Virus record (IMG/VR): IMGVR_UViG_3300045012_000037
Span: 1 to 48,034 of that record
Direction: 5' to 3' (one strand)
Origin: a virus
Length of the DNA stretch: 48,034 nt
In this document: piece after piece, positions 1 through 48,034 of the stretch
How the letters are laid out: every line of letters begins with the position of its first letter
Position numbering within the stretch: the first letter of the stretch is position 1
Notes under the pieces: model-generated
Seen by the model: the letters and a program-made list of their open reading frames with translations, nothing else
Databases searched by the model: none
What the model was told of the DNA's origin: nothing
Made by a program: the position numbers and the translations under genes

Positions 1-127
1 AGCGCCGTGAACGGATTGAGATTGCGATGATGACCCTTTTTACCAAGCCCATAGAACCGACAGGACTTTCCCTGATCGCCCATTGTCGGGTGGTTAAGAA
101 AAGTTCTTTTGATTTCAATGGGGGGGG
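1..127. repeat. terminal direct repeat, copy 1 (identical to 47908-48034)
   Basis: agcgccgtgaacggattgag...ttcaatgggggggg read at both ends. It starts at base 1 and the second copy ends at the last base. Confidence 0.97.
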
Positions 128-200
128 TCATTATCGGCACAATGCCAAGCATCATGGGGCATCGCAGAGACACAGGCCGATGCGTCGATAGGAGTGGGCG

Positions 201-407
201 ATGAAAACCAAACCAACCGTTGAGGGTCCGATGTCTGCGGATGACGGCCTTCCTATCCTTAAATGCTGGGCTTGCAATGGCGAATCTCGGCACTGCATAA
301 AGTGCGGCGGGACAGGCGCCATCTTTTGGGTTGGCGGCTACGCCTTTCCATATTCACCCGAAGGTGAAATTCGAGCGAGGGCCGAACTCGCGAAAATAAC
401 GCGATGA
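201..407 (+). CDS. small zinc-finger protein (DnaJ-type CxxCxG repeats)
   Basis: 68-aa ORF with CWACNG and CIKCGGTG motifs. GGAG-containing stretch just upstream of the ATG. Confidence 0.6.
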   Translation: MKTKPTVEGPMSADDGLPILKCWACNGESRHCIKCGGTGAIFWVGGYAFPYSPEGEIRARAELAKITR

Positions 408-431
408 TGCGTCGTATGTCGGGAGGTGCAA

Positions 432-638
432 ATGGATAAGGAAATGCTCCGCGCCCTCATCGCCGATGGCGAAAAACTGCGCCAGCTTACCGGCGAAGAT
501 CATGGACCGTACTGCTGGGTGGAGTTCGAGTGCGAGGAATGCGGCGCGGTCGAAGAACTCGACGTGCTATTCAATCCGAACCTGACGGAATTTCACTGCA
601 CCGGCTGCGGCGGTGTGATGGTGAGAATGGACGGCTAA
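432..638 (+). CDS. small zinc-ribbon protein
   Basis: CEECG...CTGCGG pairs. GGGAGG lies 5 nt upstream of ATG 432 (the track start at 426 is a GTG). Confidence 0.6.
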   Translation: MDKEMLRALIADGEKLRQLTGEDHGPYCWVEFECEECGAVEELDVLFNPNLTEFHCTGCGGVMVRMDG

Positions 639-654
639 CACGGGAGTAACTACC

Positions 655-927
655 ATGAGCGACATCGTGATCGGCGGCGCCAATGAAATCGCCAATCTGC
701 GCAGACTTAGTGACGCAAAAATTAAATGGCGATGCTTTCACTGCGGCGGGATATTTGGCTCCGACGATGAGGCCGCCGAACATTTCGGTCTAGATTATAG
801 CGTCCCGGCAACCTGTATTATTGAGCAGCTTGTTTCGGCGGCCCGCAGGGGTGGCTCGCGCTCGCAATTGCGGGCTGAATTTCGAAGTATTTTCGCAGCA
901 ACCAGATCAAAGACAATCGGCGAATGA
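655..927 (+). CDS. hypothetical protein with CxxC...H motif
   Basis: 90-aa ORF containing WRCFHCGGIFGSDDEAAEH. GGGAG upstream. Confidence 0.55.
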   Translation: MSDIVIGGANEIANLRRLSDAKIKWRCFHCGGIFGSDDEAAEHFGLDYSVPATCIIEQLVSAARRGGSRSQLRAEFRSIFAATRSKTIGE

Positions 928-945
928 TAGGACGGTAGCAGACAG

Positions 946-1128
946 ATGCGCGCAGGACCGTACATCGAAAGCAGGTACAAGATGGAAAAATCCATGGCCG
1001 CTTACTATTTGGAGCGCGCCCTGGACTTGGAGAAAGAAGCTAATGAGTGTCGGCGCAAAGCCTATGAGTGTCTAACGCGCGCCGAGTGGTGGGCAAACGA
1101 CACTGACATGCCGCACAACGCGCTTTGA
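946..1128 (+). CDS. hypothetical helical protein
   Basis: 60-aa ORF, co-oriented with neighbours. Weak RBS. Confidence 0.4.
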   Translation: MRAGPYIESRYKMEKSMAAYYLERALDLEKEANECRRKAYECLTRAEWWANDTDMPHNAL

Positions 1129-1171
1129 ATGCGCCGCAAGAAAGCGCCCCCTCCCTCGCAATCAAAACCTG

Positions 1172-1182
1172 ACTAGCCGCCG
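1172..1182. repeat. 11-mer direct repeat ACTAGCCGCCG, copy 1
   Basis: Identical 11-mer at 1332-1342, exactly 160 bp away. The pair brackets the TGTACA array. Confidence 0.8.
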
Positions 1183-1290
1183 AGGACCGGAACATGAATA
1201 AGGGACAACGGCAGGAGGACGCGCGCCGCAACCGTTGTCTTGAATGCGGGCAGCGCAAACGAGCGCCGTCGATGAGCCTGCCCGCGCAAA

Positions 1291-1324
1291 TGTACAAGAT
1301 GTACAATGATGTACACGGCGTACA
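1291..1324. repeat. phased array of palindromic hexamer TGTACA (3 perfect copies plus CGTACA)
   Basis: Copies at 1291-1296, 1300-1305, 1310-1315 and 1319-1324. Start-to-start spacing is 9, 10 and 9 bp. Confidence 0.85.
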
Positions 1325-1331
1325 AATAGGC

Positions 1332-1342
1332 ACTAGCCGCCG
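1332..1342. repeat. 11-mer direct repeat ACTAGCCGCCG, copy 2
   Basis: See copy 1. Confidence 0.8.
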
Positions 1343-1499
1343 CCGCGTTCGGGGCTGCGACTACACCCAGAGCGGAGCGCGAGAACAATGTATGCTGGAA
1401 GCCGTTGAGTATGTTCGCGGCCGACCCGATACGGGGCCGCTATCGTCGTGGCGGTTTGAGTGGAAGTAGCCTATTAACCCGTCCAATGCAGGAGGAATC

Positions 1500-1673
1500 A
1501 TGAGCATACCATCGCACCGACTCGTCAATGGCGAGCTTACCCGAGACCAAGAGGGCATCGTTGCGCGATGCCAATGCGGCTGGGTGTCGCGCGGTCATTT
1601 TAGTTCGCTTGCCGCGTCTGCCGCGTTTCGAGATCATCAAGAGAAAGCGGCCCGGCCGCAACCTGCCGACTGA
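1500..1673 (+). CDS. hypothetical 57-aa protein (below ORF-track size cutoff)
   Basis: AGGAGG at 1490-1495, 4 nt before ATG 1500. Read by hand as MSIPSHRLVNGELTRDQEGIVARCQCGW..., with TGA at 1671-1673. Confidence 0.6.
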   Translation: MSIPSHRLVNGELTRDQEGIVARCQCGWVSRGHFSSLAASAAFRDHQEKAARPQPAD

Positions 1674-1683
1674 TCAGTAGTCA

Positions 1684-1959
1684 ATGCCCGAGGGACGCCA
1701 CAAGCAAGTTGCGATCCAAGTGTGGATCGACGTGGATGAAGGAATTGCAACGATGGTCTCTTATCTCAATACAATCCAGGGCGTTCGCACGCACGCGAGC
1801 TGTCAAGGCACGCTTGGCGAAGGCGGTCCTAATCCTTATCGCCCGCAAGTGATGGTGACGTGGGATACTTACGCCGCGTTCAATCGCCTGCGTGACGAAT
1901 TCGACATCACGATGCTGGGCGACGCACTTGCCTATGTGCATCCAAAGGCTAATCAATAG
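1684..1959 (+). CDS. hypothetical protein
   Basis: 91-aa ORF with protein-like composition, co-oriented with the arm. The antisense ORF 1681-1956 looks spurious. Confidence 0.55.
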   Translation: MPEGRHKQVAIQVWIDVDEGIATMVSYLNTIQGVRTHASCQGTLGEGGPNPYRPQVMVTWDTYAAFNRLRDEFDITMLGDALAYVHPKANQ

Positions 1960-2157
1960 AATGTGGCGAGCCGCCGGGTTGTATGGTCTCTACCTACATG
2001 GAGAGATTGGCCCCATCGTGAGACGGGCTCCACGGCGGCTCACCACATTCATCATAACTCAGTAGAATGTGGGGCGCTCTCTGGACGCCGGTGGGACCGG
2101 CCGGCCCCAGGATCGGACAAGATGAGAGAGGTAGGCCGATCCACCGCTCAGTAGTTT

Positions 2158-2361
2158 GTGCCCATGATGCGAAACATCGGCGATCACATTCTGATAATCA
2201 CCGCGCCGCATTTTGTGGCTGGCGTCTGTATGAACGGCGATCACGTTGCAGTGCGTGCTGCCCCGATCTTAAAATACATGATCGGCTGGGACTTTCCTAA
2301 GATCGAGGAATATGTCGCCAAGAAGGGCTGGGAGTGGTGCGTAGGAACACAAGCAGCGTAA
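2158..2361 (+). CDS. hypothetical protein
   Basis: 67-aa ORF (GTG 2158, or ATG 2164). The sequence ...APILKYMIGWDFPKIEEYVAKKGWEW looks protein-like. Confidence 0.5.
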   Translation: MPMMRNIGDHILIITAPHFVAGVCMNGDHVAVRAAPILKYMIGWDFPKIEEYVAKKGWEWCVGTQAA

Positions 2362-2369
2362 CATCACAA

Positions 2370-2669
2370 ATGCAGGAAACGGAAATGACCCCCGACGAAA
2401 CGGTTGCCGAGATCAAGCGCGAGGCTTTCGACGTGTTCAAGGGCTCGCGCCGCGTATGGATGATCGAAGAGCGCGGCGGCGTTTTCATCGTTCACAATTG
2501 GCTGGGGCCGGATTGGACGAACGGTAGCGGCGTGGGGCCGCCGCACGAATACCCGACGCTCCGCAAGGCCGCCGCGCGGCTCCTACAGATACTCGGAACC
2601 GGGCCCGTTGCTCCGCAGACGTGGCCGGAAAGCGCCTGTATCGGCAGCGTGACCACGGAAGGTAGTTAA
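2370..2669 (+). CDS. hypothetical protein
   Basis: Internal ATG of track ORF 2334-2669, placed just after the stop of the previous gene (2359-2361). Product starts MQETEMTPDETVAEIKRE... Confidence 0.55.
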   Translation: MQETEMTPDETVAEIKREAFDVFKGSRRVWMIEERGGVFIVHNWLGPDWTNGSGVGPPHEYPTLRKAAARLLQILGTGPVAPQTWPESACIGSVTTEGS

Positions 2670-2820
2670 ACCCCCAAACGCATCACACTAACCGGAGACC
2701 GAAATGGCTACCATAGTTGATGAGCTTCGCTCCGCTTCGGTTGACCATGACAGCACCGGAACTTAATCCTATCCCGAGTGTTGTCTCGCTGGCCCGCCAC
2801 GGGTCTTAGCAGGCAACACA

Positions 2821-3036
2821 ATGATCCCGCTCGCAATCGACATCCTATGGCTTCTCATAGGCATTATTTGTTTGGCTGGCGTGGTTTGGCTCGTTCTGTA
2901 TGGCATCAAAACCTTTGTGACGCCGATCCCCGCGCGCCTCGAGCAGGGCATTTGGTTTATTGTTTTGCTGCTCTGCATCATTGGCGCGCTGTCTCTATTG
3001 GCAGGAGGTAGCTTTCACGCGCCTTCCTTTCGGTAG
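2821..3036 (+). CDS. small membrane protein (two hydrophobic helices)
   Basis: 71 aa: MIPLAIDILWLLIGIICLAGVVWLVLYG...GIWFIVLLLCIIGALSLLAGG. Confidence 0.6.
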   Translation: MIPLAIDILWLLIGIICLAGVVWLVLYGIKTFVTPIPARLEQGIWFIVLLLCIIGALSLLAGGSFHAPSFR

Positions 3037-3160
3037 TTCAGATAAATGCAGCCATATAACCGGCCAGCAGCGGGACAAGTGCGAGGATTTCCAGTCTCGC
3101 AAGCGGCCTGACGACGTGCCTCCAATCTGCACAAACTGCTAGGAGGATGTCATTACGAGA

Positions 3161-3286
3161 ATGACCAAACAGGAAAAATTCAAGGTGTCGGCAACTATCG
3201 TTGGCGGCTTCCTGTTGGCGATAGGGATGACACTCCTAAGCCAGCATATATGGCCTGCTCCAATTTCAGGGTGCCCGCCGTTCTAG
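3161..3286 (+). CDS. 41-aa single-TM peptide (tentative)
   Basis: Hand-read MTKQEKFKVSATIVGGFLLAIGMTLLSQHIW... AGGAGG at 3141-3146. Last plus-strand ORF before the convergence point. Confidence 0.35.
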   Translation: MTKQEKFKVSATIVGGFLLAIGMTLLSQHIWPAPISGCPPF

Positions 3287-3585
3287 TTTGTAAGTAGTGC
3301 TACGTTATGTGAAGCGTGAATTGACTCGTGGTAGGTCTCGGTCAGCCTATTTATTTGCTCTATGATCGAGACCTGCTGCCCGTTACGCATGGTGGCAATC
3401 AATAGCTGCGATTCTAGCCGATTGATCTGTGCGTCGCGCTCATCGAGCTGCGCGGCTACAACTGCCAAATCAGTTTTCAGCGATTGCACTTCGACACGCA
3501 GGTTATCGCGCTCGCGTCTGACGTTGGCGGCACTCTGCGCCAGGTCGAGAACTTCCTGATCGTATTCGATCCTTGGTCCGCTCAT
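3283..3585 (-). CDS. coiled-coil protein
   Basis: 100-aa ORF with heptad-like charged sequence. 4-nt start/stop overlap with the upstream gene. More AT-rich than the core genome. Confidence 0.6.
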   Translation of the reverse strand: MSGPRIEYDQEVLDLAQSAANVRRERDNLRVEVQSLKTDLAVVAAQLDERDAQINRLESQLLIATMRNGQQVSIIEQINRLTETYHESIHASHNVALLTN

Positions 3586-3764
3586 GGCTTGTTTCCTTTC
3601 GGAATTATCAGATCAAACACTTTCACAAGTACCTGGCCGCATCTGGCGCAATCGTAATAGTGATATGCGATTGGCTTTATCGGGTGCGGCTCAATTCGTG
3701 ATATTCTGATGATGGCCCCGCATTTCGGGCAATTCCCATTGGTGGGAAGACGGATGACGGACAT
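3582..3764 (-). CDS. zinc-ribbon protein, CxxC-N23-CxxC (Ogr/Delta-like spacing)
   Basis: 60 aa containing CPKCGAIIRISR...YHYYDCARCG. Confidence 0.6.
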   Translation of the reverse strand: MSVIRLPTNGNCPKCGAIIRISRIEPHPIKPIAYHYYDCARCGQVLVKVFDLIIPKGNKP

Positions 3765-3765
3765 T

Positions 3766-4503
3766 TCAATGGCCGCGCATCACCATTATGGTTACCAAGA
3801 TTGAAACAACAGGAGACGCAACCGCTGCGCACGCCATAACGATTGCCAGCAGCCGCGCGTTAGTGTCCATCATGCCTTTTCGCTGACCGCCTATGCCGCT
3901 TTCTGCCGTTTGCATATTGGCAAGTGCTGTGGTCAGCCTGGCTATTGCCTCGGACGTTTTGGTGGAAGTGTTATTCATTGCATCAGTTGTTGTCGTCGAT
4001 AGCGACGAGATACCGGCCGCCATTCTAGCGAGAGCGTCGGACGTTTGCGGGTCTTGCACGGCCGCGCGACCCGCTGCGGTAAATGCCCCGGCCTCTAACT
4101 TGCTAACCCTGGTATCGAATGTTGCCTGAATTTGTACGAGCTGCGTAGAGACAAGCGTTGACGTGGTGCGAACCGACTCCGCAAGCATGTCGCGGATGGT
4201 GTTTTGAAATTCCTGCCTGGTTTGGGCGAGCTCGTCGATGCGTCGCGTTTCTGCATCGCGTTGGGCGTTTTGGAAGGCCACGACATTGTCCGAAACGATT
4301 GTCACCAATTCTTTTAGACCGCCGACCTTCTCATTTATCAGCTTTTCTTGAGCGTCGCGAGCTGCGTCTTGGTACTTGCTTTCGGCTCTCACGAGGTCAA
4401 GAACGTTCTTGGTTGGATCTATCGTGCGTTGGCCACGATAATCGATCGGGATGCCAGGATCGCCTGCGGTATCATGCTCAATAAAGTTAGGGCGCTTTGC
4501 CAT
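3766..4503 (-). CDS. coiled-coil protein with C-terminal transmembrane anchor
   Basis: 245 aa, long helical Q/E/R/T-rich body. C-terminal LLAIVMACAAVASPVVSILVTIMVM. Confidence 0.7.
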   Translation of the reverse strand: MAKRPNFIEHDTAGDPGIPIDYRGQRTIDPTKNVLDLVRAESKYQDAARDAQEKLINEKVGGLKELVTIVSDNVVAFQNAQRDAETRRIDELAQTRQEFQNTIRDMLAESVRTTSTLVSTQLVQIQATFDTRVSKLEAGAFTAAGRAAVQDPQTSDALARMAAGISSLSTTTTDAMNNTSTKTSEAIARLTTALANMQTAESGIGGQRKGMMDTNARLLAIVMACAAVASPVVSILVTIMVMRGH

Positions 4504-4508
4504 TGTCG

Positions 4509-4895
4509 CTACCGCGATCCGCCAGTGTTCTTCTGGAGGTCTTTGATTTGCTGTTGCAGTTCTTCGATACGCTGATCCACAGTGTGACTAGGGGCCTTCT
4601 GCTGGTCCTGCTGCGCCGAATACAGCGAGGATTGGAGCTGCGACAGATAGATTTGATTGAGTGTCTGTGTGGTCTGCGCTTGCGCGATCAGGAGCTTTGA
4701 TTCAGTCTGCAACATGGGATCGGTTCTGCTCTGGATGGTCTCAAGCACAAACGTCTTGAGCGCAACGGGTTGCCAGTCGGCCAGTTTTGACATTGCGGGA
4801 CCAACGCCGACGATTGCCCCGCATAGGGCCGCAATAAGCGTAAAGACAGAGGTTGCCGTGCGACGCAGATTTGTGCTCCAAAACACAGTCCACAT
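4509..4895 (-). CDS. N-terminal TM plus Q-rich coiled-coil protein (i-spanin-like topology)
   Basis: GGGAGGA lies 6 nt upstream of ATG 4895 (the track start at 4910 overlaps that RBS). Product MWTVFWSTNLRRTATSVFTLIAALCGAIVGVG, then LQSSLYSAQQDQQ...ELQQQIKDLQ. Confidence 0.6.
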   Translation of the reverse strand: MWTVFWSTNLRRTATSVFTLIAALCGAIVGVGPAMSKLADWQPVALKTFVLETIQSRTDPMLQTESKLLIAQAQTTQTLNQIYLSQLQSSLYSAQQDQQKAPSHTVDQRIEELQQQIKDLQKNTGGSR

Positions 4896-4914
4896 CGCAC
4901 GTCCTCCCATCAGG

Positions 4915-5736
4915 TTAGAAGTCGTACCGGATGTACGCCTTGTACTGCGTGCCTATATTGGCGCTGGCGTTGAGCGTCAGTGGTGCACCGTTAGTGGCAA
5001 ACAGATTGCTGAACGTCACGCCGCGAGTCGGCCAGTCGACGGCAACGCCGAGATCGAGCGCGCCACCGTTCGGCTTACCCGTCGAGTCGATCGTTTGCCA
5101 CAAATAGCCGGTGCGGACGCCAGGGGCGACGCCAACGGACGTGCCAGCGCCTTGGGCGAGGCCGGTGCCGGTGATGCCGAACTCGGTCACAAACGCGCCG
5201 AAGTACTCGCGAGGTGTGGCGGCCACCATAGCAGCGGAAGGAAGTGCCTGCGTTGGATTAAAGGCCGGGAACGGATTGGCGATGCCAAGCCGTGTCATAA
5301 GCAGCGACACCAGGTCGGCGCCAACATCAACGCCCTGCATCGAGGACCAGCGCGAGGCCACCCCAAAGCTTGCCGCACCCGTAGTGGGGGTCGCAGAAGT
5401 ACTCACACCACCACTGATGTTCTGGAAAGAACCGCTGACATAAGCGCGCGCCCATTGGGCAATGCCCGCGATGGAGGCGTTTCCCCAGATGTAGCCGCCC
5501 TCGAGATCGATCGATTGGCCGGCCGCTGTCAGGTCGTTGCTGACAAGCGACGTGGCAAACACATTGTTGTTGACGTTGGTCTGATCGACTGCCGACGTGG
5601 TGCCGATGCCCCAATACCAACCCGAGCCGTTGACAGTTAGGAACGGGGTAGGCGCTGCCTTGACCGGCATGTCTGCAGCAAATGCCGGCAGTGCCAGCGC
5701 AGTGAGAACTGTGGTGAGCAGTAGGATTTTCTTCAT
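4915..5736 (-). CDS. outer-membrane beta-barrel protein (porin/Omp25-31-like), moron
   Basis: Signal peptide MKKILLLTTVLTALALPAFA/AD. G/T/S/A-rich alternating sequence. C-terminal YKAYIRYDF ends in Phe, as in a typical OMP beta-signal. GGAG RBS present. An 83-bp AT-richer spacer lies upstream. Confidence 0.8.
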   Translation of the reverse strand: MKKILLLTTVLTALALPAFAADMPVKAAPTPFLTVNGSGWYWGIGTTSAVDQTNVNNNVFATSLVSNDLTAAGQSIDLEGGYIWGNASIAGIAQWARAYVSGSFQNISGGVSTSATPTTGAASFGVASRWSSMQGVDVGADLVSLLMTRLGIANPFPAFNPTQALPSAAMVAATPREYFGAFVTEFGITGTGLAQGAGTSVGVAPGVRTGYLWQTIDSTGKPNGGALDLGVAVDWPTRGVTFSNLFATNGAPLTLNASANIGTQYKAYIRYDF

Positions 5737-5819
5737 GACGCGCGCTCCTGATGTGAATTTACACCTAGGGTTTTACTCCTAGAACGCGCGACATAACTGC
5801 AACACTCAGGATATATTTC

Positions 5820-6200
5820 CTAGCTTCCAATCGCGCCACCCGCTGCGGCAGGAGCCGCCACTGTGATTTTATTCCCAGGGATTGCGTCGGCGAGCGCGGC
5901 CGTCGCTGTTCCTGGCTTGGCAAGAACCTGCGCAATCTCCGGGTTTTTCTTCATGCTGATCAGCCTGGAGAATGGGCTTGCCGTCCACGCCGCATAGAGC
6001 GCGGACGCGACTGGAATCAACGTCGTAACGCCTGCGATGATCGAAGCAACGCCATCACCGATTTGATGAATGCCAGTGCCAAGTTTTGTTGCATCGCCTT
6101 GCGAGAGGCCGACGAAAACAAGAACCGCCGCAGCCGTTCCTGCGGCTGTGTAAACGTGACGTAGTGCAGCGTTGACCTGATCACTGGTTGGAAGTTGCAT
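5820..6200 (-). CDS. membrane protein, holin candidate
   Basis: AGGAGA RBS before internal ATG 6200 of track ORF 5820-6326. Hydrophobic segments AAGTAAAVLVFVGL and GVASIIAGVTTLIPVASALYAAW. Confidence 0.55.
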   Translation of the reverse strand: MQLPTSDQVNAALRHVYTAAGTAAAVLVFVGLSQGDATKLGTGIHQIGDGVASIIAGVTTLIPVASALYAAWTASPFSRLISMKKNPEIAQVLAKPGTATAALADAIPGNKITVAAPAAAGGAIGS

Positions 6201-6438
6201 CTGGTTTCTCCTGCACTGGTTTAAATGACACAATGCCACCCCACCAGAAGTGACAGCACAAAAAGCCTGTGAGGAAGCCAGCAATCCATGGGAATGGTGG
6301 GAAAGCTGCCGTAATGTCCCAAACAAAACGAGATAGCGTCGATGTATTCTCGTGAAGCGACCAGCCCTCCATCAAAGAGAAGCTGACAACTATCAGCAAC
6401 AGCCATACCGCCCATTTTATGCTGCCTTTGATCATCAT
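6181..6438 (-). CDS. membrane protein (two TM), holin/antiholin candidate
   Basis: ATGA overlap with the upstream 31-aa ORF. Contains WAVWLLLIVVSFSL and FPWIAGFLTGFLCCHFWWGGIV. Confidence 0.55.
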   Translation of the reverse strand: MMIKGSIKWAVWLLLIVVSFSLMEGWSLHENTSTLSRFVWDITAAFPPFPWIAGFLTGFLCCHFWWGGIVSFKPVQEKPDATSNQ

Positions 6439-6530
6439 GGCGTCCACACGATGTATGCGATGAGCATGATCAGAACGATTACCGTGATCGCGAAGCCAAT
6501 TCCGATGCGCTCGCCAAGGCTGCGGTTCAT
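6435..6530 (-). CDS. 31-aa single-TM peptide (tentative)
   Basis: ATGA overlap with the endolysin stop. MNRSLGERIGIGFAITVIVLIMLIAYIVWTP, which is the C-terminal part of track ORF 6435-6770. Confidence 0.4.
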   Translation of the reverse strand: MNRSLGERIGIGFAITVIVLIMLIAYIVWTP

Positions 6531-7114
6531 GATGTCTCTCGTGTGAAGGTCACAGATGGATCGAGTTTGCCAATCATCCACAACAGCGGCGCGCACCCCG
6601 GCTGCGGATCCATGACGGTTGAAGAATATTTGTGATCTGCCACCCATTTCCCCGGCATTTGGATATTGGTCCCGCCAAAAATGTACGAAGATGGTCGGGG
6701 CGGCGTCCATGCTTCCGTGCCGACACCATTGAACAGCAGCATGTAATAAAGCTGCTTTTCGACGCGCCAATCACTGATGGTGTCCCATTTCTCATAATGG
6801 ATCGCATCAACACAGCCGTCGATGAAGGCGTTGGGTCCAGTGAACGGGCCCCGATCTGCCGGAACCTCCGTTGTCTTTTCTGACAGCAATTGGCCGTTGC
6901 CGAGATAAGTATTGAATTCAGCATCACCTTCGCGGCGATGAATGCAGGCAATCATCTGCCACGGAATGCGAGTCTTGGATTCGACCACGCTATATGTAAA
7001 TTTGTTCTTGATCGCGTACTGCGCCTCGGTCGTGAATTCCTGCACACGACTAGCATTGATTGTCATGCCATCCCAATATTTGGCGTAGCGCGGCCAGATG
7101 TCGGAATATCTCAT
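6527..7114 (-). CDS. putative endolysin (lysozyme-like peptidoglycan hydrolase)
   Basis: 195-aa soluble protein heading a run of small membrane-protein genes. IACIHRREGDAEFNTYLGNGQ resembles prophage lysozyme-family proteins from memory. The call rests on position and this pattern only. Confidence 0.45.
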   Translation of the reverse strand: MRYSDIWPRYAKYWDGMTINASRVQEFTTEAQYAIKNKFTYSVVESKTRIPWQMIACIHRREGDAEFNTYLGNGQLLSEKTTEVPADRGPFTGPNAFIDGCVDAIHYEKWDTISDWRVEKQLYYMLLFNGVGTEAWTPPRPSSYIFGGTNIQMPGKWVADHKYSSTVMDPQPGCAPLLWMIGKLDPSVTFTRETS

Positions 7115-7130
7115 TGGTTTTCGTAGCGGA

Positions 7131-9002
7131 TCATTGCGCGCCCACCGACCAAGAAACTATCGTCGTCGCGGCGCTCGAAGAAGAAACCATTTTGACATCT
7201 ATGGCGGAACTCGCCGTCACACTGACGGAATGTGTTGTATCGCTACAGGCAAGCGCAGATGCGCCGCTTATCTGACAAGTTACCGAGCTATCAACGCCAC
7301 CAGTGCGCAGAGTGAAAGTGTAGGTTTGTCCGGCGCCGGGCGCTGTATTAACATTGACGTAAAATCCCGTCAGCGCATAATTAGCTGGGCTGATCATAAA
7401 ATAAATTTCACTGGTGCTGATATTAGCCAGCGATAAGTATTGAGTGCTATTACTCGTACTCGCTGTCGAACCATTGCCGCCAAAGATTGGCTTAACAAAG
7501 TTTCCAATATAGGCCCCACCCGAACCGGGGCCTGTGCTGATAAACATCTGGCCGAAGGTGCCAAGGCCGGTGCCCGTAGTATCGCCAGGGAGCACAGTAT
7601 TGGGATCGACGCTAACGCCGGTTTTGCCGCAGAAAAGCGTCGATGTAGCATCCACGACATATCGCTTGGTGCTAGCTGCAAGAGAACCTGTGAACGTAAT
7701 GTCTTGACAGTCGATGATGCCGCCCTGAGTGGCAGTAGCAAACTGACCGTTCATATTTGGCGTGCCGACAATCGTGACTGGCGAGGCTGTCGTTTGCCAG
7801 ATCACGGCACCGCCGGTTACTGCATCAACGAAGCCGCCCGCGCTACCACCGTTTATCGTAAATGGGTTGTTGATAAACTCGATGATTGAATTTAGATCGG
7901 CAACGAGCTGTGGATTGCCAGAAACGCCGCCATAGCAATTGCCATCCAGCGCTATCCACGACAATGCGTCGGCTGTAACCTTAGCATCGATCTGAAAGTT
8001 TGTTACCGTCCAAGGAACCGAAACACCGACAGAAGTGATGCCGCTCGTTACCGTTGGGTAGTTTGTGCATGACGACGAGATCGTTGCCGCACCGCGCACC
8101 ACAACAGACTGCTGGCCAATACTTCCTAGATAACCGAGATATTTACAAGCGCTGAATCCCGTATAACTTCCGGTGTAAGTTCCGGCATCGCTGCCATCGA
8201 CTAGGACTGTGTGGCCATTGAGATCGTAATTGTCACAAATAACATTGGCAGCTTTTTGTAGCGTTAGAAATGGCGCCCCGGAAGTCAGGCCGCTGTTGCT
8301 GTCGGAGCCCGTAGAACCATTGACGTAAAGCGTGAGATTGACATTCAGTTGCGTGCGCGAAAGTGCTGGACCCGGCAGATAGGTATTGACATTTGTACAG
8401 ATCGGATTGACGCCGCTGATGTCAAAACCTAATAGGCTATTTTCGCATACGGCCGGCTGCGGCATCGCGCCAGTCGTGATGCCGGGCTGAAAGAATAGGC
8501 CGCGACCGGTCAGATCATTAGTCTTGTCCCAGAGCTCGCGCGTGATGGCGCGATCCTCGGTGAAGCGCTGATTGAGATCGCGCGCCGCAACGCCACGGTT
8601 TTCCTGAAACTGCGATAGCTGCCGCGGTCGCTCGGCGCCGACGATTTGAATGGTCGCCGTCTGTGGGCTGGTGAACGTCAGTATCGCATCGGTGATCGGC
8701 CGCGGGATGGTCGACAAAGAGCCGGTAGGACTGGTCAGGCCCCAGCCATAGGTTGGGTCGGTCGACAATTTGCGGACGCCATTGACCCAGACCTGAATCC
8801 ACGAATCAACATCGTTGCCCGTGCCGTAAAGCGCCATATTGACGGCGCACGCACAGGTCGATGTGCTAATGCTATAGGCTGTTCGGCGCTCGGAATCCGG
8901 CAGCGCCGGGACTGCGGGGGGCGCCTGCGCAATGGCCGCCAGTGGACTCAGGGCGGTCCACAGTAGCCCTATCGCGGCGATGGTCCGGCGCAGCGGCTTC
9001 AT
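7131..9002 (-). CDS. tail fiber/tailspike: T7-type N-terminal adaptor pattern plus beta-helix-like body, with signal-peptide-like N-terminus
   Basis: Syntenic with T7 gp17, directly after the gp16-like gene. Residues about 40-160 end in ...RDLNQRFTEDRAITRELWDK, like the fiber N-domain. GSTGSDSNSGLTSGAPFLTLQKAANV is a pectate-lyase-fold-type motif. N-terminus MKPLRRTIAAIGLLWTALSPLAAIA/QA. Confidence 0.7.
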   Translation of the reverse strand: MKPLRRTIAAIGLLWTALSPLAAIAQAPPAVPALPDSERRTAYSISTSTCACAVNMALYGTGNDVDSWIQVWVNGVRKLSTDPTYGWGLTSPTGSLSTIPRPITDAILTFTSPQTATIQIVGAERPRQLSQFQENRGVAARDLNQRFTEDRAITRELWDKTNDLTGRGLFFQPGITTGAMPQPAVCENSLLGFDISGVNPICTNVNTYLPGPALSRTQLNVNLTLYVNGSTGSDSNSGLTSGAPFLTLQKAANVICDNYDLNGHTVLVDGSDAGTYTGSYTGFSACKYLGYLGSIGQQSVVVRGAATISSSCTNYPTVTSGITSVGVSVPWTVTNFQIDAKVTADALSWIALDGNCYGGVSGNPQLVADLNSIIEFINNPFTINGGSAGGFVDAVTGGAVIWQTTASPVTIVGTPNMNGQFATATQGGIIDCQDITFTGSLAASTKRYVVDATSTLFCGKTGVSVDPNTVLPGDTTGTGLGTFGQMFISTGPGSGGAYIGNFVKPIFGGNGSTASTSNSTQYLSLANISTSEIYFMISPANYALTGFYVNVNTAPGAGQTYTFTLRTGGVDSSVTCQISGASALACSDTTHSVSVTASSAIDVKMVSSSSAATTIVSWSVGAQ

Positions 9003-9028
9003 GCCGAGGAGCCTTGGGCGGGGCTAGA

Positions 9029-9049
9029 TTCGCGCGCAACGCACGGTCC
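9029..9049. promoter_or_regulatory. conserved late-arm motif copy 1 (ATTCGCGCGCAACGCACGGTC)
   Basis: In the 87-bp spacer between the gp16-like gene and the fiber gene. The core ends 35 nt upstream of the fiber ATG 9002 on the minus strand. Confidence 0.6.
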
Positions 9050-9089
9050 CTATGCCGCTCAATCAGGCTACGGCAGCGGCGATAGCCCA

Positions 9090-12000
9090 TTACTGCGGCA
9101 ACATGTTTTTCTGAATGATCTGGCCCTGCATGGTGCGGATAACATCATTACCGCTGCGGGCGACCTGGATCATCGAATAGTAGAGCTGATCAATTAATTG
9201 CCGCTTTTCTGCCGGCGGGACTTCTGGATTTTTATAGATGTCCTGCACCAGCTTGGAATGCTCGTTGAGCGTCTGAGCGACCGAATCCAGCCGCATGAAC
9301 ATCGACGGGCCGCCCATGTCCACGATGTGCTGGGTTGCCACCACGTCGCCATCCCTAGCCTTCGCCATGAAGGTCGTGAAATAGGACTTGTTCCGCTCGT
9401 AGTTGTCGTAGAAATCTTGGATCGATTGCGCGCTGGTCGACGGATAGCGGACGACAAAAGCCCTGATTATAGGGATGTCGGCGAGCGTCGCGGTTGGCTG
9501 CGGCGGATCGGGCAGGATGCCTTGCTTGCGCAGCGCTGTATCGGCCGCGGTCAGTGCATAATTGCCGAGCGTGCCGGTCCAGCCGCGGATATAGTTCTCC
9601 ATCAGGATCGGGCTGGTAATCGCCCGCGCAATGCCGCCCGAGGCAGACTGATCCATCTTCACATCGCTGATGCCGGGGAACGCGCCGACAATGCGGCCGA
9701 CCGCCTTAGTCAGCTCTGTTGTGTAAGGCGTGTACTGATATTCCGGCAGGAATTTCTCCTGTGCCGAAGGGATCAGTGTGCGGTTCGTAAAGGTCGAGCG
9801 ATTGGCGAATTGATCGACAATCGGCGCAGCCGCAGTCGGCACAAACTCCGGGCCAACCTGCGTCCAAAACTGCTTGAAAAAATCCTTGAACGCATCCGGC
9901 TTCTCGCCGACGTATTGGTCGAGCAGCCGTTCCGGCAGCGTCCCAAACACCATGCCCATTGCCCACGGCTTCGGGATACGAAACACGTGGTCCGGCGTCA
10001 TGACCAGCCAGAACATATCCTTTTGCCACTGCGGGATTTCAGCATAGCGTGGATCATCGTGATTGGCGGCCCACAGCGCCACAGACGGCACCGTAACGGC
10101 AGCGCCGATCTTGACCAGCGACGAGATCGGGTTGTCGCGGATCGCGCGCACCACGCGGTCGCTATCCTGCAGTTTGATATTGGCGAACGCGGTGATCAGA
10201 TTATAGGCCCGCATGTTGGCGCCCATGCGCGCGGCGTCGACTGCCGTGTCGCGCGAAACCCACGCGGCACGGATGGCCTTGTCGCGCAGATTGGTAGCCT
10301 CAGGCTCGGCACGATCGGCCGCGCGCATCGACTTCTTGAATGCCGCAAGGTGGCTGGCGTTCTCAGCGAATTGCGTGGCGGCACGCAGCGGGTCGAGTAC
10401 GAACTTGCCGATGGCCTGGAATGGCAATTTGCCAAGCGCCCCCGCCTTGTCCCACATCGAGGCTTCCGGGTCGGCCAGCACATTCCAGGCGCGGCCCGCG
10501 AGCCCGGTTTGGCCGGTCAGTTTACGCAAGTCCTCCTGCAGATAGCGCCGGTCGATCCCAACCGAGGAGATATTGCCGCCGCCGCCTTTGAGCCAATTCC
10601 AATAATCCTCGTCCTTCATGATCAGGCCGGCGAAGCCCTTGCCCATGTCGATCGGGCTGAATACGCCCTCCTTGAAGGTGGTCATGGCATAGAGCAAGTC
10701 GCGTAGGACGTGGCGGCCCCAGAATTCAGGGGTCGAGACGGCGCCGGCGCGCAGCGTCGAGGCCGGGAAGGCCAGTGCCCGCTCGAGCATGCTCATGCTC
10801 TGGGCGTCCAAACCCTTCATGGCGCGGGCGAGCTCGGGATCGACCGAATAGGTTTCCCGCTTGCCGTCCCGCAGGATCGAGATTTGGCCCTCGCGCTCAG
10901 GCTCGCTGGCCTGGGCGAGCGCTTGGGCCAATTCCTCAGGACGCCTCACGCCGGACTCAGCGAGGGTGTCCGCTATCGCCCCAGCGCGGGGCAGCTCAGG
11001 AAGGCGCTCGGCCGTAATGGCCGCCGGCGACTCTGGGAAGGCTTTGGCGCCCCCTTGTAGCATATCGACCAGCTTGGTTCCGACTACGTTCCGCTCGGCC
11101 ATTTCGACCATATGGAAGGTGTTGCGGACCACGCTTTCGACCGGGTCGACGATGTCGCGGGCCGATCCTTTGATGGCCTTGATCGGATTGTGGGCCTGCA
11201 GGGATGAGCCGCCGACCGCTGGCGCCCCCTCGTCCAGCCCCATGACGCGGGAAAACGGCACATACATCTTATTGGCGTCGACCATGGCCTTATAGCCGTT
11301 GGCCGAAAGTACCCCGGAATCGCGCAAATATGCGCCCACCCGATTCTGGTAGTCGACCAGATCGCGGAACGGCTTTTCGTACTTGTCGCGGCCTTCGGCT
11401 ACCACGGTGCGCGCGGCATCCAAGCCTGACGACACCAGCGGCGGCGCACTTGGCTGCTCGGGAAAATTGAACCCGCTTTCGACGCCCCTGCCCTCCAATT
11501 CGAGCGCGCGGGACGCCGTGGCATAAGCCCGAAAGCCGTTCAGATCCTTCGCCACCGGCCGCAGGATCGACTTGAGCGACGGGCCATTGTTCTCATAGGT
11601 GGCAAAGTCGAACGTGCCATTATTGAGGAAATGATCGGCCTTCCCAGCATACCCCGCCATCAGCCGGGCAAGCTGATAAGGATTATTTTCCGCAGTCAAA
11701 TCCGGCAGGTCGGCCTCCTTCACTGCCTTGGCGATCGGGAACAACTTGTCGATGAAGCCGGTATAGAGGCCGTCCCATGTCAGCGCGCGCTCGGGCGCCT
11801 TCTCGTCGATGCTGATCTTGGACAGGATTTGCTTTTCGGCGTCGCCGTAGGATGGTGGCCGCCCCGGCCCGCCCCCTGGCGGTTCTGGCGGAAGATTGCC
11901 TATACCGCCGCCTACCGCCTTTGCTTGAGAAGCAATTTCTTGAGGCAGGTTAAATTCTGCGCCAGTCGCGGCCCCAGCTTTTTGCTCATACTTTGACAGA

Positions 12001-13079
12001 TCGGCTTCGGAGATATCGACGTAGGAAAGTTGGCCGCCGTAGGATTTTCTAAATGGCAGGGCAATACCTGGCAGGTCATTTGTAAATTGAGTTGCTGTGC
12101 CTACTTCGCCAGAACGATTGCCACGCCAAAGTCTAGCAAGCCCATCCTCGACTGGCGGCAACGATTGTTCAATCGCGGCGGCCTCCATTCTAAATTGTAC
12201 AATCGGCGGACCATAAGCCGCCGGCATGTCGCCGCGGTCGCTCGACAGTATGCTTTGTGCAATCGTTGGATCGGCTTGCGCATCATGTGCGACTTCAGCC
12301 GGATGGACACCCTTGTCTTGGTAGAGCTCGGCTAGCTTAGCCTCGACCTTGGGCATAGCGTCGCCGTTGCCGATGGCCGTTGCCGCATTGGAAAAGTCCT
12401 GGCCTTTGGGCAAACCGCCAATCTCGGTGATTTCTGGCGTGCCCATTGGCCCCATGCCCACGCGCATAACCGACCGACTGCCGAGCGCCATCATGGCGGT
12501 GTCGGTGATCTTCTTGGCATCCTCAAAGGTTACGCCGCCCGGCGTCAGTCCTTCCGCCCGCTCAGCTTGCCTGACCCTATCCTCGCCGTACATCCTGACC
12601 GCCGCGTCGCGCATGACGCCGGCGGCTGCGACGATCGGATGGCCGGCAAAGGCGTGAACGGCGCCGACTAGCGGGGCGAAGGGCAGCGCGGCCATGTCAA
12701 CCAATCCAAGACCAGTACGGCTAATGCCCTCTGCCGCACCTTCCTTCTGCGGCTCGCGCGCACCGCCAAATTCCTTCGGCAATAGATTGGCAACCGCATC
12801 TTTGAACGTGTCGACCGTATTGGAAATGGCCTCGCTCGGAATATCAGTGATCGCCTTGGGCAGTTTGCTGATCGCCTGCGATAACATGCTGCCGCTCATG
12901 ACCCGTTGCACGACTGACTGCGGCACGCCCTCTGGCGTCGCCGGGATGCCCATGTGTGCGTCGATCTCGGCGTCAGTGAAGCCGGCGGCCTGATAGGTGG
13001 TGCGCAGTCCGGTCAGATGATCGGTGATTTCCGCATCGCTAAATCCGGCGTCGCGGTACGTGCTGGCAAGATCAGGCAT
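9090..13079 (-). CDS. large internal virion (ejection) protein, T7 gp16-like by size and position
   Basis: 1329 aa (T7 gp16 is of similar size). Last of three core-protein genes after tubular B. N-terminal duplicated AGF(S/T)DAEI motif. Confidence 0.7.
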   Translation of the reverse strand: MPDLASTYRDAGFSDAEITDHLTGLRTTYQAAGFTDAEIDAHMGIPATPEGVPQSVVQRVMSGSMLSQAISKLPKAITDIPSEAISNTVDTFKDAVANLLPKEFGGAREPQKEGAAEGISRTGLGLVDMAALPFAPLVGAVHAFAGHPIVAAAGVMRDAAVRMYGEDRVRQAERAEGLTPGGVTFEDAKKITDTAMMALGSRSVMRVGMGPMGTPEITEIGGLPKGQDFSNAATAIGNGDAMPKVEAKLAELYQDKGVHPAEVAHDAQADPTIAQSILSSDRGDMPAAYGPPIVQFRMEAAAIEQSLPPVEDGLARLWRGNRSGEVGTATQFTNDLPGIALPFRKSYGGQLSYVDISEADLSKYEQKAGAATGAEFNLPQEIASQAKAVGGGIGNLPPEPPGGGPGRPPSYGDAEKQILSKISIDEKAPERALTWDGLYTGFIDKLFPIAKAVKEADLPDLTAENNPYQLARLMAGYAGKADHFLNNGTFDFATYENNGPSLKSILRPVAKDLNGFRAYATASRALELEGRGVESGFNFPEQPSAPPLVSSGLDAARTVVAEGRDKYEKPFRDLVDYQNRVGAYLRDSGVLSANGYKAMVDANKMYVPFSRVMGLDEGAPAVGGSSLQAHNPIKAIKGSARDIVDPVESVVRNTFHMVEMAERNVVGTKLVDMLQGGAKAFPESPAAITAERLPELPRAGAIADTLAESGVRRPEELAQALAQASEPEREGQISILRDGKRETYSVDPELARAMKGLDAQSMSMLERALAFPASTLRAGAVSTPEFWGRHVLRDLLYAMTTFKEGVFSPIDMGKGFAGLIMKDEDYWNWLKGGGGNISSVGIDRRYLQEDLRKLTGQTGLAGRAWNVLADPEASMWDKAGALGKLPFQAIGKFVLDPLRAATQFAENASHLAAFKKSMRAADRAEPEATNLRDKAIRAAWVSRDTAVDAARMGANMRAYNLITAFANIKLQDSDRVVRAIRDNPISSLVKIGAAVTVPSVALWAANHDDPRYAEIPQWQKDMFWLVMTPDHVFRIPKPWAMGMVFGTLPERLLDQYVGEKPDAFKDFFKQFWTQVGPEFVPTAAAPIVDQFANRSTFTNRTLIPSAQEKFLPEYQYTPYTTELTKAVGRIVGAFPGISDVKMDQSASGGIARAITSPILMENYIRGWTGTLGNYALTAADTALRKQGILPDPPQPTATLADIPIIRAFVVRYPSTSAQSIQDFYDNYERNKSYFTTFMAKARDGDVVATQHIVDMGGPSMFMRLDSVAQTLNEHSKLVQDIYKNPEVPPAEKRQLIDQLYYSMIQVARSGNDVIRTMQGQIIQKNMLPQ

Positions 13080-15190
13080 CAGCGCAACCCGGTTCGCTTA
13101 TCGAACTCATCTAGCGTTTCGCCAGGCTCGCGCTTTGGAATTTGTGCCGCGGCGGGCATGACTGGCCCAGGCGCTCCCTGTCCGGTCATCTTTCTTGTCA
13201 TCTCGGCCATAGAGTCCTTCAAGGACTTCTGGAATGGCGCAATCACTTCCGGCTTGCCGAGATAGTCAGGCTTGGAAGGATCAAACAAGTCGAACGGGCT
13301 TTTCTTGGCCGCACGATATTCGTCGATCTTCTGATCGACATATCGCTCAAAGGCGAAATTCTGCATCTTACCGCTGGCGTCGATCTTGCCCATGATCGGA
13401 TTGGAATTGTCAATCAAAGGCTCTACTGCCTTGGAAAATTGCGCGCGCAATGGCGCAAGCCTGTCACCGCCTGCGGTGCGCGCATCGGTAAAGCGCTTCT
13501 CTAGCCATTCCTCATCGGCGCGCGTGAGGGCGCCGGCAATGTAGGCATCGCGCACCGGCTTTAGATCGCTGATCTTGCCCGGATCAGTCTCGTCAAGGCT
13601 CATGCGACGGAACAAGTCCATGGCATTCGATTGCGAGACCTTGGCAATCGGTTCCGGCATGTCCTCGCGCTTTACCCAGGACAGCATTCGCATTTTGGAT
13701 TCGGGCGACACATCGGTCGCCGTTTTAATCTCATTTTCAGTAATCTGCGGGCTATCACTCGCGCGATCCTTGATGACACTATCCTCGAACGTCTGATCGC
13801 GTTGCTTCTGCCCAAGATCGGCGAGGTTGGTCTGGCGCACAACATCATCGCGATATTCCTTTATCGCTGCCAGCCCCTTCTCATAGTTGATCTGCCGCTG
13901 CGCAGGCGGCACAGATTCGTCGGTGCGCATGGCCTCGACCGCCGCCAAGGCTCGCTCAACGCCGCCCTGCATCGTGCCGGGGCCGCCTGGCTGTCCCTGC
14001 ATCGCCAGCGGACTCGGCCGCTGCCCGCTTATCCAACCCTCAATCGGCTGTCCGGTGATGGCACGCACATAGTTGCGTGTTTCTGCAGGCATTGCTGCAG
14101 GGTTGGCGCCTGCGGCCATCCACTGTGCAACATTCTTCTCACCCCAATTATAGCCAGCAAGTGCCAGTCCGGTATTGCCGCCAAACTGTTTGGTCAGGTC
14201 AGACATATAACGGGCCTGACCCTCGATCGATGATTGAGGATCGCGCACGTTGACGCCGTAGCGCGCGGCGGTAGCCGGCATGAACTGTGCGATACCTTGC
14301 GCACCAGCCGGACTGACGGCATTGGTGCGAAAACCGGACTCCTGATAAAGCTGGCGAGCCAGCAAGTTCGGGTCGAGACCGTAACGCTGTGCTGAATCGT
14401 TGATCATCGGCTGATAAGGCGCCGATGGATTTTTCAGCATCTTGCCGACATAGTTCTCGAATGCCGCACCGTTCATGTCTTGATGCAAATGGTTCAGGAA
14501 TAAATCGGCTTCGCCCTTCGACGCCTGCAGGAGCGGACTGCTGGTTCGCTCATTGACGAGGGCGTGAATATCGGTAATCAATTGCTTAGCTTGTGGCGTA
14601 TTGACGCCGCCATTTAGGATAAGACTTTTCAAATCTTCGGACTTTGACTCTATGGCTGCCCTTGTGTCACGGTCGAAATTCTGCGTTATCTTTTGCTGCT
14701 GTTCATTAGCCAGCCGCCGATAATTGAATGTCGTAGTGGTGTCGATAGCTCGGCTAAGAGATAGCCCAACTTCGGGACCAGCCTGATCCGTGACCTTTTG
14801 AACAAGCGTGTCGCGGAATTTATTTGAAGCCGCCAGGTATTGATCCGGGTCGTTTGGGAATTGTTTGCTGATAGCAATGTCTTGGCGCTTTGCCTCGCCG
14901 TCAGCCTGTGCCAACGCTGAGAATTTCATGGCGCGGCTATAGGCGATACCGGCCTCGCCAAAGATCGGCGTATGAGCAACCGACATGTTGCCCTGGTCAT
15001 CCATGGTGACCGACTGCAATCCAGCGCGTTCGGCAAGCGGCGTAGCTAAGGCTTCCAACCCTTCGCCGGCCTTATCAAGCGCCTGTCCGAGCATTTGATA
15101 GGGTTGCGCAACCTCACCAGTGCTGACCCGCGAGACAGGGGCGTCGCTGGTTACAACAGATTCCGGCCTGACTTCGGTGGCTTCCGGCAT
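13079..15190 (-). CDS. internal virion protein with soluble lytic transglycosylase (SLT) domain
   Basis: LYQESGFRTNAVSPAGAQGIAQFMPATAARYGV matches the SLT catalytic signature (ES...GLMQ/AQF MP.TA). gp15 position. Confidence 0.8.
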   Translation of the reverse strand: MPEATEVRPESVVTSDAPVSRVSTGEVAQPYQMLGQALDKAGEGLEALATPLAERAGLQSVTMDDQGNMSVAHTPIFGEAGIAYSRAMKFSALAQADGEAKRQDIAISKQFPNDPDQYLAASNKFRDTLVQKVTDQAGPEVGLSLSRAIDTTTTFNYRRLANEQQQKITQNFDRDTRAAIESKSEDLKSLILNGGVNTPQAKQLITDIHALVNERTSSPLLQASKGEADLFLNHLHQDMNGAAFENYVGKMLKNPSAPYQPMINDSAQRYGLDPNLLARQLYQESGFRTNAVSPAGAQGIAQFMPATAARYGVNVRDPQSSIEGQARYMSDLTKQFGGNTGLALAGYNWGEKNVAQWMAAGANPAAMPAETRNYVRAITGQPIEGWISGQRPSPLAMQGQPGGPGTMQGGVERALAAVEAMRTDESVPPAQRQINYEKGLAAIKEYRDDVVRQTNLADLGQKQRDQTFEDSVIKDRASDSPQITENEIKTATDVSPESKMRMLSWVKREDMPEPIAKVSQSNAMDLFRRMSLDETDPGKISDLKPVRDAYIAGALTRADEEWLEKRFTDARTAGGDRLAPLRAQFSKAVEPLIDNSNPIMGKIDASGKMQNFAFERYVDQKIDEYRAAKKSPFDLFDPSKPDYLGKPEVIAPFQKSLKDSMAEMTRKMTGQGAPGPVMPAAAQIPKREPGETLDEFDKRTGLR

Positions 15191-15669
15191 CAGAATGTCC
15201 TACTGCCAGGAGCACCGGGTATAGCGCCTCCAATTCCTTTGAGGATCGAAGATGCTGCGCTTACGTCGCCGGATAGCAATGCATCGCTTGACGCCGAGCG
15301 CAGATAAGCCGCGTCGCTTTCGTCCTGCTGTGATTGAGCCAAGATGCTATCGACTTGGATATTCTTGCGCTCAGTTCCAATCTGTTCGGTGTAATCACGC
15401 ACCGCCGCGCCGGTCGGCGACGTTGGATCAGTGTGCGACGCAGCGCGAATAGCGTCTAATTGTCCTAATGTTATGGCTTGATTGCGCGTTAACTGCGCAT
15501 TGGTTTGCGTAGCTTTCAATTCGCCATACTGTGCAGCACGGTCTAGTTCTGCGGCCTTGTATTGATCGGCCGCAGATGTGCCCTTAGCGCTTTCCAGCGA
15601 ACCAAAGGCTGACAAGCCCATCGAGGCTAGCGACAGAGCGGATGATGCACCTCCTGATGGAACGCCCAT
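15190..15669 (-). CDS. small internal virion protein (gp14-like by position)
   Basis: 159 aa, A/S/G/Q-rich. 1-nt start/stop overlaps with both neighbours. Confidence 0.5.
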   Translation of the reverse strand: MGVPSGGASSALSLASMGLSAFGSLESAKGTSAADQYKAAELDRAAQYGELKATQTNAQLTRNQAITLGQLDAIRAASHTDPTSPTGAAVRDYTEQIGTERKNIQVDSILAQSQQDESDAAYLRSASSDALLSGDVSAASSILKGIGGAIPGAPGSRTF

Positions 15670-18593
15670 TAGATTGTACTTTCTAATCCAGCCTCATGAA
15701 TGACGATCGGTCCCGGCGTATCTTTGATAATCGAGACGCGAGGATCGAATGAGCGACCCAGCGGGCGTGTCCGCTGGGCTTCCTCTCGCAAGGGCGGCGG
15801 CTGTGTCGGATCATCGCCCTGGTTCCAGGCTGTCCACCGTCGAAAGTTCATGATGGTTCCTAACACTGGCGATCTCGGCCGAAGCGGCCCTGAGAATAAG
15901 CGCGCCATCAGGAAGCCGGTTGAATTGGAAACATAGACGGCAAAACGCGCCACCCGGCGCGGAAACATGCGTTGATGCACGCTCTGGCCAGGTTGAGCAT
16001 CTGGCACGAACGGCTCGAGCGTCGCCGTCCAAGGCTGACCGGCAACCAGTGTCGAGAGCGTCAGGTTCTCGCCGTCGTTATTCTGCGGAATGATGAAGCC
16101 GTTGGCATCGACACTGTACGTGCCCATCATACGGTAGCCCTGATCCATCAGCGTCACGGTGCTGCTTGGGCCAGGAAATACATAGAGCGGACCTTTGCCG
16201 CCTGGCGGCGCAAACGGCGCCGGCAGACTGTTCACCAAAAGCGCACTATCGAGATATTGTGTAGCATCTAGCTTCTCGACAACGCTGGTTCCGACGAGTG
16301 TAGCAGTCGGGTTTATCGTGACAGCAGCGCCGGCCGTACCAAGAGCACCGAGCCATGTCAGTTGATCGCCGTTGGTATTGGGACCGGGAGCATTGGTAGA
16401 TGTCCAAAAATTAATGCCCCCTACGCCAGTAAACGGATTGGCGGTAGGCGATCCATTCCACAATCCACCATTAACCTGAAACCAGGCCAGCGCATTTGTT
16501 GCGTCGAACACCACGCCAATGACAGCCGATGAGGTTGAGCCAAGATTAATACCTGTATCAGTAGCAACCGCAAGCAGCACCCAAATTTCTCCGGTGCCGT
16601 CGATGGCAATTCCATTCTTTCCCGAGGTAAGATCAATGACTACTATGCCATCGCCGGCGCCGGTAGCGAGGTTAACCGGCGCAGAGAAGTTGGCATTAGT
16701 TGTAAACGTAAGAAAATAAATCCCGTTAGTGTGGCTAATGGTAGTGATGCTCCCCGCCAGCGGATATCCGGTTCTGGTTATAGTGAGATTTCCGTTTGAA
16801 TAGGCGGTAGTCGATGTGAGGATAGCCGGATTCCAGGTTCCTCCCCACGAAGTATTGATTTGGCCGCCGTAACCCGTTGTAAAAATAACGTCACCACCCT
16901 GCGCAGAAACCCACGTCGGCTTGCCGACGCCATTCCAGGGTAGCCAGCCGATCTTGGGCTTACCATCAACTCCAACATCAAGTAGGCCGTTGCGGACCGC
17001 ATATTTGCCGATAATACAGTTTCCATTGGCCAACAAAATGTAGGCATACATTTCCTCGAACTGCCCCGGCGCGCTCGGCGCCGCAATAGCAATCGCGGGC
17101 GAGGCCGTGAACAGATGCGAGTGAAATTCCGATACGTTGTCGACAATGTAGGGTCGATAATACGCGCCCGGTGCCTGTACCGCGCCGACCTGCGTGCCGC
17201 CGGCCTTCATGTAGAGAATCGATTGCTGCGCCGGCTGCGGCCGCACGTTCGGCATGCTGCCTTGTTCGCTCAATAGATTAAACGCGACAGAGCCGGGCAC
17301 TAGCGGATTGGCTGGCGTGATCGGAATGTAATAGACGGCGTTGTCGCAGAAAACAAACTCAGATGATTCCATGCCGGGCTGCACAAACAGCACTTGCGAT
17401 TTGCCGGGCGCGAGTTCAAAGATCGCATTGGCAGGCAGCGCGGCAACGTAGAAATCGAGGAATAGCCCGATTGCCGACCATCCAATGCCGGACGGCACGG
17501 ACGGAAAGTTGTTTAATATAAGCCGGTTTTGATCGAAGGACACCGATGTCGGATAGCCACGAAACAGGTTCATTACCTCGTCGTCCCACAACGACACCGC
17601 AAACGGGCCGCCGGGTGGATTGCTCGTAAGAGTGATCGCATAACTCGGCCCGACTGCAACCTCATTTGCCGCAAATGCGATAACGTGGCCTCCGTCGTTT
17701 TGAATCAATTGCACATCTATGCCGGTGCCCCCGCCGACAAGGGCGGTTACAATTCCTTCTGCGCCGCTCGTTTCGCCGATGATCACATCGCCGACGCTGA
17801 CGACGCCGGTTACATTGGCTGCCACGCCCAATGCTTGACCGGGATAAAGCGGCTCCTCGACTGTCGCGGTGCCATATTGCGACGGGCCGGCTGTTGGTGT
17901 GGTAAAATTAGATAACGTAACCGCGGTAATCAAAATCTGCCGATTGATGAATCGCATTCTTGTGCCGATCATGCCAGAGACCAGAACCGGCGATGAAAAC
18001 GTAATGTCGATGTTTCCCGACGTGGCGCTCGGCAGCATGGTGATGTTCTGCGGCGAGATGCGATAGAACAGCGTGCGCTTCTGGCCGCCTGGCGTGATAG
18101 TTTCGGCGAAGGTCGTCAGCGTCCACGTCGAAGTTTGCGATACGCCGTCCCAAGCCAAAACTTGCGGCACATTCACCGGGGCATCGTCGCCGTAGCAGAT
18201 ATAGATTGCACGTTGCGAGCCGGCGGCAACGACAAAGGTGACGTTCTTGACCGTTGCCGTCGTCCACGGAATATTGGTCGAGCCATCGCCTTTGAGCGTC
18301 GAGGTAAAAACCTGCGTGCCGGCGGCGTTGTAAACGCTCAATGAGCCGGCGCCAAATACCAGAAAGAAGATATTGCCCGGCGACATTAGGACTTCTTCGA
18401 CGCGGCCGGCTGCGGGGAATAGCGCGCTGCGGCCCGGTCGATTGGTTGCGGCACCACTATTGAGAATGCGCCAGTTGGAAGCCTGCCGCGCGCCGATCTT
18501 CATCAGCGGGTTTTCGTCGGCACGCTTCATCGCCACATCGAGCTCGCCGCCCGAAAAGTCTCGCTGTGCGCCGGTGATCTTCGCAATTGCCAT
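15669..18593 (-). CDS. tail tubular protein B (T7 gp12-like nozzle) with internal SPRY-like insertion
   Basis: N-terminus ...FSGGELD...GARQASNWRILNSGAATNRPG parallels T7 gp12 (KGGISQQP...QVNGW...GLQKRPP). 974 aa. The insertion contains YSNGNLTITR...ALAWFQVNGGLWNG. Confidence 0.75.
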   Translation of the reverse strand: MAIAKITGAQRDFSGGELDVAMKRADENPLMKIGARQASNWRILNSGAATNRPGRSALFPAAGRVEEVLMSPGNIFFLVFGAGSLSVYNAAGTQVFTSTLKGDGSTNIPWTTATVKNVTFVVAAGSQRAIYICYGDDAPVNVPQVLAWDGVSQTSTWTLTTFAETITPGGQKRTLFYRISPQNITMLPSATSGNIDITFSSPVLVSGMIGTRMRFINRQILITAVTLSNFTTPTAGPSQYGTATVEEPLYPGQALGVAANVTGVVSVGDVIIGETSGAEGIVTALVGGGTGIDVQLIQNDGGHVIAFAANEVAVGPSYAITLTSNPPGGPFAVSLWDDEVMNLFRGYPTSVSFDQNRLILNNFPSVPSGIGWSAIGLFLDFYVAALPANAIFELAPGKSQVLFVQPGMESSEFVFCDNAVYYIPITPANPLVPGSVAFNLLSEQGSMPNVRPQPAQQSILYMKAGGTQVGAVQAPGAYYRPYIVDNVSEFHSHLFTASPAIAIAAPSAPGQFEEMYAYILLANGNCIIGKYAVRNGLLDVGVDGKPKIGWLPWNGVGKPTWVSAQGGDVIFTTGYGGQINTSWGGTWNPAILTSTTAYSNGNLTITRTGYPLAGSITTISHTNGIYFLTFTTNANFSAPVNLATGAGDGIVVIDLTSGKNGIAIDGTGEIWVLLAVATDTGINLGSTSSAVIGVVFDATNALAWFQVNGGLWNGSPTANPFTGVGGINFWTSTNAPGPNTNGDQLTWLGALGTAGAAVTINPTATLVGTSVVEKLDATQYLDSALLVNSLPAPFAPPGGKGPLYVFPGPSSTVTLMDQGYRMMGTYSVDANGFIIPQNNDGENLTLSTLVAGQPWTATLEPFVPDAQPGQSVHQRMFPRRVARFAVYVSNSTGFLMARLFSGPLRPRSPVLGTIMNFRRWTAWNQGDDPTQPPPLREEAQRTRPLGRSFDPRVSIIKDTPGPIVIHEAGLESTI

Positions 18594-18602
18594 GGGCTAT
18601 GC

Positions 18603-19349
18603 CTAGCCCGGAGGACCGCCTGGGCCGCCCCAACCGCCGATACCTGTCCGCGGCCATGGGCGGCGTATCAGGCGGGACGCGCTGATGCGCGGGTTGAAGA
18701 ACTGCCGTTTGGGCAATTGCTGGTCGTAGCGCGTGCGGGCCATTTGCAGCATGCGCTCGCCGGCCATCCACATCTTGTCGCCTTCGGCCGGATCCTCGTG
18801 CAGCCCGCGATAGATGCCGGACATGGTAAAGGACTGCAGGGCAAGGAGCAGCGTCGGCGTGCCGTTGGTGGAGTCGCACAGCGCCCCGGAATTGGAGATG
18901 TATTTGAGCGTGATGGCGGCCGGGATGGTCGGCGGGACGGTCACGGGCGGCGGGGGCGGGCCGCCAAGCGCATTGACCACAATCACAGGGCCGGTCGGCG
19001 TCCCCATGATACGGTAGAGCGTGAACTGATTGGTCTGGACGTTCTGCGGGTCCGTCGTATCCTGATTGATCTTGAGCCAGATGATATGCACGCAGTCGGC
19101 CGGGATTGGATAGGCTGTGTCGTAATCGGTATCCTGCGGCGGGGTCGGGCTCGGCTGCAGCGTCACAACCAGGGCGGCATAGCCCCAGCCGTGGCTTTCC
19201 ATGGCGAAGCCGAGGCCGCGGTCATAGGCCGGCGAGGCTACGTTCCACTCGTCCGAACCGTCATCGGCCACGTTGACGAAGTTGTCCCCGGTTGCAGCCA
19301 GGGCAGAGTTAATCAGGCTCAGCTTGTCGAGTGGCGCCGGGAATGCCAT
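18603..19349 (-). CDS. tail tubular protein A (T7 gp11-like adaptor)
   Basis: Directly upstream of the gp12-like gene. INSALAATGDNFVNVA parallels T7 gp11 NEMLSAVGESPVNTL. Confidence 0.65.
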   Translation of the reverse strand: MAFPAPLDKLSLINSALAATGDNFVNVADDGSDEWNVASPAYDRGLGFAMESHGWGYAALVVTLQPSPTPPQDTDYDTAYPIPADCVHIIWLKINQDTTDPQNVQTNQFTLYRIMGTPTGPVIVVNALGGPPPPPVTVPPTIPAAITLKYISNSGALCDSTNGTPTLLLALQSFTMSGIYRGLHEDPAEGDKMWMAGERMLQMARTRYDQQLPKRQFFNPRISASRLIRRPWPRTGIGGWGGPGGPPG

Positions 19350-19376
19350 GCTCGACGGTGCGCTGGGGTCGCCAAA

Positions 19377-19393
19377 GCGCGCAACGCACGGTC
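19377..19393. promoter_or_regulatory. conserved late-arm motif copy 2 (GCGCGCAACGCACGGTC)
   Basis: In the 58-bp divergent spacer between tubular A (ATG 19349) and the methyltransferase moron (ATG 19408). Confidence 0.6.
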
Positions 19394-19407
19394 AGGAAAG
19401 CCGCCAA

Positions 19408-20064
19408 ATGCTCAGAAGCGCCCTCAAAGCGATGATTCCCGAGCCCGTTCTAACGAAATTACGGAACGTCAAACTAGCATTCACGCCACATGATAAAATC
19501 TATAATGAACACTATTTTGAAGAAGAAGTTATAGATACCTCAAGTATCGGAGCGCCCATTATGTCCAGCACGCTCTACGATTGGAGGCGCCCAAAAACGG
19601 TCATCGACATTGGATGCGGAAGCGGGGCACTACTCGCTGCATTTCGCGAATTAGGCTGCGAGGTAGAGGGCTTTGAATACGCCAACGTAGGACTAGCCTA
19701 TTGCCGAGGTCGGAAAATACCCACGGAGAAATTCGACATTTCTGTCGATAGATTTCCTCAACGTCGAGCTGACCTGGTTGTAAGTTTCGAGGTTGCCGAA
19801 CACTTGGCGCCACGATACGCAGACCGATACGTTGAGCTGCTTTGTTCGATGTCAGCGGATATTGCCATGTCTGCTGCAACGCCAGGACAAGGCGGTACTG
19901 GGCATATCAACGAGCAGCCGCATTCATATTGGATCGAGAAGTTCAGGCAACGCGGCTACTTTTTCCTAGCCGATATTTCGCAGAAATTATCCCAGGAATG
20001 GTGCGACGCTAACATTGCATCGTGGTACTGCAATAACGTGATGGTCTTTTCTCCGCGATCTTAA
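19408..20064 (+). CDS. class I SAM-dependent methyltransferase (non-DNA type), opposite-strand moron
   Basis: Motif I VIDIGCGSGALLAAFRELGCEVEGFEY, then VVSFEVAEHL and GHINEQPHSYWIEKFRQRGY. GGAAAG lies 7 nt before ATG 19408. The track start at 19273 would overlap the tubular A gene. AT-richer than its surroundings. Confidence 0.75.
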   Translation: MLRSALKAMIPEPVLTKLRNVKLAFTPHDKIYNEHYFEEEVIDTSSIGAPIMSSTLYDWRRPKTVIDIGCGSGALLAAFRELGCEVEGFEYANVGLAYCRGRKIPTEKFDISVDRFPQRRADLVVSFEVAEHLAPRYADRYVELLCSMSADIAMSAATPGQGGTGHINEQPHSYWIEKFRQRGYFFLADISQKLSQEWCDANIASWYCNNVMVFSPRS

Positions 20065-22907
20065 GGTATGACCTCGATAATAAGTTGGTCAGCGGCAATC
20101 GAGAGCGGCACGGAGCTTACGCTCGAATAGGTATTGATGGGCGTACTCTGCACTTGCGGATCATACACATTCACAGTGGTCTCGGTGGCAGCTAACGTCA
20201 GGGTAGCCGAAGTGGTCGGCGGCGTCACGTCAGAGCCATTCCACACGCTGGGTTCGTTCCAGACGCAAATGAAAAAATGGCCGTTGGACTTCTGCAGCAA
20301 AAGAGCCTGAGCGCCGAAATTGTTAAGCGCATTTGAGTGCGCCGGGAATGGAGAGATAGAATAAGTAAGCGAGCCGGGCGTGAACGCGCCACCAGTATCG
20401 GTCAGAATGGTCACTAGGTTCTTGATCGAGGTCGCGGCAGTCTTGGGATTATTATTATAATCAAACAGCCCGTAGTGGTGGAAAGATACAGTATCTGAGC
20501 TGTTGGCTTCATCGATCAGCTCGTACATATAAGTATATTTCGACCCGACAACGACATACATATCGAACAGGTCGTTCAATTGCAGCAGTGATTGCGCCAG
20601 TTGCGAAATGCCGCCTGTGGCGGGCACCGTGTAATAACCAGTCTCGGTCACTGCTTGCGGCAGACCGGCAATATCGCTTGCGGGGCCGGCGACCCAACCC
20701 GGCTGCTCGCCCTGATTGGGGTAGTAATGCTGATTGTTGTAGTCGGCAGTACCGGTGACACCGTATGATGGAAAGTCGGTGAAGTTAATCACCGGGACGC
20801 CGGTCAGATGCGAGTCACCATGGGTCTTGTTATAAATGTCCTGCTGCCAAGCGATAGCGGGCGCTGGATTGTTGTAGAAAGCTATGAATCGCGTCGCATC
20901 GCCGTTGCCAACGCCGGCCCCCTGGACGTTCGACGCCATCGTGACAGAGGTTGAGGCGATGGTGCTTAAGGTGGTGACCGGCGCGATCGGAAACACTGCG
21001 CCAGAGGTCAGCACCACGGCGTCAGCAATCCCCGCCTGCGCTGTGCCGACCGTGTTTGGCCCCAACGGAACCGAAAGGCTGCTTTGTGTGCTGGTAAACG
21101 GTTGAATCTCGACCAGATCGCCATCGTTGCCCCAGAGATTAGAGACAAAATCGCCTGTCACACCAGCAATGGTGCCAGCAACGGACACGAAGTTCTGAGC
21201 AGCCTGTGAACTATTGTTGCCCGTCTGCCGATAGCACCCGATGACAACCGTATTGGCGTGGGTCGTCGTAATCGTCAGCGGATCGGAAGTGCCGGTAACT
21301 GCACTGCCGTCGAAAGCGCCCGTGCTTCCGATCACACCGAAAGCATCAATGACCAGTGACGCGCTCGAAGTCTGCGAAACCGTAATGGTATCAGTTCGTG
21401 GATAGGAGCCACCGACTGGTCCCGTCGCGGTCCATTCCTCAAGATCGGTTGCTCCCGATGACGCGCTGGCCCGCTTTGCCCAACTTAAACTCTGGGTGTC
21501 CGTAATAGTAGTGACGGGTCCGCCGCTCGCCGCTGTGCAGATCAGCAATTTTTCGGCACTATTGTTGATCGTAAGTACAACATTCTGCGATGTAGCAGGA
21601 GAGGACGCCGCAGCGTGAGCATTGCCGGAATCAATGATAGTCGGTAGCAGCGTCAGGTCAGAGACTATTACCTGATTGACAAAGAATGGCGCATAAGACT
21701 GACAGCACGCATTGATCGCTTGCAACGCCGGAAGCGTCGAGGCGTAGTGCAGGGTAGCATTGCCAGAGGCAGTTGTGTTGTTCGTGACCGGCGAATTGAC
21801 GTAGCAGGACGGATTGTTGTTCAGCTCGTTGATGCCTTCGGCCGACGCCATCGCGCCGGGGTAAGTCGTAACAAAGGTGTCAATCAAGCCGTAAAGCGTA
21901 GTCAGTGTCGCAGCCGGACTTGGTGAGCAACCGCCAACGTGCTGTGATGCGATGTCAAAATCGAACTTATATCCCGCCGCCGCCAGGGTGTTGTAAACTG
22001 ACTGAGCTGGGTTGAGTGTGTCCAACCCATAGTCTCGGATCAGGCCGATCCCGAGATAGGCCATATCGGTCTGTATATTCGCTTCCGTGTAGATTGGATT
22101 GCCCTGAGTGATGTGCGTATTTGCACCCAGAGAAGCAATGAATGGCTGTGCCTTGACGGCGTTCGGATTGAATACATAAGGCTGATTGCCGCCGCCGTTG
22201 CCGGGGTTGGTCCAATTGGCAAACCCCGATGGAGCAACATCGGCATATGCCGTTGCGCCAAAATTTGCTGTTAATTGAACGCCCGAGATATTGTGAACGG
22301 AGGCCATGACAAAATATGGCCCGGCATTAAGTGCCGCAATCGACACGCCACACCCTGCATTAGCCGGCGTACAACCGCCCGTATTATTCCAGTTACCGCC
22401 ATGAACGCGAAACCATGCCAGCTTGTTAGTCAGGTCAACAGCCAGACCGGCCGTTTGACCGACCGTCATGGTCTGCTGCGCAGGGCCAACTTGAGCAGAA
22501 TTAAGAACGATACCACCACTATCGTACTCGCCAATACTGTTGTTTGAATCAACGCCCAATTCCTCGGCGGCATTGGCATTGCCGATACCAAAAATGACCT
22601 GACTAGTGCAACCGGAGACGCAACTGCCAATCGAGTTAAAGGTGAATTCGTTGTAGAACTGTCCTGTTAAGTTATTTGCCACCGAGCGGGTGACAAAATA
22701 TCCGGGGTTGCCGCTGCCTAGTGACGTTGAAGTAAGATTTCCGTTGGAAAGAACTGTCAGCGGGTCAGTTTGGCTAGGATCGAAGGTTGTTGTTACTGTG
22801 CCACTGGGTATTTTGCCGTGATCCCAGCCACACAGAAGGACCAGTGCAATGGAACCGATTGCGATATTTTTGCTTAACAAGCGGCCGGAGTGGAATGGAA
22901 ATATCAC
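20061..22907 (-). CDS. large exported/anchored protein: SPRY-like lectin domain plus possible TIM-barrel glycosidase region plus beta-rich C-terminus
   Basis: GTGA start/stop overlap at 22904-22907. N-terminus MIFPFHSGRLLSKNIAIGSIALVLLCG. SPRY pattern LSNGNLTSTS...GQFYNEFTF...LAVDLTNKLAWFRVHGGNWNN...LTANFGATAY. The later AEGINELNN is a clan GH-A-like NE motif (weak). Confidence 0.75.
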   Translation of the reverse strand: MIFPFHSGRLLSKNIAIGSIALVLLCGWDHGKIPSGTVTTTFDPSQTDPLTVLSNGNLTSTSLGSGNPGYFVTRSVANNLTGQFYNEFTFNSIGSCVSGCTSQVIFGIGNANAAEELGVDSNNSIGEYDSGGIVLNSAQVGPAQQTMTVGQTAGLAVDLTNKLAWFRVHGGNWNNTGGCTPANAGCGVSIAALNAGPYFVMASVHNISGVQLTANFGATAYADVAPSGFANWTNPGNGGGNQPYVFNPNAVKAQPFIASLGANTHITQGNPIYTEANIQTDMAYLGIGLIRDYGLDTLNPAQSVYNTLAAAGYKFDFDIASQHVGGCSPSPAATLTTLYGLIDTFVTTYPGAMASAEGINELNNNPSCYVNSPVTNNTTASGNATLHYASTLPALQAINACCQSYAPFFVNQVIVSDLTLLPTIIDSGNAHAAASSPATSQNVVLTINNSAEKLLICTAASGGPVTTITDTQSLSWAKRASASSGATDLEEWTATGPVGGSYPRTDTITVSQTSSASLVIDAFGVIGSTGAFDGSAVTGTSDPLTITTTHANTVVIGCYRQTGNNSSQAAQNFVSVAGTIAGVTGDFVSNLWGNDGDLVEIQPFTSTQSSLSVPLGPNTVGTAQAGIADAVVLTSGAVFPIAPVTTLSTIASTSVTMASNVQGAGVGNGDATRFIAFYNNPAPAIAWQQDIYNKTHGDSHLTGVPVINFTDFPSYGVTGTADYNNQHYYPNQGEQPGWVAGPASDIAGLPQAVTETGYYTVPATGGISQLAQSLLQLNDLFDMYVVVGSKYTYMYELIDEANSSDTVSFHHYGLFDYNNNPKTAATSIKNLVTILTDTGGAFTPGSLTYSISPFPAHSNALNNFGAQALLLQKSNGHFFICVWNEPSVWNGSDVTPPTTSATLTLAATETTVNVYDPQVQSTPINTYSSVSSVPLSIAADQLIIEVIP

Positions 22908-23779
22908 GTCCACACTCCGATGTAGTCCCATGATACGGGAATGCCGTCTCCTGGTGACATTATCAACATACTATGATTCGCGTCTGATGCCGCCCCATTG
23001 CTGCCAGTCGCATAGCTAAGAGCAGCGCCGGTCTGTTCCGCCCCATCGAGGTAACGCTTTATAACGCCATTCGTGGCGCCATTGGCCGGCAACCAGAGCG
23101 CTCCATACTTGTGAAAATTTGAATCTGAAATTCCGGTAATATTCCCGTTATTAAGCACCGAGGTCGTTGCCGAATTGAAAAAATGATCCTCCATTATTTG
23201 CGACTGACCTAGGTAATATTCATAACCATCGACCTCAACTAGAGAGGCGGCTCCGATTAAACTTTCGATCGCCAATAGCCACACGATAGGCCACGCAGAA
23301 GCGTCGGCATTGCTCGGCGTAAATGCCATACTCCATTCGACATACATCGGCGGCGTAAAGCCTTGTCCGACGTAAGACGATCCCGCGGCCTGGGCCGTCT
23401 GGACAAACAATTCGGATGTCGCACCAGTGCTATTGCTTAATGTAACTACCGAGTTGCTGACGCTTATGCTTGCTGGATTAGTGCTATGACCGGAAGTTGG
23501 AATTAGCGGCGCGGACCCCCCGTACGGATTCATTATATTCGGCCATGCATTATTCAGATACCAGTTGTAGCCCGGGTTGCCGGTCTTGCTTAGATCAAAG
23601 GTATTGCTCGTCAAAAAGTGGTCGAAAAACACGATTGTGGATAACCCGTTAGCTGCGGCAATGGCTGGGATCGGAAGAATGCCATGTGAAAATGCATTTG
23701 CTGGGCTCACACCGCTACGAGGCAACCACAATGCGGGAGCGGCCAAACTCGCACGAAGAAGATTTCTTCGAGTGATCAC
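22904..23779 (-). CDS. GH16-like (ConA-fold) glycoside hydrolase with twin-arginine signal peptide
   Basis: GTG start abutting the upstream stop. Signal MITRRNLLRASLAAPALWLPRSGVSPANA/F. WPIVWLL and EVDGYE match the GH16 WPAFWxL and ExDxxE signatures. Confidence 0.7.
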   Translation of the reverse strand: MITRRNLLRASLAAPALWLPRSGVSPANAFSHGILPIPAIAAANGLSTIVFFDHFLTSNTFDLSKTGNPGYNWYLNNAWPNIMNPYGGSAPLIPTSGHSTNPASISVSNSVVTLSNSTGATSELFVQTAQAAGSSYVGQGFTPPMYVEWSMAFTPSNADASAWPIVWLLAIESLIGAASLVEVDGYEYYLGQSQIMEDHFFNSATTSVLNNGNITGISDSNFHKYGALWLPANGATNGVIKRYLDGAEQTGAALSYATGSNGAASDANHSMLIMSPGDGIPVSWDYIGVWT

Positions 23780-24469
23780 TTACCAATTTCCAAATCCAGC
23801 GGGGGCTGCATAGGTATAAGAGGTTGCGCCAAAGTTTGCCGTTATGGAGGCGACGGCGTTGTGAATGCAGGCGGCGGCGAAATATGGGGCCGAGCCCGCA
23901 GAAGAAATTGATACGCCGCCGGCCCCCGTTGCCGGATTTGCTGTGCCGCTACCGTTCCAATTGCCGCCATTCTTTCTTATCCACACCAACCCTCCACCAA
24001 TATCGAGCGCCTGATCTATCACGTCGCCGTTGGTAAAAGTAGCATCAGTAAGGAGCGAGACGTTGTTGATGTATCCGTGTGAGTCGTCCCAATAGCCGAA
24101 ACCATTAATATCGACGCCGCCAAGAAACACATTAAGAGACTCTGATGAATTTACAAAACCAATGCCGTTGGAGTAAGAGGCAAAGCCGTTGCTGGTGTTA
24201 ATCAAAAAAGAAGCAAATAACTTTCCAGTAGAATGCGATGTGATAGAGCGAGAAAAACTATAGGTCCCAGAGCCGTTGGCTGTAATAGTTAAGTTTCCAC
24301 CAGACAGTGTAATGGTATTTCCAGTGTTGGACGGATCGAATGTCGTAGTACCGCCGCCGCCACTAGGCGCTACGATCGAACTGCCGACGCCGGTCTGCGT
24401 CAGGTCTTGTGCGTGCAGGACACACAGCAGCCCAACCAGAAACAGGCCAGCGGCAATCACCCGCTGCAT
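23780..24469 (-). CDS. secreted SPRY-like lectin-domain protein
   Basis: Signal MQRVIAAGLFLVGLLCVLHA/Q. LSGGNLTITANG...GKLFASFLIN...GLVWIRKNGGNWNGSGTANP...ITANFGATSYTYAAPAGFGNW, paralogous to the N-domain of 20061-22907. Confidence 0.75.
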   Translation of the reverse strand: MQRVIAAGLFLVGLLCVLHAQDLTQTGVGSSIVAPSGGGGTTTFDPSNTGNTITLSGGNLTITANGSGTYSFSRSITSHSTGKLFASFLINTSNGFASYSNGIGFVNSSESLNVFLGGVDINGFGYWDDSHGYINNVSLLTDATFTNGDVIDQALDIGGGLVWIRKNGGNWNGSGTANPATGAGGVSISSAGSAPYFAAACIHNAVASITANFGATSYTYAAPAGFGNW

Positions 24470-25302
24470 CAGTTATATCCGAATGTGCAGTTGATCGTGT
24501 TCGTTGCCGGTGCGGCCGCCCCCTTTGGCGTCGTGGTAGCCGCCGCACTCATCGCCGTGCCAAACTGCATGCCCTGCAGGTTCATCACAAAGCCGTTCGA
24601 CAGGCTTGGGGCGATCGGGATGACTTGCAGCGGCACCGTGGTTCCAACCGTGACCGACCCAAACGCCACGTTGAAAATCTGAATGTAGGTCCAGGCGGCA
24701 TTGTTGTTGTCGCATTGTGCGAAGCCGAGTTGACCGCCCGACGACTTGATCGCCTGTGCCGCATTGGTCAGAGCCGTTACCAACAGCGGCGTCCAGCCGC
24801 CTGTTGTGCCGAGTGGCGGCGGGCTGTTAATTGCGTTTGCCGCGGCCTTGGCGATCGCGGTCAACGTACAGGCTGTCGCAGTAGCCGGCAATGTGCAGGG
24901 CGAATCTGTTGTCGATCCCTCAACCGTGTTGGAGCCGTTGGCGATAGAGATTGCCGCTGTGTTTGTGATGAATACATTGGCGCCTGGAACGAGTACGGCC
25001 CCAGGTGACGTGCCGTAATTTGCCATCGCTCCGAGCGTGCCACCAGCCCATGTCGTATTCCAAAGCGCGGCAGAAGCCGGATCGACAAGTTGACCATGCG
25101 ACGTGTCGACACCGGCGCCGTTTGCGCCGGCCGAATAATCCCAGATCGTATTTTTGCCCAGGCAATTGCCGCTGCCGTCGACCACAGTGCCGATATTCTG
25201 AGATGTGCCGCCCGCATCCTTGCCAGTGATTGGCGAAGGACAAGCGGCAAATGCCGGCCAGCAAAGCAGCGTGAAGCCGAGCGCAAGGAGAATGCGCCTC
25301 AT
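24469..25302 (-). CDS. secreted or lipoprotein-type T/G/A/N-rich protein
   Basis: ATGA overlap with the upstream stop. MRRILLALGFTLLCWPAFAA/CPSP is a possible lipobox or an AxA site. Six Cys after the hydrophobic core. Confidence 0.7.
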   Translation of the reverse strand: MRRILLALGFTLLCWPAFAACPSPITGKDAGGTSQNIGTVVDGSGNCLGKNTIWDYSAGANGAGVDTSHGQLVDPASAALWNTTWAGGTLGAMANYGTSPGAVLVPGANVFITNTAAISIANGSNTVEGSTTDSPCTLPATATACTLTAIAKAAANAINSPPPLGTTGGWTPLLVTALTNAAQAIKSSGGQLGFAQCDNNNAAWTYIQIFNVAFGSVTVGTTVPLQVIPIAPSLSNGFVMNLQGMQFGTAMSAAATTTPKGAAAPATNTINCTFGYN

Positions 25303-25511
25303 GGAATTACTCCATTGATGAATTGCGGCATGTTGCAGCCGGTGGAGAGAGACAGATCGATTGCCCCTGCAGTGCATGGCGTGCCGACGATGACCGTCCC
25401 GCCGCCGCCGGACCCGCCGCCGATGCCCTGATTGCCGCCGATCGATTGTGCGAGTGCATGCGCTGTCCAGACTGACGCGGCAAACAATGCGAATGCGATG
25501 GCCCAGTTCAT
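25299..25511 (-). CDS. 70-aa secreted Gly-rich peptide precursor
   Basis: MNWAIAFALFAASVWTAHA/LAQSIGGNQGIGGGSGGGGTVIVGTPCTAGAIDLSLSTGCNMPQFINGVIP, with two Cys. Confidence 0.65.
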   Translation of the reverse strand: MNWAIAFALFAASVWTAHALAQSIGGNQGIGGGSGGGGTVIVGTPCTAGAIDLSLSTGCNMPQFINGVIP

Positions 25512-25512
25512 G

Positions 25513-26007
25513 TCAATTCTGATGCGTTTGTACAGTCGTTTCCAGATTGACCGCCGTGCAGGTTCCTGCCGTCATGGCAAATGCCACATAATCGCCGGCG
25601 GTGATCGCAGCCGAGTTGACCGTGCCGTCGACTACGGTTCCGGCTGCAGCAACGGTCACAGTTCCGATTGTGACGGGGCTCGATGCGCAAGTTGTCGACG
25701 TGCCGCACTCGAACACCGTTATGGTTGGATTGACCGAACACGTAAACGTGTTGGCGCTGCCCTCGATGTTGTCGACAGTCGTCGCCTTGCTGAATTTGTG
25801 AAACGCGCTTTTCGTGGCATTGATCGCCGTGATCGGACCGGTCTGAAAGCCGATGTGGTCGGTGGCGTTGTTGGCAATCGTTCCGCCCGAGCAGGTCAGA
25901 CCGGCGCCGCAGCCGAACAGGGCGCCATTGGAAATGCCGTCCGCAGCCAGCGGAGTGACCAAAGCCAGCAATGCGAGTGGGGCGATAATCCTACTGATAA
26001 TCTGCAT
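25513..26007 (-). CDS. secreted Cys-containing beta-rich protein
   Basis: Internal ATG 26007 of track ORF 25513-26160. MQIISRIIAPLALLALVTPLAA/DG. Six Cys in the mature part. Confidence 0.65.
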   Translation of the reverse strand: MQIISRIIAPLALLALVTPLAADGISNGALFGCGAGLTCSGGTIANNATDHIGFQTGPITAINATKSAFHKFSKATTVDNIEGSANTFTCSVNPTITVFECGTSTTCASSPVTIGTVTVAAAGTVVDGTVNSAAITAGDYVAFAMTAGTCTAVNLETTVQTHQN

Positions 26008-26368
26008 ACATCGTGTCCGAATTTGAGGCGCACGTCGCCTGGATGACATCGGACGGAACGTATGGGTAATAGCGCTGGTAGCTGCCGCCCGGAGACAACA
26101 AAATGGATGTTGCCTTTGTCGCGCTGCCAGATCCGATGAACAGCCAGCAATTGTCGCCATTGGTATTGTTGTTCTGGATAGTCAGCGAGCGCCTGATAGC
26201 CGGCGGCGCGGCAACAGCACTGAGTATGTTCTGATATGTGTTGCCGGTCGTGATCGTAACTGAGCCATTGATGGTTGGCGTATTGGTCTGCGCGTTCGCG
26301 ACAGGCGCAAAGAAAAGCGCTGCGGCGATAACCGCAGCGCGAGTTAGCCATGATCGATTCGCAATCAC
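25991..26368 (-). CDS. secreted beta-rich protein
   Basis: GTG 26368 preceded by GGTGGA and located after the stop of the upstream gene. (M)IANRSWLTRAAVIAAALFFAPVANA/QT. Two Cys. Confidence 0.6.
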   Translation of the reverse strand: MIANRSWLTRAAVIAAALFFAPVANAQTNTPTINGSVTITTGNTYQNILSAVAAPPAIRRSLTIQNNNTNGDNCWLFIGSGSATKATSILLSPGGSYQRYYPYVPSDVIQATCASNSDTMYADYQ

Positions 26369-26388
26369 AGCGGGAGGTTCCACCTGGC

Positions 26389-27006
26389 TTAGAAGTACGA
26401 GTAGATTATCGTGATATTGATCGAGCCCGAATTGCACGCGGTATGGCACGCGACAAGCACCTGATCCGCAATCGGCGCACCGCCATTGACTTGCAGCCGC
26501 GTCAGCGACGCATCCTTCACGACAACAGTTGCGTTGGCGCCGAGCGCGACCGCCGAGGCAAAAGTCGTGGCCGACGTGGCATCGCCGATGTCGACGCCGC
26601 CAGTGATGGCGTTGCCTGCCGTCTCGGCAAGCACAACGTTCTGAATGACCGTATTGGCCGGCAGCGTGATCGTCGATGTCGTTGACGTGGTTGACGCCAG
26701 GATGCCGGTCTGGATCAGCGTGAAGATATTTGGGCCGTAGAAGTAGCCTTGCGACAGGAAGTAGCCGACATCGCCGGAAGCGATAACCGCACAGCCATCA
26801 GCGTTGAGCTGATAGGCGGGCTGAGGCGTAGCCGTAGACGCCGAGTTGACAACACGCCTCGGTCCAGCGACGCCGGATGCTGGCTTAGGCGCGCACAAGA
26901 AGGCGTGAGCGGTCTGGGTCGACGCCGCCGCATAAGCGCCCTGCGGCACGATGAAGAAGGCGGCAATCGCTGCGGCGAGCAGGAATTGCGGAAGGCGAAA
27001 CTTCAT
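26389..27006 (-). CDS. secreted protein, possible small outer-membrane beta-barrel
   Basis: MKFRLPQFLLAAAIAAFFIVPQGAYA/A. Four Cys. C-terminus SINITIIYSYF has alternating hydrophobics and a terminal Phe (BAM beta-signal-like). Confidence 0.7.
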   Translation of the reverse strand: MKFRLPQFLLAAAIAAFFIVPQGAYAAASTQTAHAFLCAPKPASGVAGPRRVVNSASTATPQPAYQLNADGCAVIASGDVGYFLSQGYFYGPNIFTLIQTGILASTTSTTSTITLPANTVIQNVVLAETAGNAITGGVDIGDATSATTFASAVALGANATVVVKDASLTRLQVNGGAPIADQVLVACHTACNSGSINITIIYSYF

Positions 27007-27506
27007 GGTCTTGTCTCCTGTTCACCAAAGACGGGATCGGCACGCATCGCCGCGGCCAGATCGGCATTGGCCTCGATTTCGCGACGCATGTTTTCGGCGT
27101 GGCCGTGGCCTGGCGTGACGCCAACCGGCAGGCCGCGATTTTTCAGCTTCTCGTAACCGCGCGTGCGACTCGAGATCACGTAGCGTTTCGGGTCGCGGGT
27201 CAGCGCGTCATTGGCGTCGGCCGACCACATGAACAGTTCGATCGGGCCGCCTGAGCGCTTTTCAAACTCGGCATAGTCGACCTTGGCCTGCTTATGCGCC
27301 TTGAGCGCGGTCGCATAGTCCTCCATGGCCTCGCGAAATTCCAACATGGCCAGATCGTACTCCGGCTCACCTTCGCTGCCCTTTGGCGCCTTCGGACGCA
27401 TCGGCGGCTCGGGCTTCTTCGGCCCGAGATCCCACAGCCACACCTTCATCGCCGCATTGTCGGTGGCGTTGTTGCTGTTGATGCGCGTAAAGGCGAGATC
27501 GCTCAT
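27003..27506 (-). CDS. hypothetical protein (head-proximal)
   Basis: 167-aa ORF. ATGA overlaps on both sides. Charged, soluble-looking. Confidence 0.7.
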   Translation of the reverse strand: MSDLAFTRINSNNATDNAAMKVWLWDLGPKKPEPPMRPKAPKGSEGEPEYDLAMLEFREAMEDYATALKAHKQAKVDYAEFEKRSGGPIELFMWSADANDALTRDPKRYVISSRTRGYEKLKNRGLPVGVTPGHGHAENMRREIEANADLAAAMRADPVFGEQETRP

Positions 27507-27988
27507 GCCGCGTCTTTCTTGTCTTTCTCAACTTTTGCCGTGGCCCGCTTGGCGGCCATGACGCGCGCGATGGCGATCTTGCGGTCGGCGGCGAGTTGGA
27601 TGGCGGCGGCCGCCTTGGCGCGATCCTCTTGGATCTTCTTGACCTCGGCATCGACCGCGGACTCATCGAGATCCTGCGGTTCCATCGCATAGCGCTCGTC
27701 GGCGGCGATGGCGTGCGCCGCGTCGCTCGAGTGCATGGTCAGCGGGTCCGGCGCGATGTGGGTTTCGTGCCACAGTTTTGCATCGGCCTCGGCAGCATCA
27801 GAACGTACTTTCAACGCCTCGTCGGTTTCGCCGGGCTTCTTTTTCAGCGCCTTGCCGGTGCCGGGACCATGATCCCACACGATGACATTGCCGTTCGCGT
27901 CAAGGTCAGAAGCGATGACGGCGCGGCGGTGCTTCTTCTCGGCCTTGGTTTCGGTAGGACCGCCAAACAATGGATCAGCCATGGTCAT
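27503..27988 (-). CDS. hypothetical charged protein
   Basis: ATGA overlap with the upstream stop at 27985-27988. GAGGGA RBS. Product MTMADPLFGGPTETKAEKK... (track ORF 27503-28249 starts too far upstream). Confidence 0.65.
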   Translation of the reverse strand: MTMADPLFGGPTETKAEKKHRRAVIASDLDANGNVIVWDHGPGTGKALKKKPGETDEALKVRSDAAEADAKLWHETHIAPDPLTMHSSDAAHAIAADERYAMEPQDLDESAVDAEVKKIQEDRAKAAAAIQLAADRKIAIARVMAAKRATAKVEKDKKDAA

Positions 27989-28503
27989 TCCCTCGGAAGT
28001 ACGGCGATGAACGCCCGGAACGTGATTGAGCCGAACGTGCCCGCCACATAGAGCTGGACGAACTGATATTTGACGTTGTTCTGCTCGTTGGTGAACAGCA
28101 TTTCGTAACGCGATCCGCCGATCGAAGCCGGTGCGGCTGTATTGAATCCGTTGATCCAATCGACGTTGGCGAGCTCGCCGAGCTGATATTCGGCGAGAAG
28201 CTGGACGTTGCCGGCGCCAAACGCCGGATCGTTCGAACCGACCAGACACAGCTTGTAAACGTCCGATCCTGAAACGGTGATCGCGGTAACGTCGACCACG
28301 CAGGCCGCGTCGATGCGCGGTTGCTGCGGCGTGATTGATGTCGAGTCCGCGATCGACGGCAGCGTAACCGTAGCGCCCTGGTTGCCGCCGAGATCGACGA
28401 CGCCGGTAGCGCCGGCGTTCTGGGCGTAACCCGCGGCGGTCTGCGCAACAGAGCCGTCCGAGAGAACGTTGTTGGCGTCGAAACTATAAGTTCTGTCACC
28501 CAT
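27985..28503 (-). CDS. hypothetical protein directly downstream of capsid gene (possible decoration/cement protein)
   Basis: 172-aa ORF, 21 nt after the capsid stop. Function guessed from position only. Confidence 0.7.
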   Translation of the reverse strand: MGDRTYSFDANNVLSDGSVAQTAAGYAQNAGATGVVDLGGNQGATVTLPSIADSTSITPQQPRIDAACVVDVTAITVSGSDVYKLCLVGSNDPAFGAGNVQLLAEYQLGELANVDWINGFNTAAPASIGGSRYEMLFTNEQNNVKYQFVQLYVAGTFGSITFRAFIAVLPRE

Positions 28504-28524
28504 CGTGATTTCTCCTTGTCGCGA

Positions 28525-29478
28525 TTAGGCGACGATCGGCGCGTTAGTCCACGAGTCCATGCGGCCGAGACAATACTTGTGCTCGTCCACCAAACCGATG
28601 TCCCAACTGATATGCGTGCGATAGGTCTTGCGGTCCTGCAGCAAGCCAACATCTTCCGGCGTCAGGTTGCGGACATAGATGCCGCGCAACATGCCCTCGC
28701 CCATGGTCAGGCCGTAGAGCGACGCGGTGACGGCCGAGCCGCCGCCGTTGCCGACCTCGTTGAATTGCAGCACCGGCTGCTGGTCGTCCTTCGGATAGCC
28801 CCAGAGCAAACGAAGCCCGGCATAGCTGATCTTCGGCATGCCGACCTCATCCCAGGTCTGCATCACGAAGCCACTCAAGGTCGTGGTGCGCGCCGCCTGA
28901 ATCCACAGCGGCAGCGAAATGAACGGCACGAAGATGTAGGTGGTACCGGACTTGCGCGAGATGTTGTTGAGGAACTGATCGAGATTGGCGAGCGAAAGCG
29001 CAGCGCCGCCAGATGTCGTCGAGTTGTGATAGAGCCGGCCGAACTTGCGGGCCCGGACTTGCAGGCCGTTGAACACGCGCGGATTGGTCGATTGGTCGCC
29101 CTTGACGAAAGTGTCGATCCACAGCCGCGCAAAGGCGGTGATGCCCATGCGTTCCTCGTAATTGCGCCGCTCCGAGCCGTGCCGATCCTGAATGGCGCGG
29201 TCCACGTCGATGTCGTGGTCGATGATGTAGGTCGCCTCGTCGAACGGCGTGATCGAGCCGTGGCCGCTTGAGGATGCTTCGTTGATGCCGCGGAACTGCG
29301 GCGTCGGCAGCACGGACTCGCGGAAGCCGACATATTTGGAACCGCGCAAGCCTTCAAAGGGCATGACCTCGAAAACGTCACTGTACTGCGTGAACATTTC
29401 GATGATGGTGCGTCGGATGTCCTCATTCGAGAACCCCTTGGCGTATTCGGTCAGGGTAATCAGATTGTTGACAGCCAT
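28525..29478 (-). CDS. major capsid protein
   Basis: 317 aa, follows the scaffold gene in portal-scaffold-capsid order. GAAGGG RBS. The long antisense ORF 28516-29271 is rejected. Confidence 0.7.
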   Translation of the reverse strand: MAVNNLITLTEYAKGFSNEDIRRTIIEMFTQYSDVFEVMPFEGLRGSKYVGFRESVLPTPQFRGINEASSSGHGSITPFDEATYIIDHDIDVDRAIQDRHGSERRNYEERMGITAFARLWIDTFVKGDQSTNPRVFNGLQVRARKFGRLYHNSTTSGGAALSLANLDQFLNNISRKSGTTYIFVPFISLPLWIQAARTTTLSGFVMQTWDEVGMPKISYAGLRLLWGYPKDDQQPVLQFNEVGNGGGSAVTASLYGLTMGEGMLRGIYVRNLTPEDVGLLQDRKTYRTHISWDIGLVDEHKYCLGRMDSWTNAPIVA

Positions 29479-29491
29479 CGCTCAGCCCTTC

Positions 29492-29707
29492 CTATGGATT
29501 GCTTGCGCTAGGGGTGTAGGTCCACGCACCGAGCGCCGTATTCGGCGTACCCGCCGCATTGGTGCCCTTGATTGATCCCGTCGTCGTCGCGCCTTGGCCG
29601 CGCTGGATTTCCGCGGCGGCAATCTCACAAACTTTCGCCAAATAGCCTGCTTCGGCAGATTTCTTGTCGAACACCTGATCGACAATTGTGATGACCATGA
29701 CCGTCAT
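29492..29707 (-). CDS. 71-aa protein, tandem paralog 2
   Basis: MTVMVITIVDQVFDKKSAEAGYLAKV...AWTYTPSASNP. ATGA overlap with paralog 1. Confidence 0.65.
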   Translation of the reverse strand: MTVMVITIVDQVFDKKSAEAGYLAKVCEIAAAEIQRGQGATTTGSIKGTNAAGTPNTALGAWTYTPSASNP

Positions 29708-29919
29708 GGATTGCTCGCGCTCGGCGTATAAGTCCAAGACCCAAGCGATGTGTTCGGCGTTCCGGTCGCGCTGACGCCGTTCATCGTGCCTGACGTGACC
29801 GTGCCCTGCTTTTTCTGAATGTCAGAAGCGGCACGCAATAAAACCCTGGCGAGCCATTGGACCTCGGCTGACTTCTTGTCGAACACCTGATCGTTGATGG
29901 TAATGGTCAGCACGGTCAT
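29704..29919 (-). CDS. 71-aa protein, tandem paralog 1
   Basis: MTVLTITINDQVFDKKSAEVQWLARV...SWTYTPSASNP. 4-nt overlap with the scaffold gene stop. Confidence 0.65.
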   Translation of the reverse strand: MTVLTITINDQVFDKKSAEVQWLARVLLRAASDIQKKQGTVTSGTMNGVSATGTPNTSLGSWTYTPSASNP

Positions 29920-30749
29920 CGCTGCGCGCCGTTGAACTGCGTCTGATCAAAGCCGCGCGCATAGTCGAGGCGTTCGCGCGCCGACATTTTGGCAAACTGC
30001 TCGTCGCTGACACGACCCGGCGCTTGCGGCGGTTCGCGTCCGTTGGCGCGGAATGGCGCCCCGCCTTGGCTCGAGACTTTCTGAATCAGTTTCTCGGCGA
30101 TGGCGATGTCGCTCGCTGTGAACATGCGGGATGCGAGTTGTGAGCCCTCGGCCTCGCCGAGAAATGACTTGAAAAACGTGGTGACTGCGGTGACGCGGGC
30201 GGTGCCGTTGGCGCCGAGCTTGGAGACTTCGGCGGTGCGCGCGGCGGTAATGCGCGCCTGATCGGCGACCTGGGCGCCGGCATAGAGACCGAGCAACTTG
30301 GAGAATGCCTCCTGCCCGCTCACCTTGCCGGCATCGATGTCGTGCATGACCTGGCGGGCGAGCGCGAGATTCGGATCGGCGTCATTGAACTTGAAGTCGA
30401 CGCCGTCCGGCACCTTGAAGTCGGACGGCAGCTTGACCTCATATTTGTCGGGTGAATCCGGCAGCGCCAGCCGACGCACGTCATCAGCGGCGACGCGCGC
30501 CTGCAGCGCGCTGAAATGCTCACCAAATTCCTTGTCTTTGACTTTGCCGGCGGTTGCGTCCCAGAAGGTCTCGGGAACGTAAGCAGGCCGCGCGTTAGTT
30601 GGTGCTGCCGCTGGTGCCGGAGCCGGAGTTGGCGTCGGTGTCCCAGCCGGCGATGGCGGTGTCGAGGGTGACGCGGCGACGGGCGCCGCGGGGGTGGGTG
30701 CGGGTGTCGACGGGCTCGGCGATGGCGAAGGTGACGGCGTATCGGTCAC
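29916..30749 (-). CDS. putative scaffolding protein with P/S/T/A-rich N-terminal region
   Basis: Positioned between portal and capsid. Helical, charged C-terminal two thirds. GTG start. The first ~50 residues are PSPSPSPSPSTPAPTPAAP... and overlap the upstream ORF. Confidence 0.5.
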   Translation of the reverse strand: MTDTPSPSPSPSPSTPAPTPAAPVAASPSTPPSPAGTPTPTPAPAPAAAPTNARPAYVPETFWDATAGKVKDKEFGEHFSALQARVAADDVRRLALPDSPDKYEVKLPSDFKVPDGVDFKFNDADPNLALARQVMHDIDAGKVSGQEAFSKLLGLYAGAQVADQARITAARTAEVSKLGANGTARVTAVTTFFKSFLGEAEGSQLASRMFTASDIAIAEKLIQKVSSQGGAPFRANGREPPQAPGRVSDEQFAKMSARERLDYARGFDQTQFNGAQR

Positions 30750-30960
30750 TGTCAGCTATTCCCTTGCCCATGTGGGCCATCAGATCGGCCGCGAAACTGC
30801 GGCGACCCTCATTCGCGCGCAACGCACGTCCCGGCATGTTGGGCGTGGTGACCCCCAACCTGACCTTCTGCAAGTAGCGATAAAGAAGCTGGCCATCGGC
30901 GGTACGCGCGATGCGATCCATGACCTGCGTGATGTCGTCCGATGTGATTTCTTCGGTCAT
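30595..30960 (-). CDS. small protein downstream of portal
   Basis: 121-aa ORF. ATGA overlap with the portal stop. ...DGQLLYRYLQKV...RALRANEGRRSFAADLMAHMG looks protein-like. The 3-prime 155 nt overlap the scaffold ORF. Confidence 0.55.
   Translation of the reverse strand: MTEEITSDDITQVMDRIARTADGQLLYRYLQKVRLGVTTPNMPGRALRANEGRRSFAADLMAHMGKGIADSDRYAVTFAIAEPVDTRTHPRGARRRVTLDTAIAGWDTDANSGSGTSGSTN
30811..30831. promoter_or_regulatory. conserved late-arm motif copy 3 (ATTCGCGCGCAACGCACGTCC)
   Basis: 18-nt exact match to copy 1. 70 nt upstream of the scaffold GTG 30749, inside ORF 30595-30960. Confidence 0.55.
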
Positions 30961-32585
30961 GCTGCCGGCCCTGGAACTTGGTTGGTTGGCCCAGGCACCG
31001 GCCGGTCGCCCATCAGTTTCGACATCTGTTCGATCGCTGCCTGCACTTGCTGCGGGTTTCTGAATATAAGCAGCAATGAGCGCGCCTTTTTCGTCATCTC
31101 CTCCATCGTCTTGCCGCCATCGACCTTGACCTTAAATTCCTCGGGGAAGGTCTGCGCAAAATATGTTGCAAGCTGCATGGTCTTGACGATTTCCTGCTGC
31201 TCGGCGGCGCCCTGCGCGGGATTGCGCGGCAGCGTCGAGACGGCGCGGCCGTCCACTTGCAGCGGCTTGATCGATCCTGATTTCTCCAGCAGAAACTTGA
31301 ATCGCAAAAAATACTGCGCTGGACCTTCCTGCCAAAACGACATTCCCGGCGTGCCGATGCGGCGCTGTGCGCGGGCGAGTTCGTCCATCCATTGTGTTGC
31401 GGTCGGCGGTGTATCGCCGCTCTGCTCCGGATGATCGACGAAAGCCAGCTTGCGCAGATGTTTGATCTTTTCCTCGTACTGATAGTTGGCCGCTTCCGCC
31501 GGCGGCGGCGTGTAAATCGGCTTGACGGCGCCTTCGCTGCCGGGCCGGATCGGATAGGCCATGCCTTCCTCAACGCCCTGCTCGACTGCGGCAAAACTGT
31601 CGTCGGGGTAGGTGATCGGCGGCTTGATCGACAGCGCCGCATTCTCGATCCGCATCGATTCCAATTCGTCGATCTGACGCAGCGTCGGTAGGCCCTGGAT
31701 CAGCCAGCCGAGGCCGTGCGGCCAATCAGCGGTCGGATTGAACCGGGTCACGACCAGCGGACAGCAACCTTCGCCCTTGATCTCGTTGTCATGCACGACT
31801 TTGTTGCCGAGCATGACGACGGCCTGCCAAACCTCGTCGGACTTGTCGTCCCATTTGCGCCAGAATGCCCACACGATCTGCGTGCGATCGGACGGCTTGT
31901 TGTCCGCAACCTTTTTCTGGTCGGCGTCTAGTTTTTCCCAGATTTCCTCGCCGAGCAGTTCGCGGACATAATGGTTGCGCGTATAGCGCACGGCAGCGCG
32001 GTAATCGATGCCGCCATAGGGACCGAGATCGATTTCCAGTTCGCGCAGCGGAATGGCCGAGCAAACGACGGCGGAAGCCGGATGCGGTCGGTCGATCCAC
32101 ATACCGACCGTACCGATCGATAGGTCGGGATAATAGGCCTTTGGAATTTCTGAATAGAAGTTCGACGCCTTGATCGCGTTGAAGATGATGGCGTCATCTG
32201 TCCTGACCTGCTTCTCGACGCTTTTCCAGATTGGACCGTCCTTGCCGCCTGGCAGATCCATGCCGGGGCCGCGCTCACACCACAGCTCCGCTTCCGGCAG
32301 AAACGCATTGACGACTTCGGTTGTGTGATCGCCACAGATGATGAATGCCTGATCGGTGTTTAGTTCCGGCGCGTCGAGCATCCGCGACTGCGACGGCATC
32401 ACTGCCGAACTGATTTGCCGCTGGCGATTTGGCGCTGCGAAAAAATAGCACTCCTTGAAATCGAGCTCGACGTAAGATTTCCAGGTGCGCGCGGCAGCAA
32501 GCCGCGAGACCGCTTCCTGATCAAGCGTTTTGACTTCGCCGGTCGATGCAGCCTGCGTCTGCGCTGAATCCGGCGTCGCGGCCAT
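30957..32585 (-). CDS. portal (head-tail connector) protein
   Basis: 542 aa (T7 gp8-like size). Sits between terminase and scaffold/capsid. Confidence 0.75.
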   Translation of the reverse strand: MAATPDSAQTQAASTGEVKTLDQEAVSRLAAARTWKSYVELDFKECYFFAAPNRQRQISSAVMPSQSRMLDAPELNTDQAFIICGDHTTEVVNAFLPEAELWCERGPGMDLPGGKDGPIWKSVEKQVRTDDAIIFNAIKASNFYSEIPKAYYPDLSIGTVGMWIDRPHPASAVVCSAIPLRELEIDLGPYGGIDYRAAVRYTRNHYVRELLGEEIWEKLDADQKKVADNKPSDRTQIVWAFWRKWDDKSDEVWQAVVMLGNKVVHDNEIKGEGCCPLVVTRFNPTADWPHGLGWLIQGLPTLRQIDELESMRIENAALSIKPPITYPDDSFAAVEQGVEEGMAYPIRPGSEGAVKPIYTPPPAEAANYQYEEKIKHLRKLAFVDHPEQSGDTPPTATQWMDELARAQRRIGTPGMSFWQEGPAQYFLRFKFLLEKSGSIKPLQVDGRAVSTLPRNPAQGAAEQQEIVKTMQLATYFAQTFPEEFKVKVDGGKTMEEMTKKARSLLLIFRNPQQVQAAIEQMSKLMGDRPVPGPTNQVPGPAA

Positions 32586-32800
32586 CAGACCCTACCGCCG
32601 TATCCCTGGCCGGTGCTCGTTGGCGAGAGCGGCGAAACGGTTGTGCCAGCCATCGCAAGCTGCGTGCCGTAGCGCGCCATGAGCGACGCCATATCGCCTT
32701 GCGTTTTATCCTGCAGCGACGAGACAAGACTGTTCTGCGCCTGCTGCTGCTCAGTCAGGAGGTTGGGATCGGTGGGGATTTGGGGCGTGGATGGTGTCAT
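32585..32800 (-). CDS. small Q/S/T-rich protein upstream of portal
   Basis: 71-aa ORF. 1-nt overlap with the portal start. Confidence 0.5.
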   Translation of the reverse strand: MTPSTPQIPTDPNLLTEQQQAQNSLVSSLQDKTQGDMASLMARYGTQLAMAGTTVSPLSPTSTGQGYGGRV

Positions 32801-33212
32801 CTAGGCGCGTGCCGCCATTTTGCATCAGATGGCGGTATAGGCCGCTAGGCGTCATTCGGGCGCAACGCACGCCTAGAAGGTGCTTGATGGCGGGCACGCA
32901 ATAAAAACCAATGCGCGATGACCAGCTCATCGGCTGATGTTGCCGGGTAAACATCACCACTTCGCAATCGGCCATGTACTTGAGCAATGTTGCCTTGGCT
33001 GTCGGCCCGGCGGCCAGCAACATGAGCCGCGTACCACTTAGCTGCGTGTCATAGACCAGCCAGGCGCGAAAGCCGGGGCAATAAGCGAATGCCGAAACGT
33101 GCTTGAAGCGGCCGCAAGCCAACATACGAAGCCATAGGCCAGGCGTCCTAGTATGGAAAACGACGTTCCATACTGTCGGTTCGATGGCATCAGGAAGATG
33201 GATTTCGTCCAT
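32751..33212 (-). CDS. hypothetical protein between terminase and portal
   Basis: Internal ATG 33212 of track ORF 32751-33269. Product MDEIHLPDAIEPTVWNVVFHTRTPGLW... Confidence 0.55.
   Translation of the reverse strand: MDEIHLPDAIEPTVWNVVFHTRTPGLWLRMLACGRFKHVSAFAYCPGFRAWLVYDTQLSGTRLMLLAAGPTAKATLLKYMADCEVVMFTRQHQPMSWSSRIGFYCVPAIKHLLGVRCARMTPSGLYRHLMQNGGTRLDDTIHAPNPHRSQPPD
32854..32873. promoter_or_regulatory. conserved late-arm motif copy 4 (ATTCGGGCGCAACGCACGCC)
   Basis: 17 of 18 identical to copies 1 and 3. Bracketed by the inverted 7-mers CGCTAGG/CCTAGAA-like CTAGGCG...CGCCTAG on the minus strand. 62 nt upstream of ATG 32800. Confidence 0.5.
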
Positions 33213-33344
33213 TCCAGAATGCCTCGAAGTCTTTTTTTTCTTTCTCGTACTGTTCGATGGCGGCCTCAAGATACCGTTTAACCTGCGTACGAAATTCCGG
33301 CGTGCCTTTATCCCCCTTTATGAGTTCAAATGATTTGGCTACGT

Positions 33345-34850
33345 TCATGCCATGACCCTCCGCATTGTTCTTCGCTCCGGCCGCATCCTGATCGGCGTGA
33401 TTTGCCCGATCGGCTGCAGCCCGATCATCCTACGCCCTTCGCCCAAGGTAAGACAGAAATATTGCGCACAATCGCACAGGTTCGAGTATTTGTCCTTCTT
33501 CGGGCGCAACTCGCCATCTTCCTCGCGCACCAGATGATAGCGGCCGGCCATGCCGACGATGAGGGTCCGACACAGCGGCGAGATCACCAGCCGGTTCTCG
33601 CCGCGGGGATTGTCGTTGAGCGCATAAGCCACCGCCTCGGTGCGCTCGGCGATATTGTTCAATTTCACCGGCGCCGGCGTCACCGGCATGCCGTTGAACT
33701 TGAAAATGTCGTAGGAACTTTGCTCGGTCTGCTGGCCCTTGTCGCGACCCTTCGGATCGCCGACGCAGCGGAAATTGTGGCCGGTATAGTGCTGCTCGAG
33801 AAAGCGCTTGACCTTTGGCGCAAACACCGACGCCGGCTCATTGAAGCCGAGCATTTCGTACTGGAAATAAATGCGCTGGTTGACCTCCTGGCCGAACAGC
33901 GCTGCCGGGAAAACGCGGCCAAAATCGAGCGCCACAATGACATCGTGCCCCGGTATCGGCCGCAACGGCTCGCGCGCAACGTGATATTCGCGGCGGAACA
34001 TCGGCCATACCGCCTGACCGTCGACCACCAACGCCACACGATTCATCAGGCGAGAATCGATCCAGGCCCGCGATTTGCCTGGCCACATGCGCGAATAGTA
34101 CGTGTCCGGCAGGTTTTTCAGGTTTTCCGCGTGCGAATTGACCTCGTAGCCAAGACTGTTGCCGCGCTCGTCCATACGCTCGATCAGCGCCGGCGGCTGC
34201 ATGTAATATCCCCATTCATGCGGCCAGACGTATTGCAGCCGTTCGTCCTCGCTCAACCCCGGCGGCAGGTCGACTTGCCCGGTCATCATGGCCAGCCAGC
34301 AATCCTCATCTGGCGCGTTGCCATCGGCGATGATGCCGCGCCAGGTCGGACCACCGTGCTCGTCGCCCGGATAACGTAAGCGGGAATCCGCCTCGTCGAA
34401 AATCTCCTTGGGAATAAATGGCAATTCGTTAAAGAAAATGCCGGTGTATTCCGTCGACCGCAGCTTCTTCACGTCGTCAGGCTTGTCGAGCGACATGAAG
34501 TCGAATTCGGTGCGCACATCGGAAAACGAGATCCTGTGCTGCATAAAACCCGGCGCCGAGTTGAAGCGGCCGTACATTTGTTCGGGAAATGTCTCGAGCC
34601 AGGTGCGCATAGTCGAGCGCTTCAAGTCCGGCATGGTATTGCGAACGAGCGCAAAGCGGGTGCGGCGCAAACCGTCGACCGGCGACTTGCCCTGTTCCTG
34701 CGCATGCCGCATCAGACGTACGCAGCACGCCTTGGTCTTGCCGGATCCGAGCGGTCCCTGAATATAGTCGACCGGCCTATTCGATGTCATGAAATCGGCG
34801 ACTTTGGTGCCGGCAATGACCTCGAACGGGTTTTCCGTATCGACGCCCAT
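33345..34850 (-). CDS. terL: terminase large subunit
   Basis: 501 aa. Walker A GPLGSGKT near the N-terminus. Nuclease-sized C-terminal half. Upstream of portal. Confidence 0.85.
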   Translation of the reverse strand: MGVDTENPFEVIAGTKVADFMTSNRPVDYIQGPLGSGKTKACCVRLMRHAQEQGKSPVDGLRRTRFALVRNTMPDLKRSTMRTWLETFPEQMYGRFNSAPGFMQHRISFSDVRTEFDFMSLDKPDDVKKLRSTEYTGIFFNELPFIPKEIFDEADSRLRYPGDEHGGPTWRGIIADGNAPDEDCWLAMMTGQVDLPPGLSEDERLQYVWPHEWGYYMQPPALIERMDERGNSLGYEVNSHAENLKNLPDTYYSRMWPGKSRAWIDSRLMNRVALVVDGQAVWPMFRREYHVAREPLRPIPGHDVIVALDFGRVFPAALFGQEVNQRIYFQYEMLGFNEPASVFAPKVKRFLEQHYTGHNFRCVGDPKGRDKGQQTEQSSYDIFKFNGMPVTPAPVKLNNIAERTEAVAYALNDNPRGENRLVISPLCRTLIVGMAGRYHLVREEDGELRPKKDKYSNLCDCAQYFCLTLGEGRRMIGLQPIGQITPIRMRPERRTMRRVMA

Positions 34851-35437
34851 CAGGCGATCAATCGGGCTTGTTGCGTCAGCAGCATCCGCGCGCGGGCGGC
34901 TTGGAGGATCGGCAGGATCTTGGCGTCCAGGCTATCCTCGCCCTCGTCGGAATCCATGCCCACCTCATAAGGCCCGGTGTATTGGTCCGGCGCCACCGTA
35001 TCGACGGAAATGCGCTGCCCCTCATCCTCGGAAATGTACGTAAGCCACTCATCCTCGTAAGCGGCGATCTCGTCGTCCGACCAGCCATCGAGCTTGAGCA
35101 GCATGTGCTCGTAGCCGGTCGCCCACCAATGCGCCGACCGCGCGCCGGGCCCGACCCAATATTTCATATCGAGCCGCGTCATCATCCACCATTCGAAGCC
35201 CTCATGGCCACTGACGTACTTGTCGGGCTCGATCCCCATCTTGAAACGAAGCGGCACATTCTCGTCGACATAGGTCATCGCGCCGTCCATGGACCGGCCG
35301 GCACCGTATGGAACCAGGAACTTGCGGGACACAATCGAGTGACGCGGCAGAAAATTCTGCAATCCAACCTGCCGCTGGATCAGGCGCACCACGGCGCTTA
35401 CCCCCGCAGCATCGGTATGGCGATGCCCGGAGCTCAT
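34850..35437 (-). CDS. hypothetical protein with strongly acidic C-terminal region (alternative small-terminase candidate)
   Basis: 195 aa. 1-nt overlap with the terL start. Contains ...DDEIAAYEDEWLTYISEDEG...MDSDEGEDSLD. Confidence 0.6.
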   Translation of the reverse strand: MSSGHRHTDAAGVSAVVRLIQRQVGLQNFLPRHSIVSRKFLVPYGAGRSMDGAMTYVDENVPLRFKMGIEPDKYVSGHEGFEWWMMTRLDMKYWVGPGARSAHWWATGYEHMLLKLDGWSDDEIAAYEDEWLTYISEDEGQRISVDTVAPDQYTGPYEVGMDSDEGEDSLDAKILPILQAARARMLLTQQARLIA

Positions 35438-35685
35438 TCGATAGTCCTTGTGCGCACAATGCGGTCATGCTTGTAGAATTCGAGCGCGCCTATTTCCTCA
35501 CGGATCGACAGCGAAGCCGAAGATCGGTGACCCCACATTCCATCGGTTTCGCTGGTAAGAATAATCACGCCGGTCACGTTGCCAGCTTCCGCGTCGGCAA
35601 GTGCGTCGCGCAAAAGATCAATCACGCCGGCGCGGATTTCTTCATCTATCGTAGGCTTCGGAACAAGCCTGACAGGTTCGGTCAT
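35434..35685 (-). CDS. hypothetical protein
   Basis: ATG 35685 overlaps the TGA of the upstream Cys-rich ORF (TGATG). Product MTEPVRLVPKPTIDEEIRAG... Confidence 0.55.
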   Translation of the reverse strand: MTEPVRLVPKPTIDEEIRAGVIDLLRDALADAEAGNVTGVIILTSETDGMWGHRSSASLSIREEIGALEFYKHDRIVRTRTIE

Positions 35686-35822
35686 CAGTTCGGCCTCGCG
35701 TATTTTTCTGGTTCGCAAATCTTACAAAACTGATCCGGCTTGCATTCGCACTTGTCCTGTCGAATTTCGACACATGCCGCACATAAATCGCTTGTCCCGG
35801 TACAGTACGGACATTGCCGCAT
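35685..35822 (-). CDS. 45-aa Cys-rich zinc-ribbon-like peptide (below track cutoff)
   Basis: Hand-translated MRQCPYCTGTSDLCAACVEIRQDKCECKPDQFCKICEPEKYARPN. Eight Cys arranged as CxxC, CxxC, CxC, CxxC. Confidence 0.5.
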   Translation of the reverse strand: MRQCPYCTGTSDLCAACVEIRQDKCECKPDQFCKICEPEKYARPN

Positions 35823-35839
35823 TACATGCGTGATCTTGG

Positions 35840-36241
35840 TCAACTCATCCTCCCCGGAAACGGCAAGATATTCGGCATAAACGGCAGTCCAGGCCGCTGC
35901 GGTTCCTTATCGAACAACCGCGCCGCCCAACCAAAACGCTGCATTTTCTCGCAATGCCGAGCGATGATCTGCTCATCGACTTCGGTCTGCGGCGCCACCG
36001 TCACCCGGTCGTGCTGCCGCTCCATCTTCGCAATTAGCTTGACCCCCTTGAGCGGTGGCCCCTGCTCGCGGTCCCAAGTGATGATCTGCCCCGGAAAATC
36101 CGGCATCAACGACAGCCGACCCTCCTTCAACACAATCGACTTCACCGGCCCGATCTTGGAAAAATTCTCGCCCCACGCGCAAAGTTCCTCGTTGTAGCGC
36201 TCAATGAAATAATCCGGTATGCGCTCGAATACCGTAATCAC
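35840..36241 (-). CDS. hypothetical protein
   Basis: 133-aa ORF. 4-nt overlap with the upstream gene. Confidence 0.6.
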   Translation of the reverse strand: MITVFERIPDYFIERYNEELCAWGENFSKIGPVKSIVLKEGRLSLMPDFPGQIITWDREQGPPLKGVKLIAKMERQHDRVTVAPQTEVDEQIIARHCEKMQRFGWAARLFDKEPQRPGLPFMPNILPFPGRMS

Positions 36242-36648
36242 AGCTTGCTCTCATCGACGACCGCAGATCCGTTTGACGATCCAGGCAAAGGGGGCATGTT
36301 CCCTAGCTGCCGCAACTCCCCTTCCATCTCCGCAAGTTCCGCCTCGTGCGCCGTCAAATGATGGTCAGCCAGCGCAAACTTCTCATCCCCCGCCCGGTCC
36401 ACAGCCTCAATCCGCTCCATCAAAGCAACAGCACGCTGTTCAAGCTTCGCCTTCAAAGCCGTCATCGCCCCGCCTACCATCGCTACCCTGCTCACACGCC
36501 TCTCCCCAATGTTCCGCCGCAATACCGCGTCAAACCGTGAAGCCGCAGACCGATACCGCGCATACGCCGCATCCGCCTCAATCTCAACCCGATGCCGCGG
36601 GTCACGCCATTCACCCACATGCAAACCCCAAATGTTTTGCAGGCCCAA
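36238..36648 (-). CDS. hypothetical helical protein
   Basis: 136-aa ORF with a non-ATG (TTG) start in the track. The start is uncertain. Confidence 0.5.
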   Translation of the reverse strand: MGLQNIWGLHVGEWRDPRHRVEIEADAAYARYRSAASRFDAVLRRNIGERRVSRVAMVGGAMTALKAKLEQRAVALMERIEAVDRAGDEKFALADHHLTAHEAELAEMEGELRQLGNMPPLPGSSNGSAVVDESKL

Positions 36649-36714
36649 TATTTTTTGACCCCCCGCTAAATCCAGCCCAAGTTGTGCGAGCGGAGATTAG
36701 GAGCCGACGCGAAG

Positions 36715-37296
36715 TCATGAATTTTCCCTCCCGGGTCGCCTCGGCGCGGTTTCAATGGATGGTCGCGACGCATCGGATGGTCGAGCACTGCCGACTAGCT
36801 GCTTGCTAGACTGATGGTCTTGCGCTGTTTCATCAATGACAACGGCATTTGCAGCACTTGATTGCTGATCTGGGAAGCCCATGGGAATACTCGCGGGCTG
36901 CTGCTGTACGACAGTCACGACACGAATAGTCACGCCAGGCGATGCACTTATGCCTGATTGACGCTGCGAGTGATCGTCACCGAGTTCCTCGAGCAATTTG
37001 ATTGCATTCACTGCCGGCATATTGTCGGCTGCATCACGGATTGCGACCAGACGATGAATGTTGCGCGGCGACACGCTGGCTCTAAGTACCTGCCGCTCCC
37101 TATTGAGATATGCGAGCACATCTGGCCGAGCCAATGCACGACGCATTGATCGGACGTGATAATTGAACGTCCGGGCAGCAACATCGTACGTCATACCTTC
37201 CCAGATCATTGCATCAAGGGCTTGGCGCAGCTTACCGCGGATTTCGCTGCGTTTTTCGATTGATGGACGTTGTTCGGCGATTGCTACATCGGACAT
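36715..37296 (-). CDS. HTH DNA-binding protein, possible terminase small subunit
   Basis: 193 aa. ...ALDAMIWEGMTYDVAARTFNYHVRSMRRALARPDVLAYLNRERQ...AVNAIKLLEELG resembles the TerS N-terminal HTH pattern. One of the first genes of the late arm. Confidence 0.45.
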   Translation of the reverse strand: MSDVAIAEQRPSIEKRSEIRGKLRQALDAMIWEGMTYDVAARTFNYHVRSMRRALARPDVLAYLNRERQVLRASVSPRNIHRLVAIRDAADNMPAVNAIKLLEELGDDHSQRQSGISASPGVTIRVVTVVQQQPASIPMGFPDQQSSAANAVVIDETAQDHQSSKQLVGSARPSDASRPSIETAPRRPGRENS

Positions 37297-37305
37297 TGTG
37301 TCACG

Positions 37306-37506
37306 CTATGGGATGTGCTGGCCTTTGCAACGCACGGTCTCGGCTATTTGCTGCATTTCGGCTTTTGACATTGGCTTGATGATCTCGGCTTTTAAGAGCC
37401 TGTGCAGTCTGGCGTTACGCTTGGCAACCTTTGGATTGAACTTGAACGGCATCCAGCGTTTGCCGGATGTGGAGAACGTCGAGCCTGTACCTCGCAGCTT
37501 GTCCAT
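37306..37506 (-). CDS. small basic protein
   Basis: 66-aa ORF. First ORF after the 335-bp gene-poor gap. Confidence 0.45.
   Translation of the reverse strand: MDKLRGTGSTFSTSGKRWMPFKFNPKVAKRNARLHRLLKAEIIKPMSKAEMQQIAETVRCKGQHIP
37327..37339. promoter_or_regulatory. conserved late-arm motif copy 5 (GCAACGCACGGTC)
   Basis: The core ends 31 nt upstream of ATG 37296 of the TerS-like gene. Confidence 0.5.
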
Positions 37507-37631
37507 GCGTCACGCTGGCGCCTTCGCTTACGCTCCGTTGCCGGTCCTCGCATCCGCTGCGGATGGTCGGCTATCGCCGGCCTTTTCTCGTTTGTCTCTC
37601 CTCGCGCGATAACATGCCTGTCAACTCTCGC

Positions 37632-37643
37632 CCAACGCACGTC
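37632..37643. promoter_or_regulatory. conserved late-arm motif copy 6 (CCAACGCACGTC)
   Basis: In the gene-poor 37507-37841 segment. On the minus strand it is followed within about 10 nt by a perfect TTGACA. Confidence 0.4.
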
Positions 37644-37841
37644 TTAGACCTTGCATTGGAACACATTTCGTCGCAAGCGGCGCCTGCAAACACCATCAGT
37701 CGCGCGGCGTGCAAATTACAAGTCTGCCTTGTTATTGTCTCCCCGATTTTGCTTTTTCCACGCAGCGACGCTTTCAAAATTTGGATTAGGCTCTTTGTGA
37801 AGTCATATTTAAGTTTCATGTGTTGCCTTTGACGGAGCAGA

Positions 37842-38036
37842 TCACTTGGCCTTTCGTCCACGTTTGACGTCCTTGTCAACCTTGAACATTAATCCAGCAG
37901 TTGCCAAGCATTTGCGGCAAAGATGAATAGCCGGATCTACGCCGCATCTTTTGTCGATTTCAAGTGACCACGACGCTTCATTGCGCCGTCGAACCTCGCC
38001 GCACGCATCGCATTTGATTTGCCGGATATAGCTCAT
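37842..38036 (-). CDS. zinc-ribbon protein
   Basis: 64 aa, CDACGE...HLCRKC. 4-nt overlap with the upstream gene. Confidence 0.6.
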   Translation of the reverse strand: MSYIRQIKCDACGEVRRRNEASWSLEIDKRCGVDPAIHLCRKCLATAGLMFKVDKDVKRGRKAK

Positions 38037-38512
38037 CCCATGAGCCCCCTGACCTGCTTTTCGTCCAGCACAGAACCGACCATTTTGGTGTTTCCGACCT
38101 TCTTGGCGATGCGCTCATAAGCCTTGCCGAACTTGGCCATTTCGGCGCCGGTGCAATAGCGCATGCGCTTGCCGTTCGGCATTTCGAGGTTGAGTAGCAT
38201 GATTTGGCTTTTTATGGATTCCACCGTCTGGCGCATTTCGCGCTGCCTTTCAGCGCTCTTCACGGCAGCTTCGGGCGTGCGCTTGCTACGCCGCGTAACC
38301 TCGTACTCGTACATATTGACAAAGAAGTACCAATCCACCGCACGCTGATATTCATCCTCATCGCGGATTTCATCACGGAACAGCTTAAAGAGATGATCCT
38401 TGCTTGCGTCTGGATTTTGCTCAATCAACGAGATCAACAATTCCCGCGGATTGGCGGTTGCTCGCTTGGATAGAAACGCCGCGCCAACCCTTGATTCATC
38501 ACTGTGTAGCAT
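38033..38512 (-). CDS. hypothetical early protein
   Basis: AAGGAGG lies 5 nt upstream of ATG 38512 (internal Met of track ORF 38033-38557). Confidence 0.65.
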   Translation of the reverse strand: MLHSDESRVGAAFLSKRATANPRELLISLIEQNPDASKDHLFKLFRDEIRDEDEYQRAVDWYFFVNMYEYEVTRRSKRTPEAAVKSAERQREMRQTVESIKSQIMLLNLEMPNGKRMRYCTGAEMAKFGKAYERIAKKVGNTKMVGSVLDEKQVRGLMG

Positions 38513-38523
38513 TTCAACCTCCT

Positions 38524-38838
38524 TTAGAATTGAATTCCAAGCTCCTTGAGGGCCCAATAGGCCGCTCGAAATTTATTCATCCACCTTATGCTCGCTTTTC
38601 TTGTGCGCTCAGGATGCCTTTGACGATAGAGCCTGCTATAAGCCCGCTTTTGTCCTGAAAGCACGTATCTTCGACGTTTTTCCTTTTCTTTCTCTCGAAT
38701 AGCAGGATTAAGCGCATGGCGCCTCCGCGCTAGCCACTTGTTTCGTTCTTTTCTACATCCGGCCGAGCAAGTTAGGCAGGTAGGTCGCTTTGAGTTTACG
38801 AATTGAGAACCACAGATAATGCAATTTTTTATTTGCAT
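38524..38838 (-). CDS. zinc-finger plus basic-region protein
   Basis: GAAGGAGG upstream of ATG 38838. CIICGSQF...CLTCSAGC followed by an R/K-rich tail. Confidence 0.6.
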   Translation of the reverse strand: MQIKNCIICGSQFVNSKRPTCLTCSAGCRKERNKWLARRRHALNPAIREKEKEKRRRYVLSGQKRAYSRLYRQRHPERTRKASIRWMNKFRAAYWALKELGIQF

Positions 38839-39413
38839 TTGACCGCCTCCTTCACATCGCTCCACCGAATGAGCGCAGCGCGGCGCGCCTTGGCACTTTT
38901 TGCCCGTGCGACCGCATCGCGCTTGCGCTGTTTCTTCCAGCGAACTTGTGCGCCTTTTTTGCCTATTTTCTGCATGAATTTGGTGCTGAAAGTGTGCGTA
39001 ATAGCGCCGCCATGAGCCAAGTTTCCATTCCGCCTAGAAATGCGCGATCCAAAGCGCTTAATGGCTTCCTCGTCCTCGACCATGATGAATTTAACGCCGA
39101 GGACACCAAACACCGGACCCATGGAGGTGATGCCAATGCGCCGCACGGACTGGATATTGTGCAACGTACGCAACGATAGCAATTGCGTCATGCGGCGATC
39201 GGACAACCCGGCAACGTCGTGCGTGTTCTCAGACGATATTGCGATCTGTCGCTCGTTGGCGCGAGCTCGTAGCGCATGAAGAAAACTGGCGTAGTCCGTG
39301 ATTTCCGCCAGCACCTTCGGCCAGGCGATGCCCTCACCCGCCGCATCGGGCGCGCAATTGGCGACCCACCACGGCGGCGGCTTGAACGACGAGACCGCGA
39401 TGTCGTCGGTCAT
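38829..39413 (-). CDS. hypothetical protein with basic C-terminus
   Basis: 194-aa ORF. 4-nt overlap with the upstream gene. Confidence 0.6.
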   Translation of the reverse strand: MTDDIAVSSFKPPPWWVANCAPDAAGEGIAWPKVLAEITDYASFLHALRARANERQIAISSENTHDVAGLSDRRMTQLLSLRTLHNIQSVRRIGITSMGPVFGVLGVKFIMVEDEEAIKRFGSRISRRNGNLAHGGAITHTFSTKFMQKIGKKGAQVRWKKQRKRDAVARAKSAKARRAALIRWSDVKEAVKCK

Positions 39414-39928
39414 TCGGCCGCTTCCGATTGCGGCTTGTAATACGCGCGGAGCTCGTCGTCCGATGGCCCTTTGGACTTTGGATCAAATAGATTGTGCATC
39501 AGCTTCGATAGCCGTTGCAGCATGGTCTTGCGATGCTCATCGGGGAACTGTTGCTCTTCAATGCGTTTAGCGTCCTCCTGCTTGATCCAGATAATCGCGC
39601 CTTGATGACGTTTAACGCGCTGATCGCACCATGTAGCGATGCATGCGACCGTCGGCGGAAATTCACGTTCTCGAGCAAGTCCGCGGTGCGGATCACAGCA
39701 TTCCTCCACCACACCCAGCGGATATTGCTCCAGGATGGCAGCCAGCGACGTTGCGTAACCTGCAGGATCAGGCGGTCGCGCATGTGGCCAGGCAGCGACA
39801 AGTTTTTTAGCGTTTTTCGCCGCCTCTAGGGGTGATGTCGACCATTGGAGGGCTGCTATCGCCTGTTTCGCCAGCTGTTCGATCGATGAGCCAGTCGAAG
39901 GCTTCCATGGTTGGAGATCCTGTCCCAT
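39410..39928 (-). CDS. hypothetical protein
   Basis: 172-aa ORF. The annotated start overlaps the upstream gene by 122 nt, so the true start is uncertain. Confidence 0.5.
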   Translation of the reverse strand: MGQDLQPWKPSTGSSIEQLAKQAIAALQWSTSPLEAAKNAKKLVAAWPHARPPDPAGYATSLAAILEQYPLGVVEECCDPHRGLAREREFPPTVACIATWCDQRVKRHQGAIIWIKQEDAKRIEEQQFPDEHRKTMLQRLSKLMHNLFDPKSKGPSDDELRAYYKPQSEAAE

Positions 39929-40478
39929 GTCCGTTCACCTGTTTTTTTGCTGATAGTTGTCGCACGCGATTGCGCCAGGTGGCCGGCCAATCGAGTTTTG
40001 TACCGCGCGATCCTGGAATGCCGATCCAGTAATCGACAAACTCAACCCACATCGCCTTGATTGCGCTGTCGTGGTGGCCGAGGTCTCGCGCAAATTGCCA
40101 CTCCGCTTCCTCGATCGCCTGTCCCGCAACAAGCCGCGTCGCGCGCTTGGCTTGCTCCTCTTTCTTCCTTTCTTTTCTTCGCTTAGAGCCTTCAGAAGAA
40201 GAAGAAAGAAAGGAAGAAAGATCACAGCGATTGTCCGCTTTGTCCGGGACATTTGGAGTGGTCTCAGCCTCAGAACCAAGAGCGGACATCGTTTGCTTTC
40301 CGCCTGATTTTGTGGGGTTTTTGCGCTGTAGCTCTTTGCGGCTGCGCTCGTATTCACGCACGATGTCCCGGACATTGTCCCGGACTGTCCCGGACAAAGC
40401 GGCGGCCACTCTGGCGACCAAGTCCGGGTCCAAACCGGCGCGCACCAAGTCTGCGATGAGCGTAGGATTGGACTGCAT
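39807..40478 (-). CDS. putative replication initiator (contains iterons and inverted repeat)
   Basis: TAATG overlap with the upstream stop. Four copies of GTCCSGGAC and a 17-bp perfect inverted repeat lie inside the ORF, as for lambda O/ori. C-terminal WVEFVDYWIGIPGSRGTKLDWPATWRNRV motif. Confidence 0.5.
   Translation of the reverse strand: MQSNPTLIADLVRAGLDPDLVARVAAALSGTVRDNVRDIVREYERSRKELQRKNPTKSGGKQTMSALGSEAETTPNVPDKADNRCDLSSFLSSSSEGSKRRKERKKEEQAKRATRLVAGQAIEEAEWQFARDLGHHDSAIKAMWVEFVDYWIGIPGSRGTKLDWPATWRNRVRQLSAKKQVNGHGTGSPTMEAFDWLIDRTAGETGDSSPPMVDITPRGGEKR
40159..40221. repeat. 17-bp perfect homopyrimidine/homopurine inverted repeat (candidate ori unwinding/cruciform element)
   Basis: tctttcttcctttcttt (40159-40175) pairs with aaagaaaggaagaaaga (40205-40221). 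The 29-nt spacer is itself partly self-complementary. Confidence 0.85.
40242..40250. repeat. fourth iteron copy (GTCCGGGAC, centre base inverted)
   Basis: Flanking bases also match (ttGTCCGGGACat is the reverse complement of atGTCCCGGACaa). Confidence 0.7.
40365..40395. repeat. three direct copies of 9-bp palindromic iteron GTCCCGGAC
   Basis: Copies at 40365-40373, 40377-40385 and 40387-40395 (spacing 12 and 10 bp), inside the putative initiator gene. Confidence 0.8.
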
Positions 40479-40921
40479 TAAACATACCCGCCTCGAACTA
40501 GGTGCTCGAGCACACGCTGCACACACCCATCGGCAAACCGATAAATCTCACTGCCACTGAACCGCAGGAGCGTGATGCCAGCTCGAGCGGCAACGCCGTC
40601 TTTGATCTTGTCTCGAGCAATTTGTTCCGGACTCGAATGGTAATCACGGCCGTCACATTCGATGAATAGTACCGGCTCATCTGTGACTTCGCGCACGACA
40701 GCAAAATCAATGCGAAACTGTTTCCATTTATATTGAGGAATCAGAAGAATATTGTTCATTTCAAAAACTTCGCCTAGCAGCACGCGAATGCGTGCACCTA
40801 AATCAATCTCAATCGGGCTTTCACAAACTTCAATTAGTGCCATACGGACGGCAATAGTCTCGAGGATACGCGGCCCATAATCGCCAACGCTTACCCATGC
40901 CCAGGGTTCATCGAGGCTCAT
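40478..40921 (-). CDS. DUF559/Vsr-like endonuclease-domain protein
   Basis: ATGA overlap with the VRR-NUC stop. ...RIDFAVV...VLFIECDGRDYHSSPEQIARDKIKDGVAARAGITLLRFSGSEI fits the DUF559 pattern (D...E.DG..H...D..R...L...G..VLRF). Confidence 0.65.
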   Translation of the reverse strand: MSLDEPWAWVSVGDYGPRILETIAVRMALIEVCESPIEIDLGARIRVLLGEVFEMNNILLIPQYKWKQFRIDFAVVREVTDEPVLFIECDGRDYHSSPEQIARDKIKDGVAARAGITLLRFSGSEIYRFADGCVQRVLEHLVRGGYV

Positions 40922-41280
40922 GCCGCCTGTCCTCGCAAAATGCCCCACATTTCCAGGCATCTGAGCGCACGATCGAGGCCGTGGCAGATGCAGGCAAACC
41001 CGCCAGCATCGCGGATCCGCTCGACAACCTCGTATTGCTGGGCTGTCGGCTTGCCGGTCTCGGTCTTGAGCTCGATCGCATAGACGCTGCCGCGCCAGAT
41101 GCAGAAAACATCAGGCACGCCGGTCACAACGCCCAATCCGGCATTGATGCCGGCCCGTCGACCGCGCTGATGGATGCCGCCATTCATCGGGTGGAATGCA
41201 AACACGCCGGGCGCGGCGCGCTGGCGTAGGTGCATGAAAACGCTTCTTTGGATTGCTTGTTCGCTCAGTGGTCGTCGCAT
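40918..41280 (-). CDS. VRR-NUC domain nuclease
   Basis: ...GVPDVFCIWRGSVYAIELKTETGKPTAQQ has the PD-(D/E)xK arrangement typical of VRR-NUC. The start is taken at ATG 41280; the track start at 41328 is GTG. Confidence 0.65.
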   Translation of the reverse strand: MRRPLSEQAIQRSVFMHLRQRAAPGVFAFHPMNGGIHQRGRRAGINAGLGVVTGVPDVFCIWRGSVYAIELKTETGKPTAQQYEVVERIRDAGGFACICHGLDRALRCLEMWGILRGQAA

Positions 41281-41349
41281 AGGTGCGCGTTTCCGGATAG
41301 GAGCAAAAACACGCACTATTACAAACACCTACCGCACCGCAGTAGGATT

Positions 41350-41535
41350 TTATTCAGCCGCTTCGAGCTGTTCGAGAAGATGGTCGATCGCGATCTGTGC
41401 AGTGCCGCGGCTAGGCGGCCCTTTGGCCTCCCAACGCGAAATAACGCTCTGATCGACGCCAAAACGAGCGGCAAAGACCGCTTGGGATTCCTTCAGGCGC
41501 AGGCGGACGGCCTTAATTTGCTCTGCTCTTGACAT
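41350..41535 (-). CDS. Cro-like XRE-family HTH regulator (first gene of leftward arm)
   Basis: 61 aa. ...LKESQAVFAARFGVDQSVISRWEAKG is a classic HTH_3 pattern. Preceded by a TTGACA-N16-CATAAT promoter. Confidence 0.8.
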   Translation of the reverse strand: MSRAEQIKAVRLRLKESQAVFAARFGVDQSVISRWEAKGPPSRGTAQIAIDHLLEQLEAAE

Positions 41536-41543
41536 TGGCTCGG

Positions 41544-41571
41544 ATTATGCACATCACATAACGCTTGTCAA
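41544..41571 (-). promoter_or_regulatory. leftward early promoter with embedded palindromic operator
   Basis: Minus strand: TTGACA (41571-41566), 16 nt, CATAAT (41549-41544). Operator TTATG-N7-CATAA at 41545-41561. The cro-like ATG at 41535 is 8 nt past the -10, so the mRNA would be leaderless or nearly so. Confidence 0.65.
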
Positions 41572-41592
41572 TGTCTCGTACATAATAGCGTG

Positions 41593-41919
41593 ATGCATAA
41601 TGCATTTATGTCAAGTGCAGCCGACCGGCTCAAACTAGCTCGAAAGCAACGCTACCCGACCGCTGTAGCGGCCGCAGAAGCCCTAGGGCTGCCCGAACAG
41701 ACATACCTGCCATGGGAGAGCGGGCGTACAGGATTTACGCACCGGGCGGCTTTACTGGCCGATTTCTTCCAGGTCAATTTGGAATGGCTCCTCAACAACA
41801 GGGGGCCAATGAAAAAACACGGCGCTCACCCTGTTTTAGAGCGTTTTGAGCGCATCCCGGCTGAAAAACAGCAGGAAGCTCTTGATTTCATGGATTTTTT
41901 GGCCCGCAAGACTGGTTAA
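41593..41919 (+). CDS. CI-like XRE-family HTH repressor
   Basis: ...RLKLARKQRYPTAVAAAEALGLPEQTYLPWESGRT... Lies between the two operator-bearing early promoters. The start could be GTG 41590, ATG 41593 or ATG 41608. Confidence 0.75.
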   Translation: MHNAFMSSAADRLKLARKQRYPTAVAAAEALGLPEQTYLPWESGRTGFTHRAALLADFFQVNLEWLLNNRGPMKKHGAHPVLERFERIPAEKQQEALDFMDFLARKTG

Positions 41920-41988
41920 GCCTTAACTTTATCCACCGGAAATTATGTAGGTCGCGTTTTGCAACCAAGATTTATTATGTATTTCGCA

Positions 41989-42016
41989 TTGACATTGCTT
42001 ATGTGATATGCATAAT
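41989..42016 (+). promoter_or_regulatory. rightward early promoter with embedded palindromic operator
   Basis: TTGACA (41989-41994), 16 nt, CATAAT (42011-42016). Operator TTATGTGATATGCATAA at 41999-42015. 23 of 28 positions are identical to the leftward promoter. Confidence 0.65.
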
Positions 42017-42039
42017 AGCCCTTCTGATTTGGAGGGCAC

Positions 42040-42246
42040 ATGACCACACGCGGCGAAGTCCTTACCGAGCTCCGGCGGCTTGGCTATCAGGTCACATGCG
42101 GCGACCTAGCTGAGATCATGGGCCGCCCCAGCTATTCAGTCGGCAACGCGCTCACCGCGCTTTACTCCCGCGATCTGATCGACCGCACGCCGGTCGTCGG
42201 CGCCAATCAGAAATTCGTCTATCGGGCGAAGGCGGTCGTGGCATGA
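42040..42246 (+). CDS. winged-helix-like small DNA-binding protein
   Basis: 68 aa. GGAGGG RBS. First gene after the rightward promoter. ...CGDLAEIMGRPSYSVGNALTALYSRDLIDR. Confidence 0.65.
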   Translation: MTTRGEVLTELRRLGYQVTCGDLAEIMGRPSYSVGNALTALYSRDLIDRTPVVGANQKFVYRAKAVVA

Positions 42247-42443
42247 AACGATACGCAATCATCGGCACTGAATATCTCGCCGGCGACAAAGAGGTCGTCA
42301 TTTGCGAGCTCGGCAGTAATCCGGAAGCCGCGATCGAGGCGCTGAAGGAAAAAAAATTGCACGTTTACAAAGGGCCCGGGGCTACGCGCAAATCGACTAT
42401 CGGCCGGTATGTCAAGTTGCGGATCGAAGATCGGCAGGCATAG
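42243..42443 (+). CDS. hypothetical protein
   Basis: 66-aa ORF. ATGA overlap with the upstream gene. Confidence 0.6.
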   Translation: MKRYAIIGTEYLAGDKEVVICELGSNPEAAIEALKEKKLHVYKGPGATRKSTIGRYVKLRIEDRQA

Positions 42444-42445
42444 CC

Positions 42446-42535
42446 ATGAACATCCTGCACGATCCCATGATGCCGCTCACGTTTTTGGCCGTGGCGATCG
42501 TCATGATCTTCATCATTGCAGGCACGTATCCATGA
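42446..42535 (+). CDS. 29-aa hydrophobic peptide (tentative)
   Basis: Hand-read MNILHDPMMPLTFLAVAIVMIFIIAGTYP. Starts 2 nt after the upstream stop. Confidence 0.35.
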   Translation: MNILHDPMMPLTFLAVAIVMIFIIAGTYP

Positions 42536-42636
42536 GCTGGTGGGCCTGGATCGGGATAGTCATCGGGCTGTGGCTGATGTTTTCAGTCGGCTTTGCGTGC
42601 GGTTGCCTTTGGTCCGGCGGATTGGACGTTGGCTAA
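42532..42636 (+). CDS. 34-aa hydrophobic peptide (tentative)
   Basis: ATGA overlap. MSWWAWIGIVIGLWLMFSVGFACGCLWSGGLDVG. Confidence 0.4.
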   Translation: MSWWAWIGIVIGLWLMFSVGFACGCLWSGGLDVG

Positions 42637-42818
42637 TGACGCGGAATGATTTTTATAACGAGCGCTTGGCCCGCTATCTCAGCGAAGGCATGGCGATGCA
42701 AGCCGCGCGCGCGCGCGCGTCAGCGGTCACGTGCTCGCATTGGCCACTGACACCGTACACACAAACCGATGCGGATTGGGATACACACAGCCCGGAAGCC
42801 AATCGGTGGCACGAATGA
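42636..42818 (+). CDS. hypothetical protein
   Basis: TAATG overlap. Product MTRNDFYNERLARYLSEGMAMQAARARA... Confidence 0.5.
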   Translation: MTRNDFYNERLARYLSEGMAMQAARARASAVTCSHWPLTPYTQTDADWDTHSPEANRWHE

Positions 42819-43045
42819 GTTTTGCCGTTCACCACATCTGCGCCGATCTGCACTCGCGCACCAATATGTTCGAGGCGGACGCAAAGCATTATCTGTGGAA
42901 GCTAGCCGAACTTAAACAGCACGGATTTTCTGTCGCCACGATGCCAATGATGCAGCTCGCGGCTGATTACGCCACGCTGTTGGACTTGGCCAAGAAGATT
43001 GAAGCCGTTCATACCGAACTGACCAAACAAACGGAGCTGACATGA
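42815..43045 (+). CDS. hypothetical protein
   Basis: ATGA overlap. Product MSFAVHHICADLHSRTNMFEADAKHYLWKLAEL... Confidence 0.5.
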   Translation: MSFAVHHICADLHSRTNMFEADAKHYLWKLAELKQHGFSVATMPMMQLAADYATLLDLAKKIEAVHTELTKQTELT

Positions 43046-43446
43046 CTGAGCTAACCTTCAATGAAATGTTCCCGAGCAAATATTTGAAGTCCGCTGATCT
43101 CAAAGGCCGTGAAATCCGGCTGCGAATTTCGCACATTAAAATGGAAGTGCTCGGTGACGATGAGGAGCCGAAGCCGGTTCTTTATTTCAACGGAGCAAAG
43201 AAGGGCTGCGCTTGCAACAAGACCAATGGCACGGTTTTGTTTGAGGCTTATGGCGAGCCTGACGCATGGCCTGGCAAGGAAATCATTTTGTATCCTGCAC
43301 GAGTGCAGTTCGGTGCCAAGATGGTCGATAGCATTCGCATGAAGATCCCGGATGCCGTTGCTGCGCAGCCTAAAACACCCAAGGCAACTGATCCACCACC
43401 TCCTGAATTCGATAAGGCTGACGATGGGGAAACCATACCATTTTGA
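43042..43446 (+). CDS. SSB-like protein with acidic C-terminal IPF tip
   Basis: 134 aa. ATGA overlap. A beta-rich core is followed by a P-rich linker and the C-terminus ...EFDKADDGETIPF (compare bacterial SSB ...DDDIPF). Confidence 0.5.
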   Translation: MTELTFNEMFPSKYLKSADLKGREIRLRISHIKMEVLGDDEEPKPVLYFNGAKKGCACNKTNGTVLFEAYGEPDAWPGKEIILYPARVQFGAKMVDSIRMKIPDAVAAQPKTPKATDPPPPEFDKADDGETIPF

Positions 43447-43562
43447 ACCACGGGCGACGACGTGGTGCTCGACCGAGCCGGCTCCTGTGCATCAGCCCCC
43501 CAGCCCCTCGCAGGAGCCGGCAAGGTCAAACAGATGGAACGATAGGATAACGGGGATTTGTC

Positions 43563-43727
43563 ATGCGCTACAACAGTTGGGAACAGCGGCAGCTAGACAT
43601 CAAATCCGGCCAGAGGCTCGACAATCTTAGGCGACCGCCGCTCTGCGAGGGTTGCGGTAAAAATCGTTCTGACCCACCTTCAAAGCTCTGCCCCGGATGC
43701 CAAGCCTACCAAGAACATCAGCGTTGA
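43563..43727 (+). CDS. 54-aa zinc-ribbon protein (below track cutoff)
   Basis: Hand-read MRYNSWEQRQLDIKSGQRLDNLRRPPLCEGCGKNRSDPPSKLCPGCQAYQEHQR. Confidence 0.45.
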   Translation: MRYNSWEQRQLDIKSGQRLDNLRRPPLCEGCGKNRSDPPSKLCPGCQAYQEHQR

Positions 43728-43752
43728 TACGGAAACAGCAGGAGAAAACACG

Positions 43753-44088
43753 ATGCTCTACGATCCGAAATGGGAAGTGCCCGTCAAAACAAAGCCGGAC
43801 CTTGCTGAGTTTGTGGCATTCGCTGCCGCGCAGCCTGTCGGCAGCACGTTCAATATCGACAAGCCTCAGGAATGCGCTCTCGGGCAATATTTCAAAGCCG
43901 TGGGGGAGAAGCCCTTGGTGCTGGTGGACGACGCCGCTCAAATGTTTGGCATGGAGACCTATGAGCTCTATCGCATTCTGTGGGGGAGCGGCGGGCGACC
44001 CATCGTGAGGTTTGACGGGATTGCTAGGCGTGGGAAACGATTTTTACGCCCGAGCATTTGGTCCCGCGTCCGCGCAATTTTTGTCTGA
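43753..44088 (+). CDS. hypothetical protein
   Basis: 111-aa ORF. AGGAGAA RBS upstream. Confidence 0.65.
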   Translation: MLYDPKWEVPVKTKPDLAEFVAFAAAQPVGSTFNIDKPQECALGQYFKAVGEKPLVLVDDAAQMFGMETYELYRILWGSGGRPIVRFDGIARRGKRFLRPSIWSRVRAIFV

Positions 44089-44110
44089 TGACAGAACAAC
44101 AGGCAGAAAC

Positions 44111-44290
44111 ATGACCGTTTGGTTCCTATGGTTCTTTCTCTGGCCGCTCGACGCGACGGCGCCTGTTATTCAGGTTCCAAATATAGCGTCTGAGCAAGAG
44201 TGTCACCGCCTGGGCAGTCTTCTTGCCCATCGCGGCTCTAATTCAGACCTCATCGAAATTCATTGCGTGGCCTATGAGGCCGCGAAGTGA
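44111..44290 (+). CDS. small protein with hydrophobic N-terminus
   Basis: ATG 44111 inside track ORF 44012-44290. Product MTVWFLWFFLWPLDATAPVIQ... Confidence 0.45.
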   Translation: MTVWFLWFFLWPLDATAPVIQVPNIASEQECHRLGSLLAHRGSNSDLIEIHCVAYEAAK

Positions 44291-45183
44291 CCGATGTATC
44301 GGCCATAGCGGATCCAGACCGGCCGGTCCTGCGCTGGCACGGCGGCAAGTGGAAGCTCGCGCCGTGGATTATCAGCCACTTCCCGCCGCACCGCGTCTAT
44401 GTCGAGGCATTCGGCGGGGCGGCATCCGTGCTTATGCGCAAGCCGCGCTCTTACGGTGAAGTTTACAACGATCTGGATATGGAGGTCGTGAACCTGTTTC
44501 GCGTCCTTCAATCCCCCGCCTCGGCCGAGGCGTTGCGATTGAAGCTACGCCTCACGCCATTCGCGCGGGAGGAATTCGAGACCGGCTATCTCGATTGCGA
44601 AGATCCTATCGAGCGGGCGCGACGCCTGGTCATCCTCTGCTTCATGGGCTTTGGGTCCAACGGGCACAACAAGGCCACGCGAACCGGATTCCGGGCCAAC
44701 TCAAACCGTTCCGGCACCACGCCGGCGCACGATTGGGCCAACTACCCTGACCGACTGCCGGCGATCATTGAACGCCTCCGCGGCGTCGTCATCGAAAACC
44801 GCGACGCCTTAGAGGTCATGGCGCAGCACGATAGCAGCGAGACCCTTCACTACGTTGACCCGCCCTACGTTTGGGAGACCCGCTCATCGGCGATGCCCCG
44901 AAACCGATGCTACACGCATGAGCTGGACGAGGAAGGCCACCGGCTGCTTCTGGCCTTCCTGGGCGACCTTGCCGGCGCCGTCGTCCTATCCGGCTATCCG
45001 CACGCCAGTTACGAGGCCGCGCTAGGATCCTGGCGCCGCATTGAGATCGACGCCCACGCGGACGGCGCTCGCAACCGCGTTGAAGTGCTTTGGCTCAATC
45101 CAAAGGCCTCCGCCGAGATTGAGAGCGCCCAGGCGCAGTACGATTGGCTGCTAACTTCTGCCAAGACGGAAACTGCAAAATGA
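44287..45183 (+). CDS. N6-adenine DNA methyltransferase, D12 (Dam) class
   Basis: WHGGKWKLAPWI, EAFGGAASV (FxGxG) and HYVDPPY (DPPY) motifs in the order typical of Dam-like enzymes. GTGA overlap with the upstream gene. Confidence 0.85.
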   Translation: MTDVSAIADPDRPVLRWHGGKWKLAPWIISHFPPHRVYVEAFGGAASVLMRKPRSYGEVYNDLDMEVVNLFRVLQSPASAEALRLKLRLTPFAREEFETGYLDCEDPIERARRLVILCFMGFGSNGHNKATRTGFRANSNRSGTTPAHDWANYPDRLPAIIERLRGVVIENRDALEVMAQHDSSETLHYVDPPYVWETRSSAMPRNRCYTHELDEEGHRLLLAFLGDLAGAVVLSGYPHASYEAALGSWRRIEIDAHADGARNRVEVLWLNPKASAEIESAQAQYDWLLTSAKTETAK

Positions 45184-45350
45184 AATTCAGTTGCGGAACC
45201 TGCCCACCCTGCTTGGATGTCCCCTCGGGGGTCTGCGCGGCGATAGTTGGGAGCGACCAGGGAAAGCAAGGGGGCACGGCCGGCGACCGTTGTTCGCGCG
45301 GTAGGCACGGCCCCCACCTATTCGCTTCTGCAAAACTGGAAGGACGGTGA
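45180..45350 (+). CDS. small Cys-containing protein (tentative)
   Basis: ATGA overlap with the methyltransferase stop. Product MKFSCGTCPPCLDVPSGVCAAIVG... Confidence 0.4.
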   Translation: MKFSCGTCPPCLDVPSGVCAAIVGSDQGKQGGTAGDRCSRGRHGPHLFASAKLEGR

Positions 45351-45392
45351 TGCCACATCTTTCCCCATCCGGGACCGGGCGAAATAAGACGA

Positions 45393-45418
45393 TGCCCCGT
45401 CGCTTCGGCGGCGGGGCA
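45393..45418 (+). terminator. GC-rich 11-bp stem with UUCG tetraloop (attenuator/terminator-like, no U tract)
   Basis: tGCCCCGTCGC-TTCG-GCGGCGGGGCa with one G-U pair. Lies between the Dam operon segment and the GcrA/xis/int segment. Confidence 0.35.
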
Positions 45419-45419
45419 C

Positions 45420-45438
45420 TAACTGAGGTTCCTTCTGC
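45420..45438 (+). repeat. intergenic cassette TAACTGAGGTTCCTTCTGC, copy 1
   Basis: Exact 19-mer also found at 45751-45769. Similarity continues to ...TAG.CA..GGAATT before each ATG. Confidence 0.85.
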
Positions 45439-45456
45439 TAGACAGGAATTGAAAAC

Positions 45457-45753
45457 ATGAGCGAGCATACACCGGGGCCGTGGGTTGGCCTCTCAGATGA
45501 TGGGGCGCTGGTCGCCATTATGCCGGCGGCCCGCGAAGGCGACATTTGTTCGTTCATGGTCAGCCCCAATGATGCTGACGGCCGGCTGATAGTTGCCTCT
45601 CCCGACATGCTGGCCGCACTCCGCAACGTCAACAAGCTGATCAGCGAAGCCGCAATGACCGGCTTCAATTGCAAGGACGGCGATTGGGCCGAACGGCTCT
45701 TTACGAGCCAGCAAGTCACCAGCGCGGCGATCCGCAAGGCGCTTGGCAGTTAA
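45457..45753 (+). CDS. hypothetical phage protein
   Basis: 98-aa ORF. TPGPW...LIVASPDMLAALRN is a pattern seen in many phage hypotheticals. Confidence 0.65.
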   Translation: MSEHTPGPWVGLSDDGALVAIMPAAREGDICSFMVSPNDADGRLIVASPDMLAALRNVNKLISEAAMTGFNCKDGDWAERLFTSQQVTSAAIRKALGS

Positions 45754-45769
45754 CTGAGGTTCCTTCTGC
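45751..45769 (+). repeat. intergenic cassette TAACTGAGGTTCCTTCTGC, copy 2
   Basis: Its TAA is the stop of ORF 45457-45753. Confidence 0.85.
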
Positions 45770-45788
45770 ATAGCACGGGAATTTTAGG

Positions 45789-46091
45789 ATGAACCCTTGG
45801 ACGCCAGAACGCATTTCAGAGCTCACGGCGATGTGGAAATCTGGCAAGACCGGCGGATACATCGCCAAGGCCCTTTGCATTTCTCGTAGTGCCGTAATGG
45901 GGAAGTGTCGGCGGCTTGGCTTACTTGGCGACCTCCCGAGCAAAGAAAAATTAAGACGGCGGGGCAGCGGCGTGACGGCGTCATGGAATAGCGGTAATCG
46001 CAAACCGAGGCCGCGCCACAGCAAGGAAACCCGCGAGAAAATGAAACGCGCCCAAGCTGAGCGCCGGCGCCGAGAATCGACGAGTAACTGA
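45789..46091 (+). CDS. GcrA-like cell-cycle regulator homolog
   Basis: MNPWTPERISELTAMWKSGKTGGYIAKALCISRSAVMGKCRRLGLLG parallels the GcrA N-terminus (WTDERVELLKKLW.EG.SASQIA..LG.VSRNAVIGK.HRLGL). Confidence 0.75.
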   Translation: MNPWTPERISELTAMWKSGKTGGYIAKALCISRSAVMGKCRRLGLLGDLPSKEKLRRRGSGVTASWNSGNRKPRPRHSKETREKMKRAQAERRRRESTSN

Positions 46092-46095
46092 GGTT
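46085..46095 (+). repeat. intergenic cassette, short copy 3 (TAACTGAGGTT)
   Basis: Its TGA is the stop of the GcrA-like ORF. GAGG serves as the RBS for ATG 46100. Confidence 0.7.
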
Positions 46096-46099
46096 TTAC

Positions 46100-46264
46100 A
46101 TGAAGATCAAAGAGCCTCCCTGGAATTGCATAAAGTGCAGCCAACTCAATTCAGGTTGGGCGGCCGAATGCGGCCATTGTGGTTGGAAACGCAAGGCGGA
46201 CACCTACCGCAATGACCCGCGCCCGAGTGAGGTCATCGCCAAGGACGGCTGGCCGGAAGAATGA
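46100..46264 (+). CDS. 54-aa RanBP2-type zinc-finger peptide (below track cutoff)
   Basis: GAGG lies 8 nt upstream. MKIKEPPWNCIKCSQLNSGWAAECGHCGWKR fits W-x-C-x2-C-x3-N-x6-C-x2-C. Confidence 0.5.
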   Translation: MKIKEPPWNCIKCSQLNSGWAAECGHCGWKRKADTYRNDPRPSEVIAKDGWPEE

Positions 46265-46593
46265 CCTCCCCCCACCCAGCCACGCTCGACCGCGAGAAGG
46301 AGGACACGACACATCTTGTGCCCGATGACGCCCCTCTGCGGCATAGGGCGATCAAGCGCGGCGGCTGGTTCATCATCGACCAGGAGCTGATCGAGCTTAT
46401 GCAGGTCCCGGAACCGATCGCTAGGGCGGCAATTCAGGCTTGGGACAGGGATCCCCGCACCAGCGGTTTTCCACAGAAAATCAGGCTTTTGGGGGGTAGG
46501 CGCTTCCGCCCGGCCGTCGAAGCCTACTTTGAGCACGCATATGGCTTTAAGCTTGCGGCCTCAAAAAGAGGAGCGCGCAATGATCTTGATTAA
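46261..46593 (+). CDS. excisionase/AlpA-like DNA-binding protein (tentative)
   Basis: ATGA overlap with the upstream ORF. Immediately precedes and overlaps int. ...GFPQKIRLLGGRRFRPAVEAYFE resembles the HTH_17/Xis C-terminal pattern. Confidence 0.5.
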   Translation: MTSPHPATLDREKEDTTHLVPDDAPLRHRAIKRGGWFIIDQELIELMQVPEPIARAAIQAWDRDPRTSGFPQKIRLLGGRRFRPAVEAYFEHAYGFKLAASKRGARNDLD

Positions 46594-47902
46594 GCCCGTT
46601 TTCGAGGATGCCCCCGGCATCAGTATAAAGCGCATGAAGCGCGATTGGCAGGCCCGCTGGATTGCCCGTCAGGATTTAGTGAAGCGCGGTTATCGGCCAA
46701 AGTATCTCAGATTGTGGCGCGGCAATGAGCCGAGCGACGCCGAACGCAAATGGCTATCCGATAGGTGCACCACGCAGCAAAACGAAATGCTGGCATGGGC
46801 AAGAGGCGTCGCTACTCCGAAGGCGCCTCGCGGCAACAATCTGGGTCGCCTGATGCATCGATATTGCACCGACACGCTATCGAACTATTACAAAGGCCAG
46901 CACGCCATGGATGGCGGCTTAGAATACTGCACGCGCCGCTACTACGACCGCCTCATGGCGCAGCTCGGCGAAACGAAATGGACCGATGAAGAAGATGGTG
47001 TCGAGAGGATCGCTAGTGAAACTTCCATCGAGGAAATCAAGGGCCGCACCATTCATCTGTGGCATCAGAAATGGAGCCACAACGGCAGAAAGGTCTCGAT
47101 GGGACACGCACTGGTCGGAATGCTGCGGACGCTGGTCAATTTCGGCGCCGCGTATTTTGATGATCTAGAATGTGCCCGCGTGTCGATCATCCTAAGCAAA
47201 CTGAAATTTGATAACGGCCAACCGCGCACGGTGCGGATCACGCGCGACCAGGTCATTGCGATTGCCGCGTCGGCTCGACCGACGTTGCCCATGGTGTCGC
47301 TGGCGCAAGTTCTTCAATTTGAATTTGGCTGGCGGCAAAAGGACGTGATTGGCGAATGGCTGCCGCAGAGTGAGCGCTCGAAATTGTCTGAAATTCTCGA
47401 CGGCAACATGAAGTGGGTGAAGGGGCTGCGCTGGGAGGAGATCGACGCCGATCTCGTGGTGCACCACATTACCAGTAAGCGCAAAAAGCTGTCGGAGCCT
47501 GATCTGAAACTAGCACCGTTGACTTTGGCCGAACTCGGCCGCATGTGGCCCGGCTGCTACGAGATCGACGGCGACAAGATCATCCCGCATCGCGACGTGC
47601 TGCCGGCGAAAGGCCCGGTGATCCTCGACCTCGGCCCCCACATCCCCTACTACGCCGACGACTTCCGCGAGGAATGGCGCAAGCACGCGGTCGCCTGCAA
47701 CGTTCCGCTCAACGTACAAAACCGCGACACGCGGGCTGGCGCCGTCAGCGAAGCGATCGCACTTGGCGCAAACCCGGAGCACGTCCGCGACATGGCGACC
47801 CATTCGGACGTTTCGCAGACCCGCGACTATAGCCGCGCGAGCCGAGAGAATACGGCGACGGTGATGGAGCAGCGAGCAAAACTGAGCAAGAACGTGGCGT
47901 GA
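46580..47902 (+). CDS. int: tyrosine integrase
   Basis: GAGGAG RBS before ATG 46580. GLRWEEID (box I Arg). ...NRDTRAGAVSEAIALGANPEHVRDMATHSDVSQTRDY (R...H....Y catalytic pattern). Confidence 0.85.
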   Translation: MILIKPVFEDAPGISIKRMKRDWQARWIARQDLVKRGYRPKYLRLWRGNEPSDAERKWLSDRCTTQQNEMLAWARGVATPKAPRGNNLGRLMHRYCTDTLSNYYKGQHAMDGGLEYCTRRYYDRLMAQLGETKWTDEEDGVERIASETSIEEIKGRTIHLWHQKWSHNGRKVSMGHALVGMLRTLVNFGAAYFDDLECARVSIILSKLKFDNGQPRTVRITRDQVIAIAASARPTLPMVSLAQVLQFEFGWRQKDVIGEWLPQSERSKLSEILDGNMKWVKGLRWEEIDADLVVHHITSKRKKLSEPDLKLAPLTLAELGRMWPGCYEIDGDKIIPHRDVLPAKGPVILDLGPHIPYYADDFREEWRKHAVACNVPLNVQNRDTRAGAVSEAIALGANPEHVRDMATHSDVSQTRDYSRASRENTATVMEQRAKLSKNVA

Positions 47903-47907
47903 ACAAG

Positions 47908-48034
47908 AGCGCCGTGAACGGATTGAGATTGCGATGATGACCCTTTTTACCAAGCCCATAGAACCGACAGGACTTTCCCTGATCGCCCATTGTCGGGTGG
48001 TTAAGAAAAGTTCTTTTGATTTCAATGGGGGGGG
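47908..48034. repeat. terminal direct repeat, copy 2 (identical to 1-127)
   Basis: Same 127 nt as the window start. It begins 5 nt after the integrase stop codon. Confidence 0.97.

Follow-up and report, generated by a model that had tools for sequence, protein, structure and literature searches.

Tailed-phage virions are generally thought to be finished in the cytoplasm. The window studied here, that is, the whole stretch of DNA analysed (48,034 nucleotides, IMG/VR record IMGVR_UViG_3300045012_000037), raises the question of why a protein encoded in the tail-fibre position, with a domain for docking onto the tail, begins with what appears to be an export signal. An earlier note on this DNA had called this combination paradoxical. 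The paradox is real, and it becomes sharper because the cysteine parity described below argues that export is functional.

Genomic Context and Start Codon of the Fibre Gene

The genome in the window is complete (47.9 kb) and assembles as a circle. The ORF at 7131-9002 on the minus strand is real, and its earlier assignment as a tail fibre by position is borne out by T7-like synteny and by a modular architecture in which the N-terminal ~200 aa are conserved (55-77% identity), to the degree seen in a core virion gene, and the C-parts are swapped. Genes follow a T7-like order, with portal (PF12236), scaffold-like ORF, MCP, a cassette, tubular A, tubular B, three internal virion proteins, fibre and small membrane proteins, and the order of structural genes around the fibre is kept in relatives. 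The features of the locus are as follows:

20061..27006, minus strand: cassette of seven ORFs with export signals, between capsid and tail genes
18603..19349, minus strand: tail tubular protein A (adaptor; phrog_394, E 2e-12)
15669-18593, minus strand: tubular B, without a signal peptide
15190-15669, minus strand: internal virion protein, 159 aa, without a signal peptide or Cys
13079-15190, minus strand: internal virion protein, 703 aa, with SLT, without a signal peptide or Cys
9090-13079, minus strand: internal virion protein, 1329 aa, with LPD38, without a signal peptide or Cys
9012..9015, minus strand: AAGG, a weak, putative Shine-Dalgarno-like motif, 9 nt upstream of the fibre ATG (from the sequence)
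7131..9002, minus strand: tail-fibre gene, 623 aa plus stop (from the ORF, synteny, homologues and the circular contig)
4509..7114, minus strand: downstream genes, putative lysis region (from TM and signal features)

The claim that the fibre gene lies directly after a gp16-like gene holds for gene order, but the preceding 1329-aa protein carries LPD38 and SLT sits in the 703-aa protein before it. Taking T7 as a guide (PMC6702177), tubular A and tubular B presumably provide the docking site of the fibre.

In the frame of the fibre, TAA, TGA and TAG codons (9092-9024) are followed by the ATG at 9002 as the earliest available start. The upstream gene shares this frame, but the three intervening stops exclude read-through from it. 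As the earlier note had stated, no alternative ATG, GTG or TTG separates this ATG from the adaptor domain: the next one in frame is codon 56 (M56, in 'CACAVNMALYG'), inside the folded domain, and a downstream start is excluded for lack of any canonical in-frame start before it. No promoter-like or terminator-like site was seen that would set the fibre gene apart from the late operon, nor was a promoter or terminator of its own, as for a moron-type gene, seen around it. The ORF at 7131..9002 is the sole T7-type fibre gene of the circular genome, in which a signal-less fibre candidate is absent and all large non-core late proteins carry export signals.

Members of the cassette include a Tat-like 291-aa ORF, a 956-aa signal-anchored lectin/glycosidase-like ORF and a conserved 205-aa core gene; the position of the cassette is kept in relatives, its content being variable save for p205. 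With its export signals, the cassette repeats the theme of the fibre. Downstream of the fibre, the genes at 4509..7114 encode a 195-aa unannotated protein, a 273-aa signal-bearing OMP-like ORF and a 133-aa N-terminally anchored ORF, together with two small holin-like ORFs with two TM segments each (6181-6447 and within 5820-6326). Family searches returned no match for these downstream genes, which presumably constitute the lysis region. A holin Pfam (PF23987) was found downstream of one fibre homologue (P0063).

Domain Architecture and Predicted Fold

Behind the N-terminal leader and arm, which are treated in the next section, the fibre comprises four parts:

8493..8903, minus strand: residues 34-170, T7-gp17-type N-terminal adaptor domain (from AF2, Foldseek, BFVD and the Mwe-JY08 homologue)
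8373..8492, minus strand: residues 171-210, conserved neck with the Cys pair C186...C202 (from family conservation and AF2)
7488..8360, minus strand: residues 215-505, variable receptor-binding body with 6 Cys (from AF2 and Foldseek)
7134..7484, minus strand: residues 507-623, C1q/TNF-like jelly-roll knob with C576 and C586 (from AF2 and Foldseek)

AF2 predicts the adaptor domain as a beta-sandwich plus a helix (140-162), with pLDDT >90 across residues 40-120 and a CxC motif (C50/C52); residues 3-23 of the leader are modelled as a helix. Foldseek matched the N-domain in the PDB to LME-1 9efk (E 1.3e-5), P-SCSP1u, HRP29, Kp7, Carin-1, T7 7ey9/7boz and PhiM1, and podovirus fibre N-domains account for 10 of the 14 top PDB matches (9efk, 8i4m, 8es4, 7y22, 8ck1, 7ey9, 7boz, 9vvr and 8vbx among them), at modest TM-scores of 0.26-0.48 on the target. 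Matches of the N-domain in BFVD carry the name 'T7 tail fibre protein'. The T7-type adaptor described earlier from sequence patterns thus stands at the level of fold (Foldseek to 7ey9 and 7boz; BFVD) but not of sequence. No Pfam family, PF03906 (Phage_T7_tail) included, matched the fibre at E<=0.01, and aligning the family profile to T7 gp17 residues 1-192 with hhalign gave nothing significant (probability 1.1%, E 0.047). Family profiles searched against PDB sequences returned no fibre, giving spurious tetrathionate hydrolase and UvrB matches only, and across Pfam, NCBIfam and PHROGs the fibre obtained nothing but a weak phrog_32409 'tail fiber' match. In silico, the modelled domain behind the leader shows a T7 gp17-type tail adaptor fold.

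In the neck, the pattern P.P..C......FD..GLNP.C coincides with a hairpin predicted by AF2 (E189-193/E200-204, pLDDT about 90), and C186 and C202 probably form a disulfide. The N-region as a whole has four conserved Cys.

The variable body, which has only 15 homologues among those searched, opens with the YVNGSTGSDSNSGLTSGAPFLTLQKA cap motif; in the form 'YV..GSDSN.GL...PF.TLQ.A', this cap is common to many fibre-like proteins. AF2 models the C-part with many short repeated strands (pLDDT 79). Its Foldseek matches include the fibres of Agrobacterium phage 7-7-1 (9rkv, E 3.5e-7), the K2-2 tailspike, CBA120 TSP4 and Depo32; the tailspike matches have probabilities of 0.8-1.0, with TM of only 0.15-0.27 and large rmsd. 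The motifs …FQENRGVAARDLNQRFTEDRAITRELWDK and GSTGSDSNSGLTSGAPFLTLQKAANV quoted in the earlier note are present in the protein. Its proposal of a pectate-lyase-fold beta-helix fares less well, because neither Pfam, even at E<=1, nor NCBIfam gave any match on the C-part, beta-helix and pectate-lyase families included, and the C-part model matches phage tail fibres and beta-helix tailspikes at low TM. Some homologues with other C-parts match PF12708, PF13229 or PF05048. A tailspike- or beta-helix-like body is partly supported by these models. The distal knob had been overlooked: residues 293-408 of the AF2 C-part model are all beta, and Foldseek matches them to C1q, cerebellin and ExsF chains with probability 1.0.

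Predicted Signal Peptide and Proline-Rich Arm

Two features precede the adaptor domain:

8928..9002, minus strand: residues 1-25, predicted Sec/SPase I signal peptide (from statistics on 114 homologues, selection relative to L008 and the L036 variant)
8904..8927, minus strand: residues 26-33, QAPPAVPA, proline-rich arm and predicted mature N-terminus (from column conservation)

Residues 1-25 read MKPLRRTIAAIGLLWTALSPLAAIA and are followed by QAPP. They divide into an n-region (KPLRR), an h-region (TIAAIGLLWTALS) and a c-region (PLAAIA), with cleavage predicted at A-I-A|Q; the n-region is basic (K2, R5, R6), the uncharged hydrophobic core spans about 14 residues, and P stands at -6 and A at -3 and -1. 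The earlier reading of a classical signal peptide is confirmed in its anatomy, which is conserved across the family: RR, ~11 hydrophobic residues, P and A-x-A|Q-A-P-P-P-V-P-A-L-P-D recur in ~200 homologues. The arm contains the family's most conserved columns (entropy 0.4-1.5 bits), with Q26, P28, V31, P32 and A33 nearly invariant.

A chance origin of this N-terminus is contradicted by the 114 homologues that could be aligned in register on the conserved Q at +1 (median leader length 22 aa). Of these, 103 have A at position -1, the others having G (8) or S (3), and 106 have A (76), S (21) or V (9) at position -3, an enrichment partly conditioned on the rule by which the site was picked, the register being fixed by the invariant QAPPPVPALPD after it. 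P occupies -4 in 53/114 and Q occupies +1 in 103/114. K or R is found in 110/114 leaders, with R the modal residue at -18/-17, and only 3/114 homologues have D or E within the last 22 leader residues. Columns -16 to -8 of the h-region have a mean KD >2 and an entropy of 2.3-2.9 bits, so that residues vary while character stays. By heuristic scoring, the charge of the n-region, the h-region and the small residues at -3/-1 of the c-region are those of Sec-type (SPase I) signals.

Other signal types were rejected. A Tat signal, which should have a conserved S/T-R-R-x-F-L-K motif and a long, weakly hydrophobic leader, disagrees with the short leaders (median 22 aa), the strongly hydrophobic h-region and the presence of RR in only 69/114 leaders, many having a single K or R. 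For a lipoprotein (SPase II) signal, +1 should be C, and it is Q, A or D and never C. SAR domains are uncleaved N-terminal TM segments of ~18 or more residues, many of them weakly hydrophobic (PMC6116005); the h-region here has ~11 residues, followed by P and A-x-A.

Synonymous and non-synonymous differences from the homologue L008 number 5/3 in the signal, 6/1 in the linker and 39/47 in the domain. The in silico comparison shows a leader whose sequence pattern is that of a translated segment under purifying selection, and export of the fibre appears well supported on these sequence grounds.

Distribution of the Leader Among Relatives

An exhaustive phmmer search yielded 614 cluster representatives (clusters at 50% identity), and since the clade is this large, the leader-bearing fibre is not a one-off oddity. 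The leader occurs in 149 of the 150 best of these 614 representatives, in which the domain starts at residue 19-70, and is at least partly present in 120/120 homologues listed. It is also found in all but one (L036) of 50 IMG/VR loci with N-domain identity >=49%. The earlier note had named absence of the extension from relatives as refuting evidence; the near family keeps the leader. From these sequence comparisons in silico, the leader of this very large uncultured clade appears conserved in function, not in sequence.

L036, a natural variant without the signal, begins MPSPVAVPALPD, within one residue of the predicted mature end, and its N-domain is presumably workable without export, judging from sequence. 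Microcystis phage Mwe-JY08, the closest cultured relative, and more distant relatives have no signal; Mwe-JY08, P0135, P0136, L055 and L056 start 5-8 residues ahead of the same domain. Because these signal-less homologues start just before the domain and L036 starts at the predicted cleavage site, the leader is best read as an add-on to a normal fibre. Searching for signal-less relatives with the Mwe-JY08 N-domain gave two matches only, and a single-sequence scan of genome contigs gave two loci only. A tblastn search of the fibre against 50,697 phage records gave no match, so among these records the clade has no cultured member. In most loci the fibre gene occupies the gp17 slot, and in ~30/52 it lies behind an ORF of 747-1470 aa. 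One homologue (L002) is located in a small integrase-primase element without tail genes; the MAG lineages of L002 and L003 are Alphaproteobacteria and Casimicrobiaceae.

Cysteine Parity of the Mature Fibres

A preference for even Cys numbers is accepted as marking proteins that are exported and disulfide-bonded (PMC7678975). Mature fibres show this pattern of disulfide-bonded extracytoplasmic proteins, with 177 even, 25 odd and none without Cys (n=202; p 2e-29); the variable C-parts alone give 164 even versus 27 odd, and one vote per C-part cluster gives 80 even versus 13 odd over 94 clusters (p 6e-13). Because the sequences are related, these p-values overstate independence, which the C-part clustering corrects only in part. 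Non-signal ORFs of the same loci, used as a control, comprise 281 even, 366 odd and 232 with zero Cys, and the even/odd counts of individual proteins are 13/46 for MCP, 10/11 for tubular B, 15/14 for tubular A, 26/31 for portal and 24/16 for TerL. The capsid, portal and tail-tube proteins of these phages thus lack the bias, while the other signal-bearing late ORFs show it (98 even vs 18 odd). In silico, the predicted mature fibre bears the even-Cys signature typical of folding in an oxidising compartment. Oxidation after release, instead of in the periplasm, could in principle select for the same parity, but the other virion proteins have no parity bias.

A strict co-occurrence of signal and CxC proved false, several signal-bearing members having TGPF instead. 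The signal-bearing L044 and L048 have no N-domain cysteines; therefore, adaptor disulfides are not obligatory.

Proposed Assembly Route and Alternative Explanations

We propose that the fibre is a receptor-binding pre-protein with a genuine, cleavable Sec/SPase I signal that folds in the periplasm and docks at lysis, a reading to which we give an even chance. During late gene expression the fibre would be exported through SecYEG, cleavage after A-x-A would bare Q-A-P-P-P-V-P-A-L-P-D, and trimerisation and disulfide formation would take place in the periplasm. Particles filled with DNA but lacking fibres (portal, tubular A, tubular B) would at the same time build up in the cytoplasm until holin, endolysin and envelope disruption merge the compartments, whereupon the N-domain would dock at the tubular A/B interface and complete the virion. 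Docking at lysis is the inferred step. In T7, attachment of the fibres at the adaptor-nozzle junction is the final step, and the tail complex is stable without them (PMC6702177), which suggests, by analogy, that fibre addition may be separable from the rest of assembly. The likely gain would be disulfide-stabilised fibres for a soil lifestyle, and a possible further gain would be a periplasmic or free receptor-binding or receptor-degrading pool acting on the infected cell's own surface glycans before release. Literature searches turned up no precedent in tailed phages for a fibre signal peptide or for DsbA- or periplasm-dependent fibre assembly. A broader version, which we hold tentatively and at somewhat less than an even chance, describes a large, uncultured clade of temperate soil podoviruses in which capsid, tail tube and DNA are put together in the cytoplasm, and all host-recognition proteins, meaning the T7-type fibre and the signal-bearing hot-spot proteins, are Sec/Tat-exported, oxidatively folded in the periplasm and added at lysis. 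To our knowledge, no part of tailed-phage assembly has previously been described as extracytoplasmic, and this version would supply the first case.

Export might also be incomplete. If it were partial or saturable late in infection, virions could be fitted in the cytoplasm with the escaped fraction, and the exported fraction would act as a free binding or depolymerising protein that clears or modifies the infected cell's surface glycans, blocks superinfection and keeps progeny off debris. Signal anatomy and parity fit such a division equally well, the many co-expressed signal-bearing late proteins could load the translocon, L036 shows that cytoplasmic assembly of the N-domain is possible, and the C-parts are tailspike-like. 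We nevertheless consider it unlikely: the virion would retain a 25-residue hydrophobic leader on 18 chains per tail, directly before the docking arm and domain, and no internal start is available for making a leaderless form. The strongly conserved cleavage site and mature arm suggest the processed fibre as the functional form, and the parity signal implies selection on the oxidised form. It is quite improbable, in our view, that the protein has left the virion altogether and serves as a fibre-derived secreted or periplasmic glycan-binding enzyme, be it an auxiliary carbohydrate-active protein or an exclusion factor that modifies the receptor, with, for example, the nozzle or another late protein adsorbing to the host. 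Such an enzyme would have no cause to preserve a T7-type adaptor of 170 aa (55-77% identity) next to a freely exchanged C-part, most loci have the gene in the gp17 slot (with the 747-1470 aa ORF before it in ~30/52), the complete genome has no other, signal-less fibre candidate, and a separate promoter or terminator signal was not seen. What favours a non-virion role is the whole cassette of signal-bearing lectin-/glycosidase-like ORFs in the late region and the occurrence of L002 in an element without tail genes; carbohydrate-active enzymes of soil prophages are also reportedly the subject of a published study.

That the hydrophobic N-terminus is unrelated to export, being a cytoplasmic structural or tethering helix, a SAR-like anchor or the product of a mis-called start, seems very improbable. 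AF2 models residues 3-23 as helical, and SAR endolysins illustrate non-classical fates of N-terminal hydrophobic segments (PMC6116005). However, an h-region of ~11 residues, with R/K before it and P and A-x-A after it, is too short for a membrane span or SAR domain, and its sequence is free (2.3-2.9 bits) while the physico-chemical pattern is kept, which is the opposite of a protein-protein interface. Three stops ahead of the ATG and the lack of an alternative start speak against a mis-called start, and the even-Cys signature is specific to signal-bearing proteins.

Comparison With Known Systems

The fibre shares with T7 gp17 (7ey9, 7boz; PF03906) the placement of its gene behind those for the internal virion proteins, the N-terminal beta-sandwich-plus-helix fold detected by Foldseek, and a modular design that combines a conserved tail anchor with an exchangeable distal part; structurally, the closest N-domain is that of the fibre in the LME-1 portal-tail complex (9efk). 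It differs from T7 gp17 in having no significant sequence similarity (no Pfam match, hhalign probability 1%), in the 25-aa signal peptide and Pro-rich arm added before the domain, in the four conserved N-region Cys and an even, high Cys content overall, and in a tailspike-like C-part with a C1q-like knob at its end. The best fold matches of the C-part are the 7-7-1 fibres (9rkv), K2-2 TSP 8iqe, CBA120 TSP4 5w6h and Depo32 7vz3, from which it is set apart by low TM (0.2-0.27) and the absence of a Pfam beta-helix or pectate-lyase match, its enzyme activity being putative.

In Mwe-JY08 (PP395640.1), the gene order is the same, MCP and tubular B are 48% and 33% identical to those of the present phage, and the fibre in the same position (980 aa) has a homologous N-domain (31% identity) with shared motifs such as RPRR..Y/FQEGRGVPARDLN. 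Unlike the present fibre, it starts straight at the domain (MSIQITQARDVTY…) without a signal peptide, and it has no N-domain cysteines and only 3 Cys in 980 aa. The hot-spot beta-helix-like protein of Mwe-JY08 is likewise without a signal.

Pre-lysis Sec transport, as proposed for the fibre, is known from secreted and SAR endolysins (fOg44 Lys44; P1 Lyz and phage 21 R21), which are late proteins that cross the membrane by host Sec and wait in the envelope for the lysis trigger (PMC6116005). These endolysins are lysis enzymes and not virion components, and SAR domains are uncleaved, releasable anchors, whereas the fibre has a short h-region with an A-x-A cleavage site. Virion proteins with Sec signal peptides are represented by pIII and pVIII of filamentous phages, of which pIII is disulfide-bonded in the periplasm. 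The filamentous phages thus resemble the present case in bearing a Sec signal on a virion protein, but inoviruses extrude through the envelope without lysis, and the present virus is a tailed phage whose dsDNA genome encodes a terminase, a portal and an HK97-type capsid. Extracellular tail development of the Acidianus two-tailed virus is a case of morphogenesis completed outside the cytoplasm; this virus is archaeal and does not belong to the Caudoviricetes, and its released particle rearranges with no exported subunit added.

Implications

The cysteine parity of the fibres is a new finding. A pre-exported receptor-binding fibre would add a new step to tailed-phage assembly. If true, it would account for disulfide-stabilised fibres in some phages, make Sec and Dsb host factors for infectivity in the phages of this clade and leave particles non-infectious until lysis, and fibre-like depolymerases might then act on the infected cell's envelope from inside. 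Annotation pipelines and receptor-binding-protein predictors that drop signal-bearing proteins as 'non-structural' would miss such fibres, and their heterologous production would need periplasmic expression.

Genome Organization and Start of the Fibre Gene

The window is a complete circular assembly with a unique length of 47,907 bp rather than a prophage fragment, because its termini (1-127 and 47908-48034) are identical and form an exact 127-bp overlap. The genome has a GC content of 57%, and no tRNA genes were identified in it. The minus strand has the gene order of a T7-like structural module, embedded in a temperate genome:

33345..34850 (-), TerL of the T7-like structural module
30957..32585 (-), portal (PF12236)
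between portal and MCP (-), Pro-rich scaffold-like ORF
28525..29478 (-), MCP (phrog_212)
after MCP, before the cassette (-), two small conserved ORFs
20061-27006 (-), cassette of ~7 kb between the capsid genes and tubular A
after the cassette (-), tubular A (phrog_394)
after tubular A (-), tubular B (phrog_376)
9090-15669 (-), internal virion proteins of 159 aa, 703 aa (SLT), and 1329 aa (LPD38)
7131..9002 (-), tail fibre gene, after the 1329-aa internal virion protein
downstream of the fibre gene (-), a 195-aa protein, then small membrane proteins
46529-47902 (+), integrase
plus strand, DNA methyltransferase

The 1329-aa protein carries an LPD38 "polyvalent protein" domain (PF18857, E 1e-40). 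A SAM-dependent methyltransferase ORF (19273-20064, plus strand; PF13489, E 1.7e-12) is wedged between tubular A and a 956-aa cassette gene, opposite to the minus-strand late operon.

The fibre ORF comprises 623 codons. Three in-frame stops (TAA at 9092-9090, then TGA and TAG) precede the ATG at 9002, and no start codon lies between them and this ATG; AAGG is located 9 nt upstream. No further in-frame ATG, GTG, or TTG occurs until codon 56, well inside a beta-strand region, which agrees with the earlier note that no alternative start precedes the adaptor domain. The 1329-aa gene and the fibre gene share a reading frame; the 29 codons between them (9003-9092) contain two further stops, TGA and TAG, and a read-through fusion is therefore excluded.

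Signal Peptide and Its Conservation

Residues 1-25 of the fibre (MKPLRRTIAAIGLLWTALSPLAAIA, then Q) have n-, h-, and c-regions, and the leader is kept across the family, so the signal peptide proposed in the earlier note is borne out as a sequence feature. A search of 5.8 billion proteins recovered 308 homologues, which are alike over the first ~200 aa (55-77% identity) and divergent in their C-parts; a leader of like kind, whole or partial, is present in 120 of the 120 sequences listed of these 308. Column statistics were obtained from 114 homologues registered on the invariant mature arm Q-A-P-P-P-V-P-A-L-P-D:

Leader columns in 114 homologues, numbered back from the arm
-1: A in 103/114
-2: F in 67/114
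-3: A/S/V in 106/114
-4: P in 53/114
-16 to -8: hydrophobic, mean KD > 2
-18/-17: R is the modal residue
last 22 leader residues: D/E in only 3/114 leaders
leader length: median 22 aa

Column entropy in this alignment is 2.3-2.9 bits in the h-region versus 0.4-1.5 bits in the arm; therefore, the sequence of the leader drifts but its physical character is retained, which is typical of signal peptides. When 1.84 billion cluster representatives were searched exhaustively by phmmer with only the N-domain (residues 34-170) as the query, 614 matches were obtained at E<=1e-3 (378 at E<=1e-30), and in 149 of the best 150 of these the domain starts at residue 19-70, indicating that a leader is present. 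Of 52 IMG/VR loci, L036 is the sole one with an N-domain identity of 49% or more that lacks the leader. Compared with L008, the closest relative, the window has 5 synonymous and 3 non-synonymous differences in the signal codons, 6 and 1 in the arm, and 39 and 47 in the domain; the leader is thus translated and constrained. Tat, lipoprotein, and SAR signals, as previously defined (PMC6116005), do not match the leader. As a sequence feature, the signal peptide is genuine and a trait of the family.

Fold of the Adaptor and of the C-Part

The N-domain was modelled by AlphaFold2 with a 96-sequence alignment, which gave pLDDT > 90 over residues 40-120 and ~90 over residues 180-210. Ten of the top 14 Foldseek matches in the PDB are N-terminal fibre domains docked on podovirus tails, including those of LME-1 (9efk, E 1.3e-5), P-SCSP1u, HRP29, Kp7, Carin-1, T7 gp17 (7ey9, 7boz), E1004, and PhiM1, and some of the 37 BFVD matches at E<=1e-3 are titled "Bacteriophage T7 tail fibre protein." No Pfam match was found for the fibre, and hhalign against T7 gp17 gave a probability of 1%, though the aligned stretch is exactly that of the earlier note. 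The window fibre has the fold of T7-type fibres and would work as they do, but fails the PF03906 sequence-profile test; the T7-type adaptor claimed from the sequence is supported by fold (Foldseek, BFVD) and not by sequence (Pfam, hhalign).

For the C-part (residues 215-623), only 15 homologues were recovered, and neither Pfam nor NCBIfam gave a match. A second AlphaFold2 model (pLDDT 79) matches, with low TM-scores, the Agrobacterium phage 7-7-1 tail fibres (E 3.5e-7) and the beta-helix tailspikes K2-2 TSP, CBA120 TSP4, and Depo32, which lends loose support to the beta-helix of the same note. The last ~115 residues are predicted to form a C1q/TNF-like jelly roll.

Leaderless Relatives

Among cultured phages, Microcystis phage Mwe-JY08 comes closest (PP395640.1; MCP 48% and tubular B 33% identical). 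A 980-aa protein occupies the same slot in its genome, with an N-terminus 31% identical to the window fibre domain; unlike the window fibre, it starts straight at the domain (MSIQITQARDVTY…) without a leader. Its fibre relatives P0135 and P0136 (a Microvirga protein) and the distant IMG/VR loci L055 and L056 are also leaderless. Within the leader clade, L036 (IMGVR_UViG_3300045282_000095, 9980 onward) has no leader in any frame, and its fibre, with TGPF in place of CxC and an odd cysteine count (9), begins MPSPVAVPALPD, at most one residue from the predicted mature N-terminus QAPPPVPALPD. Such a start is expected if cleavage between A-x-A and Q gives the functional adaptor. In every other respect the fibre is ordinary, and the leader is an addition to it.

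The tubular-B homologue of Mwe-JY08 (26190-27776; 33% over 568 aa) has no CDS annotation in the record, only a tRNA-Gly feature. Because the only database relatives of its fibre N-domain are metagenomic P0135 and the Microvirga MAG protein P0136, the true host of this phage is worth a thought.

Cysteine Parity

Even cysteine numbers are preferred in exported Gram-negative proteins, and not in cytoplasmic ones, because cysteines pair in disulfides (PMC7678975). Even counts prevail both in the mature family fibres (binomial p 2e-29) and in their C-part clusters given one vote each (p 6e-13), these p-values being upper bounds on significance because the sequences are related; even so, the controls differ plainly from the fibres.

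Cysteine parity of family fibres and of proteins from the same loci (even, odd, zero-Cys)
Mature family fibres (n=202): 177, 25, 0; median 1.75 Cys per 100 aa
Variable, largely unrelated C-parts alone: 164, 27, 0
C-part sequence clusters (94 clusters): 80 even, 13 odd
Signal-less ORFs: 281, 366, 232; 0.79 Cys per 100 aa
MCP: 13, 46, 0
Tubular B: 10, 11, 0
Tubular A: 15, 14, 0
Portal: 26, 31, 0
TerL: 24, 16, 0

Cysteine is absent from all 2,191 residues of the window's three internal virion (ejection) proteins, against 12 cysteines in the fibre. Most family members have four conserved cysteines in the N-region (CxC at 50/52 and the pair C186…C202); a sub-clade with TGPF instead of CxC retains the leader, so cysteines within the adaptor can explain only part of the pattern. 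Cysteine parity is evidence that points to functional export of the fibre.

Proposed Export and Assembly of the Fibre

We show that the fibre is modular, bears a disulfide signature, and has a conserved Sec signal that looks functional and cleavable ahead of its T7-type adaptor, and that the complete window genome contains no fibre candidate lacking a signal. Real export of the fibre, taken alone, is quite probable. We infer that after export the fibre would be processed, form trimers, and undergo oxidation in the periplasm, that fibreless particles would pile up in the cytoplasm, and that docking would follow once lysis merges the compartments. This route is plausible because T7 fibres are added last, where adaptor and nozzle meet, and the T7 tail complex is also stable without fibres (PMC6702177), and because no promoter-like or terminator-like site parts the fibre gene from the late operon. 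The whole chain of export, periplasmic folding, and docking at lysis has about an even chance of being correct.

A dual pool, with fibre in both cytoplasm and periplasm, is unlikely. Somewhat less likely still is an exported enzyme outside the virion. A helix with a non-export role, or a mis-called start, is highly improbable. In literature searches, we found no tailed-phage fibre with a signal peptide, and such a fibre would surprise specialists. Filamentous-phage coat proteins are among the nearest functional analogies for export, and the archaeal two-tailed virus offers one for extracytoplasmic virion completion. Another analogy for export comes from signal-peptide and SAR endolysins, phage proteins made late that wait in the envelope for lysis (PMC6116005).

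Other Signal-Bearing Late Proteins

The cassette at the hot-spot between the capsid genes and tubular A comprises seven ORFs, and nearly all of their products have export signals at the start; a signal heuristic flagged ~2 of ~35 other ORFs in the remaining genome. Three signal-bearing ORFs are as follows:

26389-27006 (-), first cassette gene, 205-aa protein, 4 Cys, MKFRLPQFLLAAAIAAFFIVPQGAYA then A
22904-23779 (-), 291-aa ORF starting MITRRNLLRASLAAPALWLP, Tat-like twin-arginine leader ITRRNLLRASLAAPALW, 0 Cys, no family match
4915-5736 (-), 273-aa OMP-like ORF resembling outer-membrane beta-barrel proteins, classical signal peptide MKKILLLTTVLTALALPAFA then AD, downstream of the fibre and presumed lysis genes

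The 205-aa gene, directly after the capsid genes, is the only conserved cassette gene (45 related IMG/VR loci); its product has no family match and might be a periplasmic partner of exported fibres. The 956-aa protein combines a signal-anchor with a lectin-like N-domain (phrog_10080) that also occurs in a 229-aa cassette protein. Homologues of the 273-aa ORF, which could be a moron or an envelope-disruption protein, hold the same position in L005, L006, and L030.

In relatives, the hot-spot is conserved in position and hypervariable in content, with signal-bearing ORFs, some of 700-960 aa; almost no genes upstream of MCP were flagged in 26 related loci. Like the fibres, the cassette proteins are biased toward even cysteine counts (98 even, 18 odd). 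A signal-bearing 589-aa protein from the hot-spot of another podovirus (P0121, L136:2560-4329, Logan SRR14194057 contig), upstream of tail-tube-like and SLT genes, shares the entire C-part of the window fibre (44% identity) behind a different N-domain, which means that gp17-slot fibres and hot-spot proteins exchange distal modules. Signal-bearing ORFs are mostly absent from the hot-spot of more distant relatives (MCP 48-58% identical). The hot-spot protein of Mwe-JY08 has no signal, and thus the export switch looks lineage-wide for glycan-facing late proteins.

One signal-bearing fibre homologue (P0007, L002:9941-11683) lies on a 511-kb chromosomal contig of an Alphaproteobacteria MAG (CAVRVV010000004.1); an integrase and a primase/helicase are located ~4 kb upstream of it, and no internal-virion genes precede it. 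This element could be satellite-like with its own fibre, or a decayed prophage.

Follow-up and report, generated by a model that had tools for sequence, protein, structure and literature searches.

The question raised by this viral DNA is why one 9-nt word, CGTGCGTTG when read along transcription, recurs along the late genes, and what reads it; the whole stretch of 48,034 nt that was analysed is called the window. The original prediction was of a phage-specific late promoter or activator site, and this proposal is now supported in part by the conserved position, strand specificity, nucleotide constraint, fixed spacing and genome-specific variants of the word. We consider it probable that this temperate podovirus, which has no RNA polymerase of its own, possesses a class of late promoters whose extended -35 region is the motif; that they are active and fire late, where they start and which factor reads them are what we infer from sequence.

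A strand-specific word along the late genes

The core word occurs six times on the late-gene strand of the window and once on the other strand, seven copies in total against 0.97 expected (about 0.5 per strand), and none of 100 shuffles reached seven. Neither a balance between the strands nor a lack of enrichment over shuffled sequence, either of which had been named beforehand as fatal to the idea, was therefore found, and the motif is a genuine signal. One-mismatch variants of the core are not enriched in the window, so the core is strictly kept, and a degenerate window scan with NNNC[GA]TTG[CGT] was uninformative, the signal lying in the strict word alone. All six plus-strand CAACGCACG copies that had been listed by eye exist, with the correction that the one given as 9038-9046 lies 1 nt away (Table 1), and the start-codon distances of 31, 32, 62, 70 and 126 nt stand, with that to the fibre gene being 34 rather than 35 nt. 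The similarity beyond the core is also real, with ATTCGCGCGCAACGCACG exact at 9028-9045 and 30811-30828 and matching at 17 of 18 positions at 32854-32871, and GCGCGCAACGCACGGTC shared by 9032-9048 and 19377-19393. The other strand had been thought free of copies; it holds one, CGTGCGTTGG, which is probably a chance occurrence, since about half a copy per strand is expected and no credible plus-strand gene follows it. The statement that the motif marks every late-module boundary was too broad, as copies are absent before the capsid gene, TerL and the genes downstream of the fibre, and copies 3 and 4 lie within conserved coding genes rather than at clean gene boundaries.

Table 1. Copies of the core word and associated features of the window; distances are to the start codon named.
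Feature	Position	Strand	Setting	Distance (nt)
Copy 1	9037..9045	-	TTGCGC, 17 nt, CAAGGC (9011-9016), 8 nt, fibre gene ATG at 9002	34
Copy 2	19382..19390	-	TTGCGC, 18 nt, CACCGT (19355-19360), 5 nt, tail tubular protein A ATG at 19349	32
Copy 3	30820..30828	-	within conserved small gene 30595-30960 after portal; TTGCGC, 17 nt, CAGTTT (30794-30799)	70 (to 30749, probably not a real start)
Copy 4	32863..32871	-	3' part of conserved gene 32751-33269, between TerL and portal	62 (71-aa gene at 32800)
Copy 5	37328..37336	-	TTGCAA, 16 nt, TAGCGT (37303-37308), 6 nt, TerS-like ATG at 37296	31
Copy 6, first late box	37633..37641	-	CGTGCGTTG then G; non-coding gap after early genes	126 (66-codon ORF at 37506)
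Seventh core copy	4423..4431	+	antisense within minus-strand gene 3766-4503	
Early promoter, internal yardstick	41544..41571	-	TTGACA, 16 nt, CATAAT, 8 nt, Cro-like gene ATG at 41535	33 (from TTG)
Candidate recognition factor	38829..39413	-	194-aa protein; predicted XRE-type helix-turn-helix and long basic C-terminal helix	

Copy 6 is followed by a -10-like TTATCG/TATCGC at about 37606-37612 and then by a leader of about 95 nt, and orthologous copies lie in the corresponding gap of L003 (5215), L004 (5310), L009 (4328), L019 (6540) and L030 (6069). Orthologs of copy 5 stand 31-35 nt upstream of the TerS-like ATG in L002, L006, L023, L027, L029 and L130. For copy 4, a consistent -10 could not be placed. 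Copy 3 is about 225 nt upstream of the likely scaffold start, and an in-frame ATG (30778-30780) lies 39 nt after its TTG. Copy 2 sits in the intergenic region between two divergent genes, that of tubular A and, on the opposite strand, one for a methyltransferase (19561-20064), an arrangement found in more than 25 orthologs. Copy 1 lies 44 nt past the stop of a 1329-aa internal virion protein, and in the closest relative, L077, GTGCGTTGC occupies the equivalent place, likewise 34 nt from the ATG.

Conservation in relatives and constraint on the nucleotides

Absence of the motif from relatives with the same gene order was another outcome named in advance as refuting the idea; instead, more than 60 uncultivated relatives keep it at equivalent sites, namely upstream of the TerS-like, tubular A and fibre genes, and within both the gene preceding portal and the small gene following it. 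Across 652 kb of related loci, the coding strand carries 93 copies against 12.4 expected, and the other strand 9 against 23.9 expected. These orthologous positions hold even where the portal or tubular A proteins share only about 31-75% identity. Near-identical DNA was not found in known phages; among isolates, Microcystis phage Mwe-JY08 comes nearest in its portal protein (41% identity), and HTVC010P-type pelagiphages are next with about 22%. Rfam and tRNA scans gave no match, and literature searches on the word, on Mwe-JY08 and on leaderless late promoters returned nothing relevant.

The motif is a signal in the nucleotides and not in the peptide: among 26 orthologs of the gene before portal the word is read in all three frames (VRC in 5, CVA in 8 and (G/R)AL in 13). 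Together with the non-coding copies, this rules out a peptide motif. The word in copy 3 always encodes Ala-Leu, and there the Ala codon alternates between GCG and GCA, tracking the motif class of each genome. A hexamer CANNTT follows 17 nt past TTGCNN in 24 of 25 unique relatives at this site, L021 having GATCCT, and all 25 keep the A of the hexamer. Every one of these 25 also has ANN as the variable codon, across seven different amino acids, with Ser encoded by AGY and never by TCN, and Arg by AGG and never by CGN.

The form of the box is also proper to each lineage. L018 carries GGGCATTGC at 4/4 orthologous sites, L028 carries ATGCGTTGC at 4/4, and L012 has TCATTGC at all three orthologous sites within its locus, plus three other places. 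The flanks are genome-specific as well, permutation giving 0/2000 on the 5' side and 0 to 0.0025 on the 3' side. Since a lineage repeats its particular version of the box at every site, these variants point to a recognition factor that co-evolves with the box and is probably phage-encoded.

Promoter geometry and competing readings

Non-redundant instances of the motif number 164. In 51 of them, an ORF of 90 aa or longer has its ATG at 20-45 nt, and 44 of these 51 fall at 30-35 nt with a mode at 31-32 nt; permuted 8-mers give 18/379, spread evenly. The layout of a site is TTGCNN, then 16-18 bp, a weak CANNNT, 5-8 nt, and finally C(-1)A(+1)TG. In the 31-nt class, TTG lies at -34 to -32 from the ATG, and TTGC is invariant across the box classes. 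At ATG-aligned sites, C stands at -1 in 37/42, against 13/42 for other genes of the window by our own count, while A at -10 and T at -6 each occur in 22/42, -10-like statistics that come mostly from tubular A orthologs, i.e., from one gene, and are hence not independent. The original prediction held that no sigma70-like -10 follows the motif. We find a -35-like hexamer with TTG and, at 16-18 bp, a -10-like hexamer with A2 and T6 whose match to TATAAT is weak; because this weak element stands at sigma70 spacing, the best reading is a sigma70-family promoter with the motif as its -35 region. Two other promoter types were considered and rejected: a sigma54 promoter (GG-N10-GC or TGGCAC-N5-TTGC, with TTGC as the -12), in which GG is not conserved at -24 and positions -5/-4 from the 8-mer are uninformative, and an ECF/EcfG-type promoter with the motif as a CGTT -10, for which GGAAC was not seen by eye 16-17 nt upstream of the six window copies.

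We propose that each site along the late genes has the form RNS-GTGCG-TTGC, with TTGC in the place of the -35 hexamer, that a weak -10-like CANNNT (A2, T6) would follow at 16-18 bp, and that initiation would take place 5-8 nt later at C(-1)A(+1). At the TerS-like, tail tubular A and fibre genes, the +1 A would be the A of the ATG itself, giving leaderless mRNAs, while the gap copy and the two copies in the portal-flanking genes may give leadered or short-leadered transcripts. The Cro-like and repressor-like genes of the same phage apparently also have their promoters placed for a start at the A of AUG. No Shine-Dalgarno sequence lies between copy 5 and the TerS-like ATG, which is weak evidence for leaderless mRNAs, as such sequences are rare throughout the genome. 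The window gene at 32800 also has none; in several relatives, where the small gene before portal lies 57 nt from the box, GGAGG precedes its start by an unscored reading by eye. Such promoters would probably stay inactive unless a specificity factor works at the -35 region or beside it, because their -10 is a poor one and sigma70 does not normally read the GTGCG half. This factor may be an activator, a sigma-like protein or a sigma-modifying protein, and is most likely phage-encoded.

Alternatively, a host sigma alone, housekeeping or alternative, might direct host RNA polymerase to the same promoters, the differences between boxes then reflecting the hosts. TTGC is a reasonable -35 core in canonical geometry, and our scans detected neither a phage sigma nor a known activator family. 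However, the early promoters of this phage are near consensus (TTGACA/CATAAT), so the main host sigma needs no GTGCG; the five bases 5' of TTGC and the further flanks co-change at all sites of each genome; and the -10 is too poor for unaided sigma70. We thus regard host sigma alone as unlikely. Less likely again, and distinctly improbable in our judgement, is that the motif acts in RNA, on long late transcripts, as a processing site, as the target of a regulator of translation, or as an enhancer of translation standing a set distance from the AUG. Its constant sense orientation, its start-codon distance and its tolerance within coding regions would suit such a role, but the 31-nt ruler, C(-1)A(+1) and the A and T of the -10 fit promoter geometry and the yardstick of the early promoter, and neither secondary structure, on reading the site sequences, nor an Rfam match is evident. 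In several orthologs of copy 2 (L056-L058, L061, L020), moreover, a rho-independent terminator is directly followed by the box, an order that would suggest re-initiation rather than processing.

A cryptic phage-encoded polymerase acting in the manner of T7 or N4 is very improbable. The positions do recall the T7 promoters ahead of genes 9, 10, 11 and 17, structural genes of T7 type are present, and the window encodes a 956-aa protein of no known family that could be imagined in this role; yet no window protein scanned matches an RNA polymerase family, the motif-keeping relatives have no homolog of the 956-aa protein, which was rejected on this ground, and the conserved block, 9-13 bp ending about 31 nt before the inferred start, is unlike those of single-subunit polymerases. 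We give next to no weight to a signal of Chi type or one for packaging or replication, to a recurring peptide motif, or to a repeat arisen by chance: strand asymmetry is a feature of Chi too and copy 3 is always Ala-Leu, but the enrichment is far beyond chance, the placement is intergenic with a fixed relation to gene starts (44/51, against evenly spread controls) that a Chi-like or packaging site, as raised originally, does not fit, copies 1, 2 and 6 are non-coding, copy 4 uses three frames, and lineage variants extend to all sites.

A candidate reader of the box, its setting and known systems

A phage RNA polymerase gene had been reported absent, in agreement with our scans, which matched no RNA polymerase or sigma factor among 30 window proteins (Pfam) or 40 (PHROGs), so that the RNA polymerase of the host must be used. 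The window proteins do include integrase-like, repressor-like and Cro-like helix-turn-helix proteins. By position and fold, the XRE-type protein of Table 1 is a candidate for the recognition factor: in many relatives its homolog closes the series of conserved early genes that precedes the first late box, and it has about 60 homologs and no Pfam family. A first structure model was too poor (pLDDT 58); a second was good (pLDDT 82.5), with PDB matches only to the helix-turn-helix domain and at E > 0.29. XRE-type proteins usually bind dyad-symmetric sites as dimers, and the box is asymmetric, which weakens this candidacy. Of the small Zn-ribbon proteins suggested originally as serving the motif, the 64-aa CxxC protein next to the first late box (37842-38036) was rejected, as it has no detectable homolog in motif-keeping relatives and no match to Ogr_Delta.

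It is possible, though we hold it doubtful, that the XRE-type protein with its long basic helix represents an undescribed family of late regulators that binds an asymmetric site overlapping the -35 and turns the polymerase of the host to leaderless late transcription. Protein and box are also found as a pair in small integrase-bearing elements (L132-L134) whose available sequence lacks structural genes; if the proposal were true, this pair would allow cross-activation of the P2-P4 helper/satellite type in soil Rhizobiales.

The available pointers to the host, MAG labels and one protein name, are all to Rhizobiales. The motif would give a testable map of five or six late transcription units, each with its box, for a large clade of temperate podoviruses that is wholly uncultivated and probably has soil Rhizobiales as hosts. 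It also suggests leaderless mRNA expression of packaging and tail genes, and that promoters can persist within protein-coding genes at a price paid in codon choice and even in reading frame. In practice, the box may help to place gene starts and operons when related metagenomic contigs are annotated, and its lineage variants provide a natural experiment that could reveal which protein reads it.

Among known systems, the middle promoters of T4, with the MotA box, (a/t)(a/t)(a/t)TGCTTtA, centred at -30, likewise have an asymmetric phage box of about 9 bp that replaces the -35, in many copies before gene clusters, and likewise use host RNA polymerase, presumably with a phage factor as in the "sigma appropriation" by MotA and AsiA. 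They differ in the box (TGCTTtA in T4 and GTGCGTTGC here), in the -10 (a strong TAnnnT in T4, weak here) and in the genes served, which here are late structural genes of a temperate phage, with several mRNAs that would be leaderless; no MotA or AsiA family was found among the window proteins scanned with Pfam and PHROGs. The CII promoters of lambda (PRE, PI and PaQ) share a TTGC core at the -35 of a weak promoter and are served by a helix-turn-helix activator. CII sites, however, have TTGC-N6-TTGC around a poor -35, whereas here TTGC is single, being absent at positions 15-18 from the start of the 8-mer, and precedes late structural genes rather than those for the establishment of lysogeny.

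Phages Mu, with its C protein, and P2/P4, with Ogr and Delta, also place several late operons of a temperate phage under one activator-dependent signal with a poor core promoter, and the gene for the activator comes where their early or middle genes end, a further likeness. Their sites, in contrast, are dyad-symmetric and upstream of the -35 (for P2/P4, TGT-N12-ACA at about -55), and the box here is asymmetric and overlaps the -35, with upstream positions at or below 0.35 bit everywhere except the box-proximal -3 and -1; the scan of window proteins matched neither Ogr_Delta nor Mor/C. The promoters of the T7 group are likewise repeated, strand-specific and found before scaffold/capsid, tail tube and fibre genes, and differ in having their own polymerase and a block of about 20 bp that spans the start site, compared with a short block at -40 to -30 in the present phage. 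Finally, transcription of lambda cI from PRM also starts at the A of AUG; the arrangement proposed here would apply the same kind of start to late structural and packaging genes and tie it to a dedicated -35 box.

The repeated box and its genomic setting

The word CAACGCACG, which reads GTGCGTTG along the late genes, occurs seven times in the window, where dinucleotide-preserving shuffles predict 0.97, and none of 100 shuffles, a control that the original prediction had proposed, reached seven. All six plus-strand copies claimed by that prediction are present, the first having been placed 1 nt too far right, and a seventh, on the opposite strand, had been missed. The longer identities also hold: 9028-9045 and 30811-30828 have an identical 18-mer, of which 32854-32871 keeps 17 of 18 positions, and a 17-mer is common to 9032-9048 and 19377-19393; the start-codon distances were likewise correct, except at the fibre, where it is 34 nt and not 35. 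Copies 1, 2 and 6 are non-coding, and core variants with one mismatch showed no enrichment in a scan of the window. The three boxes of the 18-mer (one non-coding, two in different genes and reading frames) share nine more bases (CGCSCGAAT) beyond the core; conversion between copies, or recognition specific to the genome, might explain this.

Among the related IMG/VR loci, 32 collected via the portal protein and 40 via tubular protein A, GTGCGTTG was found 93 times on the coding strand, with 12.4 expected, and nine times on the other strand, with 23.9 expected. In these relatives, where the original prediction had proposed to look for the motif, the copies fall at equivalent positions and form orthologous groups (see table), and in several loci (L019 15334, L020 5434, L056-L058, L061) the box directly follows a rho-independent terminator.

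The two ends of the window are an exact direct repeat of 127 nt, and the window is therefore a circularly closed assembly, the genome being ~47,907 bp (~47.9 kb) long. It encodes integrase-like, repressor-like HTH, replication-initiator-like and Cro-like HTH proteins and a Dam-type methyltransferase, besides a minus-strand late block with TerL, portal, scaffold, capsid, T7-like tail tubular proteins A and B, internal virion proteins and fibre; the TerS-like gene of this block keeps its earlier label without a family match. No near-identical DNA was found in known phages; among isolates, Microcystis phage Mwe-JY08 has the most similar portal protein (41%), with HTVC010P-type pelagiphages next (~22%). 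Metagenome-assembled genome labels (Roseiarcus and Rhizobiales, with Terracidiphilus for a third contig) and one homolog named from Rhodoplanes point weakly to a Rhizobiales host.

Coordinates of the box copies and of associated features in the window
Feature	Position (strand)	Remarks or corresponding sites in relatives
Terminal repeat	1-127 and 47908-48034	
Opposite-strand core copy	4423-4431	
Box copy 1 (fibre)	9037-9045	34 nt upstream of fibre ATG, closest relative
1329-aa protein	9090-13079 (-)	position of T7 gp16; LPD38 'large polyvalent protein' domain, E = 1e-40; homologs of its C-terminal part occur in many unrelated phages (34-62% GC)
Box copy 2 (tubular A)	19382-19390	30-34 nt (mostly 31-32) upstream of tubular A ATG
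SAM-methyltransferase gene	19440-20064 (+)	likely start ATG 19561, giving a DIGCGSG motif; own AT-rich upstream region, TATAAT at 19501-19506; convergent with the 956-aa gene; appears to be a moron insertion
81-aa and 71-aa genes	29492-29919	adjacent, between scaffold and capsid; 79% identical over a 56-nt stretch; look like a tandem duplication
Scaffold ORF	29916-30749	
Small gene after portal	30595-30960	121 aa; weak Bbp19-like Pfam match; overlaps first 56 codons of scaffold ORF
Box copy 3 (gene after portal)	30820-30828	within small gene following portal
Box copy 4 (gene between TerL and portal)	32863-32871	within gene between TerL and portal
Box copy 5 (TerS-like)	37328-37336	31-35 nt upstream of TerS-like ATG
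Leader after first late box	37507-37632	plus-strand terminator-like hairpin at 37565-37582
Box copy 6	37633-37641	gap following early genes
194-aa protein	38829-39413	
Immunity switch	41536-41615 and 41985-42040	operator-like dyads TTATG-N7-CATAA at 41545-41561 and 42000-42016

Promoter-like geometry

Of 164 non-redundant box instances, 51 have, 20-45 nt away, an ATG that opens an ORF of 90 aa or more. For 44 of these the distance is 30-35 nt, with 18 cases at 31 nt and 13 at 32 nt, whereas permuted 8-mers gave 18/379, evenly spread. When 42 non-redundant sites are aligned on the ATG, TTG falls at -34 to -32 and a consensus CAcgGT at -11 to -6, with A at -10 in 22/42, T at -6 in 22/42 and C at -1 in 37/42; a hand count gave C at -1 in 13/42 of the other window genes. 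The composite layout, TTGCNN, ~17 bp, CANNNT, ~5 nt and C(-1)A(+1)TG, reads as that of a sigma70-family promoter whose transcript would start at the start codon, and the CANNNT element runs against the earlier statement that no sigma70-like -10 follows the motif.

Only two near-consensus sigma70 promoters are present in 28-42.5 kb, both early and divergent, and that of the Cro-like gene (TTGACA-16-CATAAT, 8 nt, ATG) has 33 nt from TTG to ATG. These two promoters (TTGACA-16-CATAAT) make up the immunity switch, each overlapping an operator-like dyad. ATG 41608, exactly 6 nt past a CATAAT, is the probable start of the repressor-like gene, which would therefore be leaderless as well, as is lambda cI. 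As Shine-Dalgarno sequences are uncommon genome-wide, the lack of one at the 31-35 nt sites lends weak support to leaderless messages. GGAGG precedes the start in several relatives whose small pre-portal gene begins 57 nt from the box (read by eye, unscored), and no Shine-Dalgarno was found before the window's own gene at 32800.

Past the first late box, short conserved blocks recur across relatives (L003 5223-5330, L004, L009, L019, L026, L030), one of them, ATCGCGCG, lying at the inferred start and another, GCGAGGACC, further downstream, together with small hairpins; this may be a regulatory leader.

Nucleotide-level constraint and lineage-specific boxes

In the gene before the portal, the word sits at a constant protein position in three reading frames (VRC in 5 loci, CVA in 8, (G/R)AL in 13), so that the DNA word is constant while the local peptide varies, which makes it a nucleotide signal. 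In the gene after the portal it is always Ala-Leu, with Ala as GCG or GCA following the genome's box class, that is, its lineage-specific version. The hexamer exactly 17 bp past TTGCNN is CANNTT there in 24/25 unique relatives, and the codon supplying its A is ANN in 25/25, whether for Ser, Arg, Met, Lys, Thr, Ile or Asn, with Ser as AGY only (11/11) and Arg as AGG only (5/5), and adjacent conserved arginines as CGN. Such a pattern would be expected if the key A of a -10 element were under selection. Most relatives also have an in-frame ATG 39 nt past TTG. The scaffold start at 30749 used in the original prediction is probably not real, since homology begins only at residue 57 of that ORF and the overlapping small gene is conserved over its full length; the scaffold probably starts near 30580.

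Three relatives carry versions of their own, GGGCATTGC at 4/4 orthologous places in L018, ATGCGTTGC at 4/4 in L028, and TCATTGC in L012 at all three orthologous places that its locus covers and at three others, with the spacing to the ATG unchanged (31-33 nt) where the box is upstream of a gene start. Members of the main class each have flanks of their own, namely aCC-GTGCGTTG-CGCGC in the window, ACG-GTGCGTTG-CG in L009, CG-GTGCGTTG-CGGCA in L013 and CCG-GTGCGTTG-T in L130 (genome-label permutation: 5' flank 0/2000, 3' flank 0 to 0.0025). Such concerted change at all sites of one genome points to a recognition factor that would co-evolve with its sites, with the constant TTGC as the part that host polymerase may contact. 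Tandem iteron-like, origin-like repeats in one relative (L015 960-1100; GATGCGTTGGCAATGCGAACGCAAT...) are unrelated to the box, though they have GCGTTG in common.

A candidate factor and the nature of the signal

As the original prediction held for RNA polymerase, the window proteins scanned gave no match to an RNA polymerase or sigma factor family. Its proposal of a Zn-ribbon protein serving the motif fares poorly for the 64-aa protein beside copy 6, which lacks a detectable homolog in relatives. The 194-aa protein has homologs in all motif-bearing loci reaching far enough upstream (~60 homologs, no Pfam family), and its gene is often the last conserved early gene ahead of the first late box, ending 3 nt before it in L023. 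A profile search against PDB sequences gave a marginal XRE-type HTH match (E = 0.05), and the confident model (pLDDT 82.5) places a basic helix of 40 residues after an HTH domain, with HipB, restriction-modification controller proteins and ClgR as top Foldseek hits (probabilities <=0.99, E-values >0.29). Against it, XRE-type HTH proteins usually bind symmetric sites, and the model and gene position make it no more than a possible recognition factor for the box. Homologs also occur in small integrase-bearing elements (L132 4365-10489, L133, L134 1-5060, L136 2758-10324) with no structural genes within the sequence at hand; in three of them (L132, L133 and L134) GTGCGTTGC lies 54-57 nt upstream of an RHH-led operon, the L134 element is followed by host genes, rnpA and yidC among them, and L136 has Toprim and AAA_25 genes. 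These may be satellites or prophage remnants with the same regulatory module.

Action of the box at the RNA level is improbable, as it would account for neither the C(-1)A(+1) step nor the -10-like constraint, nor for the agreement with early-promoter geometry. A sigma54, ECF, CII, Ogr/Delta or MotA site, a phage RNA polymerase promoter and the Chi-like signal once proposed each lack at least one defining feature.

In summary, the motif is genuine, it is conserved in relatives, and selection acts on it at the nucleotide level. The late promoter or activator site originally proposed fits in spacing, strand and conservation, with promoter activity, like every function named here, read from sequence: five or six late promoters, each with an extended -35 box, are most likely what it marks, and several of them would most likely give leaderless mRNAs; a phage-encoded factor is probably needed at these promoters. 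Late or middle promoters specific to a phage are a well-known kind of element, to which the box adds another example, and of some interest are the promoters kept inside coding genes and the leaderless structural-gene messages.

Follow-up and report, generated by a model that had tools for sequence, protein, structure and literature searches.

The DNA analyzed here, called the window throughout, is the whole 48,034-nucleotide stretch of IMG/VR record IMGVR_UViG_3300045012_000037. Its first 127 bp (positions 1 to 127) are identical to positions 47908 to 48034, so the window represents a circularly closed genome of 47,907 bp. On the plus strand, from 19408 to 20064, lies a gene encoding a 218-amino-acid class I SAM-dependent methyltransferase. 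As the preliminary description had placed it, the gene sits between two minus-strand genes, tail tubular protein A (tubA, 18603 to 19349; phrog_394 at 2e-12) and g956 (20061 to 22931), an ORF of 956 aa that is called as 948 aa in a public contig. The start given earlier, 19350, is the first base beyond the tubA start codon; the ORF itself begins at the ATG at 19408, which an alignment of the N termini of 39 homologues favors over an upstream TTG or ATG and which has a ribosome-binding-site-like AGGAAA (19394 to 19399), read from the sequence, 8 nt upstream on the same strand.

The methyltransferase gene had been described as the only plus-strand gene within about 38 kb of minus-strand genes. 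Within the late block, from about 3.3 to 35.4 kb, this holds for every ORF backed by a family match or by GC3. The early region may contain exceptions, in the form of a few short ORFs on the plus strand (37163 to 37612 and 39515 to 39829). The gene is 49.2% GC (50.7% GC3), compared with 64.9% GC (81.9% GC3) for tubA and 57.1% GC for the whole window, and positions 19495 to 19560 drop to 33% GC. It is thus AT-richer than tubA and the window, as claimed, but this is not a trait of the gene by itself, since the region from 19350 to 24469 is AT-richer as a whole (52.7% GC), with g956, g291, and g229 at 53.8%, 50.9%, and 51.7% GC.

The methyltransferase and g956 converge with overlapping stop codons, the plus-strand TAA at 20062 to 20064 and the minus-strand stop at 20061 to 20063, both within the palindrome CTTAAG (20060 to 20065). 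The earlier statement that this leaves no room for a terminator agrees with our results, as a terminator scan found none at the junction and the junction folds no better than shuffled sequence (z of -0.3 and +0.3). At the other end, a 58-bp divergent spacer (19350 to 19407) separates the methyltransferase and tubA starts and does contain the expected late-motif copy, the 17-mer GCGCGCAACGCACGGTC at 19377 to 19393 on the minus strand, whose core CGTGCGTTGC (19390 to 19381) stands 31 nt before the tubA ATG. The same 17-mer occurs at 9032, about 30815, about 32860, and 37327, giving five minus-strand copies in the window. Although several copies resemble hairpins on visual inspection, RNAalifold predicted no consensus pairs across 25 sequences, and we rejected an RNA hairpin as the basis of the motif. 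Consensus scans tuned to E. coli-type signals detected no sigma-70-like promoter in the spacer and neither a promoter nor a terminator belonging to the methyltransferase gene.

The g956 product carries a hydrophobic segment at its N terminus together with a SPRY-like domain and a C-terminal module, and its C terminus (...EVIP) is intact. The C-terminal module is common to other phages and to a secreted bacterial protein; homologues P0122 and P0123 precede lysis genes on contigs of phages, and the signal-peptide-bearing bacterial protein (30% identity, 8e-27) is encoded in the glycan locus that also contains the closest methyltransferase homologue. This 30% match and the resemblance of an NE...ETG motif make a clan GH-A glycanase a lead for g956 and not a result: the AlphaFold2 model of residues 245 to 956 has a pLDDT of only 38.7, and there were no Pfam or PDB matches.

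Enzyme class and family signatures

The ORF, Pfam families, and predicted fold agree in identifying the product as a class I SAM-dependent methyltransferase. Methyltransf_23 matches at E=1.2e-12 (48.4 bits, where the cut-off is 27), with Methyltransf_11 and Methyltransf_25 likewise scoring above their own cut-offs. The translation includes motif I (VIDIGCGSG, found with the pattern D/E-x-G-x-G-x-G) and all three motifs reported previously, VIDIGCGSGALLAAF, VVSFEVAEHL, and GHINEQPHSYWIEKFRQRGY. The AlphaFold2 model (pLDDT 91.3, pTM 0.86) alternates strands and helices in a Rossmann methyltransferase fold, and Foldseek returned 958 PDB matches at E<=0.001, with all 50 of those listed being class I SAM methyltransferases or TehB. 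TylM1 was among the best structural matches (TM 0.62 to 0.65). No specific functional neighbor emerged from Foldseek against the PDB and viral models.

Every one of the 23 family-invariant residues is kept in the phage protein, as are the family signatures EVAEH and AATPGQGGxxHxNEQPHSYW. Residues E128, E131, H132, and H166 are invariant in the family alignment. Hen1-type metal-dependent 2'-O-methyltransferases bind metal through E-x-x-E-H...H residues, and the family profile matched bacterial Hen1 at 2.4e-7 over positions 52 to 163 (structural TM 0.58 to 0.64). The PDB was searched by sequence with the full protein and with the family profile, the profile giving CalS10 at 1.7e-8. The PDB matches, which include TylM1, CalS10, UbiG, and Hen1, are all generic small-molecule methyltransferases and cover mainly the SAM-binding half; a PDB search with the conserved C-terminal half alone, which carries AATPGQGGxxHxNEQPHSYW, found no match among solved structures.

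The DPPY/NPPY motif of DNA methyltransferases had been noted as lacking, and indeed no [DNS]PP[YFW] occurs in the 218 residues. Nor did any DNA-methyltransferase family match in Pfam, PHROGs, or NCBIfam; the PHROGs match was a weak one to a tRNA methyltransferase (4e-6). Apart from this match and the one to Hen1, the sequence and structure comparisons did not point to a nucleic-acid methyltransferase, an outcome named in advance as counting against a surface role. A separate gene for a Dam-like DNA methyltransferase lies elsewhere in the window, at 44287 to 45183.

A variable slot upstream of tubA

We fetched 42 related loci, 41 of them distinct, and searched them by tblastn with the window proteins (E<=1e-5). 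Identity to tubA ranges from 31 to 80% across the 42, and the gene order is MCP–g167–g205–[variable, 0.1 to 8 kb]–tubA–tubB–IVP–SLT. In the window, the region between the conserved g205 (26389 to 27006) and tubA, a conserved core gene downstream, is a hypervariable cargo/host-recognition slot spanning 19350 to 26388. Neither the methyltransferase nor g215, g302, g229, or g956 is conserved in this slot in the relatives, and g291 has one weak partial match, in L040. The methyltransferase gave no tblastn match in any of the 41 distinct loci that keep g205 and tubA. A small ORF preceding the methyltransferase is common to L001 and L003 only, being absent from L131 and the window, and was set aside.

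Three of the relatives carry other genes of the surface-glycan type in this slot. In L028, a hexapeptide O-acetyltransferase gene that faces backwards lies immediately upstream of tubA (Hexapep 7e-12); its best NCBIfam matches are EpsC, CysE, NeuD, and WcaB. In L009 and in L042, the slot contains membrane proteins resembling Wzy_C, of the O-antigen ligase family. The slot is therefore used recurrently for genes of this type.

The 9-mer GTGCGTTGC is invariant 5' of tubA in 24 distinct relatives, at about 30 to 33 nt in most, and the motif is kept before tubA in most relatives irrespective of whether cargo is present. Some relatives have a terminator-like hairpin 5' of the motif. Judged by its conservation and position, the tubA motif appears promoter-like, and because it is invariant and occasionally preceded by a terminator-like hairpin, the methyltransferase lies at a natural boundary between late units. 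Consequently, we do not retain the earlier view that the gene splits the late operon, as no co-transcribed unit is broken.

Several observations bear on the lifestyle and relationships of the phage. A divergent tyrosine-integrase-like gene on the plus strand (46529 to 47902) matches phrog_1 at 1.7e-9 and shows a C-terminal R...H...Y by eye, with no Pfam, NCBIfam, or PDB match, and relatives are embedded in a Bradyrhizobium contig of 98 kb and in a MAG of the Xanthobacteraceae, both of which fit the temperate lifestyle assumed at the outset. A search of GenBank phage DNA with positions 17000 to 23000 gave no match, and the cultured phage closest at the protein level, Microcystis phage Mwe-JY08 (47.6% for the capsid protein, 32.6% for tubB), is too remote to be informative. 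The absence of the methyltransferase from 41 of 41 loci with conserved flanks, its atypical composition, and its nearest relatives being bacterial identify it as cargo and not a core gene, a moron gained by horizontal transfer in a temperate, soil-type phage that resembles podoviruses, in agreement with the original proposal.

Homologues in glycan clusters and comparison with known systems

Among 461 methyltransferase homologues, the best non-self sequence is 63% identical and the next 60%, the two lying on contigs from bacteria that are 356 kb and 124 kb long; the aligned homologues are 39 to 63% identical over 86 to 100% of the length. Eight of the nine bacterial homologues sampled, including the closest two, are located in glycan-synthesis clusters (P0002, P0003, P0020, P0038, P0035, P0027, P0060, and P0037). 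Their neighbors include GT2, GT4, and GT9 glycosyltransferases, Wzy_C, Bac_transf, sugar epimerases, UDP-glucose dehydrogenase, flippases, and a Wzm/Wzt transporter with a Wzt_C domain, the last adjoining P0060. The one sampled homologue outside such a cluster, P0022, lies among hydantoinase and dehydrogenase genes. More distant viral homologues (35 to 39% identity) occur with GT2, GT25, and GT4 enzymes, as well as an acetyltransferase resembling PglD, in glycosyltransferase clusters adjoining proteins of roughly 1100 aa. The link to polysaccharide clusters, which had been described as common for such methyltransferases, is thus borne out by gene context: the enzyme is predicted to be soluble, and its family belongs in bacteria to surface-glycan (O-antigen, EPS, or CPS) clusters. 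In the phage, the gene stands alone, outside any glycan biosynthesis locus, and the window ORFs scanned include no glycosyltransferase.

The O-antigen modification morons of temperate podoviruses have been sorted into categories (PMC7380047). The gene resembles P22 gtrABC, Sf6 oac, and the polymerase switches of epsilon15 and D3 in being a temperate-phage accessory gene beside host-recognition genes. Those morons are dispensable for lytic growth and alter a surface polysaccharide used by the very phage that carries them, and in some relatives of the window phage the slot contains an acetyltransferase gene or Wzy_C-like genes. The chemistry differs, however, as the known cases involve glucosylation, membrane O-acetylation, and linkage change, whereas the window gene would add methylation by a soluble cytoplasmic SAM enzyme. 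Only methyltransferase families match it in Pfam, with no homology to GtrA/B/C, Acyl_transf_3, or O-antigen polymerase, and the likeness to GtrABC, Oac/OafA, and Wzy-type modules is functional and positional, not by descent. As in lambdoid morons, an extra gene of atypical composition lies between conserved neighbors and is absent from relatives, but a classic lambdoid moron has its own promoter and terminator, neither of which was detected here.

Bacterial O-antigen methyltransferases offer a further comparison. WbdD of E. coli O8/O9a performs terminal capping and WbeT/RfbT of Vibrio cholerae the Ogawa methylation; both are SAM-dependent, act on O-polysaccharide on the cytoplasmic side, and alter serotype or chain length, and in O8/O9a-type systems the Wzt_C domain reads the terminal cap. 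The likeness of the window enzyme to WbdD and WbeT would be one of activity, and P0060 lies beside Wzm/Wzt with Wzt_C; unlike these bacterial enzymes, the window gene is phage-borne and solitary. TylM1, DesVI, CalS10, and TcaB9 methylate sugar nucleotides at N, C, or O in natural-product pathways and have the class I fold in common with the window enzyme, but they are only 13 to 18% identical to the window enzyme, and its C-terminal signature is unmatched in solved structures. Literature searches found no phage-encoded O-antigen methyltransferase.

Explanations for the methyltransferase gene

We favor, at a probability of roughly 55%, a lysogenic-conversion moron that O-methylates surface polysaccharide. 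Since its homologues elsewhere are found in bacterial surface-sugar clusters, the gene is probably an ordinary moron for altering the host surface polysaccharide; we infer the substrate, lysogen-specific expression, and effect on adsorption as follows. In a lysogen, the gene would be transcribed from the plus strand with the late genes silent, and the enzyme would methylate a sugar hydroxyl of the host surface polysaccharide at the cytoplasmic stage of its assembly, either on a repeat-unit sugar or on the terminal residue of the chain. The receptor for phages of this type would thereby be altered, resulting in lysogenic conversion and exclusion of superinfecting phages. A soluble methyltransferase would need a host whose glycan is compatible with it. 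In the lytic phase, strong late transcription passing through g956 would run antisense to the methyltransferase gene and may silence it, and tubA transcription may restart at its own conserved motif.

Other accounts would place the substrate outside glycans or assign the gene a different role. The best PDB sequence matches (CalS10, UbiG, Hen1, and CFA synthase), weak NCBIfam matches to Tam, MetW, and UbiG, the PHROGs tRNA methyltransferase match, and the setting of P0022 would all suit a metabolic or RNA-modifying accessory gene acting on a small molecule, lipid, or RNA in the manner of UbiG, CFA synthase, or Hen1. These matches fall far under family cut-offs and mainly reflect the shared SAM-binding half, however, and eight of the nine bacterial contexts, as well as the viral ones, are glycan clusters, which makes such a substrate unlikely. 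We are more doubtful that the gene is a recently captured, functionless passenger or acts mainly on transcription, through antisense or collision against g956 read-through into tubA. Its presence in a single phage lineage, the overlapping convergent stops, and the lack of a promoter or terminator in the consensus scans fit this account, but the ORF is intact with its family-invariant residues, intact enzymes oriented in the same way recur in the slot, and no insulation is needed because tubA has its own conserved upstream motif. For antisense interference with late transcription, the other guess made earlier, we found no evidence of a regulatory role.

Slightly less probable again is a role in lytic growth with parts of the phage itself as targets, such as glycans or residues on virion proteins, the SPRY-domain proteins nearby among them. 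The position of the gene within the structural/host-recognition region, next to g956, and the distant viral homologues in glycosyltransferase clusters beside roughly 1100-aa proteins are in line with this, but the gene is on the strand opposite to all late genes, converges on g956 without a terminator, lacks a glycosyltransferase partner in the ORFs scanned, and is missing from every relative and from phages with the g956 module. A defence or counter-defence methyltransferase, for example as part of a modification-based system, is very improbable. It was suggested by a PADLOC match to mad2 (2e-6), and we rejected it because this match is weak and confined to the SAM domain (residues 58 to 133); moreover, there are no partner genes or DNA-methyltransferase motifs, and the homologues lie in glycan clusters and not in defence islands.

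If the host O-antigen or EPS is methylated by this enzyme, methylation would join glucosylation, acetylation, and linkage change among the known ways in which temperate phages rewrite surfaces; the element is of an ordinary kind, and its chemistry is unusual. More tentatively, and with somewhat less than even confidence, it could be the first phage-borne surface-polysaccharide O-methyltransferase for lysogenic conversion, residing upstream of tubA in a "conversion slot" that is recurrent and dedicated to this use. The temperate podoviruses concerned would form a large, uncultured family (with Bradyrhizobium/Xanthobacteraceae-type hosts) whose lineages load methyl, acetyl, and Wzy-type chemistries. 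The hosts, probably rhizobia-like soil bacteria, rely on surface polysaccharides for both phage sensitivity and plant interaction. The comparative result may outweigh the gene itself, as a fixed cargo slot and a conserved promoter-like motif across the whole phage family would offer a simple route to further conversion genes in metagenomes.

Gene order and the variable slot upstream of tubA

The window carries an exact 127-bp terminal repeat (bases 1-127 equal 47908-48034), which shows it to be a complete genome, assembled as a circle of 47,907 bp. Family and ORF scans place the terminase large subunit (33345-34850), the portal (30957-32585) and the major capsid protein (28525-29478) on the minus strand, and after the capsid in transcription order come the small conserved genes g248, g167 and g205, named by residue count. 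Between g205 and the tail tubular protein A gene tubA (18603-19349, minus strand) lie four or five minus-strand genes without family assignment (g215, g302, g229, g291 and g956). The tail tubular protein B gene tubB (15669-18593) is followed on the minus strand by genes for an internal virion protein (IVP), for SLT, an internal protein that carries a lytic transglycosylase domain, and lastly for a protein of 1329 aa and a fibre-like one. The plus strand holds an XRE-type HTH gene near the right end and a divergent integrase-like gene (46529-47902; phrog_1 at 1.7e-9), whose translation reads a C-terminal R...H...Y pattern. Two early-region products, a Dam-like DNA adenine methyltransferase (44287-45183, plus strand; phrog_56 at 2.5e-60) and a small REase_MTES_1575/DUF559-like protein (40478-40960, minus strand), have no relation to the 218-aa methyltransferase discussed here.

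With tubA as query, IMG/VR and the GTDB genomes yielded 42 loci (41 distinct contigs) whose identity is 31-80%; among them are a Bradyrhizobium contig of 98 kb and a Xanthobacteraceae MAG. The sole cultured phage that is clearly similar is Microcystis phage Mwe-JY08 (GenBank PP395640.1; capsid protein 47.6%, tubB 32.6%); its host is given as a cyanobacterium, in contrast to the prophage relatives, which are from Bradyrhizobium/Xanthobacteraceae. When 14 window proteins were compared with the related loci by tblastn, a fixed order emerged of capsid, (g248), g167, g205, a gap, tubA, tubB, IVP and SLT protein, with the gap ranging from about 100 bp (L024, L025, L026 and L033) to about 8 kb (L032). 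The preliminary description had treated the methyltransferase gene as an insertion rather than a core gene, and the presence/absence check in related phages bears this out: tblastn found it in none of the 42 loci (0 of 41 distinct). The slot genes g215, g302, g229 and g956 were likewise not found in these loci by tblastn, and g291 gave a single weak partial match (32% identity, L040). The only other methyltransferase copy is on a 16-kb contig that is 100% identical and comes from the same phage; among 5.8 billion database proteins, the best non-self match is bacterial and 63% identical. This makes the gene a lineage-specific insertion in a hypervariable slot.

Other cargo occupies this slot in relatives. 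L028 encodes a 183-aa hexapeptide O-acetyltransferase (6694-7245, minus strand; Hexapep 7e-12; best NCBIfam matches EpsC, CysE, NeuD and WcaB) directly 5' of tubA on the opposite strand; its gene diverges across the late motif and converges on the large gene before it, the same arrangement as that of the window methyltransferase. The same position in L042 holds a signal-peptide-bearing BTLCP peptidase (Peptidase_C93; 9344-9859, minus strand). A Wzy_C (O-antigen ligase family) membrane protein is encoded in L009 (8521-9684, plus strand; 34.9 bits against a cut-off of 31.7), and a Wzy_C-like membrane protein in L042 falls just under that cut-off (5586-6740, plus strand; 31.2 bits). Surface-glycan genes have entered the slot repeatedly, and it has the look of a hot spot to which surface-modifying cargo returns. 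In L042:9150-10000, a repeated hairpin-like CCCTCCTAACAGGG stands on both sides of the BTLCP gene; the pair may be a duplicated terminator marking the insertion.

Junctions, composition and neighbors of the methyltransferase gene

The gene runs from 19408 to 20064 on the plus strand; AGGAAA precedes its start, which agrees with the N termini of 39 aligned homologues. Its stop codon and that of the convergent gene share TTAA inside CTTAAG (20060-20065), as first described, and the claim that no room is left for a terminator also held, with no terminator-like site in our scan and a junction folding energy no better than that of shuffled sequence. The 58-bp spacer up to the tubA start codon does hold the late motif GCGCGCAACGCACGGTC. 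The gene had further been called AT-richer than its surroundings. At 49.2% GC (GC3 50.7%) it is indeed below the genome (57.1%) and tubA (64.9%, GC3 81.9%), but the AT-richness covers the whole stretch 19350-24469 and not the gene alone, with g956, g291 and g229 also at 51-54%.

The convergent neighbor g956 has SPRY-type N-terminal repeats (Pfam SPRY is present in its homologues). Two other phage contigs encode counterparts of its last 650 residues (86% and 54% identical), each lying just before lysis genes and with no methyltransferase present. Because g956 keeps its complete C terminus (...EVIP), the methyltransferase gene lies flush against it. The stretch 682-946 of g956 is 30% identical (8e-27) to a signal-peptide-bearing protein of 436 aa without a Pfam family (L001:2497-3807, plus strand). 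That protein is encoded in the bacterial glycan locus of the closest methyltransferase homologue, some 6 kb away from it, and the phage and host-locus modules may be of common origin. Motifs of the NE...ETG type hint, as a lead only, that the g956 C-terminal module could be a glycanase; the search for this matched no family, and the structure model of g956 failed.

A SPRY/lectin-like domain (GGNWNG...ANFGAT...FxNW) is common to g229 and g956, with a 62-nt DNA repeat (22212-22273 and 23783-23844) that is 74% identical, and was also seen by eye in the C-terminal part of tubB. Relatives match only residues 1-575 of tubB, so its last ~400 residues are lineage-specific too. Among the slot proteins g956, g291, g229 and g302 (20061-25377) and those of L021, L029, L032, L034, L037 and L040, many start with signal-peptide-like segments; g291 has a Tat-like TRRNLL, and a lipobox-like ...LLCGW is common to g956 and an L029 protein. 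Such starts are odd inside a virion structural module.

The late motif upstream of tubA

Five copies of GCGCGCAACGCACGGTC occur in the window, all on the minus strand and each 5' of a minus-strand gene (9-mer GTGCGTTGC at 9036-9045, 19381-19390, 30819-30828, 32862-32871 and 37327-37336). The 9-mer lies about 30-33 nt 5' of late-gene ATGs, with a semi-conserved CAC(C/G)GT 5-7 nt 5' of the ATG. It precedes the tubA ATG in most relatives (at least 28 of the 41 loci examined), is invariant in 24 distinct aligned relative sequences, and is conserved among the phages (L005-L046) although tubA identity is only 31-80%. Since RNAalifold found no shared or consensus hairpin for the motif in aligned relatives, it looks less like an RNA structure than like a promoter or activator site, probably a late one, from which very short leaders may arise. 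The preliminary description held that the methyltransferase gene splits the late operon. This is not really so, because the motif is kept before tubA in empty-slot and full-slot relatives alike, and a hairpin and T-run, read by eye, stand immediately before it in L025, L026, L027, L030 and L041. On this reading, tubA would start its own late unit, and the slot would be a natural boundary where cargo lodges harmlessly.

Enzyme class and proposed role

The protein matches Pfam Methyltransf_23 (1.2e-12), contains all three motifs quoted in the preliminary description and, as stated there, lacks a DPPY-type motif when its sequence is read. An AlphaFold2 model from a 40-sequence alignment gave a confident class I fold (pLDDT 91.3). 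Foldseek matched it to many generic small-molecule methyltransferases, with top TM-scores for the sugar N,N-dimethyltransferase TylM1 (0.62-0.65) and bacterial Hen1 (0.58-0.64), and a PDB profile search with the family listed CalS10, UbiG and Hen1; the conserved C-terminal signature of the family had no match among solved structures. The invariant residues E128, E131, H132, H166 and N168 may form a Hen1-like metal site.

Genomic context agrees with the suggestion that such enzymes are common in polysaccharide clusters. Nine bacterial homologues from long contigs were sampled, and eight of them belong to loci for glycan biosynthesis. P0002 (63% identity to the window protein) is accompanied by GT2, GT9, epimerases, UDP-glucose dehydrogenase and a flippase, and P0003 (60%) by a set of the same type, with GtrA, PMT_2 and DUF1919 in addition. 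P0020 and P0027 (50-51%) lie with GT4 and GT2, with Wzy_C at the P0020 locus only; P0038 (49%) with GT2, GT9 and a polysaccharide deacetylase; P0035 (49%) with GT2, GT9 and Methyltransf_24; P0060 (51%) with a Wzm/Wzt ABC transporter with Wzt_C and further methyltransferases; and P0037 (48%) with Bac_transf, GT1, ManC and a flippase. P0022 (49%) is outside any glycan locus. Distant viral-contig homologues (35-39%) occur among GT2, GT25, GT4 and TOD1-type transferases and a PglD-like acetyltransferase. Three IMG/VR contigs (L047-L049, 38-46% GC) carry distant homologues in co-directional arrays with glycosyltransferases, a PglD-like acetyltransferase and other methyltransferases, which may be phage-encoded glycan pathways; in L048 and L049 the glycosyltransferase arrays adjoin genes of 1077-1135 aa.

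The best-supported interpretation is a lysogenic-conversion moron, of which the cargo status and the enzyme class are shown and the substrate, expression and phenotype are inferred. Acting as a glycan O-methyltransferase in a lysogen, the enzyme would change the surface polysaccharide that such phages recognize. The matches to generic small-molecule methyltransferases leave room for an enzyme that acts on some other substrate, which we consider rather unlikely beside the eight glycan loci. A passenger without function, or an antisense role, is unlikely, and we give a little less credence to a virion-directed role; a role in defence seems highly improbable.

Known phage systems for O-antigen modification fall into the categories of P22 gtrABC, Sf6 oac and the epsilon15/D3 polymerase switches (PMC7380047). 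The proposed action of the window methyltransferase is like theirs, but it is not a member of any of these families, and in our literature searches we found no O-antigen methyltransferase encoded by a phage. The element is of an ordinary kind, a moron in a temperate phage, with what may plausibly be an unusual chemistry. As a useful by-product, the analysis defines a cargo slot that a large family of uncultured phages has conserved together with its late motif.

Follow-up and report, generated by a model that had tools for sequence, protein, structure and literature searches.

Morons are by definition independent transcription units that have spread horizontally (PMC3594210). Among soil prophages, about 5% of the CAZymes carry signal peptides (PMC13507307). 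The locus described here is a block of eight genes (g1 to g8) between the head and tail genes of a soil phage. The window analysed, 48,034 nucleotides long, covers positions 1 to 48,034 of IMG/VR record IMGVR_UViG_3300045012_000037.

The phage and its relatives

The window belongs to a temperate soil podophage with a T7-type virion module and without a phage RNA polymerase. An integrase (46529-47902) marks the phage as temperate, and PHROG matches to the major head protein, tail tubular proteins A and B and internal virion proteins confirm the T7-type module proposed in an earlier note on this DNA. A total of 80 viral loci were fetched (L001-L080), with 79 related viral loci retrieved via the major capsid protein. 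The related sequences come from soil metagenomes; the closest relatives are metagenome-derived only, while distant ones are prophages in Microvirga and Gellertiella genomes. The host is probably a member of the Hyphomicrobiales, although some MAG labels of relatives (Salinibacterium, Terracidiphilus) conflict with this assignment.

All eight open reading frames of the block are present where the earlier note had placed them, and a codon model derived from the conserved structural genes ranks each of them as the best coding frame, least strongly for g4 and g7. The junctions also proved exact, with ATGA at 27003-27006 and 25299-25302, a 17-nt overlap at 25991-26007, TGATG at 24469, TAA-GTG at 23777-23782 and GTGA at 22904-22907. 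A methyltransferase gene of the sugar-cluster type is convergent with g8 and adjoins it (start candidates and stop overlap were checked).

Table 1. Features of the window discussed in the text; cysteine counts of g1 to g8 are those of the mature parts.
Feature	Position	Strand	Evidence or remark
Outer-membrane-protein-like gene, signal peptide, C-terminal ...YIRYDF	4915..5736	-	homolog in L089
Spike-like protein, T7 gp17 position, signal peptide, 12 Cys	7131..9002	-	conserved N-domain (residues 13-202), variable C-part
Tail tubular protein B (tubB, nozzle)	15669..18593	-	phrog_376; SPRY-like insertion
Tail tubular protein A (tubA)	18603..19349	-	phrog_394, E 2e-12; downstream edge of slot
SAM-dependent methyltransferase	19408..20064	+	PF13489, E 2e-12; ORF open from 19273
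g8, 948 aa, N-terminal signal (…LLCG/WDHG), SPRY, ~700 aa of no assigned fold, 11 Cys	20061..22907	-	homologs, fold match
g7, 291 aa, twin-arginine signal and GH16-type glycoside hydrolase, no Cys	22904..23779	-	motif and profile
g6, 229 aa, signal peptide and single SPRY-like domain, 1 Cys	23780..24469	-	phrog_10080
g5, 277 aa, signal peptide (AFA/AC), 6 Cys	24469..25302	-	C-terminal ~120-aa domain
g4, 70 aa, Sec-type signal, glycine-rich, 2 Cys	25299..25511	-	weakest gene call
g3, 164 aa, Sec-type signal, 6 Cys	25513..26007	-	orphan
g2, 125 aa, Sec-type signal, 2 Cys	25991..26368	-	homologs in L028, L139; weak phrog_22789 match
Terminator-like hairpin	26307..26340	-	10-bp GC-rich stem, UUUUCUUUG tail; 47 nt past g1 stop
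g1, predicted exported jelly-roll protein, 4 Cys	26389..27006	-	conserved; final head-unit gene
Conserved head-unit protein, 167 aa, without signal peptide	27003..27506	-	in 54 loci
Conserved head-unit protein, 172 aa, without signal peptide	27985..28503	-	in 67 loci
Major capsid protein	28525..29478	-	phrog_212, E 9e-42; upstream edge of head unit

A variable slot between head and tail genes

Across 42 relative loci the distance from the capsid gene to tubA ranges from 774 to 9699 bp: distant relatives have a slot of 0.8-1.1 kb, and among close ones it reaches 9.7 kb. The 163 slot genes fall into 74 clusters. Each of g2-g8 is present in 0-3 of the 80 fetched loci, and g1 in 47. The earlier note had described the whole block as wedged in; our synteny comparison bears this out for g2-g8, which occupy the variable slot, and not for g1, a conserved core gene. 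The best reading of g2-g8 is a hypervariable, swappable accessory set (henceforth the array) between head and tail genes. Signal-bearing arrays also occur in viral contigs L138 (with a P22-type portal) and L119.

Lying outside the insertion, g1 is part of the head unit, and its start overlaps the stop of the 167-aa head-unit protein. The 172-aa protein of the same unit gave no family match and is unrelated to g1 by profile comparison. The g1 family has 114 homologs of about 200 aa, with AxA/AAS(T)TQ conserved and C38/C72 invariant; in pairwise comparison the signal regions are 29% identical and the mature parts 53%. Of 54 aligned homologs, 52 keep K/R, a hydrophobic core and small residues at -1/-3, and signal features are kept in 30 of 30 called copies. 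Fold comparison of the AF2 model of g1 (pLDDT 82) gave weak hits among capsid cement proteins and tail-fibre domains.

The terminator-like hairpin directly after g1 overlaps the signal-coding part of g2. Its 96-nt region has a folding energy of -40.3 kcal/mol (z -4.3), and an equivalent hairpin stands 3' of g1 in 25 of 42 distinct relatives, versus 13 of 646 other gene ends. The block had been thought to ride on the capsid message, which holds for g1; g2-g8 lie behind this conserved hairpin, so that the message reaches them only by read-through. Base composition is likewise divided. The hand-counted G+C values of the earlier note are correct (22 of 60 at 23101-23160, 41 of 60 at 10201-10260), and its AT-richer parts correspond to g6-g8 (GC 0.51-0.54, GC3 0.53-0.60, versus 0.72-0.83 for head genes) and not to g1, g4 or g5.

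An array that separates genes which are neighbours in relatives, has a lower GC3 and lies behind a terminator that may insulate it from head transcription could consist of lysogenic-conversion morons, expressed by the prophage outside the late operon and altering the lysogen surface for phage exclusion or host fitness. The temperate nature of the phage, the Wzy_C-type genes of relatives, and the opposite-strand methyltransferase and outer-membrane-protein-like gene in this genome all agree with such a role. However, the block yielded no promoter-like site beyond what chance would give, its overlap-chained genes run in late-operon orientation with no internal terminator found among them, and the tail genes downstream need transcription through it. 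We consider this explanation quite unlikely.

Export signals and cysteines

Inspection of all eight genes showed N-termini as the earlier note had described them. A simple n/h/c-region heuristic accepts those of g1-g6 and rejects all conserved virion proteins. Across 47 related loci, 88 of 163 slot genes are signal-peptide-like versus 36 of 636 same-strand genes outside (Fisher p 2e-42). The N-terminus of g7 is of the twin-arginine type (TRRNLL...ANA/F), its Pfam TAT_signal match (15.6 bits) being under the 22.7 cut-off, while g8 starts with a hydrophobic segment to LCG/W with a small residue at -1 and an aliphatic one at -3. In full-length g8 homologs (P0003, P0004) the N-terminus is likewise signal-like and leads into the same W-x-H-G motif, and homologs of g1, g5, g7 and g8 retain the signal despite sequence drift. 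The same type of N-terminus is also found on the spike-like and outer-membrane-protein-like genes.

The cysteine counts of g1-g5 match those of the earlier note. Mature parts of 65 non-redundant signal-bearing slot proteins have an even, non-zero number of cysteines in 57 cases, an odd number in 6 and none in 2; the corresponding figures outside the slot are 137 even, 199 odd and 152 zero (difference p 2e-11). The pair C197/C272 in the C-terminal domain of g5 is found in signal-bearing copies and is missing at those positions in 12 of 12 signal-less copies. Similarly, C-x3-C and C-x6-C loops are present in the SPRY domain of g8 and in that of P0003, and are absent in the signal-less SPRY homologs P0005-P0012. 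Disulfide formation in the Sec substrates, with folding in the periplasm, is probable from these patterns, to which the cysteine-free g7, a predicted Tat substrate, conforms. Four independent lines of evidence, namely signals that drift and yet are kept, the conserved RR, the even cysteine parity and the signal-linked pair of g5, support the earlier view that these proteins leave the cytoplasm, and from the N-terminal features and their conservation we predict export of the array products.

The third option of the earlier note was a new class of virion proteins with uncleaved N-terminal anchors; in our reading these would be cytoplasmic virion proteins whose hydrophobic N-termini act as such anchors or as oligomerisation helices. 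The mature parts, Thr/Ser/Gly/Asn/Ala-rich beta proteins with 5-8% charged residues, are indeed fibre-like, and some domains are shared with virion proteins. Nevertheless, this is highly improbable, given the conservation of small -1/-3 residues, of mature N-termini immediately downstream and of the twin-arginine motif, the even parity, and cysteine pairs in the g5 C-domain and SPRY that are specific to signal-bearing copies; besides, a positive n-region with a hydrophobic core would be Sec-routed anyway.

Binding and glycan-cutting modules

The family profile of g7 matches solved GH16 beta-glucanases (best E 2e-7), its homolog P0130 has PF00722, and among homologs the RR motif is conserved and E182/D184/E187 (ExDxxE) invariant. 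By these criteria g7 is a predicted Tat-type GH16 glycanase. It is the only recognisable enzyme among the array products in the window, most array proteins being without a recognisable catalytic domain.

The single SPRY-like domain of g6 is 40% identical to residues 39-232 of g8 (E 5e-32) and 34% identical to residues 586-736 of tubB (E 1e-11), and g6 also has a match in Burkholderia phage AH2, to its tail fiber. The tubB residues form an insertion (16386-16838) in the nozzle, which has only 725-740 aa in array-less relatives. For the SPRY of g8 there is a fold match (E 2e-8, TM up to 0.74 on the target); beyond it the model is unreliable (mean pLDDT 45). Besides that annotated tail fiber, SPRY domains occur in collagen-repeat proteins. 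Those of solved structure bind peptides, not sugars, so glycan binding by g6 and g8 is an assumption.

The C-terminal domain of g5 is a member of a huge family (2056 clusters at E<=1e-3) that carries no annotation and for which no Pfam or PHROG model was found; 20 of the 22 members fetched have a signal peptide at the start. No g3 homolog was found in the fetched loci, and the resemblance of g4 to a small protein in L002 is at motif level and not significant. A Pfam census of 44 signal-bearing slot proteins of relatives gave ArabFuran-catal (2), Wzy_C (2; O-antigen ligase/polymerase type), Beta_helix (1) and Gly_rich_2 (2).

With GH16 here, arabinofuranosidase-like and beta-helix domains in relatives and a soil origin of the sequences, the products might be enzymes secreted to break down polysaccharides in the environment on the host's behalf, a role already proposed for soil-virus CAZymes. 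We find this very unlikely. A single product of the eight can be recognised as a CAZyme; binding modules make up most of the set, some with phage virion relatives, and the extreme turnover of the slot resembles a surface arms race, not metabolism. Moreover, the Sec and Tat pathways alone do not free enzymes from a diderm cell.

The spike-like protein and the virion

The N-domain of the spike-like protein is 44-56% identical in six relatives (L089, L090, L020, L077, L024, L018), in four of which its gene sits in the capsid-tubA slot, while the C-parts are unrelated. This is the only spike-like protein in the genome, and no signal-less spike or fibre candidate was found there. Since it carries a signal peptide, attachment to the virion after lysis is conceivable. 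The product of the outer-membrane-protein-like gene gave no family match.

The spike-like protein, and perhaps g1, g6, g8 or others, might be exported virion appendages that fold in the periplasm with disulfides and dock on fibre-less particles at lysis. The modular tail-spike build, the position at gp17 or beside tail genes and the lack of another fibre or spike candidate in the window speak for this, as do the conservation of g1 within the head unit upstream of the terminator, its weak cement and tail-fibre matches, and a SPRY domain common to the nozzle and an annotated tail fiber. Decoration proteins and P22-type tailspikes can, after all, be added to particles in vitro. Still, we judge it unlikely: we know of no tailed phage with exported appendages that dock at lysis, and literature searches on phage proteins with signal peptides turned up none. 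Once the cells have lysed, dilution would leave assembly inefficient; for the N-domain no known docking domain is a match (nothing in Pfam, nothing in isolated phages), the nozzle insertion could itself be the receptor-binding element, and g2-g8 are too numerous and variable for all to be structural.

Proposed role of the array

We give about an even chance to the explanation that the block holds a hypervariable accessory array whose products, exported and folded under oxidising conditions, act on the host envelope as binding or glycan-cutting proteins. Several products contain tail-fibre-type domains, yet the evidence suggests the host envelope rather than the particle as their destination. 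Of the three roles offered in the earlier note, glycan or envelope remodelling fits best; conservation of the AxA sites makes uncleaved anchors the poorest fit.

The array would occupy a recombination hot spot bounded by the head-unit terminator and tubA. Its products and g1 would be made as precursors and exported, seven via Sec and g7 via Tat and hence already folded; after signal cleavage, folding of the Sec substrates would take place in the periplasm and probably involve disulfide bonds. The mature binding or cutting modules would be SPRY (g6, g8), jelly-roll (g1), the g5 C-domain and GH16 (g7), to which the arrays of relatives add beta-helix and arabinofuranosidase-like domains. Some modules appear to recur in virion proteins, SPRY in tail fibres and, by weak fold matches, that of g1. 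The products may act on surface receptors of the host or on its own envelope polysaccharides, both within the periplasm and on debris set free by lysis. In a Gram-negative host, though, Sec or Tat export ends in the periplasm, and action at the surface or outside requires lysis or a further secretion step. The gene structure, the slot, the signal features with their conservation, the cysteine parity, the GH16 motif, the nozzle-SPRY paralogy and the terminator-like hairpin are observed; we infer the expression timing, substrates and biological role along with export, cleavage and disulfides. The absence of a signal-less spike or fibre candidate is awkward for this explanation if no array protein joins the virion.

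Destroying or masking receptors or matrix would leave fewer progeny lost on debris, and could also protect the infected or lysogenic cell from re-infection. An envelope-directed array of this kind has common ground with lysogenic-conversion morons: the moron reading overlaps it and does not exclude it.

Genome layout and the eight-gene block

The late region occupies the minus strand of the window, which is the whole 48 kb contig. The tyrosine integrase and the DNA methyltransferase indicate that the element is temperate, and since it joins an integrase to a T7-type virion module and holds no ORF large enough for a T7-type RNA polymerase, we regard it as a temperate podophage. Its relatives by capsid protein occur mostly in Hyphomicrobiales genomes or metagenome-assembled genomes (MAGs; Roseiarcus, Methylocystaceae, Bosea), with two MAG labels that disagree, and more distant ones are prophages in isolate genomes of Microvirga and Gellertiella. 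Among isolated phages, DNA and protein searches retrieved no relatives of the gene block, of its first gene g1, of the g5 domain or of the N-terminal domain of the spike-like protein (see below). The closest isolate by capsid, Microcystis phage Mwe-JY08 (48%), was considered as a comparator, lacked synteny and was uninformative. The two small paralogous genes between scaffold and capsid (81 and 71 aa) both end in WTYTPSASNP; a relative, L018, has one copy, located after the capsid gene.

The block comprises eight minus-strand genes, g1 to g8, between the major capsid gene and the gene for tail tubular protein A (tubA). The ORFs, with their overlaps and abutments, lie exactly where the earlier note had placed them, and its two hand counts of G+C and its cysteine counts were exact on recount. 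A codon model built from the conserved structural genes ranks each of the eight ORFs as the top-scoring frame, with g4 and g7 scoring lowest.

Features of the window, with runs of exported proteins in two other viral contigs in the last rows
Feature	Position	Strand	Remarks
273-aa protein	4915-5736	-	classic signal peptide ALPAFA/ADMPV; C-terminus YIRYDF
Spike-like protein, 623 aa	7131-9002	-	T7 gp17 position; start MKPLRRTIAAIGLLWTALSPLAAIAQA/PP
Internal virion proteins	15190-15669, 13079-15190, 9090-13079	-	one with transglycosylase domain
Tail tubular B (tubB)	15669-18593	-	phrog_376
SPRY-like insertion of tubB	16386-16838	-	residues 586-736
Tail tubular A (tubA)	18603-19349	-	phrog_394
SAM-dependent methyltransferase	19408-20064 (ORF open from 19273)	+	PF13489; between g8 and tubA
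g8	20061-22907	-
g7	22904-23779	-
g6	23780-24469	-
g5	24469-25302	-	C-terminal domain 24472-24855
g4	25299-25511	-
g3	25513-26007	-
g2	25991-26368	-
Terminator-like hairpin	26307-26340	-	10-bp GC-rich stem then UUUUCUUUG, 47 nt past g1 stop
g1	26389-27006	-
Major capsid protein	28525-29478	-	phrog_212
Small paralogous genes (tandem)	29492-29737, 29704-29919	-	between scaffold and capsid
Scaffold	29916-30749	-	late region
Portal	30957-32585	-	late region
Large terminase	33345-34850	-	late region
DNA methyltransferase	44287-45183	+	phrog_56
Tyrosine integrase	46529-47902	+	phrog_1
Sec/Tat runs in other viral contigs	L138 8292-20964; L119 1706-12646		5-8 consecutive proteins; homologs of g8, g5, SPRY module

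An insertion hot spot between the capsid and tail genes

To place the block among its relatives, 79 viral loci carrying the capsid protein were fetched. In the 42 loci with both genes, the distance from capsid to tubA (the slot) varies from 774 to 9699 bp, the window having 9176 bp, and the 163 genes called in the slot fall into 74 clusters. While g1 is found in 47 loci, g2 to g8 are found in 0 to 3. The range of slot lengths, these locus counts and the turnover of clusters identify g2 to g8 as cargo of a hot spot and g1 as a conserved core gene, so that the insertion proposed for the whole block applies to g2-g8 and not to g1. The deviant base composition noted for the block likewise holds for g6 to g8 (GC3 0.53–0.60 against 0.72–0.83 in the head genes) and fails for g1. 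In distant relatives (capsid 47–58% identical) the slot is reduced to one or two small genes and tubB, the nozzle protein, is shorter (725–740 aa). Promoter- and terminator-like signals inside the block showed no excess over shuffled sequences in a scan that covers alphaproteobacterial promoters poorly. The methyltransferase gene on the opposite strand is convergent with g8, their stop codons overlapping, and late transcription reaching tubA must cross it antisense.

Similar arrays were found elsewhere. In L138, a contig with a P22-type portal, a homolog of g8 lies within a run of at least eight Sec/Tat proteins, two of them with canonical RRxFLAG motifs, and L119, the head type of which was not determined, has five consecutive signal-bearing proteins of 447–1432 aa, among them one with the g5 domain and one with SPRY. 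The phenomenon therefore extends beyond a single contig type.

A conserved terminator-like hairpin behind g1

A feature that the earlier note had not recorded is a terminator-like hairpin behind g1, which in the window sits within the signal-coding part of g2. Of 42 distinct relatives, 25 have a hairpin followed by a T-run no more than 95 nt from the g1 stop (~26 nt after it in L026 and ~32 nt in L004), compared with 13 of 646 other gene ends and 4 of 63 positions after the capsid gene (p 3e-25). In the window and in L002 and L003 the hairpin sequence also encodes part of the Ala/Leu/Phe-rich signal peptide of the gene that follows; in relatives devoid of cargo it is intergenic, just ahead of tubA. 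We rejected, as a general explanation, that the hairpin is a by-product of coding for Ala/Phe-rich signals, given that 3 of 40 other signal-coding 5' regions have one and that it is non-coding in the array-less relatives.

The conserved hairpin implies that the head unit, i.e. the capsid gene and the conserved genes after it, ends after g1, and that the cargo sits between the head-unit terminator and the tail genes. Of the proposal that the entire block rides on the late capsid message, the part concerning g1 stands; g2 to g8 and the tail genes need either read-through or a promoter that our scan did not detect.

Signal peptides and paired cysteines

Export-type N-termini were assessed with a home-made rule (a K or R within the n-region; an uncharged segment whose Kyte-Doolittle mean over 8 residues is 2.0 or higher; small residues at -1 and -3, 14–40 residues from the start). 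The rule passes g1 to g6 and rejects terminase, portal, scaffold, capsid, two conserved post-capsid proteins, both tubular proteins and the three internal virion proteins; outside the block it also picks the spike-like protein, the 273-aa protein and the product of 4509-4910. The hydrophobic stretch of g8 ends in LCG/W and passes the Sec criterion if Leu is allowed at -3, and g7, failing on hydrophobicity, has an N-terminus of the twin-arginine type (TRRNLL...ANA/F), so that the description of the eight N-termini as export-type was borne out. Across the relatives, signal-peptide-like genes make up 88 of 163 in the slot versus 36 of 636 on the same strand outside it (Fisher p 2e-42), a contrast that is large despite crude gene calling and partly redundant loci.

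Relatives lacking the hydrophobic N-terminus, named in the earlier note as evidence against export, are rare in the g1 family. Its 114 homologs are all ~200 aa long, and 52 of 54 aligned sequences retain the K/R, the hydrophobic core and the small residues at -1 and -3, with a mean pairwise identity of 29% in the signal region (with indels) versus 53% for the mature protein, whose conserved N-terminus, AAS(T)TQ, comes directly after the cleavage site. Signal peptides also open 20 of the 22 fetched members of the g5 family, and homologs of the spike-like protein keep both signal and mature N-terminus. For g7 the Pfam TAT_signal match is weak (15.6 bits, below the curated cut-off of 22.7). The twin arginine is kept in six of the eight homologs whose N-terminus extends this far, the other two having RK and a single R, and the motif is nearly identical (SRRNLLRASLAAPALWLP) even in homologs with only 37% overall identity. 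The public (JGI) gene call of 268 aa starts downstream of the twin-arginine motif; the homolog alignment favours the longer protein of 291 aa with the Tat signal. No lipobox of the form [LVI][ASTVI][GAS]C is present in g8 (VLLC, with L at -1) or g5 (FAAC, with F at -3), and the cysteine of the latter is not retained in all homologs.

The cysteine content points the same way. Mature parts of 65 non-redundant signal-bearing slot proteins have an even, non-zero number of cysteines in 57 cases, an odd number in 6 and none in 2 (binomial p 2e-11), the corresponding figures being 19, 20 and 24 for slot proteins without a signal and 137, 199 and 152 for genes outside the slot. The absence of cysteines from g7 fits the export of an already folded protein by Tat. 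Five lines of evidence drawn from sequence comparison thus say that the N-termini of the block products are probably real signals. That they are uncleaved anchors of virion proteins assembled in the cytoplasm is the explanation that fits least well, being at odds with the conserved cleavage-site residues and with the cysteine pattern.

A [W/F]-x-H-G motif immediately after the predicted cleavage site was seen in g7 (residues 30–33), in g8 (residues 28–31) and in P0003, P0004, P0130, P0136, L003 17011 and L064 11991, which are otherwise unrelated large Sec/Tat proteins from these arrays; it may serve in sorting or docking.

Identity of the block products

Searches of Pfam, PHROG and NCBIfam with the eight products gave almost no matches, and none to described exclusion or defence families. 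Among the 44 signal-bearing slot proteins of relatives, Pfam recognised ArabFuran-catal (2), Wzy_C (2), Gly_rich_2 (2) and Beta_helix (1), and the remainder had no match. Sequence searches of solved structures returned nothing for g7, g8, the spike-like protein or profiles of the g5 domain and of a 172-aa head protein; of all queries, only the g7 family profile gave matches. These are to beta-1,3- and beta-1,3(4)-glucanases (best E 2e-7), and with E182, D184 and E187 (ExDxxE) invariant in 12 sequences, g7 is a predicted GH16-type glycoside hydrolase. Its homolog P0130 carries PF00722; g7 by itself has no Pfam GH16 match.

The g6 product consists of a signal peptide and a single SPRY-like domain, which is 40% identical to residues 39–232 of g8 (E 5e-32) and 34% identical to residues 586–736 of tubB (E 1e-11). 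Only the SPRY part of the AF2 model of g8 was usable, the overall quality being low (pLDDT 45); this N-terminal domain matches solved SPRY domains (E 2e-8, TM 0.6–0.74 on target). Two homologs, P0005 and P0010, carry PF00622, and the window proteins have no Pfam match at E 0.1. The same domain appears in an annotated tail fiber of Burkholderia phage AH2 and in signal-less metagenomic proteins with collagen repeats, GDSL or BNR domains. C-x3-C and C-x6-C loops are present in g8 and in its signal-bearing homolog P0003 and absent from the signal-less metagenomic copies. In relatives without a cargo array, tubB is ~240 aa shorter.

The C-terminal domain of g5 (~120 aa) belongs to a family of 2056 clusters at 50% identity (E<=1e-3) for which there is no Pfam or PHROG model. 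In other viral contigs it closes signal-less proteins of ~300–840 aa, located, where the surroundings are readable, within long same-strand gene runs, and in L124 2.7 kb downstream of the major head protein. C197 and C272 are invariant in the exported copies; 12 signal-less copies have Cys at neither position. The members P0141 to P0289 range from 125 to 1166 aa, nearly all have signal peptides, and many contain long internal repeats (LPLPTGAATSA, WAGGTLGAMANYGTSPGAVLVPG).

The g1 product is predicted with fair confidence (pLDDT 82) to be a jelly-roll. Its best structural matches, all weak, are capsid cement proteins of Pam1, GP4 and KHP30 and a baseplate protein, along with many small phage proteins and tail-fibre or structural-protein domains. 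That g1 is an exported paralog of the 172-aa head protein was rejected (hhalign probability 0.4%). The remaining genes, g2, g3 and g4, are orphans; homology of g3 and g4 to the positionally equivalent genes of L002 was not significant.

A spike-like protein with a signal peptide

Judged by sequence, the product of 7131-9002 has the modular build of a tail spike, yet it carries a conserved signal and mature N-terminus. Residues 13–202 are 44–56% identical in six relatives, the C-terminal parts being unrelated, and no other protein showed this combination of a conserved N-terminal anchor with an exchangeable C-terminal part. Four of the six (L018, L020, L024 and L077) have the homolog within the capsid-tubA slot itself. 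The Pfam docking domain Phage_T7_tail was found neither in this protein nor in any block protein, and the window contains no other fibre or spike candidate, nor the genome a signal-less one. The nearby gene for the 273-aa protein lies among the lysis genes, has no family match and has a counterpart in L089 (15440-16222); its product looks like an outer-membrane beta-barrel from its sequence.

Attachment to particles, at lysis, of appendages matured in the periplasm would account for the signal on the spike-like protein, for the lack of a conventional fibre and for the place of g1 within the head unit; we know of no precedent for this mode of assembly. In its full form, a tailed-phage lineage would complete its particles outside the cytoplasm: a Sec/Tat-exported, periplasm-disulfide-bonded spike, and possibly a capsid-binding jelly-roll protein and other appendages, would join fibre-less particles only at lysis, and the array would be a set of interchangeable extracytoplasmic receptor-binding proteins. 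We consider this improbable.

Possible role of the array

What the data establish is a hot spot behind a conserved terminator, filled with cargo that has conserved Sec/Tat signals and paired cysteines and that includes one GH16 enzyme and SPRY modules common to cargo and nozzle. As the likeliest reading, we propose that the products would be exported late in infection, and possibly also in the lysogen. Signal cleavage and oxidative folding would follow, passage through the periplasm yielding disulfide-stabilised proteins suited to extracellular life. Their targets, to be bound or cut, may be polysaccharides or receptors of the envelope, in the periplasm and, once the cell has lysed, on debris and the neighbouring matrix; such destruction or masking of receptors would protect the progeny and exclude rivals. 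The turnover in the slot agrees with an arms race over a variable surface. Against an envelope-acting role stands mainly that most products lack any recognisable activity; SPRY domains of solved structures, moreover, bind peptides, not sugars.

Expression of the array from the prophage as lysogenic conversion is compatible with the data, agreeing with the terminator and the temperate biology, and it overlaps with the envelope-acting role. Acquisition of carbon would agree with the glycoside hydrolase domains, with the soil origin and with the signals reported on 5% of soil prophage CAZymes (PMC13507307); the predominance of binding modules in the array speaks against it.

A widespread family of soil temperate podophages maintains a dedicated hot spot in which as many as ten or so exported proteins, probably with disulfide bonds, accumulate. 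Modules that are also present in tail fibres make up some of these proteins, and similar arrays occur in two further viral contigs, one with a different (P22-type) portal. Should the products act on the host surface, they would form a large, as yet untapped store of binders and glycanases directed at the envelope, and a new way for receptors to be destroyed or rivals excluded; the C-domain family of g5 alone counts ~2,000 clusters. The signal on the genome's only spike-like protein raises the testable question of whether particle parts are added after passage through the periplasm.

Comparison with known systems

It is well known that phage late regions can encode single accessory proteins that are exported, Lom, Bor, Llp and Cor among them. 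Our literature searches found no description of phage arrays of Sec/Tat proteins or of signal-bearing tail fibres, and what appears to be new is the fixed hot spot with long chains of exported, cysteine-paired proteins, some with tail-fibre modules, the conserved exported core gene that anchors it and the signal-bearing spike-like protein. There is a smaller chance that the case is something more unusual than a new form of known exported accessory genes.

In T7, T-phi ends the capsid unit downstream of gene 10. Here too an intrinsic-terminator-like hairpin closes the head unit with the tail genes behind it, but in a phage without an RNA polymerase, after g1, three genes past the capsid, and overlapping the signal-coding part of g2. 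Sinorhizobium ExoK is a host GH16 glycanase of exopolysaccharide. Like such alphaproteobacterial enzymes, which trim the cell's own exopolysaccharide, g7 is a predicted exported GH16 protein, and unlike them it is phage-encoded, of Tat type and distant from solved GH16 structures. Phage depolymerases, virion-borne or free, and tailspikes use comparable beta-helix, GH-type and lectin-like modules against capsule, EPS or O-antigen, and share with the spike-like protein a modular N-terminal anchor and variable C-terminal part; known depolymerases, however, lack signal peptides and fold in the cytoplasm, whereas here all candidates have a Sec/Tat signal and most have paired cysteines.

The soil prophage CAZyme survey (PMC13507307) describes CAZymes of temperate phages, glycoside hydrolases among them, as scattered single genes, 5% with a signal, while here all eight genes of one array carry signals and most products are not CAZymes. 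The superinfection-exclusion and receptor-blocking proteins T5 Llp and phi80/N15 Cor (PMC9586334) are likewise phage-encoded and signal-bearing, and act in the envelope on the phage's own receptor, guarding the infected cell and sparing progeny from waste on debris. They have no sequence or domain similarity to the array products, being single small lipoproteins that block a protein receptor, whereas the array encodes many large soluble-type proteins without a clear lipobox and with SPRY, jelly-roll and GH16 modules. Morons of the late operons of temperate phages, e.g. lambda lom and bor (PMC3594210), resemble the array in being extra genes of atypical composition, here in g6 to g8, placed between structural genes that lie side by side in relatives, and in encoding exported envelope products in a temperate phage. 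The array differs from lom and bor in its eight chained genes, in which no promoters or terminators of their own were detected, in its location at a single, fixed hot spot that follows a conserved terminator and is anchored by the conserved exported core gene g1, and in modules that also occur in phage virion proteins.
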